A stretch of DNA of 64,000 nt from positions 274,056 through 338,055 of IMG/VR virus record IMGVR_UViG_3300005326_000040, one strand, 5' to 3'. This document shows positions 1 to 64,000 of this stretch, piece after piece (position 1 is the stretch's first letter; each line of letters opens with the position of its first letter). Both the position numbers and the translations under genes were made by a program. Source of the stretch: a virus. Taxonomy: Duplodnaviria; Caudoviricetes. The notes beneath the pieces are model-generated. The model saw only the letters and a program-made list of their open reading frames with translations. It made no database searches and was not told the origin of the DNA.

Positions 1-2
1 CT

Positions 3-620
3 ATTTATATTGGGATTAGTGGAAAAGCTAAGCATGGTAAAGATACGTTTGCCCAGCATATTAGCATAGCATTTCGTTATGCTCCTGTTCACGCAATTCA
101 AACCGCATTTGCTGATCCAATTAAGAAAATGGCGCAAATTCAATTTCCCCATTTGACGCGAGCGGATTTGTGGGGGCCGAGTGAAAATAGAGAAAAAATA
201 ATTCAAGGATATGTTAATCCTGAAACCGGAGAGCCTTTGAAAATCCGAGATGTTCTAAAGCATATTGGAACAACATGGGGTCGTGGAACTAATCCTAATT
301 GCTGGATTGACGCAACTTTTGGTCACATAGATTCAACATTTTATGGCCCGCCAGTAGACTCTGGTTGTATTGCGGTAATTTCTGATTGTCGGTTTAGAAA
401 TGAATACGAAGCAATTAGAGCTAAAAAAAACAACATGATTTTCAGATTGTGGCGGCCATCTGTTGAGAATGTTAGCTCGCATCCATCAGAAACCGAGCTT
501 GATGATGAAAGTATTCCTTGGGATGCGCTCATCATAAATAATGATGTTATGGACGATTTTCAAAAAGAAGCTACAAAGGCGGCTGCAAAAGTTTATGATC
601 GATTTGGTCTTAAATTCTAG
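3..620 (+). CDS. Deoxynucleoside monophosphate kinase (5' end truncated by window)
   Basis: Frame is open from position 3 and reads IYIGISGKAKHGKDTFA (P-loop), AFADPIK, ISDCRFRNE and HPSETELD, the typical phage dNMP kinase motifs. The ORF-track start at 129 is internal. Confidence 0.85.
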   Translation: MYIGISGKAKHGKDTFAQHISIAFRYAPVHAIQTAFADPIKKMAQIQFPHLTRADLWGPSENREKIIQGYVNPETGEPLKIRDVLKHIGTTWGRGTNPNCWIDATFGHIDSTFYGPPVDSGCIAVISDCRFRNEYEAIRAKKNNMIFRLWRPSVENVSSHPSETELDDESIPWDALIINNDVMDDFQKEATKAAAKVYDRFGLKF

Positions 621-636
621 CGCAGTAGTGGCGGCT

Positions 637-649
637 AATAATTCCATAT
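637..649 (+). promoter_or_regulatory. Putative late promoter motif AATR-N6-YAT
   Basis: AATA-attcca-TAT, 15 nt before the ATG at 665. The same motif recurs upstream of 9 other genes. Confidence 0.5.
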
Positions 650-664
650 CCTAACAAAGGAATT

Positions 665-1633
665 ATGGCTGTAATCACAATCTCTGTTACTCCGTCAGAA
701 CGTCAACTGGTAAGTGGCATACCTCAATTTGTTGCTATCGCGACAAATATTGCCGCAATTATTTTCTACACTTTGGATGGCACAGATCCTAGCGAGGCAA
801 GTTCAGTTTATACAGATCAAATTGAAATGCCAAGGGATGTTTCTGCTATAACTCTTAAGGTTTATGCTACTAACGGAACGGATTCAAGTTCTGTCCTTGC
901 TCTGACCTACAAAACAGTTTTAGATGGAATGCGGAAAGCTCAAGCTACGGTTTCTTTCTTAGAGAGCGAATATATGTATACCTCTCTCATCGGGGGAAGC
1001 TCGTATGCTCGAAAGGTTCAATACAGTCAAGAACATATGGGAATTTTGGACAAGTCAAATGTTCCCAATACAGTTCAAGATGGGTATGGACCTTATGGAG
1101 AGTTTCCGGTTCAGTCTTACGACCAACCTATTTCTTCTTCGTCAGCGAGATATTCTGAAACCGACAGGCAGGGAAATTATGGTAGAGGTATAGGGACTTT
1201 CAATAGAACTGAAGTGGTTTACTTGCCTCCCGACCCTGAGACTACAAAGCTTTCTGCAAAAAGTTTTAATCCTAGAGCTATGGTTTTGTTTGCTGATAGT
1301 CGGGAACCAACAGATACCGTTCACCTTTTTAGACCGCTTTATTATGATGCGCGTCGCGTAGGCGATTATTATGAAACGTATGAGACAGACGGTAATAGAT
1401 TAACTACCGGCACTTTTTTGAAACAATATTTTAATCCGCGCGATAATACGATCACATATTATTTTAGAGACAGTCGAACGAATCGTTGGATAATTTCTGT
1501 CGAGTCAGCGTCAATACAGCCTACAAATGAACAAGCGAGCCATTTATTCAATGTAGCTCCTGCGGCTTCAGAACAAGGCGCAGGATATATTTATCGTTGG
1601 ATATTCTTTAAAGGCGGCGCCCATTTGACATAA
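665..1633 (+). CDS. Hypothetical protein with N-terminal Fn3-associated/CHB_HEX_C-like domain
   Basis: IFYTLDGTDPSEASSVYT...ITLKVYA is the signature of this Ig-like domain; AAGGA SD upstream. Confidence 0.6.
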   Translation: MAVITISVTPSERQLVSGIPQFVAIATNIAAIIFYTLDGTDPSEASSVYTDQIEMPRDVSAITLKVYATNGTDSSSVLALTYKTVLDGMRKAQATVSFLESEYMYTSLIGGSSYARKVQYSQEHMGILDKSNVPNTVQDGYGPYGEFPVQSYDQPISSSSARYSETDRQGNYGRGIGTFNRTEVVYLPPDPETTKLSAKSFNPRAMVLFADSREPTDTVHLFRPLYYDARRVGDYYETYETDGNRLTTGTFLKQYFNPRDNTITYYFRDSRTNRWIISVESASIQPTNEQASHLFNVAPAASEQGAGYIYRWIFFKGGAHLT

Positions 1634-1664
1634 TTCGCTTTTTCAAGAAAGAAAGCTGGAAAAT

Positions 1665-2474
1665 ATGAGCGAAGTTAGCGGAAAAGTTTCCTTGCCGGTG
1701 CTTTCCTATTCAAAGGTTAGCAGTTATAAACGCTGTCCTAAATGCTACAAATTAGGATATATAGATAAGCTGCCTAAAGTTGAAAAGCCATATACTGTTT
1801 TAGGTAATTTTTGTCATAGTGTTTTGGAAGCGTTCCACAAACATTGGATGCAAACACCTGTAGACAAAGATAAATTCAAAACAGTAATGCGTGATTCTTT
1901 TGCTTTGCAGCGAGAAAAATACAAGGAACGGATTCAAAAAGAACAAGTGGATGATGCTTATGGTATGATGAAGACATATCTAGAGCATATCAGCGACCCA
2001 AAGACTATTTTCCCAAATATCGTATCTTTAGAACAAAAGATTTGGGAAACAGTTAATGATGAGTTTATTTTCCTTGGTTATATCGATAGAGTACAGTTTG
2101 ACAAAGAAGACAATGTGTTTCATATTGTTGACTACAAAACAACTCAAAAGAAGCAGTACTTGAAGGATGATACGCAAATTAAATTGTACGGCCATTTTAT
2201 TGCCCTGAATAATCCTGAAATTGAAAACATTAGAGTTTCCTACATTTTACTTAAACATAAAATGCAGTATATGACGAAAGAGTATAACGTTAGTGCTTTG
2301 GCAGAAGCTAAGGATCATTTTGTCGAGCAGTGGCATGAACTGAAGAATGATCAGTTGTTCAGAGCGAACGCAGGTTTTGGCAGTTGTACAATTTGTGATT
2401 ACGTTGATATATGTCAAGAAGGACGAGACTTAATTCATCGTAAGAAGTCATATTTCGGCGAAACGGACTGGTGA
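1665..2474 (+). CDS. PD-(D/E)XK exonuclease, RecB/AddB/Cas4-like, with 4-Cys putative Fe-S staple
   Basis: LSYSKVSSYKRCP, LGNFCHSVLE, GYIDRV, IVDYKT, QIKLY and C-terminal CxxCxxxxxC. Confidence 0.85.
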   Translation: MSEVSGKVSLPVLSYSKVSSYKRCPKCYKLGYIDKLPKVEKPYTVLGNFCHSVLEAFHKHWMQTPVDKDKFKTVMRDSFALQREKYKERIQKEQVDDAYGMMKTYLEHISDPKTIFPNIVSLEQKIWETVNDEFIFLGYIDRVQFDKEDNVFHIVDYKTTQKKQYLKDDTQIKLYGHFIALNNPEIENIRVSYILLKHKMQYMTKEYNVSALAEAKDHFVEQWHELKNDQLFRANAGFGSCTICDYVDICQEGRDLIHRKKSYFGETDW

Positions 2475-3775
2475 AAGGAACAAAGATGACAATTATTCAG
2501 AAAGAAAATATCGAAACATGTCGCGATCGTATCATTTTTTCTTTTGATAAAGAGAAGGTTACAGCTACGGTAGATGACATTGTTGAGACTATTAAAAAGA
2601 ATCAGACTCCCATTAAGGGTTTTCGCAAGGGACGCGCGCCGGATAGTGCTATCAAAACAACTGCTCGGAAGTATATTATCGAGGAAGTAAAACGTCGTCT
2701 TATTTCTGAGGCGTTTCAGGATATTATTTTTGAAACGAAGATTAAGCCTTTTGGTAGCCCCGACATTAAAGAAGTTGATGTTTCCATGACCAACTTTAAG
2801 TTGGATATGGAAGTGCCGTATTTCCCAACGTTTGAGCTTAATCAGCACAAAGGTTTTAATTTGACTGAGCCTACAGGGCTACCTACTATTGAAGAGCTAA
2901 CAGAAAGAACAAAGTCTGATCTTCAGACCGAGCAGCCTAATCTTCGCCCGTATAATCAAGATGATTTTGCGATGGATGGAGATACCGTCTTTGTAAATTA
3001 CAACGGCACTATTAACGGCAAGAGTTTCGAGAATTCTAATGCTACTAACGTCATGATTCAAATGAATGGTGGTATGTTTGTAAGAGAATTTGAAGTTAAC
3101 ATTATGGGCATGCATGTAGGCGAAAAACGCGAGTTTGATATCGCTTTTACGTCAGATCATAATGTTGATAAGAAGCTCGTAGGCAAGACGGTGCATTTTG
3201 ATGTCGAGCTTGCTAATGGCGTGAAGAAAGAAGTGGCAGAGATTGATGATGCGTTTGCTCAAAAGATTGGTTTAGAGAATTTGGAAGCTCTAAATCAAAA
3301 GATTGCTGAGCGGGTTAATGCACATTTAGCGCAGCTTCGAAGTACACAGCTGCAAAATCAGGCGATTGATTTGATGATTGCTTCAAATCCAATTGACATT
3401 CCTGATTGGATGAGCCTAAGTGCTGCTGAGAATCTTGCGCGTTCTCGCACCTTGAATTGGAATGAATGCACCCCTGAGTTGCGACAGGGTCTTATTGCTG
3501 AGGCAGCAAAAGCTCTGAAGACATCAATGATTCTAAATGAGATTCGCGGCAAGGAAGTGGAAACAGCTTTATCTCACGATGAAATTGAAAATGTTATTAA
3601 GACCAATTTGCGTCAGCTGCCTCCTGAACTACAAACTCAGTTTTTAAGTCAGAATGGAATGATGTCTAGATTGTATGCCGAGATTCAGGACACCCAAGTT
3701 TTGGATTGGGTTGTTAAGAATTCAACTGTCGGTTCGACAACTGAAGAAACAAAAGAAGAAAACAAGGGAGAATAA
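2471..3775 (+). CDS. tig: Trigger factor (ribosome-associated chaperone/PPIase)
   Basis: Ribosome-binding loop IKGFRKGRAP, FKBP-like domain (GDTVFVNYNG...GMHVGEKREFDIAF), helical C domain; 434 aa. Real start may be the ATG at 2486. Confidence 0.9.
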   Translation: MKGTKMTIIQKENIETCRDRIIFSFDKEKVTATVDDIVETIKKNQTPIKGFRKGRAPDSAIKTTARKYIIEEVKRRLISEAFQDIIFETKIKPFGSPDIKEVDVSMTNFKLDMEVPYFPTFELNQHKGFNLTEPTGLPTIEELTERTKSDLQTEQPNLRPYNQDDFAMDGDTVFVNYNGTINGKSFENSNATNVMIQMNGGMFVREFEVNIMGMHVGEKREFDIAFTSDHNVDKKLVGKTVHFDVELANGVKKEVAEIDDAFAQKIGLENLEALNQKIAERVNAHLAQLRSTQLQNQAIDLMIASNPIDIPDWMSLSAAENLARSRTLNWNECTPELRQGLIAEAAKALKTSMILNEIRGKEVETALSHDEIENVIKTNLRQLPPELQTQFLSQNGMMSRLYAEIQDTQVLDWVVKNSTVGSTTEETKEENKGE

Positions 3776-3778
3776 GTT

Positions 3779-4120
3779 ATGCCTCGTGTAAAGAAAGAAA
3801 AAGCTGGTGCCGGTGAGTTCCCCGCAAAGTTTGCCAAGGTTCTTGGTGAAGAGTGGATGAGTGCAACTGATTCTCTGGACACAGAGGAGTTGAAGAAGAT
3901 TGTTGTTGACGCTGCGAATATGATCGAAGAGCAGGAAAAGCAGCGCGACGCTGATATGGAACTCAAGCAGCAGAAGGAAAAGCTCAAGGAGATGTCTGGG
4001 CTTTATAAGGAAGACCTTTTCTATCAAAAGGCCCGTATCAAGTACTCTCTTAAGGTTCTTGAGTCCCGAGGGATCAAGGTTGCCCCTGCAAAGGAAGCGG
4101 CAATTAAAACGGGCGGATGA
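3779..4120 (+). CDS. Hypothetical coiled-coil protein
   Basis: 113 aa ORF, GGGAGA SD, charged helical composition. Confidence 0.6.
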   Translation: MPRVKKEKAGAGEFPAKFAKVLGEEWMSATDSLDTEELKKIVVDAANMIEEQEKQRDADMELKQQKEKLKEMSGLYKEDLFYQKARIKYSLKVLESRGIKVAPAKEAAIKTGG

Positions 4121-4419
4121 TAAAGAAAAGTGTAATCAAGCAGGTTGGAAACTGTAATTGCTCCGGAGGGAAAGCAAGAATTTCAATTGCTTTCCCTTCT
4201 GGGGTGACCCGCGAGTTTATCGAAAAATGTAAAAGCGCGGGGTTTGAAGACGAGCCGGAATACACAAAAGCCGGAATGCTCTACCTCAAAAAAGGCCCTG
4301 TTGTTGTTTCAGGGGCGATATGCCTTCGAAACGCCAATATAGTTTGCCTTAAAAAAGATTCACAAAATTGTGAAGCCGAGATTGATAAAGTTATCTCGGA
4401 ACTAGAGCGGTTGTGTTAA
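4117..4419 (+). CDS. Hypothetical protein
   Basis: ATGA overlap with the previous gene; 100 aa. Confidence 0.55.
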   Translation: MIKKSVIKQVGNCNCSGGKARISIAFPSGVTREFIEKCKSAGFEDEPEYTKAGMLYLKKGPVVVSGAICLRNANIVCLKKDSQNCEAEIDKVISELERLC

Positions 4420-4431
4420 CTGTTGTCAATT

Positions 4432-4460
4432 TTGACTTCAGTTACCTAAGCTTGTATGGT
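4432..4460 (+). promoter_or_regulatory. Sigma70-like promoter
   Basis: TTGACT-N17-TATGGT in the intergenic gap before 4486. Confidence 0.55.
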
Positions 4461-4485
4461 TATTGCCTAAGGAAAGGTTAACTTC

Positions 4486-4806
4486 ATGGATTATAGAATA
4501 TTTGATGAAGATAATGAGCATTGCGGTTATGCCGCAGGGCATGGCGGGAAATCGCCGTGTAAAGCATGTAAAGGAGCCATCTGCATTCACTGGATGCAAA
4601 ATTTATCTGCCGTAAAACTTAATAGTTATCCCGGCGGCGATAAAATGAAACATTATACGGATTTAACTGTTAGGTTTGATTTGAAAATGTTTCAGGATTT
4701 GAAAACAGAAATTCTTAATTTCGATGTTCGAAAGTCAGTAATAGACGGCAAGGCAACGTATAAATCAATCATGCGAGAAAATTTTCTACCAAAAGAAGGC
4801 AAATAA
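4486..4806 (+). CDS. Hypothetical protein with Cys/His motif
   Basis: HC...CKACKGAICIHW; own promoter and SD. Confidence 0.55.
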   Translation: MDYRIFDEDNEHCGYAAGHGGKSPCKACKGAICIHWMQNLSAVKLNSYPGGDKMKHYTDLTVRFDLKMFQDLKTEILNFDVRKSVIDGKATYKSIMRENFLPKEGK

Positions 4807-5286
4807 ATGTTTACATTTACTGTTACGGTTGGACAATTACTAGCACACGCTGTGGGCGATTATGGATTGCAGTCAGATTGGATGGCAGCAGATAAAACAT
4901 CCAAATGGCAACCTGCTTTAGCTCACGCATTTACTTATACTTTGCCATTTTTATTCCTTACGAGATGTTGGTGGGCGCTTCTTCTTATTATGGGTTCGCA
5001 TTATGTAATTGATCGTTATCGTTTAATTCGATATTACATCTGGCTGAAGAATTTTATTTCTCCCAAGGTAGTTCCTAAGGAAGTTTTGAAATTTAATCCT
5101 GACGGGTCTCTTGCGAGTTCAAGTATAACCTATGTTAGGTATTATTCGTGGGAGCAATGTTCCAAAACAGGAATGTATACTGGGAAGCCTGATTGGCTGG
5201 CTGTTTGGTTGATGATTATCACAGACAATCTTGCACACATTCTTTGTAATGGGCTGATCCTTTCGGTAGCTCAGTTTGTAGCCTAA
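4807..5286 (+). CDS. DUF3307-like membrane protein
   Basis: LLAHAVGDYGLQSDWMA...HAFTY...HYVIDRY...DNLAH pattern with hydrophobic helices. Confidence 0.7.
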   Translation: MFTFTVTVGQLLAHAVGDYGLQSDWMAADKTSKWQPALAHAFTYTLPFLFLTRCWWALLLIMGSHYVIDRYRLIRYYIWLKNFISPKVVPKEVLKFNPDGSLASSSITYVRYYSWEQCSKTGMYTGKPDWLAVWLMIITDNLAHILCNGLILSVAQFVA

Positions 5287-5295
5287 GGTGTCTTC

Positions 5296-8200
5296 ATGAC
5301 AGAGTACGTTTCTCTTCACAACTATACATATTTCTCTATCATGCGGTCCATTAATAAGCCTTCGGCTTTGATGGACGCTGCCGCCGCTTTGGGGATGAAA
5401 GCCATCGCGGTGACTGATTATGGTACACTGTCTGGTTTGTGGGATTCGTACAAAGCAGCAAAGAAAACGAAGTTGATTTGCGGCTGTCAAATTAATTTTA
5501 CCGATACTCGCGATCCAGTTGTAAGGTTTCTTTGTAACGAAGATCCAAAGCCGCAAATTCAACCAAGGACGATGATTCTAATTGCAAAGAACGCAATTGG
5601 ATACAAGCACCTTCTTGAAATCAATTTTGAGGCAGAAAAGTGCAAGTTAGAAAAGAACTCAAAGATTGATAAGGTTGCGCTAATTGACTGGGACGTTCTT
5701 CAAGAAAAGCATGAAGGATTGATTTGTCTCACGTCAAATGCTGGCGGAATTGTCGGGCGCCATCTTTCAGACGGCGAGCATGAAAAGGCAATCAAGGAAG
5801 CCAAACGATTCAAAGAATTGTTTGGAGACGATTTTGCTTTTGAGCTACAGCCAAACAATATGATGATGGATGGCGCAGAGCAGTTTGCTGTCAATCAAAA
5901 TCTACGGCGTCTTGGCGCAGAACTAGGGATTCGATGCGTTGCCGCGAGCAATGCCTATTACGTCAACAAAGAAGAAGCTGAATGCTATGATTTCTTGGTG
6001 GCGATAAAGAATCATCGCTCTTATAATGACCGTTCGCGGCCTAAAATTAATCGACCAAACTTTTATCTACATTCAGCGGAAGATATCGTTAAGTTCTTTT
6101 CTAGGAATTATGGAAGCAAATTTGCAGAAGAACTATGCGACAATACAGTTTATTACGCTGACAAGTGTGAAAAGCCTGAGTGGATTAAGCCTCAGCATGT
6201 AACGGGTGACAAAGCCCTGTTGCCTGATTTTCCCGTACATGATCAGCCGGACTTGGCAGAATTTGGGAAATGGAAAGAGGACAATAAGGAAATTGTAGAA
6301 CAAGTCAAAGCTGACGACAAACTCTATATGAGATACTGGTGTGAAGCCAATTGGAACAGCCACACACCTAAAGAGAAAAACCAAGTTTACTGGGACCGTT
6401 ATCAGAAAGAAGAACTGCCAGTATATGAACAGCTAGGCTTCAGTTCATATATGTTAATCACTGCTGATTTTCTTCAGTGGGGGCGCAAGCAAAACATACG
6501 TATTGGTCCAGGGCGAGGTTCTGTTGGTTGTAGCTTGGTTGCTTATGATTTAGATATCCATCGTGCTGACCCGATTAAATACGGGCTTCCTTTTGCTCGC
6601 TTCTTAAACTTGGATAAGAAAGATTATCCAGACATTGATAATGATATTGAACCAAATGGTCGAGAGCGAATTATTAACTACGTTCGGCGTAAGTATGGGA
6701 ATGAACGGGTAGTACACGTTTCAAACTTTGTTACATTTACTCCAAAGAACGCGATTACAGACGTAATTACCTCTTTGGAAATTGGCGGCTCCAGACAGTC
6801 AGCTTTCAAGATTGCAAAAAATCTAACGGAAACAATTTCAAACGAAGCAAAATCTATTGCGTCGGCTGAAGAGTCGTCTCCTTTCCTCAAAGACTTTTTA
6901 GAGAAATATCCACAAGCTAAGAAGTTCGCAGAGGTATTGATTGGTTTGCCGCGAAGCTATTCTACACATGCCGCAGGAGTTGTAGTTAGCAAGTATAACC
7001 TCTTAGGGCTAGTTCCATTACGAATTGACGAACATGGAACTATTGCTCTCGAATATGAAAAAACCAGAACCGAAGAGAACGGTTTGGTTAAGATTGACTT
7101 CTTAGGGTTGGAAACGCTTGATATAATCAATAAAGTCCATGAGATTATCCAGACAAATGGTGGCGAACCACCTTTAGACCCTCCCGATTTTGATAAGTAC
7201 GATAAAAAGATTTTTGATATGATTTCGGAGGGTGACACGTTCGGTGTTTTTCAGTTTGGTAGTAGCGGTGGAACCATCGATATCTGCAAAAAGGTTCAGC
7301 CTATGAACCTTCTTGACCTTGCTGCTATTAACGCTTTGACGCGACCGGGCGTTTCGCATGACGTTCGTAAGTCTTATATTGCTCGTCGGTTTGGAGAAGA
7401 ACCAGCAGAGTTTCCTCACCCGTCTTTTGAACTAGCATTAAAGGAAACGCTTGGGCTTCCTATCTTTGAAGAGTGCTTTTTGTTCTTGGCTCACTATTTT
7501 TGTGGCTGGGACCTTGGCCGTAGCGATAAGATGAGAAAGATTTCAAAACTAAAAGCAAAAGGAAAACATCTTCTCAAAGAAATTAGGGAAGGCTTTATTC
7601 AAGGCGCCATGGAACATTCTGGCGTGACAGAAGAATTTGTTACAGAGATTTGGGACGAATGGGTCGTGCCTCTATCTGGATATGCGTTCAATAAGTCTCA
7701 CGCTATTGAGTATTCAATGGTGGGCTTTCAGACGGCTTATTTGAAAGCCTATTACCCAGCCGAATTTATGACGGCAAACTTGATTTCTGAAATCAAGAGC
7801 AATGCTCCTCAAGCAAAAGATAACGCACTTAGATTCCGGCATATGTTGCGTAAGCATGGCGTAAAGATTTTGCCTCCGGACGTTAATCTTTCTGGGCCGA
7901 CATATAAACTTGCTTCTCAATCCAAATTGATTACAGGCTTTTCCGCTCTTCATGGAGTACAGCAACCAGCAGCAGAAGACATTGCTAATAAACGCCCGTT
8001 CTCTTCGTTCACTGACTTCATAACTCGCGTAGATTCAACTCTGGTTCGTTCTCCTGTAGTTGAAGCGATGGCGGCTTGTGGGGCGTTAGATTGTTTTGGG
8101 TTGACCCGCAAATCGATGTTTTTATATGCCGCCGACTTGAAACTGAAGATGAAGAACTGGGCGAAACGAAAGACAACCCAGGGTAAGCCTTTTGAATACA

Positions 8201-8817
8201 CTCTTCCTAATGAGGAGTGGACAAAGGGACAATTGCGAGCTTTGGAGACGCATTATCTTGGCGAAGCTCTTTCTGGGACCAAAAAGGATTCTTATCCCGT
8301 TCTTTTTGTTGATAAAGGAGTCTCTCATATCAGAGATATGAAAGATATGCCGGATAAGTATCGGGTTGTTGTGGAACTGGAAGTGAAGGATTTGTTTGTC
8401 TTTAGGGTTAAGAAGAAGGAAAGCAAAATATTCAACGAGGAAGTTTGTAAGATTACTGGCGAGGATATTCTTGAAGACCAAATTGGTGTGGTTGTTTTTC
8501 CTGAGCAGTTTGCTGTGTTGCAGATGAAGTACGCTGAAACGTTCGGCGAAAATGCAAAGCTTGATAAAAACTTTGGGCTTCGTTTGTCGGGTACGATTAG
8601 CCGGTACAATGGCGAGTTGTCACTAACTGTGTCTGAGATTTATGCCTTAATGAAGCCTGTTGCCATGCCTGTAGATATGAAAAACCTTAAGAAGGAACGC
8701 AAGAAGATTGAAATCTATTCAGGTATGTCAAAGAAGAAACTGGCGGAAAAGACATCAGAAGACATTACAGAAGACTTGTTAGATATGATTGTTATGGATA
8801 AAGATTATGAATTTTGA
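5296..8817 (+). CDS. dnaE: DNA polymerase III alpha subunit (family C)
   Basis: PHP fold, GPGRGSVGCSLVAY, YPDIDND, HAAGVV, KIDFLGL, YAFNKSHA, C-terminal OB fold; 1173 aa; no intein. Confidence 0.97.
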   Translation: MTEYVSLHNYTYFSIMRSINKPSALMDAAAALGMKAIAVTDYGTLSGLWDSYKAAKKTKLICGCQINFTDTRDPVVRFLCNEDPKPQIQPRTMILIAKNAIGYKHLLEINFEAEKCKLEKNSKIDKVALIDWDVLQEKHEGLICLTSNAGGIVGRHLSDGEHEKAIKEAKRFKELFGDDFAFELQPNNMMMDGAEQFAVNQNLRRLGAELGIRCVAASNAYYVNKEEAECYDFLVAIKNHRSYNDRSRPKINRPNFYLHSAEDIVKFFSRNYGSKFAEELCDNTVYYADKCEKPEWIKPQHVTGDKALLPDFPVHDQPDLAEFGKWKEDNKEIVEQVKADDKLYMRYWCEANWNSHTPKEKNQVYWDRYQKEELPVYEQLGFSSYMLITADFLQWGRKQNIRIGPGRGSVGCSLVAYDLDIHRADPIKYGLPFARFLNLDKKDYPDIDNDIEPNGRERIINYVRRKYGNERVVHVSNFVTFTPKNAITDVITSLEIGGSRQSAFKIAKNLTETISNEAKSIASAEESSPFLKDFLEKYPQAKKFAEVLIGLPRSYSTHAAGVVVSKYNLLGLVPLRIDEHGTIALEYEKTRTEENGLVKIDFLGLETLDIINKVHEIIQTNGGEPPLDPPDFDKYDKKIFDMISEGDTFGVFQFGSSGGTIDICKKVQPMNLLDLAAINALTRPGVSHDVRKSYIARRFGEEPAEFPHPSFELALKETLGLPIFEECFLFLAHYFCGWDLGRSDKMRKISKLKAKGKHLLKEIREGFIQGAMEHSGVTEEFVTEIWDEWVVPLSGYAFNKSHAIEYSMVGFQTAYLKAYYPAEFMTANLISEIKSNAPQAKDNALRFRHMLRKHGVKILPPDVNLSGPTYKLASQSKLITGFSALHGVQQPAAEDIANKRPFSSFTDFITRVDSTLVRSPVVEAMAACGALDCFGLTRKSMFLYAADLKLKMKNWAKRKTTQGKPFEYTLPNEEWTKGQLRALETHYLGEALSGTKKDSYPVLFVDKGVSHIRDMKDMPDKYRVVVELEVKDLFVFRVKKKESKIFNEEVCKITGEDILEDQIGVVVFPEQFAVLQMKYAETFGENAKLDKNFGLRLSGTISRYNGELSLTVSEIYALMKPVAMPVDMKNLKKERKKIEIYSGMSKKKLAEKTSEDITEDLLDMIVMDKDYEF

Positions 8818-8826
8818 TGATATATA
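8818..8826 (+). promoter_or_regulatory. TGnTATATA extended -10-like motif
   Basis: TGATATATA upstream of 8863; recurs at 11690, 51497, 52477 and 57672 (-). Confidence 0.45.
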
Positions 8827-8862
8827 TAGTTATCGGTAATTACTATTTCTTATAAAGGTTCC

Positions 8863-9564
8863 ATGAAATGTCAAAGTTGTCAATGTGAAGTCCCGCCTGC
8901 GTTTGTTCACGCTATTCAAACGAATGTCTGCCCTGGCTGCGCAAATCCAATTATGGATGAGCAGATGGTCGAGCTTATGAGAGGCTTGGCCGATGCTATG
9001 TCTCAAATGGAATACAATCCCCAAGGGATCGCTGGCTGGTTAATGGATAACTATCGGCTTGAAAAGGTTGGTCCTGGGGAGCCTACAGGGTTCCATCAAG
9101 TAAAGAAACATGTAACAGTTGGTGTCGCTGGCGCGACTGGCACAAGTTATACCGATGAAAAAACTGAGCGATTGAATAAGTTTTTTGAGAATGCTGGTGC
9201 GCCAAAGAATGTTGTTGGTATGACTAAGAAAGATCTTGTAGCTCAGAATGAGGCTGCGGCAACAGCACAAGGGCAAAGCGACGTTGAGGATGAGATGCAA
9301 GAAGAGGATATTCTTGCTATTAAACGCGCTGCACTGTTAGAAAAGCAAGGGGCGTCCGAGGAAGTGTCGTCCGCAATGGGTCTTGGTTCCATGGCCGTAG
9401 TTCCTGGTGCTCCTGACCCATATGCTCAACCTCCTGTTAATGACCTTATGTCGCCCCATCTTCGTGCTCTTCGGGAGCAGCAGCAACAGAAGATTGAGGA
9501 AAGTCGCAATGCTGTGTTGTCTGGTGTTCGTGTAAATAAGAACGGGTTTACTAGAGCAGGCTAA
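8863..9564 (+). CDS. Hypothetical protein with N-terminal zinc ribbon
   Basis: CQSC...CPGC at the N-terminus. Confidence 0.65.
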   Translation: MKCQSCQCEVPPAFVHAIQTNVCPGCANPIMDEQMVELMRGLADAMSQMEYNPQGIAGWLMDNYRLEKVGPGEPTGFHQVKKHVTVGVAGATGTSYTDEKTERLNKFFENAGAPKNVVGMTKKDLVAQNEAAATAQGQSDVEDEMQEEDILAIKRAALLEKQGASEEVSSAMGLGSMAVVPGAPDPYAQPPVNDLMSPHLRALREQQQQKIEESRNAVLSGVRVNKNGFTRAG

Positions 9565-9565
9565 A

Positions 9566-9919
9566 ATGTTTAGAATTGTTGACAATAAGAACGTCGAAAT
9601 GACAGACGATGAGTTTGGTGAATTTGAAAAGATTTGCCGAGCACATGACCAGCCAACATTTAAAGGTGAAGAGCTTTTTAGAGACCGATTTTACACCGAT
9701 GACAATGGTAAGATTGTTTGTCTCAAAGCTCTTGGAAACCGTATGGTTAGTTTTGAAGTTGTTTTCTTTTTGATGAACTTAATGCAGAATCAACATTTGC
9801 GCGCAATGTATGCTGAGATTGATGTGTTGGTTACTAAAGTTGAAGATAAATTGCTTCAAGTAGATGAAAAGTTAAAAGATATGTCTGTTTATATGGACAG
9901 CCATTTCCCAAAAACCTAA
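9566..9919 (+). CDS. Hypothetical protein
   Basis: 117 aa, tightly packed in the operon. Confidence 0.6.
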   Translation: MFRIVDNKNVEMTDDEFGEFEKICRAHDQPTFKGEELFRDRFYTDDNGKIVCLKALGNRMVSFEVVFFLMNLMQNQHLRAMYAEIDVLVTKVEDKLLQVDEKLKDMSVYMDSHFPKT

Positions 9920-9943
9920 TTCGCTTGTCGAGCAGCTTCATCT

Positions 9944-10519
9944 TTGAAAATAAAGATTAGCATGAGCAAAACAGACGGTCAAAGCATGATTGACGTGTTG
10001 ATGAATATTGGAATTGACACGTTAGATGGAGATAAGCTTCGTGTTGACGAGGCGGAGTTTCAGAAAATTTCAAATGAATTTCCTGATGACGGTCTGGTAG
10101 ATATTGCTCAATATGAACGCATGGCCGGACTAGCTATGAGGGGCATCGCGATTTGTGACTATTGGGTTCCTATTCTCATGGTAATTATTGGGGAGCTTGA
10201 GTCAAAAAGAGATATTGCTAAGGCTAAAGCTTATGTTGACGCCGAAGAGCCTAAGTATGGAAAGCTTACGGCTGATGTTAGAAAGCAAATGTCTGAAGCA
10301 AATGAAGAATATAATCGCGTACGGATTTTGACGGAACGTATCCGGGCTATTAAAGTAATGTTTGAAAAGAAGTCACATTCCTTTACTAAGTTTCACGTTT
10401 TCATGAAGGACCAGCAAAAGCTTTACAGTTATAAGGGCGGGCGTGAAATTAGTGGAGATACATTGAAGTTTTCAAGTGAAAAGCCCGATAAAAAGACCAA
10501 TGGCGAAGAAAATTGGTAG
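9944..10519 (+). CDS. Possible UvsY-like recombination mediator (coiled coil)
   Basis: Long helix AKAKAYVDAEEPKY...EEYNRVRILTERIRAIK resembles UvsY; lies near SSB and RecA. Likely start is the ATG at 9962. Confidence 0.35.
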   Translation: MKIKISMSKTDGQSMIDVLMNIGIDTLDGDKLRVDEAEFQKISNEFPDDGLVDIAQYERMAGLAMRGIAICDYWVPILMVIIGELESKRDIAKAKAYVDAEEPKYGKLTADVRKQMSEANEEYNRVRILTERIRAIKVMFEKKSHSFTKFHVFMKDQQKLYSYKGGREISGDTLKFSSEKPDKKTNGEENW

Positions 10520-10534
10520 GAAGAGAATAAGAAT

Positions 10535-10873
10535 ATGCCAACACCTAAGAAACCGGAAGAGAAGAGACAAGCAGAGGAAGAAAGCTTTAATAAGCCGGTA
10601 CCTCAGAATATTGAGAGAATTAAGTATGACCCGATCTTTGAGATTACTGTCGAGCAAGGTACAGGATCTCAAATAAGAGAGGTTATATATATTGGGAGGT
10701 TGTTTCCTTTCGTCGTAGGCCCGGTGCAAAACACAAATTTTGTTACTATCAAGGGTTATATGCCGAGAGGTAAAGCCACCTTGCAGAATCCTAGGGAAGT
10801 GTTGGAGACAACACAATTGGTAGAAGATACATTTTCATATAACTTAATTAAAAAGATTCGCAAAATTGCCTAA
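10535..10873 (+). CDS. Hypothetical protein
   Basis: 112 aa ORF in operon. Confidence 0.55.
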   Translation: MPTPKKPEEKRQAEEESFNKPVPQNIERIKYDPIFEITVEQGTGSQIREVIYIGRLFPFVVGPVQNTNFVTIKGYMPRGKATLQNPREVLETTQLVEDTFSYNLIKKIRKIA

Positions 10874-10911
10874 CGGCAGAAATAGAATCATACAACAAGG
10901 AGAAATCAAAA

Positions 10912-11643
10912 ATGGTACAATACGGCGAAACAGAGTGGGATGATAAAGGTAAGAGTGAGTTTATTAGGCTAAAGGACGGCACGAACAAGATTCGGCTTTT
11001 TACTAAGCCGTTCAAGTTCGGAACGCATCGCGTTCATTTTCCGGATGACCCTACGACCAAGAATGGCGGTGGTCGTATCGTCCGTTGCGCAGTCAATGAC
11101 TGTTCTCTTTGCGCTCTTGCAAAGGACGCAGAGGCTCGTCGCCCAAAGTGGGCTGCTAATCTTGAAGTAGATAAGCAGAAGTCACGTTGGTATGTCGGCG
11201 CAATTAGTCGGGACGAACAGAAGGCGGGCATTCTGGAGATTGGCTCCCTTATCCGCAATAAGGTGAAGGAATTTGCGGGAGACGAGAATTGGGGTAACCC
11301 AGCCAGATACGATCTAACTGTAAAGAAGGATCCAGTAGCTGGTAAGGAAAGCCCAATGCTTTACTACGCTATTACTCCTAATCCGGCTACTCTCGGTCAG
11401 CTTTCTGATAGCGATCAGGAGCTAATTGAAAAGTTCAATGTTGCTGCGCTAGTCAAGCGTTGCGAGCCAGTGTCGAATGAAGACGTTGAGCGAGCAGTGT
11501 TGAAGTATCGCAATGACGTTGATGAGCAGCTAAAGAAGGCCAGGGGCAAGACAGCCGAGAGGGCCGAAAAGGTTGAGGACAAAGACGAGGCAGATGAGGA
11601 TCAGCCCAATCTAGTCTTCAAGAAGCCAATCAAAGAGACCTGA
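10912..11643 (+). CDS. Single-stranded DNA-binding protein (gp32-like)
   Basis: FIRLKDGTNKIRLF, H..C..C..C Zn site, YDLTVKK, acidic C-terminal tail, strong AAGGAG SD. Confidence 0.7.
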   Translation: MVQYGETEWDDKGKSEFIRLKDGTNKIRLFTKPFKFGTHRVHFPDDPTTKNGGGRIVRCAVNDCSLCALAKDAEARRPKWAANLEVDKQKSRWYVGAISRDEQKAGILEIGSLIRNKVKEFAGDENWGNPARYDLTVKKDPVAGKESPMLYYAITPNPATLGQLSDSDQELIEKFNVAALVKRCEPVSNEDVERAVLKYRNDVDEQLKKARGKTAERAEKVEDKDEADEDQPNLVFKKPIKET

Positions 11644-11679
11644 GCAGAATCGTTAGTATAAATCCCTAGGAAAAAGAAA

Positions 11680-11716
11680 GCCCGACTCATGTTATATATA
11701 ATGAGTCGGGTTTTTT
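11680..11716 (+). terminator. Rho-independent terminator
   Basis: CCCGACTCAT/ATGAGTCGGG perfect 10-bp stem, 10-nt loop, T6 tail. Confidence 0.85.
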
Positions 11717-11731
11717 CTATCTAAAGGGCTA

Positions 11732-12442
11732 ATGGCTAAAACAAAAACAGCAGTTACAAAACAAAAAAAAGAAAAGGTTGTTGAAACAAAACCTATTCTA
11801 AATCCAGATGCACTTAATATTGTGGTTGGTTGGGATGTATCAAGTACAACCATTGGTTGGGGAGCCTTATATTTTCTGGGAAATAAAATTCATCAAGTAG
11901 AGTATGGCTATTATAAACCCGAGGAAAAAGACAATAAACTGCTGAGTTTAGTGTTAGTAAAGCAACATGTGGCTGACATTTTAGAAAACGCATTCCATAA
12001 AAACATAAAAGGTCAATACGGCTTAGTTACAATGTATTCTGGAGTAGAAGACTTTTTACTTCATATGGAAGCAAAATCAAGCGCAAACACCATTACTATG
12101 CTTTCTGTTTATAATCGAACTGTTTGTATGTCGGTTTTTGATTTTCTAGCTGCTGCAAATGAAGAATGCGTTGCTTTCAAAGATAATATTCCAAGGTTGC
12201 TTCCAGTAGCAACTATTCGAAGTATTCTTAGGAAGCTGTCGGGCCAGGAAGAGCGCGTGGATAAAGAGCATGTACCAGATGTAGTTGAGGAAATTATCAA
12301 TTCTAAATGGTATGATTCTTCATCTGCTTGGACTTTTAGACGGCTCACCAAACGTACAGGCAAAATGCAAGACGAATGTTTTGATATGGCCGATGGGTTA
12401 GCCGTTGCTGTAGCTACTGCCAATAAGCTTGGCCTTTTGTAG
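11732..12442 (+). CDS. RuvC-like Holliday junction resolvase
   Basis: VVGWDVSSTTIGWG, VEDF and DMADGLAVA give the RNase H-fold acidic residues. Confidence 0.75.
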   Translation: MAKTKTAVTKQKKEKVVETKPILNPDALNIVVGWDVSSTTIGWGALYFLGNKIHQVEYGYYKPEEKDNKLLSLVLVKQHVADILENAFHKNIKGQYGLVTMYSGVEDFLLHMEAKSSANTITMLSVYNRTVCMSVFDFLAAANEECVAFKDNIPRLLPVATIRSILRKLSGQEERVDKEHVPDVVEEIINSKWYDSSSAWTFRRLTKRTGKMQDECFDMADGLAVAVATANKLGLL

Positions 12443-12451
12443 GTTGGTTAA

Positions 12452-13483
12452 ATGAATCTTGAGGAAGCTCATCGTCTACTAGGAACGACTGATTCTGCCA
12501 CGCCAGATGATATTCGTAAAGCCTTTCGTAAAAAGGCGGCAGAAGCTCATCCTGATAAGAATCCAGGTGATGCGACCGCTGAGGCGAGATTCAAAGAAAT
12601 TAACGAAGCATACCAGATTCTTTCGGGTACACAGCAGCCATCTCATCCACAATATCATGATGTCTCGTCTGCTTATCAAAACATGCAGGTGAACTTCGAA
12701 GATTTCTTTGGTCCATTTACGGAGTTCATAAACCCGCAAGCTCAAAGAAAACAGGTGCCTTATAAGAAAAGTCATGTGCAAAAATCGGTACAGCTTTCTT
12801 TTGAAGAGTCTATTCTTGGCGCCGAAAGAGAATTCAAGTACGTACGAAAAGTTTTTTGTAAGAAGTGTAAAGCTGAAGGGATGAATCCTGGTTCAGTTAA
12901 AAAATGTACTCAATGTAACGGCAGTGGAATGATTCAAAAGCAAAATAAGCAGGGTGGCTTTTTTCATTTTACAGCAACAACTTGTTCTGCTTGTAATGGC
13001 CGTGGAAAAGTTGGAGAGGCTTGTCCAGATTGCCAGGGACAAGGTTTCATTAAAGAAAACAAAACTGCAAAGGTAAAGATTCCTCCAGTAGGGTCTCAGA
13101 CTGATGTTGTTTTGCGTTTCCCTAAAGAGGGACATGTTTATCCAGATGTTATTTCAGATGTTTTTATTTCAATAACGCCTACAGCATCAAAAGACAACAT
13201 GGTTATTGAAGGAACTAATGTCATAATGAAACTTCCTGTACCATTGAATATTTTGTTATTTGGAGGCGAGCGACAAGTCCCAATTGTCGGGCAAACCGAA
13301 TTGCGGACTATTAAAATAAATGAATCATCCAAAGTTGGCGACAATATAGTCTTAAACGAATGCGGAGTAAGGAGTTTTCAATCCTCTTCGCCCGGAAAAT
13401 TGGTTATACAACTGGATATTGAATATCCAAAAAAACTAACACCAGAACTAAAAGAACAACTAACAAAAGCATACGAGGATTAA
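12452..13483 (+). CDS. dnaJ: DnaJ co-chaperone (type I)
   Basis: J domain with HPDKN, four CxxCxGxG-type repeats, C-terminal substrate-binding domain. Confidence 0.93.
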   Translation: MNLEEAHRLLGTTDSATPDDIRKAFRKKAAEAHPDKNPGDATAEARFKEINEAYQILSGTQQPSHPQYHDVSSAYQNMQVNFEDFFGPFTEFINPQAQRKQVPYKKSHVQKSVQLSFEESILGAEREFKYVRKVFCKKCKAEGMNPGSVKKCTQCNGSGMIQKQNKQGGFFHFTATTCSACNGRGKVGEACPDCQGQGFIKENKTAKVKIPPVGSQTDVVLRFPKEGHVYPDVISDVFISITPTASKDNMVIEGTNVIMKLPVPLNILLFGGERQVPIVGQTELRTIKINESSKVGDNIVLNECGVRSFQSSSPGKLVIQLDIEYPKKLTPELKEQLTKAYED

Positions 13484-14830
13484 ATGGGTAGACCAAAAGG
13501 TAAGTCAAATAGAAAAAATGATTTAGAGCCTATCAACACACAGACTGCTGCGCCAGCGCCTTCTGTATCCAGTTCGGCTGGATTGGATGCGCTATTTGCT
13601 ATTGAAAAGCAGTTTGCAGATAGCATCAATACATTCAAGCCTAAAAAAACACATGTAAATGTCATTAGTACCGGGTCACCAGCGTTAGATGATATCTGTG
13701 TAGTAGGAGGTTATCCAAGAGGTAGGATTGTTCACTTGTTTGGTCCTTTCGGTGGTGGCAAAACTTTTATGTGCATGATTGCTGCCAAGAGCGCTCTTGA
13801 ACAGGATCCAGACAATGTCGTGATTTGGTTTGACGCTGAAAATACATTTGACTACGATTGGGCTCACAATCTTGGTATTTGGGATCCCAAGCTGTATAAT
13901 GAAGAAACTGGGGTCGATAGAAATCGACTTGTAGTTATTCCAATCAACCTTGGAAAATCAATCTTCAAGCGCATTTCAGGCGAACTTAAGGTCGATAAGT
14001 TTGGAAAAGAAAGAAAAGATCCTGGGTTCTTGGATCTTATTATTGAAGGCAAGCTTAAGTGTCCATTGATTGTTTTGGACTCAATTGCAGCAATTATCCC
14101 GCCAGGAGAAGATACTTCTACTATTGGCAAGCAGAATATGGCTCTTCTTCCAAGATTCTTGCCGCCAGAGTTCAGAAGAATCGCCAGTCCGTTATTCCGT
14201 TCTGAAACTTGCTTTATGTGTATTAACCAAGTCGTTACGAACATTGGTGATCAGTGGGGTGATGAATTTGGTTTTTCAGGCGGAGAGAAGCTGAAGCATT
14301 GGATTAGTTTGAATATCTTTGTTGATAAGCTAGAATCAAAGGGCGGCAAGATTTTAACAGAAAAAGACGCCAAGGACACTATTATTGGCCAGTCTGTTAG
14401 GTTTATCATTAAGAAGAGTAAGTTCGGACCTTATCCGCGCAGTTGTGAATCCAAAGTGTGTTTCAAGACCGGGACGGAGTGGACTGGGAAAGAATACACT
14501 GTAGGCATCGTAGATATTGAAGAAGAGTGGGTAGACCTTGGCGTTCACTATGGTGTAATTGACCTAGGTGGTTCCTGGTATTCTTTTGGAGACTACGGTA
14601 AGTGGCAGGGTAAGCCAAACATTGCTGAGGCTCTACGGGCCGACCCAGACATGCTAGAAGCTTTGAAAGCTGGAGTTGCAGCCGCTAAGAAGGCTGGTAA
14701 AAAGAACGACATGCATGTTGAAGGCGAAGACGAAATTATGAAGAAGATTGCTGTGCTTGATAGCCGAGCAAAAGTTGATGATGCTGAAGAAGAAGAAACA
14801 GAAGAAGACGATGACGACAGTGAGGAGTAA
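13484..14830 (+). CDS. recA: RecA recombinase (divergent)
   Basis: ISTGSPALD...GGYPRGRIV, Walker A GPFGGGKT, FDAEN, IVLDSIAA, INQV, GGEKLKH, GGSWYSFG; acidic tail. Confidence 0.92.
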   Translation: MGRPKGKSNRKNDLEPINTQTAAPAPSVSSSAGLDALFAIEKQFADSINTFKPKKTHVNVISTGSPALDDICVVGGYPRGRIVHLFGPFGGGKTFMCMIAAKSALEQDPDNVVIWFDAENTFDYDWAHNLGIWDPKLYNEETGVDRNRLVVIPINLGKSIFKRISGELKVDKFGKERKDPGFLDLIIEGKLKCPLIVLDSIAAIIPPGEDTSTIGKQNMALLPRFLPPEFRRIASPLFRSETCFMCINQVVTNIGDQWGDEFGFSGGEKLKHWISLNIFVDKLESKGGKILTEKDAKDTIIGQSVRFIIKKSKFGPYPRSCESKVCFKTGTEWTGKEYTVGIVDIEEEWVDLGVHYGVIDLGGSWYSFGDYGKWQGKPNIAEALRADPDMLEALKAGVAAAKKAGKKNDMHVEGEDEIMKKIAVLDSRAKVDDAEEEETEEDDDDSEE

Positions 14831-15150
14831 TGTTATTAACTTGTCCAAATAAAGAATGTAGAAAACTTTCAGATGTAAAGTTGAATGAGAAGACCAATGA
14901 AGTTGTTTGCGAGAGTTGTGGAAACGTAATTCCAAATGTTACGAGTTTCGTGAAAAATAACTTGCGTGCCAACAAAGAGTTTATAAAAGTTGGTACTAAA
15001 AGCAATTTCAATGTCAAGTGTTCAAAATGTGGTCGAGTTGTCGGCCCGCTCTTGGTAAATAATAAGGTGACGTGCCCCGATTGTAAGGGGGAGATTACCT
15101 TATCCAAGGCGTTTGAAAATGTCTTCCGCGAGTCCTACCGAAAATCCTAG
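14830..15150 (+). CDS. Double zinc-ribbon protein
   Basis: CPNKEC, CESC, CSKC and CPDC. Confidence 0.7.
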   Translation: MLLTCPNKECRKLSDVKLNEKTNEVVCESCGNVIPNVTSFVKNNLRANKEFIKVGTKSNFNVKCSKCGRVVGPLLVNNKVTCPDCKGEITLSKAFENVFRESYRKS

Positions 15151-16024
15151 CCAGAATAATTCTAAGACAGCCGCAGCGCTTGCTAAAGAAGCGACTGTGA
15201 AACGCAAACAACGATTCAAGCACCTTGATGCTATCATCACCGTAGCTTCTAATTGGTTGTACAATCAGTCGCCAGCCAAAGACACCCTAGCTTATCTCGA
15301 CAAACGCATGTCAAGAGAGCAGCAATCCATTCTTAAATTCGGATATTTCCCCCGAAATTGGGAGGATGTCTTGTTGTTTATGGACGACTTGTCTGAAGTT
15401 TTGCCTAAAGAAGATCCCAAAAATGTCCTTGAAGAGAATGGGATTATTGAGCTTCGGGCAAGAAAGCCAAAGAATTTCTACTATAATAATCCTCTTTTGA
15501 TTCCTTTTTACGACGTTTACGGTAATCCTGTATCGATAGTGGGAAGAACACTTCTTTCCGAACAGGAACTGAAACAAACAAAAATCAGCAAATACAAGAA
15601 CTTACCTTTCCAAAAAAGTAAACATTTATTTGGATTGAATTTATCTTGGAGGAAGATCGTCGAACTTGATTATGTTCTTATAGTAGAAGGGCAGTTTGAT
15701 TTTATCACGAGTTTCTTGTATGGGTATGAGAACTCTGTGGCGCTTTGTGGTAGCAAGGTAATTCTGGAACAACTACTATTATTGAAACGTTATACTAAGA
15801 ATTTCTATTTTATTTTAGACAATGATGAAGCAGGCGAAAAAGGCTGGAACGCAATAAATAACAAAGCCAGCAAATATGATATCTTTTGTCACCGGATTGA
15901 ATTAACGCAGGGTAAGGATGTAGATGAGTGCTTGCGAAGCGGAAATACAATTGTATTTCCGAAACCTCATTTACTTAGGATATATAAACACGCATTAACT
16001 AAACAGGAGATGGATGCCGGATAG
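15113..16024 (+). CDS. dnaG: DNA primase catalytic core (Toprim) lacking the CHC2 zinc finger
   Basis: YLDKR, FGYFP, IPFYD...GRT, SKYKN, LFGLN, IVEGQFD, DNDEAG, GKDVDE. Likely start is the ATG at 15119. Confidence 0.85.
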   Translation: MKMSSASPTENPSQNNSKTAAALAKEATVKRKQRFKHLDAIITVASNWLYNQSPAKDTLAYLDKRMSREQQSILKFGYFPRNWEDVLLFMDDLSEVLPKEDPKNVLEENGIIELRARKPKNFYYNNPLLIPFYDVYGNPVSIVGRTLLSEQELKQTKISKYKNLPFQKSKHLFGLNLSWRKIVELDYVLIVEGQFDFITSFLYGYENSVALCGSKVILEQLLLLKRYTKNFYFILDNDEAGEKGWNAINNKASKYDIFCHRIELTQGKDVDECLRSGNTIVFPKPHLLRIYKHALTKQEMDAG

Positions 16025-16460
16025 AACTAGAAACCGCTCGGGAGGATATCAGTTTAATCTTATCGAAGTCGCAGTCTCACCTTTTATCTTAGGCGACCTT
16101 TCCGCCGCCCAAGGTATGGCGTATCGTTTTCAACCATTTGAGGAGAGTGAAATGCTTCTTGATCTAAAGGAGGAGCTAAAGGTACATCTTTGGCGAATTA
16201 TTGAAACGGGGCTTACAAAACGTCAGCGCGAAGTAGTGAAACTCTCAATGGATGGTTATACTCAAAATGAAATTGCCAAACAACTTGGTATCAACCAAAC
16301 AAGTGTTCATAAAGTCCTTCGTGGAAATATTGATTATCGTATGCAACGTCGTCGGTATGGCGGAGCATTTAAAAAAATACTAAAACTAGCACAAGCAGAC
16401 ATTGAGATTCAAAAGATACTTACCGAAATAAAAGACCTCTACGAATGTTTGGAACTCTAA
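16014..16460 (+). CDS. Sigma-70 region 4 / LuxR-type HTH transcription factor
   Basis: LTKRQREVVKLSMDGYTQNEIAKQLGINQTSVHKVL; only 148 aa. Confidence 0.75.
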   Translation: MPDRTRNRSGGYQFNLIEVAVSPFILGDLSAAQGMAYRFQPFEESEMLLDLKEELKVHLWRIIETGLTKRQREVVKLSMDGYTQNEIAKQLGINQTSVHKVLRGNIDYRMQRRRYGGAFKKILKLAQADIEIQKILTEIKDLYECLEL

Positions 16461-16507
16461 GTTGAAGGTATATTTGATTTGCCTGAAGATTTTTGTTGTG
16501 ACATGGT

Positions 16508-16520
16508 AATGAAACAACAT
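16508..16520 (+). promoter_or_regulatory. Putative late promoter motif AATR-N6-YAT
   Basis: AATG-aaacaa-CAT before the first head-module gene. Confidence 0.5.
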
Positions 16521-16545
16521 ATTTTTAGACGATATTGCTACATAG

Positions 16546-17034
16546 ATGAGGATTATGGACAAATTCAATTTTAATTTTGACGAGCTTGACCACACATTAA
16601 ATGCTCCCAAAATGTATAAACTTGCGGATGTGAAAGACCAAATCCGAAAAGTAGCATTCAATGTTGTGACTTTCAGAAACAATCCAGAGACATTATGGCA
16701 GGTTGTGCAAGGCGATGGAGGGGAAGAGTACATCGTAGCAACTTACACGACTGAACCTGTTGATTTGGTTTCTACAAGCTCAGCTGCATCTAAAACAGAA
16801 AAAAAGGCTTGGGTTGTAGAGACTGATCGTTTGGGAAAGAAAGCAACAATCTTCTATAATAACATGCCCATCACAAACGTTGATGTAAGCAAAATTGATG
16901 ATTTGGAAGATTTCAAATATCGTACACCTCAATTACTCAACAAAAACGCATCCTTGGTAACCAAGATGCTGAACAGTTTGGATGAAAGTTATAGAAGGCA
17001 AGTCCTCAACATGTTTCCTGAACTGCAAAAATAA
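16546..17034 (+). CDS. Putative head/internal protein
   Basis: First gene of the head module; carries IRKVA, EKKA and NKNA motifs. Confidence 0.55.
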   Translation: MRIMDKFNFNFDELDHTLNAPKMYKLADVKDQIRKVAFNVVTFRNNPETLWQVVQGDGGEEYIVATYTTEPVDLVSTSSAASKTEKKAWVVETDRLGKKATIFYNNMPITNVDVSKIDDLEDFKYRTPQLLNKNASLVTKMLNSLDESYRRQVLNMFPELQK

Positions 17035-17036
17035 CG

Positions 17037-18731
17037 GTGAATATGGTTCTTAACCCAGCGGAAATTATCAAAAAGGCAACAGATTTAGTTACCAAGCTCC
17101 ATGACAATGAAGCTCTTCCCGTACCTGTTTTGCAGGTTCGTGCCATGAGGGCTACCGAGAACCATCCCAACGATCAAACGTTGAGAATGCTTTATAACGT
17201 TCTTGAGCGGATGAATGAGCATGGTAAAGGTTTTATTACACGCGCAGAATTTCGAGAGTTATATCGAAAATTTGCGACTTCAAACAACAGAGCTTCGGGT
17301 TATTTCGAAGAAGAGTTGAGTCTAACAGAGCTTCCTAAAGCGAAAATTCTAGCGCAAGCTGGTGATGAGAGCGTTGACATTGTTCAAGAAGCAATGAGCG
17401 CGGCTGCTGATCCAGCTTTAGTTAATGCTTTTTCAGAGCTTTGGACTCAGCAAGGCACGCCTAATAAGAAGGCGGAACTAAAGATTTACGACCCAAGTCG
17501 AGCCAAGATGGCAGCAAATCTAGCAGAACTAGAGTTGATTAGATTGGGCGCTCAGCCTGTTAAGATGAGTGTATTTGGTGGTTCACAACATTTTATTATT
17601 TGTGATGCAACCTATAACACTCCTTCAGGTGAAGGTCACGTTCTTGTGCCTGTTGAGCTTACCGCTTCACGTATGCTGGTTCCTAATATGTTCCTTTCGA
17701 AGCATGGTTTTGTTGATCTAAGCAAGAATGCGATTATTACTCACCTTCGCGAAAGCGGCGGCAAGAATATTAGAATCAACGCTAATCATCTTTTAGACTC
17801 ACTTCATAATATGCAGAAGTTTGCTTCTATGGATGAGGTTGAATTACAGATTGCTGTTGCGCGAGCAAATGCTGATAAAGCACTAGGCATCGTAAAGAGC
17901 GCGAGTGAAAACTCTAACGTTCCTTCTTTGACTGGCAATCCTGTTTATGTTGAAATCGATTCTGAAGAACAGAATGACCTCGACCTTCCTCAAAGCCCTC
18001 ATGCAGCCAGTTTTGCTTCGATGTTAGAAAGCCCTCGCGGTTTGGCTGAGTATACATTTGGACGCGACCTAGTGGAGCAAGGCAGAACAATCGTTGCTAA
18101 CAAATTCAAGGCGTTTGGATACAAGCCTGAAATCGCCGTTGTTGGTTGTGATGATGATTCTATCTCCTATGCTGTCAAAGTAAGCACAGCTAATGGCCCG
18201 CTTGGGATGCAGGTTCTTGTTGATATTTCTGAAGGCAAGCGCATGCATCTTCCTAATATTGTAGCCACAAACGATAAGGTTTATGAGTTTACAAGAGAAG
18301 GCGTCGCAGAAGCCGTAACTCATAAAATTTCTGATTGGGGCATGATTGCTGCTGTATCGCCGATGTATGAGCTAAAGACAAGCGAAGTTCTTGATCGTCT
18401 TCGTAAAGCTGCTGATAATCATGATTTCGCCGCAGCTGAAGAAGCTCTTCATGTTATTGCTGAAAAAGCGGCTCCAGATGTCTATAGTGCCGCTGTCGCA
18501 GAATATATGAGAAGTCTATCGGGAGAAATCGAAAAGAAGGCTAGTGCTAAATGCGGCTGCAAGAAAATTATCAAGTCTGCAAGCCATGTCGCTCCCATTT
18601 GCGGTCACTTGAATTTGCCTCTTGATAAGGTTTATCAGGATGAGTTCGGCAATTGTCGTCCATTATATCGCAGAAACATGGATGAAACATACGAAGGTCT
18701 ACTTTTTAACACAAGCAAAGTTCTACTATAA
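17037..18731 (+). CDS. Putative head/internal protein with duplicated beta-rich domain
   Basis: 564 aa; IIKKA, QKFAS, VKSAS, EKKAS and IKSAS motifs; C-terminal Cys/His cluster. Confidence 0.6.
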   Translation: MNMVLNPAEIIKKATDLVTKLHDNEALPVPVLQVRAMRATENHPNDQTLRMLYNVLERMNEHGKGFITRAEFRELYRKFATSNNRASGYFEEELSLTELPKAKILAQAGDESVDIVQEAMSAAADPALVNAFSELWTQQGTPNKKAELKIYDPSRAKMAANLAELELIRLGAQPVKMSVFGGSQHFIICDATYNTPSGEGHVLVPVELTASRMLVPNMFLSKHGFVDLSKNAIITHLRESGGKNIRINANHLLDSLHNMQKFASMDEVELQIAVARANADKALGIVKSASENSNVPSLTGNPVYVEIDSEEQNDLDLPQSPHAASFASMLESPRGLAEYTFGRDLVEQGRTIVANKFKAFGYKPEIAVVGCDDDSISYAVKVSTANGPLGMQVLVDISEGKRMHLPNIVATNDKVYEFTREGVAEAVTHKISDWGMIAAVSPMYELKTSEVLDRLRKAADNHDFAAAEEALHVIAEKAAPDVYSAAVAEYMRSLSGEIEKKASAKCGCKKIIKSASHVAPICGHLNLPLDKVYQDEFGNCRPLYRRNMDETYEGLLFNTSKVLL

Positions 18732-18740
18732 GGAGAGCAA

Positions 18741-19427
18741 ATGGCCGCCGAACTTGATAAAGAAAGCCATCAATTAGCCTATGAGGTCCTAAAAAGCACA
18801 GCAAGCTGGCTTGAAGACCCAGATAATGAGATTCTAAGTTTACTTGAAGAAAATGATACTTCTGTTGAATTGGCAGCTGATGCTTGTGTTCATGCCGCTC
18901 ATATTTTGAAAAAGGTCGCTACAGACATTCAGCTTGTGTCTGGCATTGATGATCAAAGCGAAGACGTAACAGTAGCTTTGGATAAGCTTCGAGCCATTGC
19001 AAACGAGCTTGATAGCTCAAATGACCCCAATCTAGTCAAGAAAGCCAGTATGTTGGACGAGATTCTGCTAACAGTTGCCGCTGATGTTGAGGCTCAAAAT
19101 AAGTTTCGAGCACGTATGTCTCAGAAGATTGAAGCATTAAAAAAAAATAGTCAGCAACGGAAAATAGCAACTGAGTCTGCTTCAAAAGAAGAAAAGAAAG
19201 AAGATTCGAAACCAGCAGAAGACAAATCAACAGGGTCTGCATCTACTAGGGTTTGCCGAGAACATCCCGGAGCCCAGTTATACCGAATGGAAGACGGCTC
19301 CTGGAAATGTACTTTAGGCGGTGAGACTATCACTGATGAGCGTTCTATAGAGAACCAAACAAAGCTAAATACTTTTCTAAACAACCCCATGGTGATTGAA
19401 AGCACTCGTGAGAATCGAAATCGATAG
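18741..19427 (+). CDS. Putative head/internal protein
   Basis: LKKVA, VKKAS and RKIA motifs; shared helical module; C-terminal CREH...C. Confidence 0.6.
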   Translation: MAAELDKESHQLAYEVLKSTASWLEDPDNEILSLLEENDTSVELAADACVHAAHILKKVATDIQLVSGIDDQSEDVTVALDKLRAIANELDSSNDPNLVKKASMLDEILLTVAADVEAQNKFRARMSQKIEALKKNSQQRKIATESASKEEKKEDSKPAEDKSTGSASTRVCREHPGAQLYRMEDGSWKCTLGGETITDERSIENQTKLNTFLNNPMVIESTRENRNR

Positions 19428-19447
19428 GCTGACTATGATGTACGAAA

Positions 19448-20221
19448 GTGAAAATGAGTTTTACAAAGATTCTAAATCACCCGGATTGCCAAGAAATTAT
19501 CGCTAAGCTTACGTCTGGCGACTCGTCACGAGATGTTGCTGACTGGCTAAAAAACAAATATCCCGACAACAAAGACCACCAAGTCTCTTATAATTCTCTG
19601 AACGAATTTAGAAAGAGTCATCTAAATGTTCATGGCGCTGTTCTGAATGATATTCGCAGCAAACTTGCTGATTCTGTAGAGCAAGACGCTAAAGAACAAC
19701 TTGTCAAAGAAGTGAAAAAGAACAAGACTTATCGCGAAAAATGCGAAGAAGTTATAGATAAAGAGATTGATTGGCGCTACAGGTTGATGCAGTTTCTCAA
19801 TGTTGTTGAAAGTCTATTTGAAGATCACTTCAATGAGACTCAGAAAAATCCAGAAAATTACAAACGTCAGTATGTAATGCAGGGCTGGATGACAACTATT
19901 ATTCAGATGGTCCAGGAAATCAGAAAGATGGAGGGTGCTCCAGACCAAATCGTCCAACATAACGTAACAATTCAAACTATTGAAGAACAAACCGCTCTTA
20001 TTCAAGAAGCCTTGCGTCAGACTTTTGCTGAAGTGGATTTAGAAACGTCACTGCTGTTGATGGATAAATATACTCAAAATCTTGCAAAACTGAAAGCTCA
20101 AAGAGAAAGCCAAATTTCTCCCGAGGTAGCCTATAAGAAAATCAATACCGTTCTAGATAATGTTGGAATGAAGCTGTTACCAGAATCTAAAAAAGATGAT
20201 AATGAAGGCGGCAATGAGTAA
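19448..20221 (+). CDS. Possible terminase small subunit-like HTH protein
   Basis: N-terminal ILNHPDCQEIIAKL...DWLK...VSYNSLNEFRK HTH followed by coiled coil, 5 kb upstream of TerL. Confidence 0.35.
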   Translation: MKMSFTKILNHPDCQEIIAKLTSGDSSRDVADWLKNKYPDNKDHQVSYNSLNEFRKSHLNVHGAVLNDIRSKLADSVEQDAKEQLVKEVKKNKTYREKCEEVIDKEIDWRYRLMQFLNVVESLFEDHFNETQKNPENYKRQYVMQGWMTTIIQMVQEIRKMEGAPDQIVQHNVTIQTIEEQTALIQEALRQTFAEVDLETSLLLMDKYTQNLAKLKAQRESQISPEVAYKKINTVLDNVGMKLLPESKKDDNEGGNE

Positions 20222-22157
20222 AATAAAACTCAATAAATTTTTAGAAGAGAAAGTTGCCAAGGCGCTGGAACAAGCTGTTTCGGATGAATATAAGTCTTAC
20301 ATTTTGAAGGAAGCAGAAATGCTTTCTCAATTAGGCATTGAAAATGAATCGTCCCTAAAGAAATTCCATCACATTTCTCAATTCGTTCCAGGTTTGGTAC
20401 GACGCGCTACAGGCGCAAAAAATGTTACTCAACTTTATTCTTACGTCGGTCAAAAGGTTTTTGAGAACAGAGAATCAATTAATAGTTTGAGTGATTTATC
20501 CGTTTTTGTTATTGATTCATTGGCGGAGTTAGAGTTGGATGGTTTTAGAAAACTAGCCTACCCAACCGGAAATTCTAACATGGATCCTATACCAACGTTC
20601 AATATTGCCAAATGGACCAGAGCATTGAATGACATTTATATGAAGAACAGATTGTTTGGCAATAATAAGGAACAAAACTTTATTGAAATAACTAGCGGAT
20701 GGAGCGATATGGAAAAAAACAAATTCAAAGACTGGGTAAAGTTTTATGAAAGTGGAGCCCATTTACTGTATAAAAAAGCTAACAGTTCGGCAGCGATTAT
20801 CCCAGGGTATAATTCTTCGGAAAATGGTTCGTTTTATCCGTTCAAGTTAGAAAAAATCAATGGCTTTCCTAGTCAAGGACTTCCAACGGCAAACACAAAT
20901 CTTGAAGAGATAGCCAATGAAACTGTTGCTCCTAAAAGTTCTAAGAAGACAAAGGCAATGGAAGAGAGCGGCGACGAAGCGAGAAAAACTCTTATTAGAC
21001 GTTTGCGCACATTGCAAAATTCGTTATTGAAAAGTCATGTTAAAAGCTTTGTTGGTGAAGACCTTTATAGAAAGCTAGTTAGAACAATTAGCGACCTATT
21101 AAACGATGTGATGGAAGTAAAGACAGCGAGTATGTTGTCGGACCTTGTGGGGCGCGCAGAATCTATTCTAAAGCAATCTGGGTTAAATCAAGAAGCGCGT
21201 TTGCTTGTGAAAATTGCTCAATCTGCAATGGATGCTCCTCCTATGGATATGCCTCCAGCATCTCCACCTGGAGAAGGTAATGAAAATGCAGGAAGAGATT
21301 TGATTGCAGGACTAAATAAAATTGCTCCTCCACCCAAAAAGTTTCCAACTAATGACGAGCTTCGAAAAGATATGAAAAAGGAAAAAGAGGAAGCTGACCC
21401 GATAGAGCCTGCGGCTGAGAGCGCTCCAGTTCCTCCTGCTCCTCCTGCTGGTGCTCCTCCTGCTCCACCGCCATCTCCAGCAACAGCTTCTGTTGGGCCT
21501 CTTTGGGCTAAACATGTGACTGCTGAAGTAAAACAGTTAGAGCACATTTGTGAATGTATTGCGGATGCAGCGCATAATGCTCGTAAAATTAAAAAGATGG
21601 CACAAGCGCTTGCTCCAGAAGCATCAGGAGCACAGCAGCCAAAAACAGAACCTAATCCTGCTTATCTAGACGCTCTTGACCAAGCTTTTGCTAACATTAC
21701 TGTAAACGATGTCATTAAGCAGATGCAGGCTTTATCAAAAGTTTTCAAGAACAGAGAGATTGCACGTCAACTAAGCATTATCGATTTGATGTTGGACAAA
21801 CTCGGTATAGCTGGTTTGTTCCCGCAATTAGCTGAGGCAACAAAGTCTGCCCTGGAATCTAATCAGTATTCTTCTATTCGTGTAGATGAAGTTCTTTCTA
21901 AACTAATGTCCATGATTGATCAAAATGGAAATGTTAATGTAAACTTCAACGTTGCAGATAACAAAGACTCTATCGTAGACCAAGAAATGAAGAAAGCGCT
22001 TGAAAATCCTGAGGTAGTTCCTGGGGGACAGCCAATGCCGGGAGCAATGCCTTCTCCAGAAGCACCGCCAATGGCCGCTCCAGAAGTGCCTCAAATGCCG
22101 CCGCAACCAATGCAGTCAGCGCCTTTAGGAAATCCTTCACTCAATCCAATGGTGTAA
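20196..22157 (+). CDS. Putative head/internal protein with Pro-rich linkers
   Basis: 653 aa; FRKLA, YKKA, VKTAS, VKIA and KKMA motifs; two Pro/Ala/Met-rich tracts. Confidence 0.6.
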   Translation: MIMKAAMSKIKLNKFLEEKVAKALEQAVSDEYKSYILKEAEMLSQLGIENESSLKKFHHISQFVPGLVRRATGAKNVTQLYSYVGQKVFENRESINSLSDLSVFVIDSLAELELDGFRKLAYPTGNSNMDPIPTFNIAKWTRALNDIYMKNRLFGNNKEQNFIEITSGWSDMEKNKFKDWVKFYESGAHLLYKKANSSAAIIPGYNSSENGSFYPFKLEKINGFPSQGLPTANTNLEEIANETVAPKSSKKTKAMEESGDEARKTLIRRLRTLQNSLLKSHVKSFVGEDLYRKLVRTISDLLNDVMEVKTASMLSDLVGRAESILKQSGLNQEARLLVKIAQSAMDAPPMDMPPASPPGEGNENAGRDLIAGLNKIAPPPKKFPTNDELRKDMKKEKEEADPIEPAAESAPVPPAPPAGAPPAPPPSPATASVGPLWAKHVTAEVKQLEHICECIADAAHNARKIKKMAQALAPEASGAQQPKTEPNPAYLDALDQAFANITVNDVIKQMQALSKVFKNREIARQLSIIDLMLDKLGIAGLFPQLAEATKSALESNQYSSIRVDEVLSKLMSMIDQNGNVNVNFNVADNKDSIVDQEMKKALENPEVVPGGQPMPGAMPSPEAPPMAAPEVPQMPPQPMQSAPLGNPSLNPMV

Positions 22158-22160
22158 TGG

Positions 22161-22931
22161 ATGAAACTGCGCGAACTATTTAGTGTTATAGATTCTACCG
22201 CCAAAGAAATAGGAGCTTCTACTCCATTTCTTGTAGGCGGCATGGTTCGTGATATTGTTATGCATAAGTTTGAGAATATCAAAGACATTGATATTACCTG
22301 CGGCGACGCATCCAGTGACGAGCTTGGAAGAGCGTTGGTTAAGAAAATTCCTCAAGCAACTTACACTAACTTCAGTGATGGTCACGGCAGACTGTCCACA
22401 GAAAACTTCAATATAGACTTCAGCAATAATTTCAATGTTAGTAATATCGACGGGATATTGAAGGGCTTTGGGTATCTAAAAGCAAAACCAATTGAAAAAG
22501 AAGTTTATAGCAGAGACTTCACTTGTAATTCTTTGCTGTTGCCTTTAACGTCTTCTAAAGTTTATGATCTTACAAATAGAGGAATCAAAGATATTAAAAG
22601 CAAAATTCTAGACACATGTCTGGCTCCAGAAATTACTTTACAAAGTGACCCCAAAAGAATTGTTAGAGTTATTTACCTGTGTGCTAAATTAGATTTCAAA
22701 CCTTCTCCAAGGGTAGTTGAATGGGTAAAAAATAACACTAAATTGATGTCTTCAGTAGAAAAAAAGTATGCTGACGAAAAACTAAACAAAGCAATAGAAT
22801 TAAACCCAAAGGTTGTTTTTGATTTAGCAGAAGAGCTAAATATGAATCAATTTATACCAAACAGCGCAGCTTATAGAGATTTTGCTGTTGAAAATCCTGA
22901 AATACTGTTGAGGACACTAAATGGACAATAA
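22161..22931 (+). CDS. Class II tRNA nucleotidyltransferase / poly(A) polymerase family, head domain only
   Basis: FLVGGMVRD, KDIDIT, SRDFTCNS, GIKDI, SDPKRIVR; 256 aa. Confidence 0.88.
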   Translation: MKLRELFSVIDSTAKEIGASTPFLVGGMVRDIVMHKFENIKDIDITCGDASSDELGRALVKKIPQATYTNFSDGHGRLSTENFNIDFSNNFNVSNIDGILKGFGYLKAKPIEKEVYSRDFTCNSLLLPLTSSKVYDLTNRGIKDIKSKILDTCLAPEITLQSDPKRIVRVIYLCAKLDFKPSPRVVEWVKNNTKLMSSVEKKYADEKLNKAIELNPKVVFDLAEELNMNQFIPNSAAYRDFAVENPEILLRTLNGQ

Positions 22932-23430
22932 GAAGAAAATAGTTAAATTAGCGGTTATTAGAGACCCCAAAGATAGGGTTTGTCCTTTTGGTTTGTTTGT
23001 TCCGGACGCATGTAAATGCGCTGGAGAAAAAGTATTGCAAATGACTCCTTTGCTTACTTTAGATGATACTGCGAAGTCAAATGATATTCAATTGGAAAAA
23101 GACCCTGAAACTATCAAAGAAGCCGTAAAATCAAATCGAAGTATTTTGATGTGGGATGACGCTCGTCCTGCGCCATGCGTGTTTTGTAATGCGGTGTTTG
23201 ATGAGAAACAAAAAGTAGAATGCAGCTTTGGTGATAAGGCGGCAGGGATGGGACACGCCGATTTTATGAGCTTTCCTTCCTATACCCAATATTTTTCTAT
23301 GGGATATTCTGCCGTTCCTGTCGGCTTCTACTCTGACCACCCATCGAGGAATCAAATAGGTAATCTTGAATCGATGGTTAGTGGTACTTTTGCAGAAGAT
23401 GAGTCGAACGACGAAAAAATCAAGAAGTAA
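22921..23430 (+). CDS. Cys-rich hypothetical protein
   Basis: CPFG, CKC, CVFC, CSFG. Confidence 0.6.
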   Translation: MDNKKKIVKLAVIRDPKDRVCPFGLFVPDACKCAGEKVLQMTPLLTLDDTAKSNDIQLEKDPETIKEAVKSNRSILMWDDARPAPCVFCNAVFDEKQKVECSFGDKAAGMGHADFMSFPSYTQYFSMGYSAVPVGFYSDHPSRNQIGNLESMVSGTFAEDESNDEKIKK

Positions 23431-23435
23431 GAGCG

Positions 23436-23448
23436 AATAATAGAGCAT
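23436..23448 (+). promoter_or_regulatory. Putative late promoter motif AATR-N6-YAT
   Basis: AATA-atagag-CAT in the gap before 23477. Confidence 0.45.
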
Positions 23449-23476
23449 CATCTGTAGATCAGTCATTTTCTATGGT

Positions 23477-24397
23477 GTGGTAATGGTAAACAAAAAGATC
23501 GGACAAGTAGTTAGTATTCCCGTTGAAAACGCTTCTAAAACTCCCGAACCAGGAGAGGTTGTTGTTTTGGATGAAGATATGTTTGGGCCAGAAGGCGCTT
23601 TATCTGGATTATCTGGTTCAATAGAATCCACAGATAAAGAAGTCAACATAAATATTGAAAATGTTGATGAGATTACATTTCAACTAGGCCCCGTCCCTGG
23701 AGCACCAGAAGAAGTTATTCTAGAGGATGAGGACGAAGATGATGATGAAGTCTCAGAAGAAATTCAAGAGGCGGAAGATGATGAGCCTGTTGACGACTGG
23801 GGTTGGGAAAAGAGTCACGGCACAAAAGACTTTTTACAGTGGCTTCAGAAAATGATTTCTGGTGTTCCAGCACACAGTGGTCGAGACACCACAGGTATTG
23901 AACGAGCATTTTCGTATTTCAAGAAACTTGATTCTGAAATCAGTCGCGCCATGAGCAGAGATTTCAAACGAGAAATTGACGCTGCAAAAGCCGAGGAAGC
24001 TCGAAAAGTTATCAACGATGGTATGGACCGTCTTGTTACCAGACTAGATAAACTTCGGAAAAAGTATAAGAAGAAGACTGCTGAGGATGTCTCAGGGACT
24101 TTAGTGAAACGCGCAGAAACCAGTTTCACTGGAGGCATGACTGTAAACGTACCTTACTTTATTTCTTTTATAGCAAGAGCTTGCGTTAACGCTACCGTTT
24201 CCAGTGGCAAAGACATGGGCGAAACATTTGATACTCTTAATAAAGAATACAAGCTTGACAAGAGAGAAAAAGCCCAAGTCATTCAACTAGTAAGAGATAT
24301 GGGATACCCACTTTATGTTGATAGACTACGCATGAAGGACGGCAAGTTAGAGTTTGACGATGACGAAGCCGAACACCTTTCCCAATACAGAGGCTAA
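23477..24397 (+). CDS. Putative head/internal protein with acidic N-terminus
   Basis: Acidic tract; KKKTA and LVKRA motifs. Confidence 0.6.
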   Translation: MVMVNKKIGQVVSIPVENASKTPEPGEVVVLDEDMFGPEGALSGLSGSIESTDKEVNINIENVDEITFQLGPVPGAPEEVILEDEDEDDDEVSEEIQEAEDDEPVDDWGWEKSHGTKDFLQWLQKMISGVPAHSGRDTTGIERAFSYFKKLDSEISRAMSRDFKREIDAAKAEEARKVINDGMDRLVTRLDKLRKKYKKKTAEDVSGTLVKRAETSFTGGMTVNVPYFISFIARACVNATVSSGKDMGETFDTLNKEYKLDKREKAQVIQLVRDMGYPLYVDRLRMKDGKLEFDDDEAEHLSQYRG

Positions 24398-24399
24398 TT

Positions 24400-25056
24400 A
24401 TGGCATTTCGTAGAGCAGACGACGGCAGTGTATTTGGCTCGAACCTTGAAAAGGTATTTGAGGAACAACTCAATAAGAGCCAAGAACCATCTATTACTGA
24501 TTATGTGCGAGCGTCCTTTGGGAAAGTTGCTTATCCAACAACTCCTCAGATCAAGAAAGTTACCGTGGCTGACATGGTAAATGATTTGATGGTTCGAACG
24601 GGTTTGAAAGATTATCTTGCTCAAGTCAATTCATCTGTTAATGCAGAAGCTTTAACAACAAAAGCTGCTCAACTCAATCAGGAGCTTGGGCTACAAACTG
24701 AAAATAAACTAAATTCTCTTGCTGATTACCCTGGTTTTGAAGCTGCTTTGCAAGATTATATTTCTTCATACAAGCATCATCAAATAAGCCCAGTGTTGCA
24801 TTACATTGAGCATACTCTCAAGCCAGCAATGTTGAGTCGCGGTGTAATTCCTCAAGAAATGGCTGACCTAGCTGTTCAACATGATCCTAAGATTATCGGC
24901 ATGATTAAAGAGTTAATTGCTCAAAAATACAATAAGAGCGTTAACGATATGAAGGAATTGTTTGAAACCGGTTTGGTAAATCAAGACCCCGGAAGCACTG
25001 GTCAAGTAACTCCCGCCCTAGAACACGTCGAACCAGATTCTGACGCTAATAAGTAG
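24400..25056 (+). CDS. Putative head/internal protein
   Basis: AFRRA and FGKVA motifs; 218 aa. Confidence 0.55.
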   Translation: MAFRRADDGSVFGSNLEKVFEEQLNKSQEPSITDYVRASFGKVAYPTTPQIKKVTVADMVNDLMVRTGLKDYLAQVNSSVNAEALTTKAAQLNQELGLQTENKLNSLADYPGFEAALQDYISSYKHHQISPVLHYIEHTLKPAMLSRGVIPQEMADLAVQHDPKIIGMIKELIAQKYNKSVNDMKELFETGLVNQDPGSTGQVTPALEHVEPDSDANK

Positions 25057-25078
25057 GCTAACAAAACTGGAATATGTT

Positions 25079-25091
25079 AATGTAGCATTAT
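25079..25091 (+). promoter_or_regulatory. Putative late promoter motif AATR-N6-YAT
   Basis: AATG-tagcat-TAT, 15 nt before the terL ATG. Confidence 0.45.
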
Positions 25092-25106
25092 TTTGGCATT
25101 TTAAGT

Positions 25107-26999
25107 ATGCTAGATAATCTACTAAATAATGTTGACATATTTAATAAGTTGAAGGATGCGGTTCTTAATCTTGATCCTGTGAGTTTTTGCGAAAAATATC
25201 TAACGCTGGATGGAAAGCCTTTTCAGCTGCGTTCTAACGGGTATAAGCCTTTCGTTGATATCTATCGATGTATCGGCTTAAAAGCTCTGGAACGAACCCC
25301 TTCTTCAAAACCCATTATTCTTGTAAAAGGGCGTCAGGTTGGAGCAACAACCATGGCCGCTTTTTTGGAAATGTATTGGATGGGCAATGGTATGTTTGGA
25401 ACTAATGGTAGACCACCAATTCGTATTATGCATTGCTTTCCTCAGTTAGATTTGGCAGCAGCATACACCAAAACAAAGCTCAACCCCGTAATTTCACAAT
25501 CAATTCTTGTTCCTGGGCAGAAAATTAGCCTTGGACGAAAGAACAAAACTTATATGCAGAGTCTGTTGAGCATGGATGTTGAATCATCTCAGCAGTATAA
25601 AGAATTCCAGAATGGAAACCATATCTGGATTGAGTCAACTGGATTGAACGCAGACCGTCTTCGTGGTCGAACAGTTGATGTAATGATTTTTGACGAAGTG
25701 CAGGATATGCCTTCTGACGCCATCTCTAACGCTACAAAATTGTTAGCAAAAGCTCAGTATGGCGCAGTCGGTGGTGGCGTTCAAGTATATATGGGCACTC
25801 CGAAAGGAAAAAGCTCTAAATACTATAACATGTGGATGTCTTCTTCTCAGCAATATTATCACCTTGGCTGTGAAAGCTGTGGAGAATATTTCCCGCTTTA
25901 TACTCCTGGGTCAGATGAGTGGGAAAGCATTTGGCTATATGGGTACACGGTAAAATGTCCTCATTGCGGTAAGTTGCAGAATAAAAATGATGCAGCTGAG
26001 CGCGGTAGATGGATAGGTCGTAACGATGAAGAGAATTGCGACATGATTGGTTATCATATCAATCAGTTGTATATGCCCGAATTTACCAAAGAGCGCATTG
26101 AAAAAGAAAAACCTGGAAAGAGCCCGATCAATACTGAGCGAGCTTGGATGAATGAAGTTTTGGGAGAGTTTTATGCGGGGCAAGGCGTAGGTATTAGCAC
26201 CGAAGAAATCAGACAATATTGCGCTGACTTTGAGCGGAAAATGCGCGCAAGAATACTTCCTTCTGAAAATAAGAGAGTATATTTAGGAGCAGACTGGGGC
26301 AAAAAGGTTGACTTAGACGTAAATGAAAAAGGTGAGAAAAAGACCCAGCAAGGTCAATCCTACAGCACTATCGTAGTAATAGCCGTAGAGGGTCCTGAGC
26401 TTGTTAGCATTCAATTCGCCACAAAGTTACCTAGAAACGATCTTCAATACAAAGTAGAGGTCATTGAACAGGCTTATCTAAATTATAACGTCAAACTGGG
26501 CGTAGGAGACATTGGCTATGCTGGAGACCTTACTGAAATCCTGCAAAATAAATTTGGTGATAAATTCCTGGCTAGCGAAGCTTCTGGAAGTAAATTGCAA
26601 CACAGAGTTAGCTTTAAAGAAGATGTTTTCCCAAAGACAATCTTGTTCGATAAAAACAAACTCATAGAAGAAATGTTTTCTATGTTCAAGAACGGCGCAA
26701 TCCGTTTCCCCTATGGAGACTTTGAACGTTTGGCGTGGCTTGTAAACCATTGTGCAAGTATGGAGGTCAAACCCACCAAAGATCGTTCTGGTGATACGAA
26801 GATTACTTACGTAAAGGGAGGAACGCCAAACGACGGCTTTATGGCACTAATTAATGCCTATCTAGCGTTTAAATTTGATATTAGTGACGGCTTTAAAAAC
26901 AAACAGATGTTACATAATATAGATGAGCACAAGTTCAATGACGATAGCCCACAGTATAGCGGCGCTATTTTTAGAACTAGCAAAAAATGGACGTTGTAA
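25107..26999 (+). CDS. terL: Terminase large subunit
   Basis: Walker A KGRQVGATT, Walker B VMIFDEVQD, GTP coupling motif, CESC/CPHC Zn site, RNase H-like YLGADWG and PNDGFMA. Confidence 0.92.
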   Translation: MLDNLLNNVDIFNKLKDAVLNLDPVSFCEKYLTLDGKPFQLRSNGYKPFVDIYRCIGLKALERTPSSKPIILVKGRQVGATTMAAFLEMYWMGNGMFGTNGRPPIRIMHCFPQLDLAAAYTKTKLNPVISQSILVPGQKISLGRKNKTYMQSLLSMDVESSQQYKEFQNGNHIWIESTGLNADRLRGRTVDVMIFDEVQDMPSDAISNATKLLAKAQYGAVGGGVQVYMGTPKGKSSKYYNMWMSSSQQYYHLGCESCGEYFPLYTPGSDEWESIWLYGYTVKCPHCGKLQNKNDAAERGRWIGRNDEENCDMIGYHINQLYMPEFTKERIEKEKPGKSPINTERAWMNEVLGEFYAGQGVGISTEEIRQYCADFERKMRARILPSENKRVYLGADWGKKVDLDVNEKGEKKTQQGQSYSTIVVIAVEGPELVSIQFATKLPRNDLQYKVEVIEQAYLNYNVKLGVGDIGYAGDLTEILQNKFGDKFLASEASGSKLQHRVSFKEDVFPKTILFDKNKLIEEMFSMFKNGAIRFPYGDFERLAWLVNHCASMEVKPTKDRSGDTKITYVKGGTPNDGFMALINAYLAFKFDISDGFKNKQMLHNIDEHKFNDDSPQYSGAIFRTSKKWTL

Positions 27000-27011
27000 C
27001 AAAAGGACGCG

Positions 27012-28763
27012 ATGACTGAGAAAAATATTCCTCCACAAATTATGTCGATGCTTTATTCTAAAGCAAACCCTGTAGCAAAAGGGAAATTCTCTGAAGATGG
27101 AATAGTTCGTGGAGAGTTTCGGGCCGGTAAAGGACAGGAAAGTGTTAAGAGAGATAACCAAACGATTTATTCGGCTTCTAGTGTAATTCGTAAAACGGCT
27201 ACTACATCAGCAGCAGATTCAGGAGCTATGGGAAGCTCCTGGCGTGGAACTGGCGGAATGGTTCGCCAAGGTCCAGAGATGTATACGCCGCTTCTTATGA
27301 CTTCAAATACCCAGCTTCCTCGTGACCGGCTAACGATGAATGCTTGGGTAAGAGCAATTTTTGCTCTTAATCCCATTGTAAATAACGCATGTTCGTTGCA
27401 CTCTACTTATCCAATTTCGAAGCTGAATATTAAATGCGAGAACAAGAAGGTAGAAAATTTTATCGGTGAAATGTGTTATGATATGGAATTGCATAACGCT
27501 TGTGTACAAATTGCTCAAGAGTTTTTTGTTATCGGCGAATGTTTCCCGTTCTTGCAGATGGATGAAAACTCTTTCAAGTGGAACAGCATTATCATCCAAA
27601 ATCCAGACTATATTTACGTAAAGAGGACACCTATCGCTGGCGAACCTCAAATTAGCTTGCGCCCTGATAGCGAACTTCGTAGAATTGTTACAGGAACAGA
27701 CCCGGAAAGCATCAAGCTTCGTAAGAGTATTCCACCGCATATTTTAGAGTTCGTAAAGTCTGGCAAAAATATTCCCCTTGATAACTTCTATGTTTCTCAT
27801 CTTGCTAGAAAAATTAGCCCTTATGACACCCGAGGAACAAGTCTCATCGCTCCCATTCTAAAAGCCGTCATGCTTTGGGATAAGCTTCGGGAATGTAAAT
27901 ACGCTCAAGCAGACAATATGATAAACCCACTTACGTTGGTTAAGTTGGGCGGAAGCGCAGATGCTGAGTATAAACCGTCTCCGGCAGATTTGGAATACTG
28001 GCGACAGTTGATGGAAGAGGTCCAGTACGACAAAGACGCTAAGATTATTGCTCCAGGAAGCGTTTCTATTGAAAAAATTGGCTCTCAAAACGTTATTGAC
28101 ATCAATCCTGATCTTCAGCAGTTGATGAAGGAAATGTATATTGGTCTAATGGTGCCTCAGGTAATCATGGAGGCCGGTGATATTACTTACGCTAACGGCG
28201 GTCTAAGTTTGGATGTTTTGCGTCAGCGTTATATGCAATTCCAAAATATGTTGGCAAAGTGGATTCGTACAAAGATTTTCCAGCCTATTTGTGAGTTGAA
28301 CGATTTTTGGGACTACAAGGATGGCGAGAAGAAGCTGATTATTCCCGATGTGGAATGGAACCACATGGCGATGTTTGATCTAAACGATTATATTCAGCTT
28401 ATTTCTGGATTAGTTACAGCTGAAAAGAAAGTTGTTTCTATTCATTCTTTGTTCCGAAGTCTTGGTTTGGATTATGAAGATGAGCGCAGAATGATTCGGC
28501 ATGAATCCATTGAGGATGAAATCTCTAATAAAGAGCAGGCTTCTCTACAGAAACTTACGCTGACAGAGCTTCGTGCTCTTGATGTTGGCGATGAGATTCC
28601 TGACATCCCGGATTCGCCAGTTCCTGGTGAAACACCAACCCCTGGCGAGAGTGCTGAAGGTCAAGAAGGTGGCGATGCTGGCGGTATGGGTGGCGCTCCT
28701 CCACCGCCGCCAGACTTGCCGCCAGCGCCACCGGCTCCGCCTCCAAGTGCCCCACCAGCATAA
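27012..28763 (+). CDS. Portal protein
   Basis: Directly after TerL; NPIVNNACSLHSTYPIS, GECFP, PYDTRGTS, LRQRY; poly-Pro C-terminal tail. Confidence 0.8.
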   Translation: MTEKNIPPQIMSMLYSKANPVAKGKFSEDGIVRGEFRAGKGQESVKRDNQTIYSASSVIRKTATTSAADSGAMGSSWRGTGGMVRQGPEMYTPLLMTSNTQLPRDRLTMNAWVRAIFALNPIVNNACSLHSTYPISKLNIKCENKKVENFIGEMCYDMELHNACVQIAQEFFVIGECFPFLQMDENSFKWNSIIIQNPDYIYVKRTPIAGEPQISLRPDSELRRIVTGTDPESIKLRKSIPPHILEFVKSGKNIPLDNFYVSHLARKISPYDTRGTSLIAPILKAVMLWDKLRECKYAQADNMINPLTLVKLGGSADAEYKPSPADLEYWRQLMEEVQYDKDAKIIAPGSVSIEKIGSQNVIDINPDLQQLMKEMYIGLMVPQVIMEAGDITYANGGLSLDVLRQRYMQFQNMLAKWIRTKIFQPICELNDFWDYKDGEKKLIIPDVEWNHMAMFDLNDYIQLISGLVTAEKKVVSIHSLFRSLGLDYEDERRMIRHESIEDEISNKEQASLQKLTLTELRALDVGDEIPDIPDSPVPGETPTPGESAEGQEGGDAGGMGGAPPPPPDLPPAPPAPPPSAPPA

Positions 28764-28781
28764 CAATTCCCTTTCATAACT

Positions 28782-28794
28782 AATAAAGAAGTAT
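28782..28794 (+). promoter_or_regulatory. Putative late promoter motif AATR-N6-YAT
   Basis: AATA-aagaag-TAT in the gap before 28825. Confidence 0.5.
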
Positions 28795-28824
28795 AAATGT
28801 TAGCAACTTCCTAAAAGGATTTCT

Positions 28825-30537
28825 ATGGGCGAACATCCATCTATCACAAAAGAAGCTTACAATAAAAGTTGGTATCAGGTTAGTGATTTTCTAAACAACT
28901 TCACTTCATTAGGTAAGAACGCCTTAATGAATCGTTCGCGTTCTTATAAGGCAGCTATTTCTGTGCTTCGTAAGGTTGATACAGATATTAGAAAATATAT
29001 TGAGCAGCAGAAGCGAGTTGTCAAGCAAATCAATCGAGCCAAAAAGAAGATGGAGCTTGCTCCGTTCAAACAAGGCGTAGACGATTTTCTTAATCTACAA
29101 GAAGCAATTTTGAAAATTCTGAAACCTGAGGCTCGGGCAGAATTCAACAATATTCTACAGCATGTAAAGCATGAGTTGTTCCGGAATCCAAAAGCAAAGC
29201 GAATTCCGTTCAATCCACATGAGTCTGTTCAGCGTGTTCTTCAAAGTATTAGTGATGCTGGTATGGTAGCTGGCGGTCCAGGATTTGACCCAACAGTAGC
29301 TCCGTTTGATTGGAAAACTCGTGCTCAAGCAACATTTGATGAGCAAGAAAAGGCGCGAAAGAAGAAAGAAAAAGAATCAAAACAGAGACAACAGCAACAG
29401 CGTAAAGCTGAAGCCATCAATGAGTTTGTCAAAAATGGCGGTATGTTTGATTGGTATTTTAGTGGCAGGCATTATAAAAACCTTCAAGAAGGCGACGAGT
29501 TGTATGGAGCTTTAGATAATATCTTCAATACAATTGAAGCCATTTATCAAAATAACGACCAAACTTACAGTGAGCTTCACGCCCATTATGCCAAAGGTGA
29601 CCCTAAAGCATATCTTGATACTTTAGCTTCGTTGGAAAAACAAACGGCTACGGCTACGGCTAGCATTTGGAGCGACTATAATAAGCATCTTGCGCCGCTG
29701 GCAGAGCAAGAAAATGTTTCTTTGAATCCCGTTTCAGAAACAGCCCCCTCTTCAGAACAAGGTGCTGATTTACCGCAAGTTTTTGATGCCGGTGAACCAC
29801 AAGCCGGAGTACAAGCCGAGCCTGATACAAGCCAAAGACGAGAGCCACAAAGTGTTCAGATGAATGCTGATAGTGATATGCATAAGAAAATCGTAGACAC
29901 AATTTATGGCGGCCATTATGACGACGCTATTGAATTGATAAAACAAGAATATAGTTATGATTTATCGTATTATATTGGTTTTTATGGAGGCGGAATTTCT
30001 CAAGATAAAATTGAAGAAATTATGCATGAAACGTTTTATGAAGCTCTTCGTATGCTCCCCAATATAGCTAATAACATAGGTGATGGAAAAAGGTTTAACG
30101 TATTGGGTTGGTTAAAAACAATAGCCGCAACAAAAATTCCAGCACAAAACAGTCAACCTGCGAAACATGTTGAGCCTGTTGTGCAATCTCCTTCTGCTCC
30201 TGTTACGCCCGCTGTTGCTGAGCCCGCTGCTGCTGAGCCTGTCGCACAACCTGTTGTTGAGCCTGCTGAGCCCGCTGCTGAGACTGCTAAACCCGCGCCA
30301 CAACCTAAAGCTTCAAAGGCACCAAAAGCAAAAGCTCCAGCCGGGCTGCCTCGAAAGAAAAAAGTGAAGGTCGAATCTGTAGAACAAGCATTAGAGCAAA
30401 TTACAAAGACAGCCATGGATGGAAATCCTTATGCTGTTGCAGTTGAGATTTTGAAATTTGCCGAGGAAATTGAAGACGTTGATGAGGAGCTAGCAGACCA
30501 ACTTACCGCTATAGCTGAGAGTGTTATCAATGGATAA
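28825..30537 (+). CDS. Putative internal head protein with Ala/Pro/Glu repeat linker
   Basis: ITKEA, FVKNG, ITKTA and LKFA motifs; AEPA repeats at about 30170-30300. Confidence 0.6.
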   Translation: MGEHPSITKEAYNKSWYQVSDFLNNFTSLGKNALMNRSRSYKAAISVLRKVDTDIRKYIEQQKRVVKQINRAKKKMELAPFKQGVDDFLNLQEAILKILKPEARAEFNNILQHVKHELFRNPKAKRIPFNPHESVQRVLQSISDAGMVAGGPGFDPTVAPFDWKTRAQATFDEQEKARKKKEKESKQRQQQQRKAEAINEFVKNGGMFDWYFSGRHYKNLQEGDELYGALDNIFNTIEAIYQNNDQTYSELHAHYAKGDPKAYLDTLASLEKQTATATASIWSDYNKHLAPLAEQENVSLNPVSETAPSSEQGADLPQVFDAGEPQAGVQAEPDTSQRREPQSVQMNADSDMHKKIVDTIYGGHYDDAIELIKQEYSYDLSYYIGFYGGGISQDKIEEIMHETFYEALRMLPNIANNIGDGKRFNVLGWLKTIAATKIPAQNSQPAKHVEPVVQSPSAPVTPAVAEPAAAEPVAQPVVEPAEPAAETAKPAPQPKASKAPKAKAPAGLPRKKKVKVESVEQALEQITKTAMDGNPYAVAVEILKFAEEIEDVDEELADQLTAIAESVING

Positions 30538-31474
30538 TGGGATTATTCGGCAAGCAGCCATACAGATTATTGCTGAACCTAACGATGTCGTTAAGGTTGC
30601 GGGCACTCTTGGAAAAATTAAACGATGGATACGAGGTTTGATTAATCCAACAGTGCGCAGAGAAATAGACATTCTTGATAGGAAATATGACAAGGTTAGA
30701 CCGCTTATAATCCAGTTACAAAGTTCAATTGATCAAATTGAAAAATCGATTGAAGATGTGGATATGTATAGTTATGATTCTGCTATGCAGAGTTTATCCA
30801 AGACACTTACCAATCTCATTTCCAATCTAAGTGGTTTACAACAAGCGGTAGATATTCATCAGGACGCAGCCTCAACAAGCGGAAATGCAGCAGAACAGCG
30901 AAAACCTGGGTGGGTTACATTGATCGACAGAGACCTTCAAAGTCTTTTGGGTAAAAAATCCCTAAGAGATCTCGAAATTGATCTTAGTGATATTGATGAT
31001 AATCCTAAAGAATTTTACAATTCGCTAAAGAGTGAAAGTTTTGGCGGATACGGTAAGCATGGCGTTCGTTCTTTTGCCGCAAATAAGAACATGACTGACG
31101 AGGATGTTTATCAATTTTTAGAGAAGGCTGAGAGCAGTCATATCCTACAGAAGTTTGTAAGACCAGCAATGCTTCAAATGCCGATTGCGAAAATGTCGTT
31201 AGACCAAAGCAAAGAAAACAGCCGAGATTATTTGTTCACTTTGGAGTTGGTTGGTAAAAACATATCATTTGATATTGGTGACCCACAAAAGTATTTAATG
31301 GCAATCAATATAAAAATGGATGTCTTTGGTCCATCACGCCCTAAAAACAAACAAGATTTGAAGCTGTGTCGATTCAAAGTTAACAAACATTATGTTACTA
31401 GCATTAAGTCTGAAGAAGCTGTTGTCCCTTCTGAGCAACCAAGTTCTGAAGAGGCAGGGGAGCAGGTGAAATAA
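30521..31474 (+). CDS. Putative internal head protein
   Basis: IIRQA and VVKVA followed by the amphipathic helix GTLGKIKRWIRGL. Confidence 0.6.
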   Translation: MLSMDNGIIRQAAIQIIAEPNDVVKVAGTLGKIKRWIRGLINPTVRREIDILDRKYDKVRPLIIQLQSSIDQIEKSIEDVDMYSYDSAMQSLSKTLTNLISNLSGLQQAVDIHQDAASTSGNAAEQRKPGWVTLIDRDLQSLLGKKSLRDLEIDLSDIDDNPKEFYNSLKSESFGGYGKHGVRSFAANKNMTDEDVYQFLEKAESSHILQKFVRPAMLQMPIAKMSLDQSKENSRDYLFTLELVGKNISFDIGDPQKYLMAINIKMDVFGPSRPKNKQDLKLCRFKVNKHYVTSIKSEEAVVPSEQPSSEEAGEQVK

Positions 31475-32463
31475 TGAGTTCTGATAAGCGTTTTGAAGAA
31501 CTTTGCATGGCTATTGTCAAAAGCAATTTAGTCAAGCGAGCAGATGTAGTTCCGACGAGCGAGCAAAAGAATCCTGATGGCACACCTGTTCAGGAAGATC
31601 AACAGCCAAGTTATGGCGCAAAACCTGCCCAGCCTGCTGTTCCTGCACAACCGGCTAAACCAACTGTTCCTGCTCAGCCCGCGCAACCAGCACAGCCCGC
31701 ACAATCTGCTGCTCCTGCACAACCAACACAGCCTGTTCAACCAACAAAGCCTAATCCTGCGCAACCAGAGCCGCCTAAAGCACCAAAACCTCCTGTGCCA
31801 CAACAGCCTGCGCCTCAAAAGCCAGAAACACCGAAGCAGCCAGAACAACCTGAGCAGCCTGAGCAAAAACAAACTTATGATGCTTCGAATCAAACTTATG
31901 ACCCAAACGGCAAGACTCATAATGTGGCGCAAACAGAGCTTACAGGGATTATTGCGAAAGCAATGTTACAAGACCAAAATATCAAAAAACTGGCACAAGC
32001 ATATTATTTCCAGCCGTCAGTCAAAAATTTCTATTTAGCGCAAGAAAAGTTAGCCGCACAATTCAATAACGGTAAAATTATCCCAACCTCCGGAAAACTT
32101 TATGATAAATGCGTTGAAGCTGGCGCCGTTTCCTTTTGGACTCCTGTAGCTCCCGCTTCTAACTTTTATGCGTTTTCAGTCAAAGCAGACAATCATAAAC
32201 TAACCAAGTTAGCTCTCATTGACGCTCTTTGTTCGATTCGAGATAAATTTGGCTGCGCCTTTCAAATATTCGATTCTTTTGATGAGCTTCATGTTTCTTG
32301 CACTTCATTAAAGGAAATGAACGTTGAAGATTTGCGCGAAAATATCGCCGATAGTATTTTTGAAAAGCAAGCCGATATATTGGTTATTCTTCCTAAAGTT
32401 GGATCTCTTGGAAGGTGTTCTTCAGATTTTGTATTCAAAACGGGTAAAGTAACAGCATTATAG
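31474..32463 (+). CDS. Putative internal head protein with PAQ repeats
   Basis: LVKRA, then about 100 aa of PAQP/PEQP repeats (31610-31870); IKKLA and FEKQA. Confidence 0.6.
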   Translation: MSSDKRFEELCMAIVKSNLVKRADVVPTSEQKNPDGTPVQEDQQPSYGAKPAQPAVPAQPAKPTVPAQPAQPAQPAQSAAPAQPTQPVQPTKPNPAQPEPPKAPKPPVPQQPAPQKPETPKQPEQPEQPEQKQTYDASNQTYDPNGKTHNVAQTELTGIIAKAMLQDQNIKKLAQAYYFQPSVKNFYLAQEKLAAQFNNGKIIPTSGKLYDKCVEAGAVSFWTPVAPASNFYAFSVKADNHKLTKLALIDALCSIRDKFGCAFQIFDSFDELHVSCTSLKEMNVEDLRENIADSIFEKQADILVILPKVGSLGRCSSDFVFKTGKVTAL

Positions 32464-32468
32464 GCGAA

Positions 32469-33041
32469 ATGACTATCTATATCTTAGCTGAACAAACTAA
32501 ACTATCAGCCTTTTTTAGCGAAGGGTATTCTGTTCGTCCTGAATGTTTGATTCGCAAAGCCGAGTTGGAAAGCGAAGTCGATAAACTATCAGGCTCTGAA
32601 GGGTTCGTTTTGCTTAAAATTGAAGAGCCCACAATGACAGAAGCTTTGTCTTATGTGCTCCCAGAAGAAGAAATTCATCTCTTTGCAGATGAAGTCAAAA
32701 TTGTAAACCCAGCAGAAGAAGGAATACAATCTCAGGCACTACAAAATTCTTACTCTAACATTTTCAAAACTGCTGGAGCCGAGGTCTATTCTGTTATCCA
32801 AAAAGAAACCGAACAAAACAAAGAGTTGCATTCAAAACTAATTAAAGCTGCAAGAAATTTTGGACTGAATGCAACAAAAGAATATACCACGATTTTCAAG
32901 CGCGCAATGATAGATAAACCAGTGAGAGATGTGTTTCAAAAAACATTTCTTGAAAAGCTTGAAGAAGCTAAACGTCTAGGTGTCAAAAATGCCGAGAAGG
33001 CCGCTGCAATGACAGCGATGAGAAAGGTTGGTTTAATCTAA
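32469..33041 (+). CDS. Putative internal head protein
   Basis: LIRKA, IFKTA, LIKAA and IFKRA motifs. Confidence 0.6.
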   Translation: MTIYILAEQTKLSAFFSEGYSVRPECLIRKAELESEVDKLSGSEGFVLLKIEEPTMTEALSYVLPEEEIHLFADEVKIVNPAEEGIQSQALQNSYSNIFKTAGAEVYSVIQKETEQNKELHSKLIKAARNFGLNATKEYTTIFKRAMIDKPVRDVFQKTFLEKLEEAKRLGVKNAEKAAAMTAMRKVGLI

Positions 33042-34477
33042 TGTCTATTGCTCGGTTTACAGAGGTTTCACCTAATTTGTATCGAGGTGGCGCTCCAACA
33101 GAAGAAGATGTTGGGATTCTTAAGAGCCTATATGGCGTACAGCTAATCATTAGTTTGGATGAGTCTACTGGAAATAAAATCGATAAAGCTTGTAAAAAAT
33201 ATGGCGTTCAACATGTTATCAAACCCGTTCACGAGATGATTGAAAACGGCGTTGACTTGGTTATGGAAGAATTAAAGAGCACAAAAGCCACAGAGCTTAT
33301 TGGCGATAAGGTAGCTTTTGTTCACTGTAAGCATGGAAAAGATAGAACCGGAATGTTTGTAGCTAAATATAGGGTTGAAAATGGATGGTCGCCGAAGAAA
33401 GCTGTAGAAGAAGCTGTAAGTTTTGGTTTTGGCGTAGGTTGTGAACGCAACGTTCAAGATTATCTTGATGTTATTAATTCTGCTGCCACAGAAGATTTTG
33501 CAACACTAGAGGATTATAACAAGCTTTTTGGCAAAGTTAGAACAAAATCAACGTGTGAAAACTGCGGAAAAATCAAATATGACAGCGGCACCTGTACGAA
33601 CTGCGCAAGTGAAACAGGAGAAACTACGATAAAATTGTTTGATGATGCAGGAGATGCGGCAACCGAAACAAGAGACACAATGAATAAAATACTAGACTCT
33701 GACCCTATGTCGGCTCCTACAATCGATCAAAGTATATCCGGAGTTACTGGGTCGCTAAAGTACCCAAAAGCTGTTCGAAAAGGTATTGTTGGTGCCTTAC
33801 ATAAGTATATTGTTGCCCAGCAGCATGAAGTAAGTTCTCAAGTTACGGCAGAAGATGTTGCTCTCGCTAAAAGACTTATCAAGCAGTTTACTACGCTTAT
33901 TAGTCTTATTGATACTCTTATTTTGAAGGACGTTCAAAAATTTATTGAACTTTTGAAGACTGTCAACGGCATTACTCCAGAGTTAATCAAAGAAGTAAAA
34001 GCTGAACCGTATTTTTCAAACTTAGGCAAGAACATCAAAAAGAACTGTTGGAATCTTGTTGGCAATAAATATATCGATGTCGCAGAAGATATTGATGAGA
34101 ACAAAACCAAAAAAGAAAACATGGGAGATACTGATGGAAGAAAATCTCCGTTTGAAGTTTGTTTGGATGGTTTCAGCAAGTTTAATAAAGACACACTTAT
34201 TGGCCCAATGCAAAGCTCTCTCGAAGACGCGATGAAGGGTCTTGTAGATTTGGTTGTAGATTTAGCTGACTTTGTTGAGGAAAAGATTGAAACCAAAGAG
34301 TTTCAACCAAATCTTCTAAAATTACTTGAGGCGATTGAACAACAAACAGCCACTATCAAGTCATTGATTAAGGATAGGGTTATATTTACTTTGAACAAAG
34401 ACGTTGTTGGTTCAGATAAGCCTCATGAAAACAAAGAAGTAAGTGTTCTTCAACAAGTCGTTAACAACAAAAGGTAA
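33041..34477 (+). CDS. Tyr/dual-specificity phosphatase domain fused to Zn motif and helical domain
   Basis: LYRGGAP and catalytic VHCKHGKDRTG (HCxxGxDR); CENC..CTNC. Confidence 0.85.
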   Translation: MSIARFTEVSPNLYRGGAPTEEDVGILKSLYGVQLIISLDESTGNKIDKACKKYGVQHVIKPVHEMIENGVDLVMEELKSTKATELIGDKVAFVHCKHGKDRTGMFVAKYRVENGWSPKKAVEEAVSFGFGVGCERNVQDYLDVINSAATEDFATLEDYNKLFGKVRTKSTCENCGKIKYDSGTCTNCASETGETTIKLFDDAGDAATETRDTMNKILDSDPMSAPTIDQSISGVTGSLKYPKAVRKGIVGALHKYIVAQQHEVSSQVTAEDVALAKRLIKQFTTLISLIDTLILKDVQKFIELLKTVNGITPELIKEVKAEPYFSNLGKNIKKNCWNLVGNKYIDVAEDIDENKTKKENMGDTDGRKSPFEVCLDGFSKFNKDTLIGPMQSSLEDAMKGLVDLVVDLADFVEEKIETKEFQPNLLKLLEAIEQQTATIKSLIKDRVIFTLNKDVVGSDKPHENKEVSVLQQVVNNKR

Positions 34478-34479
34478 CA

Positions 34480-34644
34480 ATGGCGATTGTAAAATATAGC
34501 GATGGCGGAAGTATTGTTCGAGTAGTTGATAAGGAAGAAATTGCGCAAGAGTTAATTGAAGAGAAAGTAATTACGAAAAACGCTAAGGATGAAGATAGTA
34601 AGAATGAAGAAGAAAAGCGGGATGTTCCTTCTTGGGCTAGGTAA
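34480..34644 (+). CDS. Small acidic protein (54 aa, not in ORF track)
   Basis: MAIVKYSDGGSIVRVVDKEEIAQELIEEKVITKNAKDE...WAR* fills the gap exactly and carries ITKNA. Confidence 0.6.
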   Translation: MAIVKYSDGGSIVRVVDKEEIAQELIEEKVITKNAKDEDSKNEEEKRDVPSWAR

Positions 34645-34662
34645 TTGTTATTCTGTTAACCT

Positions 34663-34675
34663 AATATTCTGACAT
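34663..34675 (+). promoter_or_regulatory. Putative late promoter motif AATR-N6-YAT
   Basis: AATA-ttctga-CAT, 16 nt before the protease ATG. Confidence 0.5.
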
Positions 34676-34691
34676 TAACCTCAGAGGAAAA

Positions 34692-37600
34692 ATGAGTATA
34701 TTTAAACGTGGTGAAGCTCTTCAGTTCTCTACATCTGATATAAAACCTACAGACGCCATAGAAAACGATCCATTAGTAATGGAACGTTTCCGAAAAATGG
34801 CGTCTTCGCTGAAAAATAAAATTGCGCCTAAAGCGAATGATTTTTTATATTTTTCGGCTATCATGATGCATGCAGCTGAGAGATCTTTGTATGATGACAA
34901 GGGCAATCTCAAAGTAATTAATGGACGGCCCGTTGAAGCACATTGGGAAGTCAGCGATAAAGGTTCATGGAAGTGGGTATGTTCTGACCCAAACCTCCGA
35001 CCTTATAGAAACGCTAACAGAGATATTTTTCCTGAACTAGAGCTTAAGAAAGCTTACAAGAAATGGGTTGGAAAGCCTCTTTGTAAAGACCATCAATCAA
35101 GCACGATTGAAGGCGTTCGCGGTCTAATTCTAGATACATATTATGATGAAAAAGCAAAAAACGTTATAGCATTATGCGCTATTGACCGCGTAAATTATGG
35201 TGACTTAGCTAGAAATATCGAAACTGGTATTGCTAATTCAGTTTCCATGGGAACGGCAGTTGGATGTTCGATTTGTTCTGAGTGTGGAAACGTAGCTAAG
35301 ACTGAGACTGAGTATTGTCCTCATGTTCGGTCAAGAATTGCTTATGGAGAGATTAACGTTGACCTGTCTCCCATCGAGTTAAGCATTGTTGTTAATGGCG
35401 CAGACCCATTAGCGAGAGTAAGAACAATCATTGCTGCTACAAATCAATTTGAAAATACACTCAAAAAGAGTGCTGGAGCTGGTACAACTTTAGATCAATT
35501 GAATGCTCTTAAAGATGAGTTTTTCAAGCTTGCTGGTAGGATTCAAGAACTCGAAAAAGAAATTACAGTTCCAGATGACAATAATTTCGCATTAAAGGCA
35601 GTGGCATCTCTAGATATTCATGATGATGCCTCAAAACAAATTCAAGAAGAGTATATCAATGGGTTGAGTCTTATTAAGACTAAGATGTCAAACATTGAGA
35701 CGATGTTTCAAAAACTTGCTAACAATAAGTACAATACGGAGGAATTAATGGGGTCAGATACTAAAATTGCCAAAGGGTTTTACCAGGGAACAGAGGAACC
35801 GACCCCTGGACGCCCACAGTACGAAAAAGAAGAAGCCGACAAAATTCGTGACAACGAGGATCGCCAAGTAAAGAATATCGCTGATCTAGGCCCCGTTGAC
35901 GGAATGTTCCCTGGTGATCTTGAGAAAAAGCGTATGCTTGCTCGCGCTGCTGTTGAAGAGCGTCGTGTAAAGCGCGCAGCCCTTGTTGAAAAAGCAAAGC
36001 TTGCTTATATGCAGGGCACAACTGAGCCTGCCAAGAATGGCAAAACTACTTATACACCAGATCCACTAGGTGATAAGGCTCGTGAACAAGATCGTTTCTT
36101 GCAGAGCCCGACTGAGTTCAAGGGTGATGCGGCTCCAGGCGACGTTGAGAAGAAGAAGAAGCTTCTACGCGCTGATCTCAAGGCTCGTTTTACTAAGGCT
36201 GCAAAGCCAAACGGCCAAGAAGACACAGCAAATCATCGCTGGGATATTCTAGCAGACAACAAGGTTGTATTTTCTGCAACACTTAATGAGCTAACTGGTG
36301 GTCGTCGTTCTCTTTATGACTCAGTAAAAACTGCTGAGTTCGCAAAGGGAATGCTTCGTGCTATCAAAGAGGGTGGAGTTGAGAAGGCTGTATCTATTTA
36401 CAAGTCTGCTCAGATGGAAATGGGCGCTGACCCCATGGGCGCTATGCCTCCTGCTATGCCTGCCCCCGCTGCTGCTGGTCCAGTTCCCGGTGATATGATG
36501 GGCGGAATGGGCGCTCCTGCTGATGGCGGCGCTACTCTAGAAGCCGTTCCGGAAACAGTTGCTGACCCCGTCGAGCGTGGCAAGATGTCGCTAGAAGTTC
36601 TTGAGAAGAACATCGACACAATGACCACAAACCTTCGTGAGCTTTCCACCGATATCAAAGGCGGTTATGACACACTAGAGAGCCAGAGTGGACAGTTCGG
36701 CGGCGACGCTGCTGCCCCACTTGCTGCTCCTGCTAATGCAGTTACTGCAAGTCTAAATTCACTACGACGCGGCGCAACAGGCCCAGAAGCCACAGGCGCT
36801 CTTCGTAATATTCAGATTGTACTAAATGCGGGTCTAAAAGAAGCTTTCAAGACTGTTCTTGCTGAGATCGAAGAAAGCGCTGATGAGCTTGATACACTCA
36901 AGGCCACAATCAGCATGCCCGGAATCGATGATGTTCATCAGGAGTTTGTTCAGAATATCGCTGACAGCGCCATTACAGAAGCAAATGAGATCGTTAGCAA
37001 AGCTAATGCTCTTCGTCTTGCCTTTGTAAATTATGCTCGCGGTACATATGGTCTTGAGAAAAAGGCTGCCGTTGAGAATCGTATGCTCAAACTTGCTGCT
37101 GCAAAGAAAGCTAAGAGCAAGAAAGAAAAAGAAGAAGAAGATAAGAAAGCTAAGGAAGCAAAAGAAAAAGGCAAATGCAACAGCAAACCTGCTGGTAAGC
37201 AGCCAGTTCCTCCGCAGAAAACACCAGCGGCTCCCGCTGCCGGAATGAAGGTAAAGGCTTCTGAAGATGATGATGATGTAACCACACTAGAGGGTAAACG
37301 AATGCTTAGAGAAAAACTTGCATCCAAAGCTCTTCAAATGAGCGAAATGCTTAACAAAGCCCATCCAGGCGGCAGCGTTACTATCGGTGATTTGGACACT
37401 AAAACTCAGGAAGCCGTAGTCGAGGACCTTTCTGATGTTCATGACGCTATGGAAAACGCCGCAACATCTACTCCTACCGCCAGCGACAAAACAAAGCGCG
37501 CAGCCAAACGCATTGATGACCTAATCAAAGCTGGGCGCGTTGCTTCTGGCGAACTCGATGACCTCGTCAAGCACGGCTTGGACAAGGATGCAGTATCCTA

Positions 37601-38012
37601 TTGGAAGAAGTATTATGGTCAGGTCGAAGGCGGCAGTGAGTTCGCAAGCGAACTAGTCTCCGATTATGACAAGGAGAAGAGGGCTGCTCTTGATATCGAA
37701 CAGTACAAGGTCAAGCTCGCTCGTGCTTATGACATGGCTCACCGGATGGCTACCGCAGGTATCGTTCCAAATACCGCAGACACCATTCAGAAGGAAGCAG
37801 AGAAGATTGTCAAGTGGAATGACGATGCTTATGAGTCGATGGAGCGCGTAGTTGCCCATCGTAGACCCGAACTCCAGAAGGAAGCTTCTATGAGTATTCA
37901 GAACGGTCTCGCTCTCGATAGTAATATCGCACAGGGCGCACCTGCTGACACTACTCTTGTTGCAGAAATCACACAGGCTCTTATGGGGTCTAAACTAGGA
38001 CGCCGGTTCTAA
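34692..38012 (+). CDS. Prohead maturation protease-scaffold fusion
   Basis: WVGKPLCKDHQ (His), RGLILD, SVSMGT (Ser), CSICSECG..CPH, ELSIVVNGADPLA, then about 750 aa of coiled-coil/low-complexity sequence with many KxA motifs. Confidence 0.8.
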   Translation: MSIFKRGEALQFSTSDIKPTDAIENDPLVMERFRKMASSLKNKIAPKANDFLYFSAIMMHAAERSLYDDKGNLKVINGRPVEAHWEVSDKGSWKWVCSDPNLRPYRNANRDIFPELELKKAYKKWVGKPLCKDHQSSTIEGVRGLILDTYYDEKAKNVIALCAIDRVNYGDLARNIETGIANSVSMGTAVGCSICSECGNVAKTETEYCPHVRSRIAYGEINVDLSPIELSIVVNGADPLARVRTIIAATNQFENTLKKSAGAGTTLDQLNALKDEFFKLAGRIQELEKEITVPDDNNFALKAVASLDIHDDASKQIQEEYINGLSLIKTKMSNIETMFQKLANNKYNTEELMGSDTKIAKGFYQGTEEPTPGRPQYEKEEADKIRDNEDRQVKNIADLGPVDGMFPGDLEKKRMLARAAVEERRVKRAALVEKAKLAYMQGTTEPAKNGKTTYTPDPLGDKAREQDRFLQSPTEFKGDAAPGDVEKKKKLLRADLKARFTKAAKPNGQEDTANHRWDILADNKVVFSATLNELTGGRRSLYDSVKTAEFAKGMLRAIKEGGVEKAVSIYKSAQMEMGADPMGAMPPAMPAPAAAGPVPGDMMGGMGAPADGGATLEAVPETVADPVERGKMSLEVLEKNIDTMTTNLRELSTDIKGGYDTLESQSGQFGGDAAAPLAAPANAVTASLNSLRRGATGPEATGALRNIQIVLNAGLKEAFKTVLAEIEESADELDTLKATISMPGIDDVHQEFVQNIADSAITEANEIVSKANALRLAFVNYARGTYGLEKKAAVENRMLKLAAAKKAKSKKEKEEEDKKAKEAKEKGKCNSKPAGKQPVPPQKTPAAPAAGMKVKASEDDDDVTTLEGKRMLREKLASKALQMSEMLNKAHPGGSVTIGDLDTKTQEAVVEDLSDVHDAMENAATSTPTASDKTKRAAKRIDDLIKAGRVASGELDDLVKHGLDKDAVSYWKKYYGQVEGGSEFASELVSDYDKEKRAALDIEQYKVKLARAYDMAHRMATAGIVPNTADTIQKEAEKIVKWNDDAYESMERVVAHRRPELQKEASMSIQNGLALDSNIAQGAPADTTLVAEITQALMGSKLGRRF

Positions 38013-38042
38013 TCTAACTACATCATCATTGTTTAGAAACTA

Positions 38043-38074
38043 ACGAAGGCCCCTTGATTGGGGCTTTCGTGTTT
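38043..38074 (+). terminator. Rho-independent terminator
   Basis: ACGAAGGCCCC-ttgatt-GGGGCTTTCGT 11-bp stem with GTTT tail. Confidence 0.7.
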
Positions 38075-38155
38075 AATATCTTGTCTTTGTATTACGCTTC
38101 TAAGGCGTGTAATCAGATTCTGATTTGTTTATAACATATTGTTTCTACCGTTGCT

Positions 38156-38168
38156 AATAAACAGACAT
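38156..38168 (+). promoter_or_regulatory. Putative late promoter motif AATR-N6-YAT
   Basis: AATA-aacaga-CAT downstream of the terminator, before 38208. Confidence 0.5.
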
Positions 38169-38207
38169 TATTGCTGAAAGGCTATTTAACTTTTTCAGGA
38201 GATTTCA

Positions 38208-39008
38208 ATGAAAATTGGTAAAGGTACTAATTCTGCCGTCCTAGATGACATGGCTAATATCATGGAGAGTGAAGATATGAAAACTCTCTTTGCGTTTAAG
38301 AAAGAAGCACAACAAACACAAACTGGTGGCGAGTTTGCATCAGATGGAGTTCATAGAAACTTAACTCAACAAGAACATTTGGATATCGCTCGTCAGACTC
38401 CCGAAGGAAAGGGCGATGATGAAAAAGTACGATATCTTACCCCTACTCTTCAAAAGCTTGTAAACGATCCTTCTTATGCCATGATGGATGCAAACGCTGT
38501 AAACGCAGCAAGACGCGCTCTAAGTGGTAAACCTGGACCTAGTGACGCTTCTCTTCTTGCTCGATTCTTTCCACAGGAGCAAAATCTTCAAGCGGCTTTA
38601 AATTCGTTTAAGAATATTGCCAATCCATTGGCTCCTACTCCAGTTAAGCCTGGAACCGCCGTTGCTAAGCCTAGTACTCCTACTGGGTATCAGCCAACTT
38701 ACGGTATGGAATCCACATCCAGTGCGATTACCGAGCTAGTAAAGATGGGCGAGGTTTTTGCTGAGGCCGGTTTCATTAAGAGCGAAGCTCTTGTTGGCGA
38801 ACTCCTCAAGACTATTACTGTTGAAGCTCGCAAGAAGGTTGTTGAAGAGCTACAGAAGGGTAAGAAAGGCGCAACCAAGAAGGATGAGAAGTGCCCGAAA
38901 TGCAAGAAAGATTCAAAGAAATGCGAATGCAAGGGCAAAGACGGGAAGTCTGCTAAGAAGCCTGAGCCTGAGAAGAAAGATGGAAAAAAGCCTGCTAAGA
39001 AATATTAA
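38208..39008 (+). CDS. Putative internal head protein with Lys/Cys-rich tail
   Basis: FKKEA motif, shared helical module, CPKCKKDSKKCECK tail. Confidence 0.6.
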   Translation: MKIGKGTNSAVLDDMANIMESEDMKTLFAFKKEAQQTQTGGEFASDGVHRNLTQQEHLDIARQTPEGKGDDEKVRYLTPTLQKLVNDPSYAMMDANAVNAARRALSGKPGPSDASLLARFFPQEQNLQAALNSFKNIANPLAPTPVKPGTAVAKPSTPTGYQPTYGMESTSSAITELVKMGEVFAEAGFIKSEALVGELLKTITVEARKKVVEELQKGKKGATKKDEKCPKCKKDSKKCECKGKDGKSAKKPEPEKKDGKKPAKKY

Positions 39009-39070
39009 TTGAGAAAGGCGCGATATATAACAAAATTAAGACAATTTTCTTTTGAATAGAGGTTTATTAT

Positions 39071-39757
39071 ATGTTGCGTCTCGTACAAATTGGTTCAGCA
39101 CAAGCAGCTAGTTATCCGGCAGATCCCGTTGGTTACTTTTACCCAGGAATGATTGGTCAGTTAAAGCTCCACGGAAACACCATTGTATGTGGTGTTTCCG
39201 ATGGAACGGCTCCTCTTGGGATTATTGATGATACCAGGACAAATGCCTTTTACGCTCCCAGTATTGATGAAATCATTATCGAACCTGCTGTTGGTCAACT
39301 TGTCAACGGTAGAATGGTTTCGGTTACAGAGGTAAAAGCAGAATTAAGAAATTCAACCATCATAGATAGCAGCTTTATCTGTGATACTCAAGTTGTTCTT
39401 AAGCCTAAGAATGGTGTTGTTGTTTTCCCTGTAGGAACAACTTTGAATTTTGACGCTGACGGTGACGGTGTGAGCGATTCAATTCGCGCAGTCTGTAGTT
39501 ATACATATCAGGTGCCAAATACTCCTGGTGACAACACTACAATGGGCAGCGGTCGAATTACAATCTGGTTTCACAGAGTAATGGCACAAACTGATCAGTT
39601 CGAAGTCAATCAGCGTTATCCGTTGAATGCGCCGCTATTTGTTAGTGAGGCTGGAAAACTTACCACGAGACGACCTAGTGATTATCATCCGACGGTTGCT
39701 ATTGTATTAGCTCCACCGCAGAGTGCTACACCATATCTAGACTTTATGTGGCTGTAA
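39071..39757 (+). CDS. Capsid decoration/cement-like protein, paralogue 2
   Basis: APLGIIDD, GSGRITIW and PLFVSEAGKLTT are similar to 49573..50232. Confidence 0.5.
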   Translation: MLRLVQIGSAQAASYPADPVGYFYPGMIGQLKLHGNTIVCGVSDGTAPLGIIDDTRTNAFYAPSIDEIIIEPAVGQLVNGRMVSVTEVKAELRNSTIIDSSFICDTQVVLKPKNGVVVFPVGTTLNFDADGDGVSDSIRAVCSYTYQVPNTPGDNTTMGSGRITIWFHRVMAQTDQFEVNQRYPLNAPLFVSEAGKLTTRRPSDYHPTVAIVLAPPQSATPYLDFMWL

Positions 39758-39760
39758 AAG

Positions 39761-40009
39761 TTATTTCTTCTCATCGGTAGGATAAAGTCTAATCCTTATT
39801 CCTTCATTTGTTTCACATTTTACAATGCCGGTATGTGCCCAAAAATCACGCTTGTGACATTCTAAAATAATTCCGTCTTTACAATTTGCTCGGCAATTAG
39901 TCCAGTTAGCGTCGTCTACTTTATATGCGACAACTAAAGAAAACAAAATAGAAAGAAAAAATGTTGCTATTCCTAGTCCTTGGAGCACGGAAATCAAAAG
40001 TTTTTGCAT
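39761..40009 (-). CDS. Small membrane-anchored 4-Cys protein B
   Basis: N-terminal TM helix, NCRANC...C...FW..TGIVKCET. The ATG at 40009 follows the upstream stop by 1 nt. Confidence 0.65.
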   Translation of the reverse strand: MQKLLISVLQGLGIATFFLSILFSLVVAYKVDDANWTNCRANCKDGIILECHKRDFWAHTGIVKCETNEGIRIRLYPTDEKK

Positions 40010-40010
40010 G

Positions 40011-40253
40011 TTATTTTGCCTTATTGAATTCAATCAATCTTACGCCTTCAACTGTTTCACATCGTACAGTTCCTGACTTCTCCCAAAACCCAATTGTCTG
40101 ACAGTCTTGAACCATACCAGGACACGCTTGCCTACAGTTATCTTTGCCTTTGGAACGACCTATTTCGCCTAAAATCACACCTGTAAACACAGCAACAACT
40201 ACAATTATAATCATACTAGCGATACAATAGTCTGTTATATTATCGATACTCAT
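40011..40253 (-). CDS. Small membrane-anchored 4-Cys protein A
   Basis: N-terminal TM helix, NCRQAC...C...FW..SGTVRCET; paralogue of B. Confidence 0.65.
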   Translation of the reverse strand: MSIDNITDYCIASMIIIVVVAVFTGVILGEIGRSKGKDNCRQACPGMVQDCQTIGFWEKSGTVRCETVEGVRLIEFNKAK

Positions 40254-40867
40254 TTTGGCGCAACCTTTTTGAATTCTGTTGAAAGCTGATTGTAAATCGG
40301 TTGATACTTGTTCTTATAGTAAGTCCAGTCAACACTACCCGACGACATAATTTCGTGAAACAAATCATTGGCTTCTTGATAGTTCACAATCTTGCCTTTG
40401 GTAGCTATTTGCCGACCAAACATTAACACGCGAAGAGAATGCCACAAGCTCTTGATACCAATATGATATTCTTTGGTGACTTCAAGTTTTTTCTTGGCTT
40501 TCACCCATGAGTTGGAAGCCTTATGAGAAATGGAAGCTCGAAGTTTAGGAACATCCAATAGATATCCTGGTTTCAATCTGTCAGCAATAATATGTTGGGG
40601 CGGCAGGAAAAGACATTCTAAAATAGAAATCTCTTGTTCAAGACTTAAAGCTTCAAATTGTCGCTGCTTATAAAACGAAAAATCAAATTCTCCGGTATAA
40701 TGTCGGTCAGGATGTCGAAACGTTTGGTCATCTACAACTACAATAAAATCCTTATCAGAGACTTCCGTCATGGTTCCGTATACTTGAGAACCATAAGCGT
40801 ACACAGCAGCTACTTGGGATAGGTCAATAGCATGCCCGAGTTGGTCGAAAATATTGTCTGAGTTCAT
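40250..40867 (-). CDS. DNA polymerase beta-superfamily nucleotidyltransferase
   Basis: YAYGSQVYGT...SDKDFIVV (GS/DxD), third acid in FDFSFY, helical C domain. Confidence 0.8.
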   Translation of the reverse strand: MNSDNIFDQLGHAIDLSQVAAVYAYGSQVYGTMTEVSDKDFIVVVDDQTFRHPDRHYTGEFDFSFYKQRQFEALSLEQEISILECLFLPPQHIIADRLKPGYLLDVPKLRASISHKASNSWVKAKKKLEVTKEYHIGIKSLWHSLRVLMFGRQIATKGKIVNYQEANDLFHEIMSSGSVDWTYYKNKYQPIYNQLSTEFKKVAPK

Positions 40868-40875
40868 TGATTTTG

Positions 40876-41886
40876 CTAGTATTCTAAAATTTGTTTTGGC
40901 GCGGTCATTTGAAATTCCGTAAGATTTCGTGCGCCCATAAACGAAAAACTAGACTGAATTCCATCTATAATTCCATCCAATGTTTTTTGAATAGGCCCGG
41001 AGGCAGGAATTAATTTTGAAACGCCTTCAATGTGCCTAACATGATTGTCTTCTTTGGACACAACTTGTTTTGCTACAATAGAAGCATTCCCCCAATAATC
41101 CTTGAATTTTTGATTATCAACCATAACTGTTCTGCCATAACTTTCGTCGCAGGCAGCAAACATTTTCCCGACCATTACCATATTGCCCCAAATCATACAT
41201 TTGGCAATATCCGAAGCGTGTTCAATAGAACCATCTAGGCAAAGAAGAGTATCCCAATCATTGGTATCGTCTCGATAAGTTTTTGCTACATGAAGACAGT
41301 GAACTCCAACCCCTGTAGCAAATCTAGTCGAACAGACGCTTCCAAAACTGTTTCCAATTTTGATGATATGGGCTCCTCGATCTCGCAGGTATTTAATTCC
41401 ATCTGTGGAAGAAACATTTCCCGCCATGATGGTAAGTTTCGGGTGGGTGTCTCGGATATACTTTAGGATATCTCCTACCAGCTTGTGATGCCCATGATTT
41501 ACATCGACAATTACGTTTTTTGTTCCTTGGTCAACCAGCCAATCAACAAATTCATAATCTTCTTTTTGAACGCCAATGGAAGGGTAAAATCTTGAAAGTT
41601 CTTCTCTGTTTCTTCGGTTCTTCAAAACTCGAAGAAGCGTTTGATTTCTTTCTTCCTGGGTTCTAAAAAATCGATGATAGCTGGCGGCGGCACCTTCTAC
41701 TAAAAGTTTATCTACCAATTCTTCGGTGCAAATAGAATGCATATTTGCGTTAATTACAGGAATATAGAGATTGGTCAAAACCTTTCCGTTCCCATCAACC
41801 AATAAGGAGGAAATGTCTACCCCAGAGGAACGGGATTCAATCTCAGAATATGCAGGTATTAAAGTGAACGAATCAAATGTCAGCAT
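40876..41886 (-). CDS. GMP reductase / IMP dehydrogenase family protein (no CBS domain)
   Basis: NANM, VDVNHGH, MAGNV, GSVCSTR (catalytic Cys), LDGSI..SDIAK, IEGV; 336 aa. Confidence 0.85.
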   Translation of the reverse strand: MLTFDSFTLIPAYSEIESRSSGVDISSLLVDGNGKVLTNLYIPVINANMHSICTEELVDKLLVEGAAASYHRFFRTQEERNQTLLRVLKNRRNREELSRFYPSIGVQKEDYEFVDWLVDQGTKNVIVDVNHGHHKLVGDILKYIRDTHPKLTIMAGNVSSTDGIKYLRDRGAHIIKIGNSFGSVCSTRFATGVGVHCLHVAKTYRDDTNDWDTLLCLDGSIEHASDIAKCMIWGNMVMVGKMFAACDESYGRTVMVDNQKFKDYWGNASIVAKQVVSKEDNHVRHIEGVSKLIPASGPIQKTLDGIIDGIQSSFSFMGARNLTEFQMTAPKQILEY

Positions 41887-41962
41887 GGCTTTTCTTTATG
41901 CTGGCGGAGCAAATTGCTCGACAAATGTTAGCATAAAAAGCAAGCCATTTTAGAAATAAACT

Positions 41963-41975
41963 AATGATATAGCAT
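41963..41975 (+). promoter_or_regulatory. Putative late promoter motif AATR-N6-YAT
   Basis: AATG-atatag-CAT restarts the + strand head module after the inverted cassette. Confidence 0.5.
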
Positions 41976-41997
41976 CTAGAAGAGATATATCTAAAGG

Positions 41998-42426
41998 ATG
42001 ACCATGGGATACAACAAAGATTGGAATGCGGCATTTATTGGATCGGAAGATTCAAAAGCTGTGTTTAGTTCTGAGGTTTTTCGTAACTTCGTGAAAATTT
42101 ATGAAAGCAACGTCCAAGAGGAGCTTCCTCCTGTTGATACAAGCAAAATGTTTGTAACGGCTGATGAGGCTTTGGCGGCTATTGTCAAAGAAGCAAGCGC
42201 ACCAAATCCTATTCGTTCAAATCTTGATTATGGTGCGGCACAAGAAGTTGAAGACGAGGATGAAGACTTATCCCTTGAAGAAATGAACATCAAAGCTTCG
42301 CATGATAACGCATTTGTTGAAATGCAAATCAAGCAAGCTTGGGATAAGCATTTTGCGTTGGAAGATGCAGAGGAAGAACTGGGCCTAGAAAAGAACGCCT
42401 TCTATATGGCGAAGAACAGGAAATAG
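41998..42426 (+). CDS. Putative internal head protein
   Basis: FSSEVFRNFVKIY N-terminal module; IVKEAS motif. Confidence 0.6.
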   Translation: MTMGYNKDWNAAFIGSEDSKAVFSSEVFRNFVKIYESNVQEELPPVDTSKMFVTADEALAAIVKEASAPNPIRSNLDYGAAQEVEDEDEDLSLEEMNIKASHDNAFVEMQIKQAWDKHFALEDAEEELGLEKNAFYMAKNRK

Positions 42427-42433
42427 GGTTAAT

Positions 42434-44164
42434 ATGGTTAGCAAAAATATCTCATTTTCTGAAAGCATTGTTATGCGAGAGTTGGAGCGTATTGCTCGGG
42501 CAAAGAATCTTATTGTAGAAGAGCCTGAAGCTCCCGCTATTGAAAAGAAAGCGTCTGTAAATACTTTGGAGAGTTCTTCGGACCTTTTCTTGGATATGAT
42601 GAAACTCGCTTCTGTTCTACGAGACCGAGGGTTTACTTCTCAGGCTTCGCAGCTAGAAGAGAAAGCCATTATTCTCAAGAAGGCAATGTCAGAAGGTGGA
42701 CATGATAGTTTATACTCTTTCTGGAAGGAAACCGGAGAGAGCCTCGTAAGTGACGCTCACTCCTCGACTGACGCTGATATTCCTGGGCACAAAGTAATGA
42801 ACGCTAATGAAATTGCTAAAGCGGTTCATGAAAGCACAAAAGATAAGCCAACAGGACAGGAGAAGAAGGCGGAGCTTGCCGTTCGTATGGCAAAAATGGT
42901 CAATGGGCTTGTTAATAAAGAGGCTCAGGTTGGCACCGGAATTCTTCAAGGGCTTTTCGGTGGAGCCACTGGTTGGGGTGTTGGTACCGCAGTCCCAGCA
43001 GCGGCTGCACTGGGAGGGCCAGAGCCGGGATCAAGCTCTATACCATCTGCTATGAACGGCGCTGGCGTATCTGCAACTTCAATTCTTCAAAATTTTAGAG
43101 AAGAAAGCAACGGCATTCTTGGTCAATTTTTTTCTTCGGCTACTGAAGCTCAATTAGGTTTGCGCACATTAGCAAATGTTGATTTTAGAACTTATTTTTC
43201 AGACCAAAACATTCAGAATGGGTCAGCTATAAATGGAATACCACAAGTAAACGAAGCAGAGTATTCTCAAATAAGAGCGAAGATTGCTAAAGGTTGTGAT
43301 GATTATATTTCTGTTGTAGGAACAACAGATGTAACATCTCTTCCAAATTGGGGAAATATCAAAATTAACTATCGAATTTCTAGCACTGAAAAAGAGGCTG
43401 TGAAAAACAATATAAAGCAAGTTATCTTGTCTTATGTTGATAAATTCCAATCAAGTTCAAAGAAACTTGTAAATTCGAACTTAGCAATTCTTGATGAGCT
43501 TTTAGTTGGAGACTACAAAGCAACTGTTGACAATATTGACAAAGTGCTCGGCACTAAAAACCAAGTGCTCAGCACTAAACGCTCAAAAGATATAATGGCT
43601 GCGGTTGGCAGTATATCCACATCTCTTGTGCGTATGAAGGGTTTTATTCTGCGAGCATTAAAAGGAATGGCTTCAATAAAGCAAATATACAATAACTATG
43701 ACGTTGTTTCTACAATCTCACAGGGTTTAAGCGGCGCTATCAAAGCTGTTGATTCTTTGGTGGAAAAGCTTAGCCAAACCGAAAGTGGTTTCAAAGAATA
43801 TACTGTAGACATGGAAGATAAAGTTAATGACGCACTGACTTTGTCTGCTGTTATTATTAAAAAGTCAGAAATAGCCAAAAATAATATTGGAAATATTAAG
43901 TCGTTTAATGACGGTACAAAGAAAATGCTTTTAGAAAATATTGATAAGCTTAAAAAAAGACCTACACACGCTTTGTATTTCTTAAAAGCGTTACCTGATT
44001 ACAGTTTCTATTCTGTAAGTGTAGGGTTAGAGATGAAGTCTATGGCTGACTTTGATAGGTATGTTAGTGTTTTGAAAGATATAGATGCGGCTATGGATGC
44101 TCATGTTAAAAACACAAGCGAAATCCTAGATAGAGAAAACAAAGAAGAAACTGGTCTAAGATAG
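42434..44164 (+). CDS. Putative ejection/internal protein with glycine-zipper segment
   Basis: N-terminal shared modules, then VNKEA followed by GILQGLFGGATGWGVGTAVPAAAALGG. Confidence 0.55.
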   Translation: MVSKNISFSESIVMRELERIARAKNLIVEEPEAPAIEKKASVNTLESSSDLFLDMMKLASVLRDRGFTSQASQLEEKAIILKKAMSEGGHDSLYSFWKETGESLVSDAHSSTDADIPGHKVMNANEIAKAVHESTKDKPTGQEKKAELAVRMAKMVNGLVNKEAQVGTGILQGLFGGATGWGVGTAVPAAAALGGPEPGSSSIPSAMNGAGVSATSILQNFREESNGILGQFFSSATEAQLGLRTLANVDFRTYFSDQNIQNGSAINGIPQVNEAEYSQIRAKIAKGCDDYISVVGTTDVTSLPNWGNIKINYRISSTEKEAVKNNIKQVILSYVDKFQSSSKKLVNSNLAILDELLVGDYKATVDNIDKVLGTKNQVLSTKRSKDIMAAVGSISTSLVRMKGFILRALKGMASIKQIYNNYDVVSTISQGLSGAIKAVDSLVEKLSQTESGFKEYTVDMEDKVNDALTLSAVIIKKSEIAKNNIGNIKSFNDGTKKMLLENIDKLKKRPTHALYFLKALPDYSFYSVSVGLEMKSMADFDRYVSVLKDIDAAMDAHVKNTSEILDRENKEETGLR

Positions 44165-44176
44165 GAGAATAGGAAC

Positions 44177-46387
44177 ATGTCAATTAATAAAGTTGCAGAC
44201 GCAGATTTAGTTTCTCAAGTTAATTCTCTTTATGGTAAAGCTGCTCCTTCGCCAAAAGCTCCATCTGGTCCGGCTCAACCTGGGGCCGCTCGTCAACAAA
44301 GTGGTGGCTCCAGTGGTTCTAGCGACAAATATCTAAGCGGTCTTATGGACCGTCTCAAGAAGCTTCCACCGCAGACCGTAGATGCCGTCAGAGCTATGCA
44401 GAAAGCATTATCTAATCTAGGCTCCGGCATTCTTCTTTGGGTTGACAAACAAAAACTTCCTAAGGACCAAGCAAAGAAGTTTATGGATCTAAGCCAGAAA
44501 ATTGGTCACACATATGGCGGGCACGCTTCGTTTACAAGCGAAGATGGTGTCTGGGGTAAGATGACCGCTGAAGCTCTAAAAGCTGTAGATGATTTGATTG
44601 AGCTTATTAAGAAAACCGGCGGCAATATAAGTTCTCCAGGACAACTCACCACACATTTATCTACTGGTGGACTTCCAGATCATGTTGCTATCAACCAGCG
44701 TGACGCTGTATATAATGAAGTTTATTCTACTAACATTCCTATTATCAACGCTGTTCTTCGAAATTTTGGGTTCATGGGTAGCGAAGGTGTGGATGGAGCA
44801 GAACTTGATAGACTTCCTAGAACATTTGACGAAGCTATATCTAATTTAGGAAAGACTCAAATTGTTAAAGATATTATGGATAAATCTCTGTTCCCTGTAT
44901 TGGGACGAGATTTACGATCTCTTGGGACAGCAAAGGATCTTTTAAAGAAAAATGGTTATGAGCTTCCAAACCCAGCCCGAAAATTGGATTCTAAATTTCA
45001 GGTTCTAGAACAAAAGGTTCCATATACTGGAACACAGTATTCTATTGGCGATATTAAAGTTGAAGACTTGGCTTCGTTTTTCGAGACCAACGGATATGTT
45101 ACAAATTGGAAGAGTTTGATTGAATTAGAACAAAAACGTTATGCTGGTATCAAAAGCTCAATATTACGGCAGCCAGCGAGAAATATGAACATTAATGATG
45201 CTCCGCAAATGCGGGAGTTCGTGAAAAACGTCAATGAAGCTTTAAGTGTAGTGGATTCTAGTTTCAACGAAGCATTAAACAGTAACAACGGTCTTATTAA
45301 ACAGAATGAGTTGGTTGGTTACTATCGCGCTTTACAACAGAGAATTTCAGGGGCAGTAAATACGCTACAATCAAAGCTTGGATATGACTCATCTCAAGTG
45401 CGTGATTTAGCCATGTTTGTTCAAACTATGCCGCACAAAGCAATGTCTTATGAGCAGCTTTCTTATACCATCAGTCAAATAAAAGAAAACCCAACATCTA
45501 TTTCTGTACCTAAACAGCTTGCTCAATATCTTGCGAAGATGCAGCAAACCAGAAAATCCGTTGGGTCGGACGCATGGACCGTTTCTCAACTTGAGTGGAT
45601 GGTAAAAATGTTTGTTGAGAGATCAAGCTCTCAATTTGAGCGCGCAACAACTGACACAGAAAAATCTATTAAAAAGCAATACAAAAATTCTGTTGCTCGG
45701 TTGGTTCAACAACTCAATGCTATCAAAGCTTTTGCTAGAGAAAAATTCGACGCAATGGGGCAGAGTGTAGCCGAAGAAACACTTGGTGGACTTATTGTTC
45801 CAGACACTATGCTTCTAAATGGTTTAAGCGGTGTTGATTCTTCTGGAACAGCATTGCAAAACAGAACAAACAAAGCGCCAAACTCACGAGGCAATGAAAA
45901 TAATCCTTGGGGCACTGGTGCTTCTGGCCCTTCTGGCGGCCCAGGGTCTGAAAACCTTGGTTATGTCAAAGACAGTGATACCGTTAAAACCAAGAGGCCA
46001 CCGATTACACCTAATACTATCTTCCTAAAAACTCTGGACGAGTGGTCAAACGCAGAAATTTCTGACATCGTATCCGGCGCCAAAGCAATACTAGAGTACG
46101 GCAAAATCTTCAATAGCGAAGATATGGGCGCAGGATTCTATCAGAGTATCGGATTTACAGCCAATGATATCTCTCGTATTATGGAAGCTATCCAAAGAGC
46201 TATGGATAACTATCTGCGTTTCCTTAGAGCCAAACAGATGACCGAAACAGAGTTGGAAGATAAGGTTCGTGAGGTTTCACGTAACGCCCAAAGATGGATT
46301 GGCACTCTAGCTCAAATGAAATCTAGAATGGCGCCTGACCGCTCAGTAGGGCCAAGAGTTATCGTTGACCGACCCAATCGCAGGTAA
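44177..46387 (+). CDS. Putative ejection/internal protein with peptidoglycan-binding-like motif
   Basis: INKVA at the N-terminus; VRAMQKAL...DGVWGKMTAEAL resembles PG_binding_1. Confidence 0.5.
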   Translation: MSINKVADADLVSQVNSLYGKAAPSPKAPSGPAQPGAARQQSGGSSGSSDKYLSGLMDRLKKLPPQTVDAVRAMQKALSNLGSGILLWVDKQKLPKDQAKKFMDLSQKIGHTYGGHASFTSEDGVWGKMTAEALKAVDDLIELIKKTGGNISSPGQLTTHLSTGGLPDHVAINQRDAVYNEVYSTNIPIINAVLRNFGFMGSEGVDGAELDRLPRTFDEAISNLGKTQIVKDIMDKSLFPVLGRDLRSLGTAKDLLKKNGYELPNPARKLDSKFQVLEQKVPYTGTQYSIGDIKVEDLASFFETNGYVTNWKSLIELEQKRYAGIKSSILRQPARNMNINDAPQMREFVKNVNEALSVVDSSFNEALNSNNGLIKQNELVGYYRALQQRISGAVNTLQSKLGYDSSQVRDLAMFVQTMPHKAMSYEQLSYTISQIKENPTSISVPKQLAQYLAKMQQTRKSVGSDAWTVSQLEWMVKMFVERSSSQFERATTDTEKSIKKQYKNSVARLVQQLNAIKAFAREKFDAMGQSVAEETLGGLIVPDTMLLNGLSGVDSSGTALQNRTNKAPNSRGNENNPWGTGASGPSGGPGSENLGYVKDSDTVKTKRPPITPNTIFLKTLDEWSNAEISDIVSGAKAILEYGKIFNSEDMGAGFYQSIGFTANDISRIMEAIQRAMDNYLRFLRAKQMTETELEDKVREVSRNAQRWIGTLAQMKSRMAPDRSVGPRVIVDRPNRR

Positions 46388-46394
46388 TGTTCAC

Positions 46395-47537
46395 ATGGAA
46401 CGAACAAAACGATTAGAAGCTTTAGCTAAACTCAAGAATGAGACGACTGCACCGGTCATTATTAAACAGGCCGGTGTGGTTGATCTTCTTAAAGATGCCT
46501 TTACTTCTATTTCTCAAAGCGTTGCTTCCAGTTTTGACAAAAGCAGCCCAGTAACCAGCGTGCTTCAATACTTTGCGATAGCAATGATTGCAAGAAGAAG
46601 CGTCTTATTAAGCGCTTTGTTTGCTGCAATCTCTTTGTTTTTTGGCGTCAATGTAGGCTCAGTGTTTGAGTCAATCAAACAACACCTGACACCCCATCTT
46701 CAGTCGCCTGAAGCAATAGAAAATCTCAACAAAAATCAAGATTCAATTGTTCGAGATATTGCAACCAAATCCGTTGACCCAGAAGTAAAGCATTCTGATG
46801 AACAAATTCAAAGCGCTGTAAAAAGCGTTGAATCTTCTGATGGTGCTGATCTTGGTTCCATCTTAGGAGCTTTCAGTCATCATGAATATTATGGTTTAGT
46901 GAAACAAGGCGCAGCCCCTATATCGCCAAATATGGTTAAGAAAATTCTTCCAATCATACAGTTCTTTGGCCCAGGGAGACTTGGAATTGCTGGTATCTTC
47001 TTTTGGATTATCAAAGCTATTCTTATTGGTGCAGGAATTACCGCAGCTACCGGAGTGCTCGGAGGAATGTTAGGTCATAAACCTGTAACACCAGAAACCT
47101 CTGAAGTGGCAACTGAGACAACTGAGAAAGAAGAATCAAAACCTCTTCCGCAGAGCAATCAAGTTGCTCCGTCCGATAAATCGCCGCAAATTGCTTCTAA
47201 ACTCAAAAGCAAGAACAATACCGCTCTTGAGTCTCCTGTTCCAAATAGCGGCGGAGCAGAATGGGTTCTTAGCGCAAAAGTAGATAACCATTCTCAAGCC
47301 GTAGACGCTTTTGCAAAACAACTTTTTGATGATGTCTTCCGCGCTTATACCGGATTTGAAAATGCACAAATCCCTTCTTCAAAAGTAATGCAGGCAGCTA
47401 AAGCTACTGTCACAGAGTTTATGCAGAAAACTAATTTCAAGTTCAACCAAGATGACAACGTGCAAGAACTTCGTATCCCTGGTAAGTTTACAACCAGAAT
47501 GCAAATTATCAATCATATTCTTGGAAAGATGCAATAA
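46395..47537 (+). CDS. Putative ejection protein with multiple transmembrane segments
   Basis: IIKQA and LVKQG each precede hydrophobic segments. The ATG at 46395 is preferred over the overlapping start at 46365. Confidence 0.55.
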   Translation: MERTKRLEALAKLKNETTAPVIIKQAGVVDLLKDAFTSISQSVASSFDKSSPVTSVLQYFAIAMIARRSVLLSALFAAISLFFGVNVGSVFESIKQHLTPHLQSPEAIENLNKNQDSIVRDIATKSVDPEVKHSDEQIQSAVKSVESSDGADLGSILGAFSHHEYYGLVKQGAAPISPNMVKKILPIIQFFGPGRLGIAGIFFWIIKAILIGAGITAATGVLGGMLGHKPVTPETSEVATETTEKEESKPLPQSNQVAPSDKSPQIASKLKSKNNTALESPVPNSGGAEWVLSAKVDNHSQAVDAFAKQLFDDVFRAYTGFENAQIPSSKVMQAAKATVTEFMQKTNFKFNQDDNVQELRIPGKFTTRMQIINHILGKMQ

Positions 47538-47545
47538 TCAAGTAT
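47533..47545 (+). promoter_or_regulatory. Putative late promoter motif AATR-N6-YAT
   Basis: AATA-atcaag-TAT before 47568. Confidence 0.45.
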
Positions 47546-47567
47546 ATATTCAAACAGAGGCAAAAAA

Positions 47568-48851
47568 ATGACACGCAGAAAAAATTATGAAGATCTAGCT
47601 CGGTTTGATAACAGCGAAGTTATGCGCGAATTTGTAAAGATCGCTTACGACAGCGGCTTAGCCCAACTCAAAGATTCTGACGTTCCATCTTATTCTGTCA
47701 AAGATGGACGTAACGGTTCTGATTCCGTTAAAGATATTGCTGAGAAATATTCTGATAAAGCAACTCTCGACCAAGACAAAGACGGCGAAGAGTTGATCGA
47801 AAAGGCTCATAAAGAAAAAGCTGAAGCCATCAATTCTTATCTCAAAGACGGCGGGCGTGTAGAAGACCTAAACGAACAACACAAAATTATGGTTGATGTT
47901 GCTACCAAAGGCCCTTCTATTAATGACTTCTATCACAGAAACATCTCAGCTATCAAAAACGTTTTAGATGAACTTGTTGTTATCGGGCATGAAATGGATG
48001 CAAGAGAAGAAGATGATATCGTCGTTTTTGCCGATGAAATTATCGCTGGAATTACAGCGACGGGCGAAGCTGTTGATGAAGACCTAAAAAAAAAGTTAAA
48101 TAAAATCGCTCTAAACGCTCAGCCTGTAGAGGGTCTTCTTTCTAAATTCTTCAAGTTTGTAAAATATAGTGTTCCTGCAATTGGTGTTGGAGTAGCAGCT
48201 TACTTTACTCTTTCTCATATGAGCAAGGGAAAGTCAGCAAATGTTCTTACGACTTCTGAAGGAAACGTAGGCACAATTGACCGATTTATCAATTCTGCAA
48301 CTATATATATTTCAGAAAACACTAATAAACTTGACCCGGCAGAACTGAAAGATATGAATCGTCTAGTTAACACAATGAAACTTTTTCGTAGCGAATACAA
48401 CAAAACGTCACGGCAATTTTTTGAAGTAAGACGTTCTATTATAAATGCTATTGATTATTCTGGAACATTTGATTCTAAAAATCTTGATAAACTATATTCT
48501 GATTTGCAGCAGGCTGACGCTGGGTTCAATAAAGTTGTTGAGTCTTTCAAAACTCAACTTGACGCCAATGCTCAACAATTAAACCTTTCCAAAGATGTAG
48601 CCAGCAATAGATTCATTAGTTCTGATCAGGAATATTCTAGAACAACTGATGCAAAGAAAGTTTTGGACGCTACATTTGAAGCTATGTATTCTACTGAAGA
48701 ACAAGTGCTAGCCGAAGCTTACGCTGATGTTATTAACTCGATAAAAGCCGAAGCAAAGAACCGCACTAGTATTATGAGTTATCTTCAAGCGCAAATTGAT
48801 GCTTATAAACAACGTTTAGCCTCTGAAAACACTGAGAAGCCAAAGGAATAA
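47568..48851 (+). CDS. Putative ejection/internal protein with TM helix
   Basis: Carries all three shared modules, then LNKIA followed by GLLSKFFKFVKYSVPAIGVGVAAYFTL. Confidence 0.55.
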   Translation: MTRRKNYEDLARFDNSEVMREFVKIAYDSGLAQLKDSDVPSYSVKDGRNGSDSVKDIAEKYSDKATLDQDKDGEELIEKAHKEKAEAINSYLKDGGRVEDLNEQHKIMVDVATKGPSINDFYHRNISAIKNVLDELVVIGHEMDAREEDDIVVFADEIIAGITATGEAVDEDLKKKLNKIALNAQPVEGLLSKFFKFVKYSVPAIGVGVAAYFTLSHMSKGKSANVLTTSEGNVGTIDRFINSATIYISENTNKLDPAELKDMNRLVNTMKLFRSEYNKTSRQFFEVRRSIINAIDYSGTFDSKNLDKLYSDLQQADAGFNKVVESFKTQLDANAQQLNLSKDVASNRFISSDQEYSRTTDAKKVLDATFEAMYSTEEQVLAEAYADVINSIKAEAKNRTSIMSYLQAQIDAYKQRLASENTEKPKE

Positions 48852-49375
48852 TGGCTGAAAATAAAGACAACCACCTGCTGTTTAAACAAATACAGCTTTT
48901 CCTACAAGCCTCCGGCGTAGCTAATTATACAGGCAGTATGGATGGGAAATATGACCCTTCCATGAACTCTGCACTGGAACGTGTCGAAAATCACATCAAA
49001 TCTGTTAGCAAAGATTATGCAGAACCTCCTGTAAGAGTTTCTGAAAATGGAAGTGTGTCTGGTGATCTTAAGAAACTTGTTGAAACTCTTCTTAAAACAA
49101 AACGAAATCCATTGTACGAAGTTTTCAAAAACGCTCCCGGATGGAACGAAGAAATCAAAGACGATGAAACTCTGAAGAAAGCAATTTCTCAAACAAGAGA
49201 TTTGCTTGTTTCTTCTTTGCCGCAAAACAAAGATGTTGGAATGGCTTTCGATAAAGCTGTTGCTAACAAAGATGTAAAGGATCTTCAGAATGCTATAACG
49301 TTACTAAGACGTTTACTGCAAGAAAAGAAGAAGATTTCTAAAGCAGCCTCTCTCATTCTCTCATTATCAAAATAG
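48851..49375 (+). CDS. Small protein with peptidoglycan-binding-like motif
   Basis: QIQLFLQASG...YTGSMDGKYDPSMNSAL. Confidence 0.45.
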   Translation: MAENKDNHLLFKQIQLFLQASGVANYTGSMDGKYDPSMNSALERVENHIKSVSKDYAEPPVRVSENGSVSGDLKKLVETLLKTKRNPLYEVFKNAPGWNEEIKDDETLKKAISQTRDLLVSSLPQNKDVGMAFDKAVANKDVKDLQNAITLLRRLLQEKKKISKAASLILSLSK

Positions 49376-49572
49376 CTTAAATTATAGCGGTTCAAAGAAT
49401 TCTTATTCTTTGGCGTATCGATCTGTCTATTTTTTAGTCAGTATATGTCAATCTTTTTGCATTATGATTGTTAGGAATATCTTCATAGATATTCACAATG
49501 TAAAGACCCAGATTAAAGTCCACGGTTCAGGAGAATGTGAACCAATTTTAGATTTGAATTTCAGGAGAAAAA

Positions 49573-50232
49573 ATGGCTCTTAAACCACTACAAGCAGGAA
49601 AAGAACCCCTCGGTCAGTTTGACGGACTTGATACTGAGTACCTCACCCTCAAGGGTGGCGAATGCGGTACTTTCGGAATCATCTCTCTACCTCGTACCGA
49701 CAAGGCAGTTTATGATGCAAAAGATGGCTATACCAGCTATCTAACCAGCGGTAACGTTGTTATCACTAAGACTCTAGCTTCCGGCGCACGCCCCATCATG
49801 CTTCTAGATGAAGGCACTCTCGGTTATGGCACGACTTTCGGCGTTGCCATCGGTGGAGTTGGCGGTCAGGTAGTTGTGAATCCAAGCGACCCAGCACAGG
49901 TTGGCGGTCTCGTTCTTGGACCTCACACTGCTTGGGGTTCGGGCAAGGTAACTTGCTGGGACAAACCCGGTCTATACGCCGTAACTTTGGATGCAGTTGC
50001 TGCTGATCTAGCTCCAACAACCGCACTCAACCCAGGCGCAGCAATCTACGCAACCAGCGCTGGTCTATTGACCTCCGTTGCTGCTAGCTCGTTCGCCGGT
50101 TCAGGTCAGTATCCAGTAGCTCGCTTCGTCGAATTCTCGACTAAGGGCTCGCTTGTAACCACACCTAGCTATCTAGCTGGTGGCAATAAGGTTTACACCC
50201 AGGTAGTAATTCACTTCAATCCTGGTGAGTAA
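49573..50232 (+). CDS. Capsid decoration/cement protein
   Basis: Gly/Ala/Thr-rich beta protein immediately upstream of the MCP, strongly codon-biased; GSGKVTCW and IYATSAGLLT. Confidence 0.65.
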   Translation: MALKPLQAGKEPLGQFDGLDTEYLTLKGGECGTFGIISLPRTDKAVYDAKDGYTSYLTSGNVVITKTLASGARPIMLLDEGTLGYGTTFGVAIGGVGGQVVVNPSDPAQVGGLVLGPHTAWGSGKVTCWDKPGLYAVTLDAVAADLAPTTALNPGAAIYATSAGLLTSVAASSFAGSGQYPVARFVEFSTKGSLVTTPSYLAGGNKVYTQVVIHFNPGE

Positions 50233-50250
50233 TTGTAACTAGTAGACTGT

Positions 50251-50277
50251 GCGAAAGGAGTTTGTAAGTCCTTTTGC
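50251..50277 (+). other. Intergenic RNA hairpin between decoration and MCP genes
   Basis: GCGAAAGGA/TCCTTTTGC 9-bp stem with one GU pair, 9-nt loop. Confidence 0.4.
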
Positions 50278-50314
50278 TTATGGACAAATTGATTTAGTGT
50301 AGGAGAAAAAACAG

Positions 50315-51328
50315 ATGAATATGTTTAACAACAATGGACAGCTCAACGCCTCTTCTTTGAAAGATGCGTTTGGTACTATTATGAAGTATGCTTCTCTTCT
50401 CGAAGAGAATATGCCTTCAAACGCTGCACTTGTTGGTCAGAACGCTATGAGTGATGTCAAGCGTGACGAACTGATCACCAAGGCAATCATGACACAGGAA
50501 GGTAAGATTGCTCTAGCTCAGGCAATGGCTAACCCCATTCGTATGAACCTAGACTATCAGGGTATCTTCCGTCGCACCCTCGTTGTAGATCCTCTACCCC
50601 AGGGCGTTCAGGCTTCGTATGACCGCGATATCGATGTCGCTGCCGTTATCGTTTCTAGTAACGGTTCGCCTCCCGAGAGCCGCGTATTCGCCGACCGCAT
50701 CACCGTTCCTGAGTTCGAAATCGTTTCGAACCCCACGGTTCGTATTGCTGAGGTTCGTCGTCGTCGGTTCAATATCATCGACCGCGCAGTTCAGAAGGCC
50801 CGTCAGGAAATCATGGCCCAGGAAGATGCCAACGGCTTCGCAGCCCTTGATGCAGCTTCTTCGGTTGAGAATACTGTTCAGGATATCGCTGACCTCGGTC
50901 TACAGAAGCGCGACCTAGTCGAGCTAAAGATTCAGATCGATCGTTGGGACCTGGTTACGACCAAGTTCTTCATGAACATCAATGAGTTCACCGACATCCT
51001 AAATTGGGGTTCGGGCGGCGGTCAGGCTGCTGGTATCGGCGGCGAATTCGACCCCGTAACTCAGCGCGAAGTCCTTCAGACTGGTCTCTATGCCAAGATC
51101 TGGGGCGCTGACATCATGGTAAGCAAGATTGTACCCGCTGGTACAGTTTACGCTTGCGCAGATCCAGAGTTCGTAGGCGTTATGCCCGTACGTCAGGATA
51201 TAGAGGTTTTACCGGCCGATGAACCGCGAAGGTTATCGCTAGGCTGGATTATTTCTGAGATTATCGGCATCGGTATCTGCAATCCTCGTGGCGTCGCAGC
51301 TGGTCGCAAGACAACAAGCAACGGCTAA
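50315..51328 (+). CDS. Major capsid protein (HK97 fold)
   Basis: 337 aa; LDYQGIFRRTLVVDPLPQG, VPEFEIVSNP, QKARQEIMAQED, IWGADIMVS; strongest codon bias; followed by a terminator. Confidence 0.88.
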   Translation: MNMFNNNGQLNASSLKDAFGTIMKYASLLEENMPSNAALVGQNAMSDVKRDELITKAIMTQEGKIALAQAMANPIRMNLDYQGIFRRTLVVDPLPQGVQASYDRDIDVAAVIVSSNGSPPESRVFADRITVPEFEIVSNPTVRIAEVRRRRFNIIDRAVQKARQEIMAQEDANGFAALDAASSVENTVQDIADLGLQKRDLVELKIQIDRWDLVTTKFFMNINEFTDILNWGSGGGQAAGIGGEFDPVTQREVLQTGLYAKIWGADIMVSKIVPAGTVYACADPEFVGVMPVRQDIEVLPADEPRRLSLGWIISEIIGIGICNPRGVAAGRKTTSNG

Positions 51329-51365
51329 CATACACACTAGTATAAACTAGTAACAATATAAAATC

Positions 51366-51399
51366 AAAAGCCTTCACTAGTTGAAGGCTTTTGTGTTTT
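51366..51399 (+). terminator. Rho-independent terminator
   Basis: AAAAGCCTTCA-ctagt-TGAAGGCTTTT perfect 11-bp stem with GTGTTTT tail. Confidence 0.85.
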
Positions 51400-51531
51400 A
51401 ATAGTTCACCGAACGCAAATATCAAACCTACATCCATCCCAAAGTCAAACGTTAGCTAAAATTATCTGTTTTGTCATCTCAAGGACGACTGTGGGTTGAT
51501 ATATAGATCTGTTGTAACGAGATCAATATAG

Positions 51532-52470
51532 GTGAATGAAATGAGAAAACATACGGATGAAGAGCTTTTAGAAGAGCTTAAGAGAGTCAGAGATTTACTT
51601 GGTCGAGCACCAAAACAAGCAGAGTTAGCACAATATAGTCAGTACTCTGCAAATTCATACAAACGTGCTTTTGGTGGAATTTCCAAGGCTTTAATAAGAA
51701 TTGGAGAAAAACCAAATATCAAGCTTGATTATTCTTTATTTGACATTCATGAAGAAATTAGAAAAGTTTATACTAAAATAGGCCGAATTCCAACGGTTGA
51801 AGATTTCAATACTCATTCTAAAACGTCGTATGGAGCTTTTAGAAAAGCAGCTAAAGGTAAAACTTGGTTCAAATTAATGATTGAAGCCGGTTTACCATTA
51901 GACGAAATTTCAAATACTAATAAAAGACTTATTACCAATGAAGATTTAAAGAATGAAGTTTTGCGTCTAAAAGAAAAATTAGGTCGATATCCAACATATT
52001 ATGAAATGTTGCGTGATGGTTTATTTAGCTGTTATTCTTATTCTGAGCGTTTTGGATCTTATGTAAAAGCTATGCACGCATTAGGTTTTACTGATTATGT
52101 TAATCAAAGCATTTACCATAATCAAAATCATATCATGGGGCAAGATGGAATAATGTATAAGTCTGCCTTTGAAGCAAACATAGCAGACAACCTTTATGGC
52201 AGGCTACAGAACAAACAAATTAAAGCATACCAATATGAAAAGAAAGTTTGTCCAGAAAGAACTTGGACGTGTGATTTTTTTGTTGAAACACTTTCTGGAA
52301 AAGAACTTTGGATTGAAGCCGACGGTATGGCTCACAATAGAAAAGTTCCATACGGTGTCGGTAATGAAAAAATAGACTATTACATTAAACATAACATAAA
52401 GTATTTTGTTATTAAGTACAGAAAAAGGCATACTTCAGTACAATTAGATGAAATTCTCAAGAGCGCATAG
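51532..52470 (+). mobile_element. Free-standing homing endonuclease-like gene (3 helical repeats + PD-(D/E)XK domain)
   Basis: Repeats TDEELLEELKRV..LGRAP, IHEEIRKV..IGRIP and TNEDLKNEV..LGRYP; C-terminal CDFFVE..WIEADG; AT-rich codon style. Confidence 0.7.
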
Positions 52471-52492
52471 TTAGTTTGCTATATATTACCAT

Positions 52493-53620
52493 ATGGCAAG
52501 TCTACAACATTACTATTTAGATGCAAACGCACATGTTCCTCTAAGGCTATCACTTAAATCAAAAGAAAAAATCAAAGAACATTTTGATGATTTGAAAACA
52601 TCTTTATGTTCTCATGGTCATCCATTATCTCCTAGTAGGATGGGGCAAGCTGCTTCTATTTTGATAGAGGAAGCTCGTGCTGGGATATCAAAATTGTTAG
52701 GGATAGAGAATCCAACTTCATTATATTTCACACATTCTTGCACCGAATCCAACCAATGGGCTATACAATTATTAAATAGTGTATGTTTTGACTATTATCA
52801 TTATGACGTAGCTATTTCTCCTTTTGAGCATCCTAGTATGGAGAAAGCTGTTCATAACATACTCAACGAAGCTGTTCTAAGAACAATAAAAGTCAAAGAA
52901 GATACTGGTTGGCCTGTACTCAATTTTAACACCAATCATATTGTGCATATAGGTGTACAGAGCGAGATAGGTGTTATTGCAGACATTGAGGGCTTGAGGG
53001 GGATTTGCGACGGACTACTTATCAGTGATATTTCTCAAGCTGTAGGAAAGATGGAAGTTGACTTAAATAAAAGCCAAGTTGATATTGCAACTTTTGGGGC
53101 GCATAAATTTGGAGGAGCTAGCGGGGTAGGATTCATGTATGTAAAAAATCCTGAACACTGGCATCCGTTCAATGATTATGGTGTATCATACTCTTGTGAT
53201 GTTCCTGGTACGCCAAATGTTGTTGGAATTTACACGTCATATTTAGCTTTAAGTGATGCTATGGAAAGTTTAGAGCAACGCGATAAGAATTGTAAAGATT
53301 TCCGGCGCATATTAGAAAATGGATTAGAAGCTTTAGGGTTTGATATTATCTGCAAGAAAAGCGATTACAGATCGCCGAACACAACATTTGCGAGAGCGCC
53401 AAAGAAGAAAGGCGCGTTACTTGTATCTAAGTTATCGGAGATGGGGATTCATATTGGGTTAGGTTCAGCTTGTGGTTCTTTTGTTGTGCAGGATTCTCAT
53501 GTGATGAAAGGCTTAGGGATTAATGAGTCTAACACACATTTTATACGGATAAGTCAATATGGAGATTATGACGGCAGCGATGCCGATTATGTACTAAACC
53601 AGATAGAGAAAGTGTTATAA
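52493..53620 (+). CDS. iscS: Cysteine desulfurase (IscS/NifS family, divergent)
   Basis: YLDANAHVP, CTESN, EHPS, DISQAVGK, GAHKFGG (PLP Lys), GTPNV, GSACGS (catalytic Cys). Confidence 0.85.
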   Translation: MASLQHYYLDANAHVPLRLSLKSKEKIKEHFDDLKTSLCSHGHPLSPSRMGQAASILIEEARAGISKLLGIENPTSLYFTHSCTESNQWAIQLLNSVCFDYYHYDVAISPFEHPSMEKAVHNILNEAVLRTIKVKEDTGWPVLNFNTNHIVHIGVQSEIGVIADIEGLRGICDGLLISDISQAVGKMEVDLNKSQVDIATFGAHKFGGASGVGFMYVKNPEHWHPFNDYGVSYSCDVPGTPNVVGIYTSYLALSDAMESLEQRDKNCKDFRRILENGLEALGFDIICKKSDYRSPNTTFARAPKKKGALLVSKLSEMGIHIGLGSACGSFVVQDSHVMKGLGINESNTHFIRISQYGDYDGSDADYVLNQIEKVL

Positions 53621-53629
53621 GGAGAGCAT

Positions 53630-53944
53630 ATGTCCTTTGAGTTAAAGACAAAAAAGAAGATACCTAGTGAGCACGAAACCAAGACGAATATTTTGAGCAT
53701 CGCTCATAACATTGGTTGTTATGAGGAGGCTAATAGAATTTATGCCTATCACGAAAGGGCGTTTGAGAAGAATGGAGGCTTGATGGCTTCGTCTCAAACG
53801 AAGCAACAGATAGCAGAAAGTCTTATAATGTCGCTTGCAAAGCTAAATGAAAATTTAGTGACATGGTTATTGAATGAAGATGGAGAGATAGTAGTAGGCG
53901 GCGTTCCTATTCTGAAATTTGAGTTGAATGACGAGAACTTATAA
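53630..53944 (+). CDS. Hypothetical protein
   Basis: 104 aa with AAGGAG SD. Confidence 0.6.
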   Translation: MSFELKTKKKIPSEHETKTNILSIAHNIGCYEEANRIYAYHERAFEKNGGLMASSQTKQQIAESLIMSLAKLNENLVTWLLNEDGEIVVGGVPILKFELNDENL

Positions 53945-54000
53945 TAGCCTACCATTTTTTCATCATAATGATTAAGGAAAGGCAAAGAAATAAAGGAAAT

Positions 54001-54261
54001 ATGTCAGAAGAAAGTAAAAAGACGTTTACGGGAGTAGTAGATTGGTTTGATCCAGATAAGAGCTTTGGCTTTATCACGCGAGATGATGGCAAGACAGATA
54101 TTTTTTGTCACTACAGCGATATCGTGATGGAAGGTTATAAAGTTGTTATGTCGGGTGATAAGGTTCAGTTTGAAGAGGACTTTTCCTTCAATGGGAAACT
54201 CAAGGCGGGAAATGTTGTAGTAACTGAGCGAAAGAAGACCGCAAAGACAGTATCGAAGTAG
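54001..54261 (+). CDS. csp: Cold-shock domain protein
   Basis: TGVVDWFDPDKSFGFI (RNP1) and DIFCHYSDI (RNP2); SD-supported start at 54001. Confidence 0.9.
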   Translation: MSEESKKTFTGVVDWFDPDKSFGFITRDDGKTDIFCHYSDIVMEGYKVVMSGDKVQFEEDFSFNGKLKAGNVVVTERKKTAKTVSK

Positions 54262-54268
54262 AGGTAAA

Positions 54269-54724
54269 ATGAAAAGGACTACCGATTTAGGATATCATTG
54301 CTGGGTAACGAATTTTACCAAGCGTGATATTTTAATCGGAGATCTTGGGGTAAGAATTCCCGCGAAGGGAACGGTTGATTTATTGGATCCCAGGCATTCG
54401 TATTTGAGTCTAGAGAGAGTAACATACTCTTTGGAGAAAGGCTCATTAGCGAGGAGAATGGACCCAAAGATTCAACCGAAACAAATTGGTGTCAGGCATG
54501 GCCCACCCCAAGTTTTACCAAAACGAGTGATTAGCAAATCAGAAGTTTCTTTTCCAAACAAAGATCGGTCTTTGGTAAAGATAGAAGAAAAATCTTTTCC
54601 AGAGCTTGAGCTTGATGCGATGGATGAGGAGAACTTTGCGGAAGAGATGGCTGAATCTGCACTAATGGATCATGCGCCAACTATGAGCCTCCTGAAATCA
54701 GAAGTACAGAAAGACAAACCATAA
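54269..54724 (+). CDS. Hypothetical protein
   Basis: 151 aa with GAGG SD. Confidence 0.6.
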   Translation: MKRTTDLGYHCWVTNFTKRDILIGDLGVRIPAKGTVDLLDPRHSYLSLERVTYSLEKGSLARRMDPKIQPKQIGVRHGPPQVLPKRVISKSEVSFPNKDRSLVKIEEKSFPELELDAMDEENFAEEMAESALMDHAPTMSLLKSEVQKDKP

Positions 54725-54736
54725 TAAGAGGCCGAC

Positions 54737-54913
54737 ATGTTGAAGACAACAGCAACAATTGACATGCCTGATATCGAAGTTGAGTATGAAATAATTGGAT
54801 CGTTAAATATAAGAGATGAAGTTTACAAGAAGTATGAAGAACTTTCTGATCGAGTGAACGAGATAATTAAGAAGAGTAAGCTGCGGAGCGATAGTAAAGA
54901 AAAATAAGACTAA
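54737..54913 (+). CDS. Small hypothetical protein (58 aa, not in ORF track)
   Basis: MLKTTATIDMPDIEVEYE...KEKID* with GAGG SD. Confidence 0.5.
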
Positions 54914-54967
54914 GGAGAAAGCTAGCAGTTATCTAACGAATTATTCCCCAAAGGGAGGGTAGTCCTA

Positions 54968-55360
54968 ATGTCACCCCCAACAGCAACCACAATTTCTTCT
55001 GAGAAACTTGAGAAAGTTCTAGAGGTCAACGCCAAAGCAATCGAAATTAATACGATTGTCAGCACGCAATACGAGCGTATTCTTGAGAAATTCAAGAGTC
55101 ATGCTGACGAGGACAACGATCGTTTTGATGGGCTTGATGAGGTTCTTACTGAATTGAAGAAAAACAATCAAGCTTTGATAGCAAGCGGGGAGGATGTTCG
55201 CCGGGTGAGCGGTGAAGTATTGGCTCAGGTAAAGGCGATTGCAGATGTAGTTAACAAGGTAGAACGCTCGATGTTCAAAATCAGCGTTCTCTTGATTGGT
55301 TCATCCACACTTGTGTCCGCAATTGTTGGGATTATCGCAAAAGTAATCTTCAAAGTGTAA
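54968..55360 (+). CDS. Coiled-coil protein with C-terminal TM helix (holin/XhlA-like candidate)
   Basis: Coiled coil then ISVLLIGSSTLVSAIVGIIAKVIF; adjacent to hydrolase genes. Confidence 0.4.
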   Translation: MSPPTATTISSEKLEKVLEVNAKAIEINTIVSTQYERILEKFKSHADEDNDRFDGLDEVLTELKKNNQALIASGEDVRRVSGEVLAQVKAIADVVNKVERSMFKISVLLIGSSTLVSAIVGIIAKVIFKV

Positions 55361-55936
55361 TTCCGTTTTGGCTATTTTGCGAACGGTGCCTTTTATTACA
55401 ACCGGGCATTCAACGCCATTGTTGAATATTTTCTTACATTCAACGGCACCATATATATCATACTGAATGTGCGCGAATCCGCTTGGGCGATGGAGTTTGC
55501 CGTTTTTGAGCCATTGTTGAGCAAACAGTTCACCTGTTGGTCTGTACAGGGTTCTTGTGGGTTCTTTGTCTGAACTTTTGCGCATGTGGTATGTTTCGGA
55601 ACGTTTGGCACCAGTTTCGTAGCGGGTTATTTCATAAACTAAGGCGCCTTCAACATACCATTTTTGGTGTTTTGGTTGTCCGTTGGAGAAGTAGAATATT
55701 ATCGCAGGCGCACCTACATGGTGGATTTCTCCAAATTCGCACCAGATTTCATTGCGCGTAATCCAGCGGTCTTGTGCTGCGTCGTATATTTCGCGCACAA
55801 AAGCCGGGCCATTTTTGCGGTGGACTTTTTCGTTTAAAAGGTAGACGGTTTCCCGTATCTTTTTTGTAGCTTCACGAACGCATATAATGGTGTTGCTACC
55901 GTCTTGTGATACATGCGTCTTACATGTAAACATCAC
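55301..55936 (-). CDS. MORN-variant repeat protein
   Basis: HRKNGPA, HHVGAPA and HRPSGFA repeats. Confidence 0.65.
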   Translation of the reverse strand: MMFTCKTHVSQDGSNTIICVREATKKIRETVYLLNEKVHRKNGPAFVREIYDAAQDRWITRNEIWCEFGEIHHVGAPAIIFYFSNGQPKHQKWYVEGALVYEITRYETGAKRSETYHMRKSSDKEPTRTLYRPTGELFAQQWLKNGKLHRPSGFAHIQYDIYGAVECKKIFNNGVECPVVIKGTVRKIAKTELHFEDYFCDNPNNCGHKCG

Positions 55937-56022
55937 GGGTCTCCATGTGGGCGAACTTTCGTTATACGATGCCCCATAGCTACAGAAGGTAGCACGCTTT
56001 TTGATGGAGGCAAGTAAGAGGG

Positions 56023-56739
56023 CTATTTCTCCTGGTTTTCGTCATCGTTCGGGTTACGAACGTTGAACACGTCGATGTCTTGCAGGCTTAAAAGCAGCAT
56101 ATCGTCGAGTTTTTTCTTCTGGGAATCGGACAACACTGGAAGTTCATCCTCATTGATTTGGAGATTTGCAAATTCTCGAAATAGTAATGTGAGGGCTCTT
56201 GTGTACGGTTCCTCGTCGGCGGTATAGTACCCTTGTTTTCTCAGTTCTTTGGAGAATAGAGCCGGATTCCCCAACAGAATGGCATTCCATGCTTTCTTGT
56301 ATCTATTGTACAGTAGTGTTAGGTAGTCCAGTGCGCCTTCGTTCAGTGTCTTGTACGCTCGGAAACGAGAGTATGGATGGTCAGGGTAGAACCATACAAT
56401 TGCTGTTTTTGTTCCATCTTTCTCATCTCTAATAGAAGTTATCTTGGCTGTGTTTGGATTTTCTTGTACGAGTTTTTTTGCGAAGTCGAGTTTGAAGTAT
56501 TCATTACAAACATAGAAGGTATAGTCTCGACCATCGGAGAGAGAAGATTTGATGTTACCCATATTCCAGCAGTGCATTTTCTTGAGTCGTCCGGTTTCTA
56601 GAAAGCACTGTGCCATTATGCAAAAAATTGATTCTTTTTTTGGTACTGCGTTAAATAGGTTTAACCAAGCGTAGTGTAGCGCTTGGTAAAACTCTAAAGG
56701 CTGTACAGTTGTTATGAGGTCAGGTAGTTTTTGCGCCAT
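56023..56739 (-). CDS. Glucosaminidase/muramidase-like endolysin
   Basis: AQCFLETG (catalytic Glu), WNMGNIK, FRAYKTL, GYYTA. Confidence 0.7.
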   Translation of the reverse strand: MAQKLPDLITTVQPLEFYQALHYAWLNLFNAVPKKESIFCIMAQCFLETGRLKKMHCWNMGNIKSSLSDGRDYTFYVCNEYFKLDFAKKLVQENPNTAKITSIRDEKDGTKTAIVWFYPDHPYSRFRAYKTLNEGALDYLTLLYNRYKKAWNAILLGNPALFSKELRKQGYYTADEEPYTRALTLLFREFANLQINEDELPVLSDSQKKKLDDMLLLSLQDIDVFNVRNPNDDENQEK

Positions 56740-56766
56740 ACACTGATGGCGAAATATTAGAAAGTA

Positions 56767-57390
56767 CTACTTGAGGAAAGAGGCGTTATTGGCTACTGGC
56801 TGAGGCAGTAGAGATGGTGGGGTCTTTTTCTGTGGTTTATAGCTAGCCCACATCTTTCCATTCTTTTGAGTAACGATGATGTTTGCCTTGTTGGTAAAAA
56901 CGTTGAAGATAGCATCCATTTCGGCAGCGGCATTTCGTCTTCCGCCTAGAGCGTATCCTTTGAACAGGGAGAGTGAGGTAGTTGCTTTTTCGTTTTTCAT
57001 AACTATGTTCCAAGCGAGAGACGAAGCAAGATTATTGTTGGAGCAGATTTCTTCTCGCTTGTAACCTTTCCAAGCGCCGCTTCCGACATGAAGTTGATAC
57101 AACGAAATGCTTTGACCTTTATCGCAATACACTGAACCGATATAACAGGCTGTACAGTCCTGTACTTTCTCCCAGAACCCTGATTCATGTGCTGCGATTG
57201 ATGCTAGAGCTAAAGCGCTAGCCTCATGGGCAGCATCTCCAGCAAACGGTTTCTTTTCAGAATCAGTTGTTTGCCAGATGTCATTTGTTACGCCTTGGAG
57301 TCTTTCTTTTTGGGTATCGTCTACAGGTGTGCCTCTTTGCGAATAAAAGCCCAAAATCAAGGCGAATAGGGTGGTTAGAAAATTGTGCAT
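56767..57390 (-). CDS. Secreted lytic transglycosylase-like protein
   Basis: N-terminal hydrophobic signal; IAAHESGF (SLT-type Glu); CDKGQSISLYQL. Confidence 0.55.
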   Translation of the reverse strand: MHNFLTTLFALILGFYSQRGTPVDDTQKERLQGVTNDIWQTTDSEKKPFAGDAAHEASALALASIAAHESGFWEKVQDCTACYIGSVYCDKGQSISLYQLHVGSGAWKGYKREEICSNNNLASSLAWNIVMKNEKATTSLSLFKGYALGGRRNAAAEMDAIFNVFTNKANIIVTQKNGKMWASYKPQKKTPPSLLPQPVANNASFLK

Positions 57391-57411
57391 AATAGTATAG
57401 TCTCCTTTGTT

Positions 57412-57429
57412 TGACTCAATTACGAGTCA
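57412..57429. repeat. Inverted repeat (operator or hairpin)
   Basis: TGACTC-aattac-GAGTCA just upstream of the 57390 start. Confidence 0.35.
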
Positions 57430-57458
57430 TTTGGTTTATTAAGATAAGCTATTGTAAA

Positions 57459-57653
57459 TTACTTTGCGGAATAAGAATTGGCAGCCCAACCGCAGCCGCC
57501 ACTTTCGAGGATAAATCCACCGCAACCTTTTGAAATAAGGCGCTGAGCGGATTCTTTGTTGCATTCGGGGCAAGTTTTCAAGGGAGCCTCGGTAATCTTT
57601 TGTTCGGCTTCCCATTCGTGATTGCAAATTTTACATCTATATTCGTACGTCAT
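57459..57653 (-). CDS. FmdB-family zinc-ribbon protein
   Basis: MTYEYRCKICNHEWE...CPEC...RLIS. Confidence 0.85.
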   Translation of the reverse strand: MTYEYRCKICNHEWEAEQKITEAPLKTCPECNKESAQRLISKGCGGFILESGGCGWAANSYSAK

Positions 57654-57670
57654 TTGAACCTCAAAAAAAC

Positions 57671-58348
57671 TTATATATCAAGGGTCTCCCATCCTTGTGG
57701 AACGACAATGCTATTACCACGGAATGGCAGCATGTCAAATACTATCCAACCGATGACTTTTCTGTCTCCGGCGTACTGTTCTTTACTTCTCTTCGTCCAG
57801 ACTCTTTCCACTTTTTTGATACACTGAAGAGATTTTGCTCCTGTAATTTGACCGCCATCAACAGACACAAGCGTTGGAATTTCTTCGCCTTTCCAGGCAA
57901 CAGCAGTCAAAGCGTGTGTTGCTAGGCCGCTTCCTACAATTACATAGTCTCCTAGTTCAGGCTGAATGCTCATATCTTTCCAAGGAGCCTGCCATGCTTT
58001 ATGTTTTCTGGCGAATATTATTTCGGCCGAAAGCGCTGTTCCGTCGATATAGTTTTCATAAAGAGCCTGCATATCCACATTCATTCTTCGCCATAATCCA
58101 CGAGCTACCAGACCGCAAGTTGATACGCCTTCAGTAACCCATTTTCCATTGACAAGTTTTGCTTTGAATGGACGGTCCAGATCCCAGGCATATTTTTTTT
58201 TACCCAGGATGCCTTCAAACAATTTTCTGGTGGGTTGATAGGCAGATACTCCAACCATCGAATACGCATTCGCTACAATTGCTTTGCGGAGCAGGAATGT
58301 GTCGGTTGGTCTTGGGATAGTAATTAGCGGGGTATTGCTATCGATCAT
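57671..58348 (-). CDS. NlpC/P60- or CHAP-like cysteine amidase candidate
   Basis: STCGLVARG (Cys), GDYVIVG, THAL (His), VSVDGG. The ATG at 58348 is preferred over 58405. Confidence 0.45.
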   Translation of the reverse strand: MIDSNTPLITIPRPTDTFLLRKAIVANAYSMVGVSAYQPTRKLFEGILGKKKYAWDLDRPFKAKLVNGKWVTEGVSTCGLVARGLWRRMNVDMQALYENYIDGTALSAEIIFARKHKAWQAPWKDMSIQPELGDYVIVGSGLATHALTAVAWKGEEIPTLVSVDGGQITGAKSLQCIKKVERVWTKRSKEQYAGDRKVIGWIVFDMLPFRGNSIVVPQGWETLDI

Positions 58349-58392
58349 AAAAAAATGCAAAATAATTGACTGAAATTGATTTTCCCGCTGGG

Positions 58393-58405
58393 AATAGAGC
58401 AGCAT
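58393..58405 (+). promoter_or_regulatory. Putative late promoter motif AATR-N6-YAT
   Basis: AATA-gagcag-CAT before the lone + strand gene at 58426. Confidence 0.5.
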
Positions 58406-58425
58406 ATCGTAGAGGAGAATAAGTT

Positions 58426-58989
58426 ATGAAAATTGAAACCTTATCTAAGATCGCAACGGTTTTTGAGAAGCATCTAAAAAAATATGCTGATGAAGTGGAG
58501 CCGCAAGCTCTCAATGATTTTTCTCGGGCTGTTTTGTCTGAAGTAGTTAAGAATTCTGGATTCTATAATACCGTTCAAGTCAACGCTGGAAATGTACAAG
58601 GAAACCAATGGGTTGATAAAGGTAAAAAAGTTTGGGGGAGCGTTACTATTGGTAAAACAGGTTATATTACCGCAAAAAGAGAGTCGGGTAAACCGTGGCA
58701 AATTCAGCCTGCGACAACGCTTACAATTGATTGGAACTTAGAAGGTGATGCAGAAGCTGTGGCGGCGGTAAAGACATCCATTACAAACGACTACAACATG
58801 TTTGCTAAAAAGTTCTTGCTTCCCGCCTTTCAAGCAAAATTAAACGAGCATCTAACCGATCCCAAGTGGACAACGATTACGAATCAAGTTATTCCGGAAG
58901 CAGGAGCGAGCACAAGAGACAGCAAGGCGCAGAGAGGTTCGATGAGCGCTGGGATTGTTGAGATTGTGCTGGAAGATGAGTTTAAGTAA
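58426..58989 (+). CDS. Putative internal head protein outside the head module
   Basis: LSKIA and LKKYA at the N-terminus; own late-type promoter and GAGGAG SD. Confidence 0.55.
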   Translation: MKIETLSKIATVFEKHLKKYADEVEPQALNDFSRAVLSEVVKNSGFYNTVQVNAGNVQGNQWVDKGKKVWGSVTIGKTGYITAKRESGKPWQIQPATTLTIDWNLEGDAEAVAAVKTSITNDYNMFAKKFLLPAFQAKLNEHLTDPKWTTITNQVIPEAGASTRDSKAQRGSMSAGIVEIVLEDEFK

Positions 58990-59001
58990 GGTCTTGTCGA
59001 A

Positions 59002-59367
59002 TCAAGTCTGGTTTGTTGGTAGTAAGCTTATTTGTGTTAGTTGCACTACTACTTGTTCTTTCTTGAGAGGACACTTAACGTGTACTTCTCTAATGTCCTG
59101 ATTTATAGGGGTAATTCTATAAAACTGTTTTCCTTTTTTACCTTTACCATTTGGGTTTTTCTCGCCAATGCGCCAACCTTCGAAGAACGTGAATGTAGGC
59201 TCTTGCATAGCGCCACACTCGCGTTCTTGCGGCTCGGGATTCCATCGAAAAAATGGACAGTCAGCACAACAAGTTACTTCTCGGAGCATAACTACCTCGC
59301 TAGCTTCCGTTTTTTTGATCTGCTGGATGAGTTTAAGTAAGCTCTTTGTTTCGTAAGAATTCCGCAT
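59002..59367 (-). CDS. Cys-motif hypothetical protein
   Basis: CCADCPFF..ECG..CPL; SD-supported start at 59367. Confidence 0.55.
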   Translation of the reverse strand: MRNSYETKSLLKLIQQIKKTEASEVVMLREVTCCADCPFFRWNPEPQERECGAMQEPTFTFFEGWRIGEKNPNGKGKKGKQFYRITPINQDIREVHVKCPLKKEQVVVQLTQISLLPTNQT

Positions 59368-60016
59368 ATCCTCGGTCAATTTCAAACACAACCCGAAGAA
59401 GAACAGCATTATTTATCGTGCCTATGAGCTTGCCGTTTGCGTGGATTCGAGGCACCCAATCGGGAAGTTCTTTCCCATCGATATACCATTGGCAATTATC
59501 TGGCACAGATTGTTTGCTTCCTAAAAACTTGGCTCGATAGTCGATAATAGCTGGACCATCGTACCGGTGGTATCGATTATTAATGCCCCAGCGTCTTAGA
59601 GTGCAGCGTCCGTTGAGAGCAAATTGTTCTAAATATGGACCATCAACTCTATGGAATTTTCCGTTTTGTATCCAGGTTTTTTGGTGCAGATTTCCTTCTT
59701 TCCAATATTTGATACAAGCCGGATTACCATCGCGGTGACGCAGATGATGTTTATGATAAACCTTTTCTAAAATGATGCAAGAATCTAAGTCGAAATCAAA
59801 CATATCTTTGCGACTCATTTTCGGAAAAAGATATGTAATTTGTGTTGGTTCATCTAACTCAGCATGGAAAATAAAAACGTTGTTTTGTATTAAATGACCG
59901 CGACAGACGGTAAGTTCAAAATTTCCGTCGGCATTGTAACGCTTGATGGTTTGGACTTCAGGCCGGTATTTAGCAGCGCAAAATGAATCATCTTTTATGA
60001 AATCACGCAGCAACAT
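59333..60016 (-). CDS. MORN-variant repeat protein
   Basis: HRDGNPA, HRVDGPY and HRYDGPA repeats. Confidence 0.65.
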   Translation of the reverse strand: MLLRDFIKDDSFCAAKYRPEVQTIKRYNADGNFELTVCRGHLIQNNVFIFHAELDEPTQITYLFPKMSRKDMFDFDLDSCIILEKVYHKHHLRHRDGNPACIKYWKEGNLHQKTWIQNGKFHRVDGPYLEQFALNGRCTLRRWGINNRYHRYDGPAIIDYRAKFLGSKQSVPDNCQWYIDGKELPDWVPRIHANGKLIGTINNAVLLRVVFEIDRGYAEFLRNKELT

Positions 60017-60022
60017 GCTTTC

Positions 60023-60050
60023 ACAATAGCACGTTTTGGGCGATTGTCAA
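60023..60050 (-). promoter_or_regulatory. Sigma70-like promoter
   Basis: On the - strand: TTGACA-N16-TATTGT with a TGn extension. Confidence 0.55.
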
Positions 60051-60063
60051 ACGTAGATGGAAA

Positions 60064-60273
60064 TTACAACGTGGGCAGAATTGGTGTTTTACGTTTGAAA
60101 GCGATGGCGATTAATTCAGCCGTGACTGTAATGCCAAATGTACCAATAAAATATCCGACAATTAATTGCCATAACGGCACCTGAAGAGCTTCAGACATCC
60201 AAGCTCCAAAGGCTACTGACAGAAAGACAAGGAACTGAAGGCCGATATGAAATCTTGTATTCCACTGAAACAT
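60064..60273 (-). CDS. Small membrane protein
   Basis: Two hydrophobic helices; 69 aa. Confidence 0.55.
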   Translation of the reverse strand: MFQWNTRFHIGLQFLVFLSVAFGAWMSEALQVPLWQLIVGYFIGTFGITVTAELIAIAFKRKTPILPTL

Positions 60274-60288
60274 ATTTTTTACCTTAGT

Positions 60289-60813
60289 CTACGGAATCAA
60301 CATTGACCGTCCGAATTTTTCTCGTTTGAGTTTTTCGGATTTGAGTTCCTGGTACAATTGCTTCAGCCAAACTTTCGCTTCTTTTTTTGTGATTCCAATT
60401 GTTTTGGTGGGATCTTTCCCTGCTAAATCTTTTGGACATGCGGGCTCCAGCACCATAAGTTTCTTTTCCGTAAAATCAAAAGGGTATAAACGACAAACTA
60501 ACGGTTTAGTTTCATGAGGTAAAGAGCAGCCATCTTTCTTTAAAAAGATGCAATCTACACCATTTTTTGCTTTTTTGAGAACGCGACGTGTACCATTTAT
60601 AATAGTTACTTCGTTCCAAAGCGGGTCATCCCACATTGATATAGCCTCAATATATGGTTGCCCGGCTGCGCGGCGTTCAAAAAATGGCTTTTTGTAAACG
60701 CATTGAATTCTTGCAATATCCCCTAGTGTAACAAAAGGCTCTGAATCCTGGCAGCAGGTTAGTTGGCGTTTGGAACATTGAGCGCAGATGTGATTTGTGC
60801 TTGTATTAGGCAT
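60289..60813 (-). CDS. YkgJ-family cysteine-cluster protein
   Basis: CAQC...CCQ...CIFLKKDGCSL..KPLVCRLYPF...C; likely start 60813. Confidence 0.8.
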   Translation of the reverse strand: MPNTSTNHICAQCSKRQLTCCQDSEPFVTLGDIARIQCVYKKPFFERRAAGQPYIEAISMWDDPLWNEVTIINGTRRVLKKAKNGVDCIFLKKDGCSLPHETKPLVCRLYPFDFTEKKLMVLEPACPKDLAGKDPTKTIGITKKEAKVWLKQLYQELKSEKLKREKFGRSMLIP

Positions 60814-60823
60814 AGGAATAACT

Positions 60824-61153
60824 TTACATTTGTGGGGCAAAATACCACATTGCTTTTTCATCGTGATCGGCTTCGTATTCTTCATCAAGAGGTCTTAGCC
60901 AACTAGCATCATAATCAGCTAACGCCTGTTCACAAAGCGCTTTCACACAATTGCTGTAGTCCCTGTAAACTTTTTCATTACGGTTGTCCCATTTTGCAAG
61001 CCTTCGACGAATCAACCGGGCAATTGCGGACGCTTTTCCTAATCCAGACTCTAGTGAGCCTGTTGTAAGCTCATGCAATTCTTCACACATAGAAACTAGG
61101 CAATACTCATAATCGCCTAAATCATCGATAGATTTTGGTTTCATGAAGTGCAT
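60824..61153 (-). CDS. Hypothetical protein
   Basis: GAGG SD before the ATG at 61153. Confidence 0.5.
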   Translation of the reverse strand: MHFMKPKSIDDLGDYEYCLVSMCEELHELTTGSLESGLGKASAIARLIRRRLAKWDNRNEKVYRDYSNCVKALCEQALADYDASWLRPLDEEYEADHDEKAMWYFAPQM

Positions 61154-61155
61154 AT

Positions 61156-61872
61156 TTACCTCGTTTTCGTCTCGTGATAGCCGTCTAATGGAACCCAGTT
61201 TTTCCCGGTTTGTTCTTTGAGATATAAATATGGATCGTGCTTTGCAAGAACGCACTTTCTAATTTGTCCAAATCTTACGTCTGCAAGATAAACGCTTGTG
61301 TTGAATGAATAGTCAATTGCTTCTCCCTGCAATATAATTTGACGTGTTCTTCCATTTTCCCATCCTACGCCTTTATGTGTGTCAAACACAATAGGAATGT
61401 CTTCAGGAGCGTCATATAGATTTTGATACAAGTCTCCATTTACAAACAGGAATTGTCCGCTTTGCCCTACCTCATAACTTTTAAGAAGTCTTTTATGGTT
61501 CTCTTTAATGGTGTCCTGTATACTTGGGGTAGAACCATAGGCACATTGTAGAGTGTCAATTTCTGGGCCATCGACAACGGTACATCCAACATGAGTAATT
61601 TTGTCTTCATCGCCATCTTTTAATGGGTTAATTTTACATGTTTGAAGTTTCATGAATTCAAAATCAACGACAATTACTTCGCCTGCGCAAGATGTTTTGG
61701 GAAGCTTGAAACTATGTATTCTGCCGTCAGGCCAGCCAATTCCGCGCCAACGAGCAAAAGTCATATTTGGGTCTTTCCAAAGGCGACCATTTACAAATAC
61801 GACATGACTTGAATTATCGCAAATCCATTCGCAATTTGCGGCAATTTCATTTTGAATTAATTCTTTGTTCAT
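61156..61872 (-). CDS. Hypothetical protein with internal duplication
   Basis: FVNGRLW..GIGWPDGRI repeated as FVNGDLY..GVGWENGRT. Confidence 0.6.
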   Translation of the reverse strand: MNKELIQNEIAANCEWICDNSSHVVFVNGRLWKDPNMTFARWRGIGWPDGRIHSFKLPKTSCAGEVIVVDFEFMKLQTCKINPLKDGDEDKITHVGCTVVDGPEIDTLQCAYGSTPSIQDTIKENHKRLLKSYEVGQSGQFLFVNGDLYQNLYDAPEDIPIVFDTHKGVGWENGRTRQIILQGEAIDYSFNTSVYLADVRFGQIRKCVLAKHDPYLYLKEQTGKNWVPLDGYHETKTR

Positions 61873-61895
61873 TTGTTTTCTTTTTCTTGCTTTGA

Positions 61896-62228
61896 TTATT
61901 TAACAGAAGCAACAACAATTCCTGCAACTCCAAGCAGACATCCTATCAGGGCGTTGCGTTCTGGAGCTTCCCGAAACATACAAATAATGAGCAATGGTTC
62001 TACTATTAGAATCGACCCGAGGCTTACTGCGGTTACACGCCATATGCCTCCGTTTTTAGAACCAGCCCAGTATCCCCATAACAGTAAAGGCCAGCTTATG
62101 AAGCCCCATGGTAACCCTTTCCATAGGTGACCTTTGGCAGAGAGAAGTTCGCCATAGATGGCAAGCGCCTCGCCAGTAAAAAGTGCAAGCAGCGGTAGAA
62201 TCAGCTTCTCTAAACCCATCCACATCAT
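61896..62228 (-). CDS. SMR/DMT-like 4-TM membrane protein
   Basis: 110 aa with four hydrophobic helices, Glu in TM1, IGCLLGVAGIVV C-terminus. Confidence 0.55.
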   Translation of the reverse strand: MMWMGLEKLILPLLALFTGEALAIYGELLSAKGHLWKGLPWGFISWPLLLWGYWAGSKNGGIWRVTAVSLGSILIVEPLLIICMFREAPERNALIGCLLGVAGIVVASVK

Positions 62229-62230
62229 GG

Positions 62231-62836
62231 TTATTTTCTTAATTTCCTTAGGCTTCTATCCGATACAGTTGTGGGAAAAACTTTAATTTTAGCCCCAGCT
62301 TTAGCAAGAATATTTGATTTTTCTTCAGCTTCATATTTTGGAAGTTCTATAGCCAAGATTGAAGGCGCTTTATCTACGCTTTCTTTTGCAGCAGCGAGAG
62401 AAACATCAAAAATTTGACGAATAGCTTTCATTGCTTCAATGCGATTTATACAAGAAATCAATTCAATAGTGAATTCAGTTGCTTCATACTCGCGATCGAA
62501 AGGAATGCCGTATGCGCAAGCGACTGTTTGCTTGGGTATACCTAATTCATTCCATGTTTTTAGAGAACCATCTTCTTGGAATTCACAAGGAGAAAGAAGA
62601 TCATCAGATGCCTTTTTGAGAGCGGCTAATGGGAACACTTCATGAATTCTGTCTAGAACACCAGAAATCATCTCAAGTCTATGCCCATTTTTAAATGCCG
62701 CCCAAATTTGTTCATCTTTGGAAATTTCAATTAGTTTGTGCCCGGCAGCAGCAATTAACGTCTGTTTTGCTTCAAAAGGCATTCCATTTTTGAAGTAATC
62801 CAAAGCAAGTTTTTCTAAGCGTTCTGACTCTTTCAT
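62231..62836 (-). CDS. Protein with C-terminal ribosomal bL12 (L7/L12)-like domain
   Basis: FTIEL..RIEAMKAIRQIFDVSLAAAKESVDKAPSIL..KYEAEE..LAKAGAKIKV follows the bL12 CTD pattern; N-terminal about 120 aa unrelated. Confidence 0.75.
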   Translation of the reverse strand: MKESERLEKLALDYFKNGMPFEAKQTLIAAAGHKLIEISKDEQIWAAFKNGHRLEMISGVLDRIHEVFPLAALKKASDDLLSPCEFQEDGSLKTWNELGIPKQTVACAYGIPFDREYEATEFTIELISCINRIEAMKAIRQIFDVSLAAAKESVDKAPSILAIELPKYEAEEKSNILAKAGAKIKVFPTTVSDRSLRKLRK

Positions 62837-62840
62837 TTGC

Positions 62841-63599
62841 TTACTTTCGGCAAGTTAGTTGTAAGACGCTTAGAACTTCGCTTGGGTCGCAGCCATACAA
62901 TCCTGATGCCCAAGCTTGATTATTTTCGATGATGGCAAAGCCTCTATCTTTGATGATTCCAACATCGACAACGGAGGGAACTGTATTCTCTCCCAAAAAC
63001 TTCAAAGAACTCAAAGCGCTTTCAGCAAAAACAGCAGCTTTTTCGCAGTTTGCAACGTGCCAATTCTTTGGTTCATTAACTTCGCCGTGATACAAATAAC
63101 AGCTTACTGTTTTACATGACTTAGAGTCAACAAAACATCTAAACTCTTCTATAAATTCTACGGGCTCAGAAACGATAACGGGCGTATCATCTGGTGCAAC
63201 GTCTGTTGGCGGAGGATTGAACTCACCGGGCTCATAAACTTTTGCAGGAAACAGTTTATAATCAGCAGGCTTGATGAACATAGATTTGTTAAAGGATAAA
63301 TTGCGAACAGCCCTCAACAAATAAAAAGACACATCTCTTTTGAGATATTCTCTCGGAAGCAATGTTAGCCAATCAAATTTGTTTTGTTCTAGGCTCCAAT
63401 CCATTTGCTGGGCAATCACTTCGCAAAAAGTTTGTGAACCGTATGGTACACCAGAAGCGTGAGAGTTAACTATTTCTTCTGGCAATCTCCAGCCAGAATC
63501 AGCGCCAATTACATCCCACCCTAAACTTCTAGCCATGGTTTGCATAGCAATGAGTTCATTATGAAGTCGGCCCGCTCGCGGTTGTGTAATAAGAATCAT
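62841..63599 (-). CDS. ATP-grasp domain protein (DUF4343/R2K-like)
   Basis: FIKPADYKLF, SEPVEFIEEFRCFV, VVDVG, IIENN..WASGLYG. Confidence 0.7.
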   Translation of the reverse strand: MILITQPRAGRLHNELIAMQTMARSLGWDVIGADSGWRLPEEIVNSHASGVPYGSQTFCEVIAQQMDWSLEQNKFDWLTLLPREYLKRDVSFYLLRAVRNLSFNKSMFIKPADYKLFPAKVYEPGEFNPPPTDVAPDDTPVIVSEPVEFIEEFRCFVDSKSCKTVSCYLYHGEVNEPKNWHVANCEKAAVFAESALSSLKFLGENTVPSVVDVGIIKDRGFAIIENNQAWASGLYGCDPSEVLSVLQLTCRK

Positions 63600-63662
63600 T
63601 TATTCCTTCTTTATGTTAAATTTATTTAAGCTGGCAGAATCAATTGAAATACCGAACCATAT

Positions 63663-64000
63663 CTAATCAATCCTTTCAAAACCTTTTCCTCGCTCAGGAC
63701 TGGTAGATACCATCTTAATTGGGGCGCGAATATATTGACCAATCTCTTCAACATATTCCAAAACAGAATTGGTTTTGATGGTGTTGTATGAAATGTCAGC
63801 GCTATTTCTGCTGGCATATTCCATAGCAAATGCATCAGCGCAATTTGTGGAACAATTTTCTAGCTTGTACTTGGTAGCGTACTTTATTTCCATACCTTCC
63901 AATACGTCAAACTTTGTCATAACCAATTCATCAAAACCATTGATCATGCAAAAATAATTCAAAACAAGAAAGTCTAACCACCCCACTCTTCTCTATCCTT
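63663..64000 (-). pseudogene. purA: Adenylosuccinate synthetase C-terminal part, apparently frameshifted and truncated by window end
   Basis: RRVGWLD, NGFDELVMTKFDVLEG and VSTSPER match PurA. An in-frame TAG at 63993-63995 lies immediately before RRVGWLD. Confidence 0.6.

Follow-up and report, generated by a model that had tools for sequence, protein, structure and literature searches.

The head module and its protease

Are the head proteins of a giant phage cut just ahead of helices that enter the host membrane? The question is raised by 64,000 nucleotides of the IMG/VR record IMGVR_UViG_3300005326_000040 (the window), for which an original prediction held that amphipathic or transmembrane (TM) helices start directly after Lys-x-Ala sites and are unmasked there by a protease. 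The window is the head module of an uncultured, 338-kb phage-G-like jumbo phage. Terminase, portal, protease, decoration and capsid genes flank the motif-bearing genes, which include those beginning at 42434, 46395 and 47568 (F42, F46 and F47). The order portal...protease...F42-x-x-F46-F47-decoration-capsid is retained in dozens of relatives. The clade of phage-G-like jumbo phages comprises at least 393 contigs in IMG/VR, and its members are 340-450-kb phages that are wholly uncultured.

The capsid protein is phage-G-like, of a lineage that differs from that of SPN3US. A tblastn search of phage G, Rctr197k and LR745208 revealed no genes in common other than those for portal, protease and capsid, and megablast of the region against phage records gave no match. 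A single-sequence locus search with F46 returned no close relatives. The portal used as locus query recovered just two loci, so portal-side regions were taken from long contigs. The Pfam tail-sheath model found no match in the genome, and it is thus from kinship to phage G only that we regard the phage as probably a myovirus.

The protease gene and the capsid site are:

34692..38012, + strand: head maturation protease domain (~aa 100-240) plus a long C-terminal part (phrog_18299 and gp19 homology)
50378..50392, + strand: motif IMKYA, aa 22-26 in the major capsid protein encoded at 50315-51328 (comparison of capsid N-termini)

The protease is assigned on the basis of its match to the PHROG profile phrog_18299 ‘head maturation protease’ (E 3.7e-14) and its homology to phage G gp19 (33% identity). 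Its invariant residues are D133-H134, S185 and D238, in D-H, S-M-G and G-A-D. Pfam and PDB sequence/profile searches with the domain gave no match, and a loose-threshold Pfam search gave only a Zn-ribbon hint. The N-terminal region carries several copies of the motif described below in all relatives, and copies also occur across the long C-terminal part of the window’s own protein. This enzyme is presumed to read the motif.

A conserved lysine motif in head-module proteins

The motif is Φ-x-K-x-A, where Φ is L, I, V, F or M, the Lys is invariant and the Ala is rarely replaced by Gly. Φ-Φ'-K-x-A occurs 23 times in head-module proteins versus 6.3 expected from shuffles, and in the rest of the genome the observed/shuffled ratio is ~1.2. 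The head module shows no excess of the acidic counterpart Φ-Φ'-E-x-[AG] (9 observed, 8.5 expected). Φ-Φ'-K-x-[LIV] is likewise enriched, 1.9-fold, and the motif excess is partly plain amphipathic-helix periodicity. The overall excess over shuffles in relatives is 1.84 downstream of the capsid gene versus 1.89 upstream. As for position within the protein, among proteins of at least 150 aa in relatives the motif falls within the first 45 residues in 63% of those encoded upstream of the capsid gene (14% expected), and in 25% of those encoded downstream.

Both the capsid protein and the protease have the motif at their N-termini. The distinct capsid N-termini listed retain it as Φ-x-K-[YF]-A, and the phage G capsid protein lacks the motif-bearing N-terminal extension. 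The motif is also kept in the 46395, 47568, 42434 and 28825 families. It is present in 39/40 and 30/40 homologs at the two F46 sites, 41/44 and 40/44 at the two F47 sites and 32/38 at the conserved F42 site, despite 17-30% identity, and is the best-conserved element of these fast-evolving proteins. Pro/Ala/Gly-rich linkers come after many of the sites. Pure chance is ruled out by the enrichment, the invariant Lys of F46 and the homolog counts. Judged from the alignments, the motif is real and under selection, and it is very probably functional. Its conservation, its place at the capsid and protease N-termini, the 63% leader frequency and its occurrence in low-confidence linkers are the behaviour expected of a maturation-protease site, as originally predicted, and we consider it probable that it is one.

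Membrane-type helices follow the sites in two families

F46 provides the clearest case:

46395..47537, + strand: F46, 380 aa (57 homologs, alignment, AF2 model)
46458..46472, + strand: site 1, IIKQA, aa 22-26 (conservation; pLDDT<50 stretch 17-26)
46473..46532, + strand: amphipathic helix directly after site 1 (AF2 helix 26-46; percentiles)
46548..46700, + strand: hydrophobic hairpin of TM-like helices (block aa 68-94; AF2 helices 52-102)
46896..46910, + strand: site 2, LVKQG, aa 168-172 (pLDDT<50 stretch 160-173)
46944..47078, + strand: second hydrophobic block, TM-like, 12 aa past site 2 (AF2 helices 178-190 and 195-225)

The ORF listed from 46365 in fact starts with an ATG at 46395, judging by the homolog alignment and an upstream stop. 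The protein consists of a short leader, the motif, an amphipathic helix, a TM hairpin, a second motif, a long TM helix and a C-terminal alpha/beta domain, and has 57 homologs in 57 related loci. At site 1 the Lys is present in 40/40 homologs and the Ala in 38/40 at ~17% overall identity; K24 is the sole invariant column of the family. In the AF2 model (mean pLDDT 71) both sites lie in linkers of pLDDT<50, with a helix after each. Most homologs have a TM-like segment at the place equivalent to the hairpin, and another mostly 10-26 aa beyond site 2. Relative to all 18-mers of head-module proteins, the segment at 46458 is at the 91st percentile for hydrophobicity and the 92nd for helical moment, and that at 46896 is transmembrane-like (hydrophobicity 95th-99th percentile).

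F47 and its paralog F42 have the following features:

47568..48851, + strand: F47, 427 aa (alignment, AF2 model)
47631..47645, + strand: F47 site A, FVKIA, aa 22-26 (conservation)
48096..48110, + strand: F47 site B, LNKIA, aa 177-181 (conservation, AF2)
48132..48221, + strand: F47 segment with the amphipathic stretch GLLSKFFKFVKY and a weak TM-like helix (percentiles, hydrophobic block)
42434..44164, + strand: F42, 576 aa, F47 paralog in its N-terminal domain (homolog alignments)
42539..42553, + strand: F42 conserved site IEKKA, aa 36-40 (conservation)
42911..43021, + strand: F42 site VNKEA and Gly-rich hydrophobic block (hydrophobicity, homolog comparison)

F47 combines an N-terminal domain common to F42 (hhalign against the F42-family domain: probability 97.4%, E 1.2e-11) with the motif, an amphipathic and TM segment and a C-terminal helical bundle. 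K24, I25 and A26 of site A and K179 of site B are at least 90% conserved. Site B is at the end of AF2 helix 149-183, ahead of a hydrophobic stretch of pLDDT<50 (184-225), and the segment at 48096 ranks at the 82nd-99th percentile for hydrophobicity and the 87th-95th for moment. In F47 homologs with a detected TM segment, this mostly starts -3 to +4 residues from the motif Ala. A conserved Lys beside a TM helix could in part reflect the positive-inside rule.

In F42, K38 of IEKKA is invariant in the alignment. The VNKEA site quoted in the original prediction is found in just 7/38 homologs. The Gly-rich block behind it (99th percentile for hydrophobicity) is an insert peculiar to the window phage and absent from other homologs, and was rejected as a conserved feature.

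Two proteins closer to the portal complete the set:

28825..30537, + strand: gene next to the portal gene on its downstream side, 570 aa (orthologs by position, from 9 distinct related loci)
29425..29475, + strand: site FVKNG and the following GMFDWYFSGRHY (positional orthologs)
30587..30655, + strand: site VVKVA with a cationic amphipathic helix, in the protein encoded at 30521/30530-31474 (moment, 2 relatives)

Of the 10 proteins compared, the window protein included, nine have the 28825 site and one carries Ser in place of the Lys. Eight of the 9 positional orthologs show the site as Φ-x-K-E-A followed by x-Φ-x-D-Φ-Φ. The segment behind it (GMFDWYF), previously offered as an amphipathic example, is neither hydrophobic nor amphipathic (43rd and 41st percentiles, respectively). 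The 30587 segment (GTLGKIKRWIRGL) has a helical moment at the 95th-100th percentile and a net charge of +4. Its site is kept in only two of the relatives compared, L089 and L091; other genes at this position encode unrelated proteins.

All eight peptides quoted in the original prediction are present at their positions, except that the VNKEA codons begin at 42911 rather than 42908. Hydrophobic moments bear out the predicted segments in part: 30587, 46458 and 48096 have high moments, 42911 and 46896 are hydrophobic and 29425 is neither. Structure prediction supports the arrangement in F46 and F47, with low-confidence linkers or a helix end at the sites and helices beyond. Of the eight strongly hydrophobic blocks in head-module proteins, three begin no more than 12 aa past a site, where 0.66 would be expected (p=0.02), and four no more than 21 aa past one, where 1.1 would be (p=0.013, permutation). 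The claim that such helices follow Lys-x-Ala sites holds for the F46 and F47 families but not as a general property, since the segments after all 48 Φ-x-K-x-[AG] sites do not exceed background in hydrophobicity (p=0.36) or amphipathicity (p=0.15); that every such site precedes a helix is rejected.

The likeness to antimicrobial peptides such as aurein did not survive comparison with homologs. The post-site start of F46, G-V-V-D-L-L-K, superficially resembles that of aurein, but the G-Φ-Φ start is unconserved (P1' is Q, G, D or E in homologs) and the F46 segment is not cationic. The window segments are N-terminal ends of large, 140-350-residue fragments, whereas peptides of the aurein type are free 13-25-mers. 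Only the 30602-30655 segment is both cationic and amphipathic, and it has no downstream site to free it.

Pfam and PHROG searches of the cargo-like proteins, F46 and F47 among them, yielded no families, and no catalytic lysin domain was found near F46 and F47. Fold searches of F46 and F47 in BFVD matched only uncharacterised proteins of uncultured phages. Against the PDB, VIA-align returned generic helical bundles (Z ≤ 6.7), and Foldseek had no match at E ≤ 0.001; its row for the ClyA pore toxin (E 0.26) does not count as evidence. The ESM Atlas gave no usable matches.

Cleavage, docking or anchoring?

So, what is the motif for? It could be an uncleaved docking or targeting signal for a scaffold, the portal or a chaperone, with the later helices being ordinary protein parts. 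A short amphipathic helix at the N-terminus frequently contains the motif, which recalls the T4 capsid-targeting sequence, and F47 site A is inside a predicted helix. However, comparable recurrent motifs in T4, phiKZ and SPN3US are cut sites, and the internal copies sit in disordered interdomain linkers in the AF2 model. We favour cutting because of these linker-placed copies and the multiple copies in both parts of the protease, and consider docking improbable. It is similarly unlikely that F46 and F47 only happen to be encoded in the head operon and act in the envelope of the infected cell (for lysis, superinfection exclusion or similar), with Lys-x-Ala as an uncut positive flank. Such a role would fit the equivalent position in phage G, from protease to decoration/capsid, which holds an endolysin and two small TM, holin-like proteins. 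It would also fit the basic residues on the N-side of the F47 TM helix and a weak PG_binding_1 (peptidoglycan-binding domain) match of the neighbouring 44177 protein (E 0.0014, below the curated cut-off). Yet F46 and F47 are far above holin size, and the N-terminal F46 site bears the family’s sole invariant residue at 25-50 residues from any TM helix. Moreover, Φ at position -2 is conserved as strongly as the Lys, and the N-terminal domain of F47 recurs in F42, which lacks a TM helix in most relatives.

Should the motif prove to be a protease site, the TM proteins might still serve differently, by anchoring the prohead core at the inner membrane, with the cut releasing the prohead or soluble domains and leaving the helices behind. 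Assembly of T4 and SPN3US proheads is believed to take place on the inner membrane, with proteolytic maturation setting them free (PMC10052503). The F47-family site abuts a TM helix, an ideal place for a release cut, and an anchor would account for TM proteins made in the cytoplasm joining the assembly. However, the protease works within a closed prohead, so any segment embedded in the membrane would need to be outside the shell, and F46 carries two distinct sites as well as a short leader like those of other head-module proteins. We know of no phage that uses such an anchor, and assign it a low probability.

Our preferred reading, a tentative one held at a little under even confidence, is that these are protease-processed head proteins, with F46 and F47 as probable membrane-inserting ejection proteins. 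Φ-x-K-x-A would be the recognition motif of the head maturation protease encoded at 34692-38012, and most proteins encoded from the portal to the capsid gene would be made as motif-carrying pro-proteins. The candidate scissile bond may follow the Ala or the Lys. F46 and F47 would be the membrane-type members, their motifs placed in a flexible linker or where a helix ends, just ahead of amphipathic or TM helices. Prohead processing would remove the 26-residue F46 leader, a second cut would split F46 ahead of its second TM block, and a cut in F47 would free the ~180-residue N-terminal domain from the TM helix and C-terminal helical bundle. Fragments made in this way would start at or near membrane-inserting helices, and would most likely be ejection proteins that go into the cytoplasmic membrane of the host during infection. 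There is a somewhat better than even chance that F46 and F47 are inside the virion; their insertion into the host membrane during infection is possible but less secure, and that cleavage itself unmasks the helices, as originally predicted, is rather doubtful.

Comparison with known phage systems

The podophages T7 (gp14-gp16) and P22 (gp7, gp20 and gp16) store proteins in the capsid that exit together with the DNA and become inserted in the host envelope or span it. The preferred reading likens F46 and F47 to these podophage ejection proteins, with no homology, and to our knowledge no prohead protease activates the T7 or P22 proteins. Proteins with true TM helices normally insert into the membrane of the cell that produces them, and their route to the prohead is puzzling for an ejection role.

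A closer parallel is the gp47/gp245 system of SPN3US, with phiKZ and 201phi2-1 as further examples: in the head module of a jumbo myophage, many head and ejection proteins are cut by the prohead protease at a short recurrent motif. SPN3US gp47 is cut by the prohead protease to give a mature fragment that starts with a predicted TM helix, for which host-membrane interaction was proposed (PMC5694885). Similarly, most homologs of F47 have a TM segment that starts at most 4 residues from the motif. The propeptides of SPN3US measure either 20-24 aa or 111-254 aa, the long ones being cut at several internal points, and are shared by paralogs (PMC5694885; PMC10052503), as F42 and F47 have an N-terminal domain in common. 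A membrane-inserting ejection protein trimmed by the head protease is an idea already proposed for SPN3US.

The differences concern the motif and the proteins themselves. The SPN3US motif is A-x-E, cut after Glu, and motifs of the T4/phiKZ/SPN3US type end in Glu (L/I-x-E or S/A/G-x-E), whereas the predicted site of the window phage has an invariant Lys followed by Ala. PHROG searches of F46 and F47 returned no family that they might share with SPN3US. The short N-terminal leaders bearing the motif also recall the T4 capsid-targeting sequence and the gp21 processing of internal proteins (IPI-III, Alt), whose leader has the protease motif at its end and which enter the prohead and are injected later, but T4 uses L/I-x-E, its internal proteins are soluble rather than TM, and the window-phage leaders differ between families, unlike one shared sequence. 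A limited literature search found no published Φ-x-K-x-A prohead-protease motif and no phage G cleavage sites; the phage G proteome paper gives none.

If the motif is a cut site, the mature virion proteins and packaged cargo of this very large group of uncultured phages could be predicted by a simple rule, and basic-residue specificity would be added to the known acid-specific prohead proteases. More speculatively, and in our estimate unlikely, the clade would use a prohead protease with a Lys code in place of the Glu code of T4 and phiKZ, and would store latent TM ejection proteins in the capsid, restrained by pro-domains and armed by cleavage in the head; the restraining pro-domains may include the shared, duplicated ~150-residue domain. 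The F46 and F47 families, if their assignment is true, would be candidates for the poorly understood passage of DNA and protein across the cytoplasmic membrane by giant myophages, a question also raised by SPN3US gp47. The same arrangement recurs 5.9 kb upstream of the window, where a 782-aa protein has ITKQA directly ahead of a TM-like helix.

Head module and relatives

The window forms the 64-kb end of an IMG/VR virus record of 338 kb whose completeness is judged at 97%, and the sites examined are in its head module, for which the landmarks are as follows.

25107-26999, large terminase (Pfam GpA_ATPase)
27012-28763, portal (phrog_16240)
34692-38012, 1106-aa protein, the N-terminal part of which matches phrog_18299 'head maturation protease' (E 3.7e-14)
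49573-50232, conserved 219-aa gene immediately before the capsid gene, where phage G has its annotated decoration protein, gp26
50315-51328, major capsid protein (phrog_2522, E 4e-76)

Among cultured phages, Bacillus phage G is the nearest (53% capsid-protein identity); of its genes, only the portal, protease and capsid are recognisably shared. At least 393 IMG/VR contigs encode a capsid protein that is 75-85% identical, and several of these are 340-450 kb long. The genes from portal to capsid evolve much faster (17-35% identity), with gene order kept.

The module also holds genes of other kinds. A 478-aa protein (33041-34477), possibly a packaged enzyme, bears a dual-specificity/tyrosine phosphatase domain at its N-terminus (Pfam Y_phosphatase2, E 4e-8), and the relatives have conserved homologs of it between their portal and protease genes. 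A GMP reductase/IMPDH-family gene (E 6e-58) and a nucleotidyltransferase gene lie on the opposite strand (40250-41886, minus), adjoined by two small TM-protein ORFs (39761-40253). Elsewhere in the genome, short, weak capsid-protein matches (G000:C1:242357-242473 and 28225-28926, E 4e-8 to 7e-4) may be diverged capsid-fold paralogs or fragments.

A conserved motif in head-module proteins

All eight peptides quoted in the original prediction were found at their coordinates, with two small corrections: VNKEA starts at 42911, and the ORF placed at 46365 starts at the ATG at 46395, so that IIKQA occupies residues 22-26. The motif that they represent, Φ-x-K-x-A (Φ, L/I/V/F/M), is real. Φ-Φ'-K-x-A occurs 23 times in head-module proteins versus 6.3 expected from within-protein shuffles, and the corresponding ratio is ~1.2 in the remaining genome. 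Amphipathic-helix periodicity accounts for part of this excess, as shown by a 1.9-fold enrichment of Φ-Φ'-K-x-[LIV] as well.

The evolutionary evidence, drawn from alignments, is stronger than the enrichment. Across 40 full-length members of the family of F46 (46395-47537, 380 aa), which share ~17% identity with the window protein, the Lys of site 1 (IIKQA) is the sole invariant column and the Ala is kept in 38/40. The motif is retained in 30/40 at F46 site 2 (LVKQG), in 41/44 and 40/44 at sites A (FVKIA) and B (LNKIA) of F47 (47568-48851, 427 aa), and in 32/38 at IEKKA of F42 (42434-44164, 576 aa). In these three families position -2 is always L/I/V/F/M, and positions -1, +1 and +3 are free to vary. 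The products of the two fast-evolving genes that separate F42 from F46 almost always open with a short helix, the motif and then a Pro/Ala/Gly-rich linker, and the protease has two or three copies at its own N-terminus in every relative. Residues 22-26 of the capsid protein read Φ-x-K-[YF]-A in the distinct N-termini listed. For genes upstream of the capsid gene in the relatives, the first 45 residues of the product include the motif in 63% of cases (14% expected), and for those downstream in 25%. In phage G, the motif is also found in the gp19 protease, gp20 and the portal N-terminus; the sites listed there include gp14 (MAKQA) as well as gp19 and gp20 (LKKTA). This pattern of occurrence is the same as that of prohead-protease cut sites in T4, phiKZ and SPN3US, although those sites feature Glu where these have Lys and Ala.

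The motif of the capsid protein lies inside an N-terminal extension of ~42 residues (50315-50450) that is characteristic of the clade; the phage G capsid protein gp27 (282 aa) is without it. In the 736-aa protein at 44177-46387, residues 3-7 are INKVA; it also has a Pro/Gly-rich linker and weakly matches a peptidoglycan-binding domain (PG_binding_1, E 0.0014, under the curated cut-off). In relatives a pair of genes takes its place, and both products have a helix, the motif and a Pro/Gly-rich linker at their N-terminus.

Do helices follow the sites?

Mean hydrophobicity and helical moment were calculated for each 18-mer following a site and ranked among those of every 18-mer in the head-module proteins. 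Five of the six examples put forward as amphipathic or TM helices reach the top decile on one measure or the other, but the segment at 29425 (GMFDWYF...) is only in the 43rd and 41st percentiles. As a general rule, the idea of a membrane-active helix after each site fails: the 48 Φ-x-K-x-[AG] sites of the head module show no excess of hydrophobicity (p=0.36) or amphipathicity (p=0.15) over background. The association is present when counted from the hydrophobic blocks: a site lies no more than 12 residues ahead of 3/8 strongly hydrophobic blocks (0.66 expected, p=0.02) and no more than 21 residues ahead of 4/8 (p=0.013).

Adjacency of site and helix is conserved in F46 and F47, but the other examples are weaker. 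In F46, an amphipathic helix comes after site 1, with a TM-like hairpin ~25-50 residues on; a long TM-like helix follows site 2 after ~10-26 residues. The only low-confidence linkers in the N-terminal half of its AF2 model (mean pLDDT 71) are residues 17-26 and 160-173, each of which holds one site with a helix after it. Where a TM segment is detectable in F47 homologs, it mostly starts -3 to +4 residues from the motif Ala. The F47 of the window has a 20-residue insert at this junction, including the amphipathic GLLSKFFKFVKY. In its AF2 model the site is the end of helix 149-183, and the hydrophobic stretch 184-225 is not confidently placed in a soluble fold, given its pLDDT of <50. The motif and its geometry relative to the helices are established. 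Outside the head module, 5.9 kb before the window, a 782-aa protein (G000:C1:265794-268142) has ITKQA directly before a TM-like helix.

The site of the 28825 family is conserved in 8/9 positional orthologs and precedes a short conserved x-Φ-x-D-Φ-Φ and a polar conserved block; this region resembles a piece of a folded domain. Only two relatives keep the cationic amphipathic helix at 30602-30655. The example at 42911 does not hold up as a conserved feature, its Gly-rich block (42926-43021) being an insert in this phage only, and the aurein-like 'G-Φ-Φ' start is likewise not conserved in homologs. More distant relatives (loci L090 and L092-L097) have a different gene at the 30530-31474 position, second after the portal. 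Read by eye, the products look like cell-wall hydrolases with lytic-transglycosylase-like or glucosaminidase-like N-termini, which suggests that envelope-acting proteins are encoded beside the portal.

Putative pro-domains and ejection proteins

The N-terminal ~125-150 residues of F42 and F47 form homologous domains (hhalign probability 97.4%, E 1.2e-11), which begin with the motif; downstream of them the two proteins differ. The SPN3US paralogs gp53 and gp54 offer a parallel in their common propeptides, and the domain fits a targeting or chaperoning pro-domain that would be cut off.

So, what might the sites do? Head-module proteins would be synthesised as pro-proteins, taken into the prohead and trimmed at Φ-x-K-x-A by the prohead protease, and F46 and F47 would give fragments starting at or near membrane-inserting helices. 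We infer cleavage as likely and packaging of these two proteins at about even odds; they are probably ejection proteins that would act on the host cytoplasmic membrane, but insertion there is held at less than even odds and 'unmasking' of the helices by the cut is less likely still. The observation of helices after sites is partly confirmed, and its protease-unmasking interpretation partly supported. Herpesvirus assemblin cuts between Ala and Ser, and by analogy the cut could fall after Ala; it could also fall after Lys, by analogy with the Φ-x-E cut of T4.

Each of three other readings is less likely. That Φ-x-K-x-A is a docking motif, left uncut, seems unlikely to us, and we give little credence to the TM proteins being assembly anchors at the inner membrane that are freed by the cut. 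F46 and F47 could also be envelope or lysis proteins merely located in the head operon; the equivalent spot in phage G holds lysis genes, and we nonetheless rate this a slim prospect.

Among published cases, SPN3US gp47 comes closest to F46 and F47 as ejection proteins. Prohead protease gp245 cuts this essential head protein at A-x-E, which leaves a mature fragment with a predicted N-terminal TM helix, and the authors suggested that the helix interacts with the host membrane (PMC5694885). Given this precedent, the membrane-ejection idea has been proposed before; what is new is the lineage, the Lys-based motif, the duplicated putative pro-domain and a site-TM junction conserved throughout a large clade of uncultured phages. 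Searches of Pfam, PHROG, PDB, BFVD and the ESM Atlas gave no relatives of known function for F46 or F47.

The protease domain carries an invariant Cys-x2-Cys...Cys-x-His cluster (35270-35330, ~aa 195-211; C195, C198, C209 and H211), which every relative keeps, phage G gp19 included, and for which Pfam gives weak Zn-ribbon hints. A zinc ribbon within a prohead protease domain seems unusual.

Follow-up and report, generated by a model that had tools for sequence, protein, structure and literature searches.

The region analysed here (the window) makes up the final 64 kb of a virus record that consists of one contig of 338,055 bp. The genome (338 kb) is that of an uncultured giant bacterial virus related to Bacillus phage G. 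Three ORFs, starting at 41998 (family C), 42434 (family A) and 47568 (family B), are located between the gene of a prohead protease-scaffold polyprotein (34692..38012) and the gene of the major capsid protein (50315..51328); these and all other features described here are on the plus strand. The major capsid protein shares 53% identity with gp27 of phage G, and it has a 44-residue N-terminal extension with an I-M-K-Y-A site, such a site being present in 55 of 56 orthologues. The polyprotein has 1106 residues and 27 K-x-A sites. Its N-terminal region is a head maturation protease (phrog_18299, E 3.7e-14; phage G gp19, E 6e-22), in which H134, S185 and E229 of the protease domain are invariant, and its C-terminal part, which matches gp21 of phage G, is read as a scaffold. 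Related loci were fetched via the capsid protein (80 loci) and via the protease (22 loci).

Two more genes of the same block lie between families A and B. The first of these (44177..46387) encodes a 736-residue protein that at least one relative has as a fusion with family A and that gives a weak peptidoglycan-binding-like match, under the Pfam cut-off. The second (46395..47537) encodes a 380-residue protein with a short leader, ending in I-I-K-Q-A, and at least two hydrophobic segments. The ORFs at 39071 and 49573 were considered as decoration proteins and dropped, as they match neither gp26 of phage G nor gp98 of Myrna, and a sigma-70 scan gave matches at chance level. Families A, B and C themselves do not match any family above the cut-off in Pfam and PHROG scans.

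The proteins of families A, B and C share a short N-terminal motif, referred to as H1, which is predicted to be an amphipathic helix. In family C it is FSSEVFRNFVKIY (42064..42102; residues 23-35 of ORF 41998), preceded by a duplicated 9-residue unit (nucleotides 42019-42048). In family A it is FSESIVMRELERIA (42455..42496; residues 8-21 of ORF 42434), where a helix is predicted at residues 12-23 with a pLDDT of about 90, and in family B it is FDNSEVMREFVKIA (47604..47645; residues 13-26 of ORF 47568). The motifs are therefore found within the first 35 residues of the three proteins, as had been noticed in an earlier note on this DNA, and the HMM scan of the genome that was proposed there also singles out the same three genes. 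The HMM was built from orthologues in other phages, and the window proteins and their two closest relatives were left out against circularity. When it is run over the 580 ORFs of the genome, 41998, 42434 and 47568 rank at the top with 19.0, 17.0 and 14.5 bits, more than 10 bits above the next ORF (4.0 bits) and the best reversed decoy (4.3 bits). Likewise, an ungapped PSSM of H1 scores the three proteins at 27.8, 25.7 and 20.5, as compared with best scores of 10-18 in shuffled proteomes.

In family-versus-family profile comparisons of H1, the probability is 95% for 42434 with 47568 and 92% for 41998 with 47568, and it is just 21% for 41998 with 42434. The codons differ among the copies, the aligned serine being encoded by TCT in one copy and by AGC in another, which argues that the similarity is maintained at the protein level. 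Both the HMM and the PSSM limit H1 to three adjacent gene families of the genome, and it is thus not a general tag. As judged from these searches, H1 is a real, protein-level motif, which is restricted to the A, B and C genes. It is absent from the N-terminus of the 736-residue neighbour and from the 380-residue neighbour, and its proposed presence on the small upstream proteins or on the 38208 family was dropped, as all profile probabilities are 11% or lower. An H1-like helix, ending in F-x-K-x-A, is found by profile comparison at the N-terminus of the protease (34764..34802); here the probability is 90% with H1 of family B and only 10-12% with H1 of families A and C.

In families A and B, H1 is the first part of a much longer conserved region, referred to as the prodomain, which comprises residues 1-164 in family A (42434..42925), where it is conserved across relatives, and residues 1-181 in family B (47568..48110). 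The family A prodomain consists of H1, a K-x-A site, a helix-glycine-helix hairpin H2 (residues 47-86; 42572..42691) that ends in the conserved site K82-x-A84, a 50-residue module with an Ala-His-Pro core (the AHP module; 42725..42859), a last helix and K-E-A. The AHP module is degenerate in 42434 of this genome, where it scores 5 bits, and it is canonical in the orthologues. The family B prodomain is acidic (23% D/E) and consists of H1, the AHP module (residues 70-119; 47775..47924), a hairpin and K-I-A. The prodomains, of 160-180 residues, align with each other over 106 columns with a profile probability of 98%, and they have both H1 and the AHP module in common. The three proteins had earlier been described as otherwise unrelated, and this description does not hold for 42434 and 47568, which share this further module of about 50 residues; it is solely beyond about residues 165-180 that no similarity between the two is detected. 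Each of the two prodomains also has a helix hairpin, placed differently. These hairpins were considered as homologues of each other and dropped (profile probability 1.4%), and the same applies for H2 as a homologue of a wider two-helix tag (37% with H2 of family A and 3% with that of family B). In the AlphaFold models the prodomains are made up of separate, confident modules and do not form a single globular domain (pTM 0.36).

The AHP module is also present in the scaffold part of the polyprotein (residues 883-931; 37338..37484; E 4.7e-6), with conserved K-x-A sites on both flanks, and the comparison of the family A module with the scaffold gives a probability of 95%. It occurs in about 15 related scaffolds, and it was seen in the scaffold part of the polyprotein of each large relative that was tested. 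When the profile of the A prodomain is run on five large related genomes, it matches only families A and B plus, in three of these genomes, the scaffold, and reciprocally the scaffold profile finds family A in related genomes. The prodomain belongs to a large clade of uncultured phages, with matches in 1,197 clusters at 50% identity. The cultured phages G and Myrna have no match to the prodomain, and for the B prodomain there is no match among cultured phages.

Family C is a small acidic protein (41998..42426, with 42004 as the likelier start), which was found in 9 of about 43 inspected loci. H1 is nearly the sole region common to the window protein and its orthologues. In 41998 the motif ends in K-I-Y, without the terminal alanine of the site, and the orthologues have L-x-K-E-A about 8 residues after H1. 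The best reading is that family C is an optional small protein that bears H1 alone.

The sequence hydrophobic-x-K-x-A is strongly enriched in the head genes. In the head cluster it occurs 63 times, as compared with 19.9 +/- 4.2 expected, an approximately threefold excess, and it occurs 22 times in gp4-21 of phage G (6.7 expected), whereas in the replication block there is no enrichment (8 observed, 8.6 expected). Controls with other spacings are at about chance level, except for a weaker excess of K-A (33 versus 21), and no enrichment was seen when hydrophobic-x-E-x-A was looked for. The density of the sites, per 100 residues, is 1.77 in the prodomains of family A as against 0.13 in the C-terminal parts (13-fold), and in family B it is 1.33 as against 0.19 (7-fold). 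In the prodomains of A and B the sites lie between the short, independent modules, and they are conserved among the orthologues. H1 itself ends in K/R-x-A in family A and in K-I-A in family B, where K24-x-A26 is retained in 42 of 45 orthologues. The final boundary of the family A prodomain is mostly a K-x-x-L-G/A variant (151 of 170), and canonical K-x-A is found there in 6 of 35. In the whole genome, 61 ORFs have K-x-A within their first 40 residues (19.9 expected), a surplus of about 40.

It is possible to read hydrophobic-x-K-x-A as a candidate cut site of the prohead protease, which would cleave at K-x-A, probably after the alanine. This is in agreement with what is known for T4 and SPN3US, where the prohead protease sites are repeated in the scaffold and in the propeptides (PMC9026906, PMC10052503), and the distribution of K-x-A matches this pattern. 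In a literature search, with incomplete coverage of the literature, no paper on cleavage at K-x-A was found. Removal of an N-terminal tag by the head protease, which the earlier note cites for T4, would be consistent with the candidate site at the end of H1 in families A and B, but not with the K-I-Y end in 41998.

The part of family A that follows the prodomain (42926..44164; 412 residues) opens with a Gly/Ala-rich, uncharged stretch and has no detectable relative, also when the closest phage is included; full-length 42434, used as a query for homologues, retrieved nothing but itself. The N-terminal regions align across the relatives in 404 of 406 pairs for family A and the C-terminal regions in 21 of 406, and for family B these numbers are 682 of 703 and 419 of 703. 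This comparison had been suggested earlier, and it confirms that the N-terminal conservation is far higher. At the DNA level, the loci L049 and L050 share 99.1% identity as far as codon 169 of family A, cannot be aligned from there to the end of the gene and are 86% identical thereafter, and the loci L125 and L126, at 98.5% identity, also break at codon 169. Among 189 A alleles, the C-terminal parts fail to match in 70% of the pairs whose prodomains are 80-90% identical, and they do not track the capsid gene (Spearman 0.19). The change of the C-terminal part of family A is a replacement and not drift. As many as 155 of the 189 alleles fall into one divergent helical profile, the three largest allele clusters aligning at 91-98%, and the window's own allele is outside this profile. 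A Gly/Ala-rich opening stretch is found in about one-tenth of the alleles; a link between Gly-rich alleles and an extra K-x-A site was considered and dropped (p = 0.27). Pfam searches over 110 alleles gave no family in more than one of them, just single weak matches of the coiled-coil type, and the alleles are predicted to be helical bundles, not known enzymes.

The predicted mature protein of family B (48111..48851) starts with a hydrophobic segment, which is strongly developed in 34 of 46 orthologues and is followed by a long four-helix bundle (residues 226-420). Its C-terminal part tracks the capsid gene vertically (Spearman 0.67). The suggestion of a polymorphic-effector-like design is thus borne out for the C-terminal exchange in 42434, but not for 47568, which is inherited vertically, nor by any effector family in Pfam. 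A literature search for polymorphic ejected proteins found nothing. When compared with AhlB (ClyA-type), mature B gives a Z-score of 11.3 (rmsd 3.5, 168 aligned residues), and designed bundles score higher (Z 13-14); a Foldseek search of the PDB with mature B had no match at E <= 0.001. Fold searches and the ESM Atlas return only generic helical bundles for the mature domains, and ejection and membrane entry, as discussed below, therefore rest on hydropathy and gene context.

Since relatives swap the protein behind one of the two prodomains, that of family A, this front piece probably serves to bring exchangeable proteins into the head of the virus. The reading that is favoured, with reasonable but far from full confidence, is that families A and B carry scaffold-associating, cleaved propeptides on packaged, probably ejected, internal head proteins. 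The prodomains would attach to the scaffold core during its assembly, most plausibly via the scaffold-like AHP module, and H1 may act as an extra core-binding helix or as a helix that pairs A, B and C. The prohead protease would then cut the K-x-A sites, probably after the alanine, and the fragments would exit. The freed helical proteins would remain in the head and be ejected later, probably acting at the cell envelope; mature B, and some A alleles, begin with a hydrophobic or Gly-rich segment that could be suited to envelope entry. Family A would consist of a fixed loading piece and a swappable, host-facing C-terminal allele, and B would be the vertically inherited component. A more specific version, in which a copy of a self-assembly module of the scaffold loads the cargo, a protease of a hitherto undescribed specificity (K-x-A) frees it and the A cassette swaps a membrane-active or host-facing allele at the prodomain boundary, is put forward only tentatively.

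The role of H1 itself is the least certain element, and for this reason two other readings of the motif keep some weight. In the first of these, which is regarded as unlikely, H1 pairs A, B and C with one another, or with the N-terminus of the protease, into one internal assembly, for instance an ejection core, and the loading is done by another part. The amphipathic nature of the helix fits such a pairing, as does its restricted occurrence, on three adjacent genes and perhaps also on the protease; moreover, the order of A, B and the intervening genes is preserved in relatives, and A occurs fused to the adjacent protein. However, a conserved candidate cut site is located at the end of H1, amid a region dense in such sites, and the helix is thus unlikely to survive into a mature complex, and most relatives are without C. 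In the second, considered quite improbable, H1 by itself acts as a short, transferable capsid-targeting sequence, as in T4, and suffices for any cargo. In its favour, H1 is similar to the T4 design in its size, its helix and the site at its end, little else is shared among the proteins of family C, and there is the surplus of ORFs with an early K-x-A site. These other K-x-A leaders do not match H1, however, nor is H1 found on scattered or enzymatic cargo in the five large related genomes, and the exchange in family A takes place behind the entire 165-residue prodomain and not behind H1.

Still more doubtful is that H1 is a mere extended protease-recognition helix, spread by duplication and without a targeting role: K/R-x-A does end H1 in families A and B, and the protease has a comparable helix ahead of its own first site, but most K-x-A sites of the cluster lack the S-E-V-x-R-x-F pattern, the conservation extends beyond the site (K-G-L/M-I) and family C retains the helix without the site. 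That the amphipathic helices are alike by chance or convergence is very improbable, for although the motif is short and the match between C and A alone is weak (21%), the profiles of independent families set the three ORFs more than 10 bits apart from other ORFs and decoys, and a second shared module connects A and B.

The scaffold-associating prodomain can be compared with several known head systems. In T4 the capsid targeting sequence of IPI-III has 10-19 residues, of which 10 suffice, and gp21 cuts at L/I-x-E (PMC9026906). As in IPI-III, an N-terminal peptide that ends in a protease site (here a candidate one) precedes divergent mature proteins, and the targeting by core affinity in T4 would be a further parallel. 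The T4 tag, however, occupies the extreme N-terminus and is used on many unrelated cargoes, whereas H1 is at residues 8-35, on three adjacent genes, and heads a prodomain of 160-180 residues in A and B; the sequences also differ, H1 ending in K/R-x-A or K-I-Y instead of the L/I-x-E site. The short, stand-alone T4-type tag on varied cargo that was envisaged in the earlier note is therefore at odds with the length, the site and the spread found here, H1 being the first of three modules in a prodomain that the paralogous A and B have in common. The MuF-fused and polyvalent effectors (Iyer et al. 2017, PMC5512222) have a fixed, head-associated N-terminus and a variable C-terminus, like family A, but family A has no MuF domain and no enzyme or toxin family in 110 alleles. 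In the head module of phage G (PMC12484599, PDB entry: 6wkk) the protease, the capsid protein and the C-terminal segment of the scaffold are homologous and K-x-A is similarly enriched; there, however, the protease and gp21 are separate genes, and no match to the A/B prodomain is present.

The closest resemblance appears to be with the long propeptides of SPN3US and phiKZ, rather than with the 10-residue tag of T4. The SPN3US propeptides have 111-254 residues and several cut sites (PMC10052503); they are found on paralogous internal head (ejection) proteins such as gp47, gp50, gp53 and gp54, which are cut by gp245. Of the features of such propeptides, a protease encoded in the head module and a motif that is repeated N-terminally and is common to the scaffold and the capsid protein are also observed here. 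No homology with the SPN3US/phiKZ propeptides is detected by the Pfam and PHROG scans; in SPN3US and phiKZ a T4-type protease cuts after A-x-E and no scaffold is confirmed in the lineage, in contrast to the candidate K-x-A site and the phage-G-like lineage of this genome. That tagged proteins are cleaved and packaged is an already known strategy, which limits the surprise. If true, a K-x-A code would mark dozens of packaged proteins in these genomes, and the exchange of alleles in family A suggests that this protein interacts with the host and is under strong pressure to diversify. For the phiKZ-like phages the propeptides have been proposed to function in targeting and core formation (PMC10052503, PMC5694885). 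Truncated gp47 of SPN3US is packaged nonetheless, and how long propeptides load the heads of giant phages, and whether they have a role in forming the core, has been left open (PMC5694885). The module that is common to the cargo prodomains and the scaffold is a feature of the present system that is not shared by the SPN3US/phiKZ propeptides, and it would provide a concrete mechanism that bears on this question of core formation.

The genes at 39071-39757 and 49573-50232 (window positions, as used below unless stated otherwise) are conserved and flank the block, and in this genome neither contains a single K-x-A site, the candidate target of the prohead protease. This absence fits with what is expected of proteins on the outer surface; their identity as decoration proteins is unconfirmed, as neither of them matched phage G gp26 or Myrna gp98. 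The terminase gene is at 25107, and the head cluster also includes a poly(A) polymerase/CCA-adding-type head domain (22161-22931) and a dual-specificity phosphatase domain (33041-34477). The head operon is interrupted immediately ahead of the ORF at 41998 by a minus-strand insert (39761-41886), in which an IMP dehydrogenase/GMP reductase-like ORF, a nucleotidyltransferase-like ORF and two small membrane proteins were assigned by eye. In relatives, a homing endonuclease-like gene is often found near this position.

In the relatives, many of the small proteins from the head cluster share a two-helix hairpin family, including those encoded by small ORFs preceding the 39071 orthologues (for example, L034:1143-1370). 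This family is also present in this genome, as residues 172-207 of the protein encoded at 38208-39008. H2, the helix hairpin in the prodomain of the family A protein (ORF 42434), resembles this family, but the link is not significant. Several long alleles of family A (P0069, P0108, P0127 and L050:2522-3985) carry another copy of the K-x-x-L-G boundary motif shortly after the first, and this repetition suggests that the motif has a function of its own. Another family A orthologue, L093:7611-8978, has three tandem copies of AHP, the prodomain module of about 50 residues.

Many ORFs scattered over the genome begin with a short helical leader, about 15-17 residues long, that ends in F/L-x-K-x-A (for example, G000:C1:162913, 180552, 246029, 120183, 62045 and 258997, and window 58426). 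Most of them have no Pfam family; the one at C1:40549 is an M23 peptidase. The pattern AAT(A/T)-N6-CAT, a candidate late promoter, is found upstream of 34692, 38208 and 58426, of 41998 with one mismatch, and of leader ORFs elsewhere in the genome. It precedes 11 of 44 leader ORFs versus 12 of 445 others, but the p-value of this comparison is circular, since the pattern was picked by eye from the same set. These leaders form a class separate from H1, the short N-terminal helix motif shared by the ORFs at 41998, 42434 and 47568, and of the two it is the leaders that offer the better parallel to the T4 tag.
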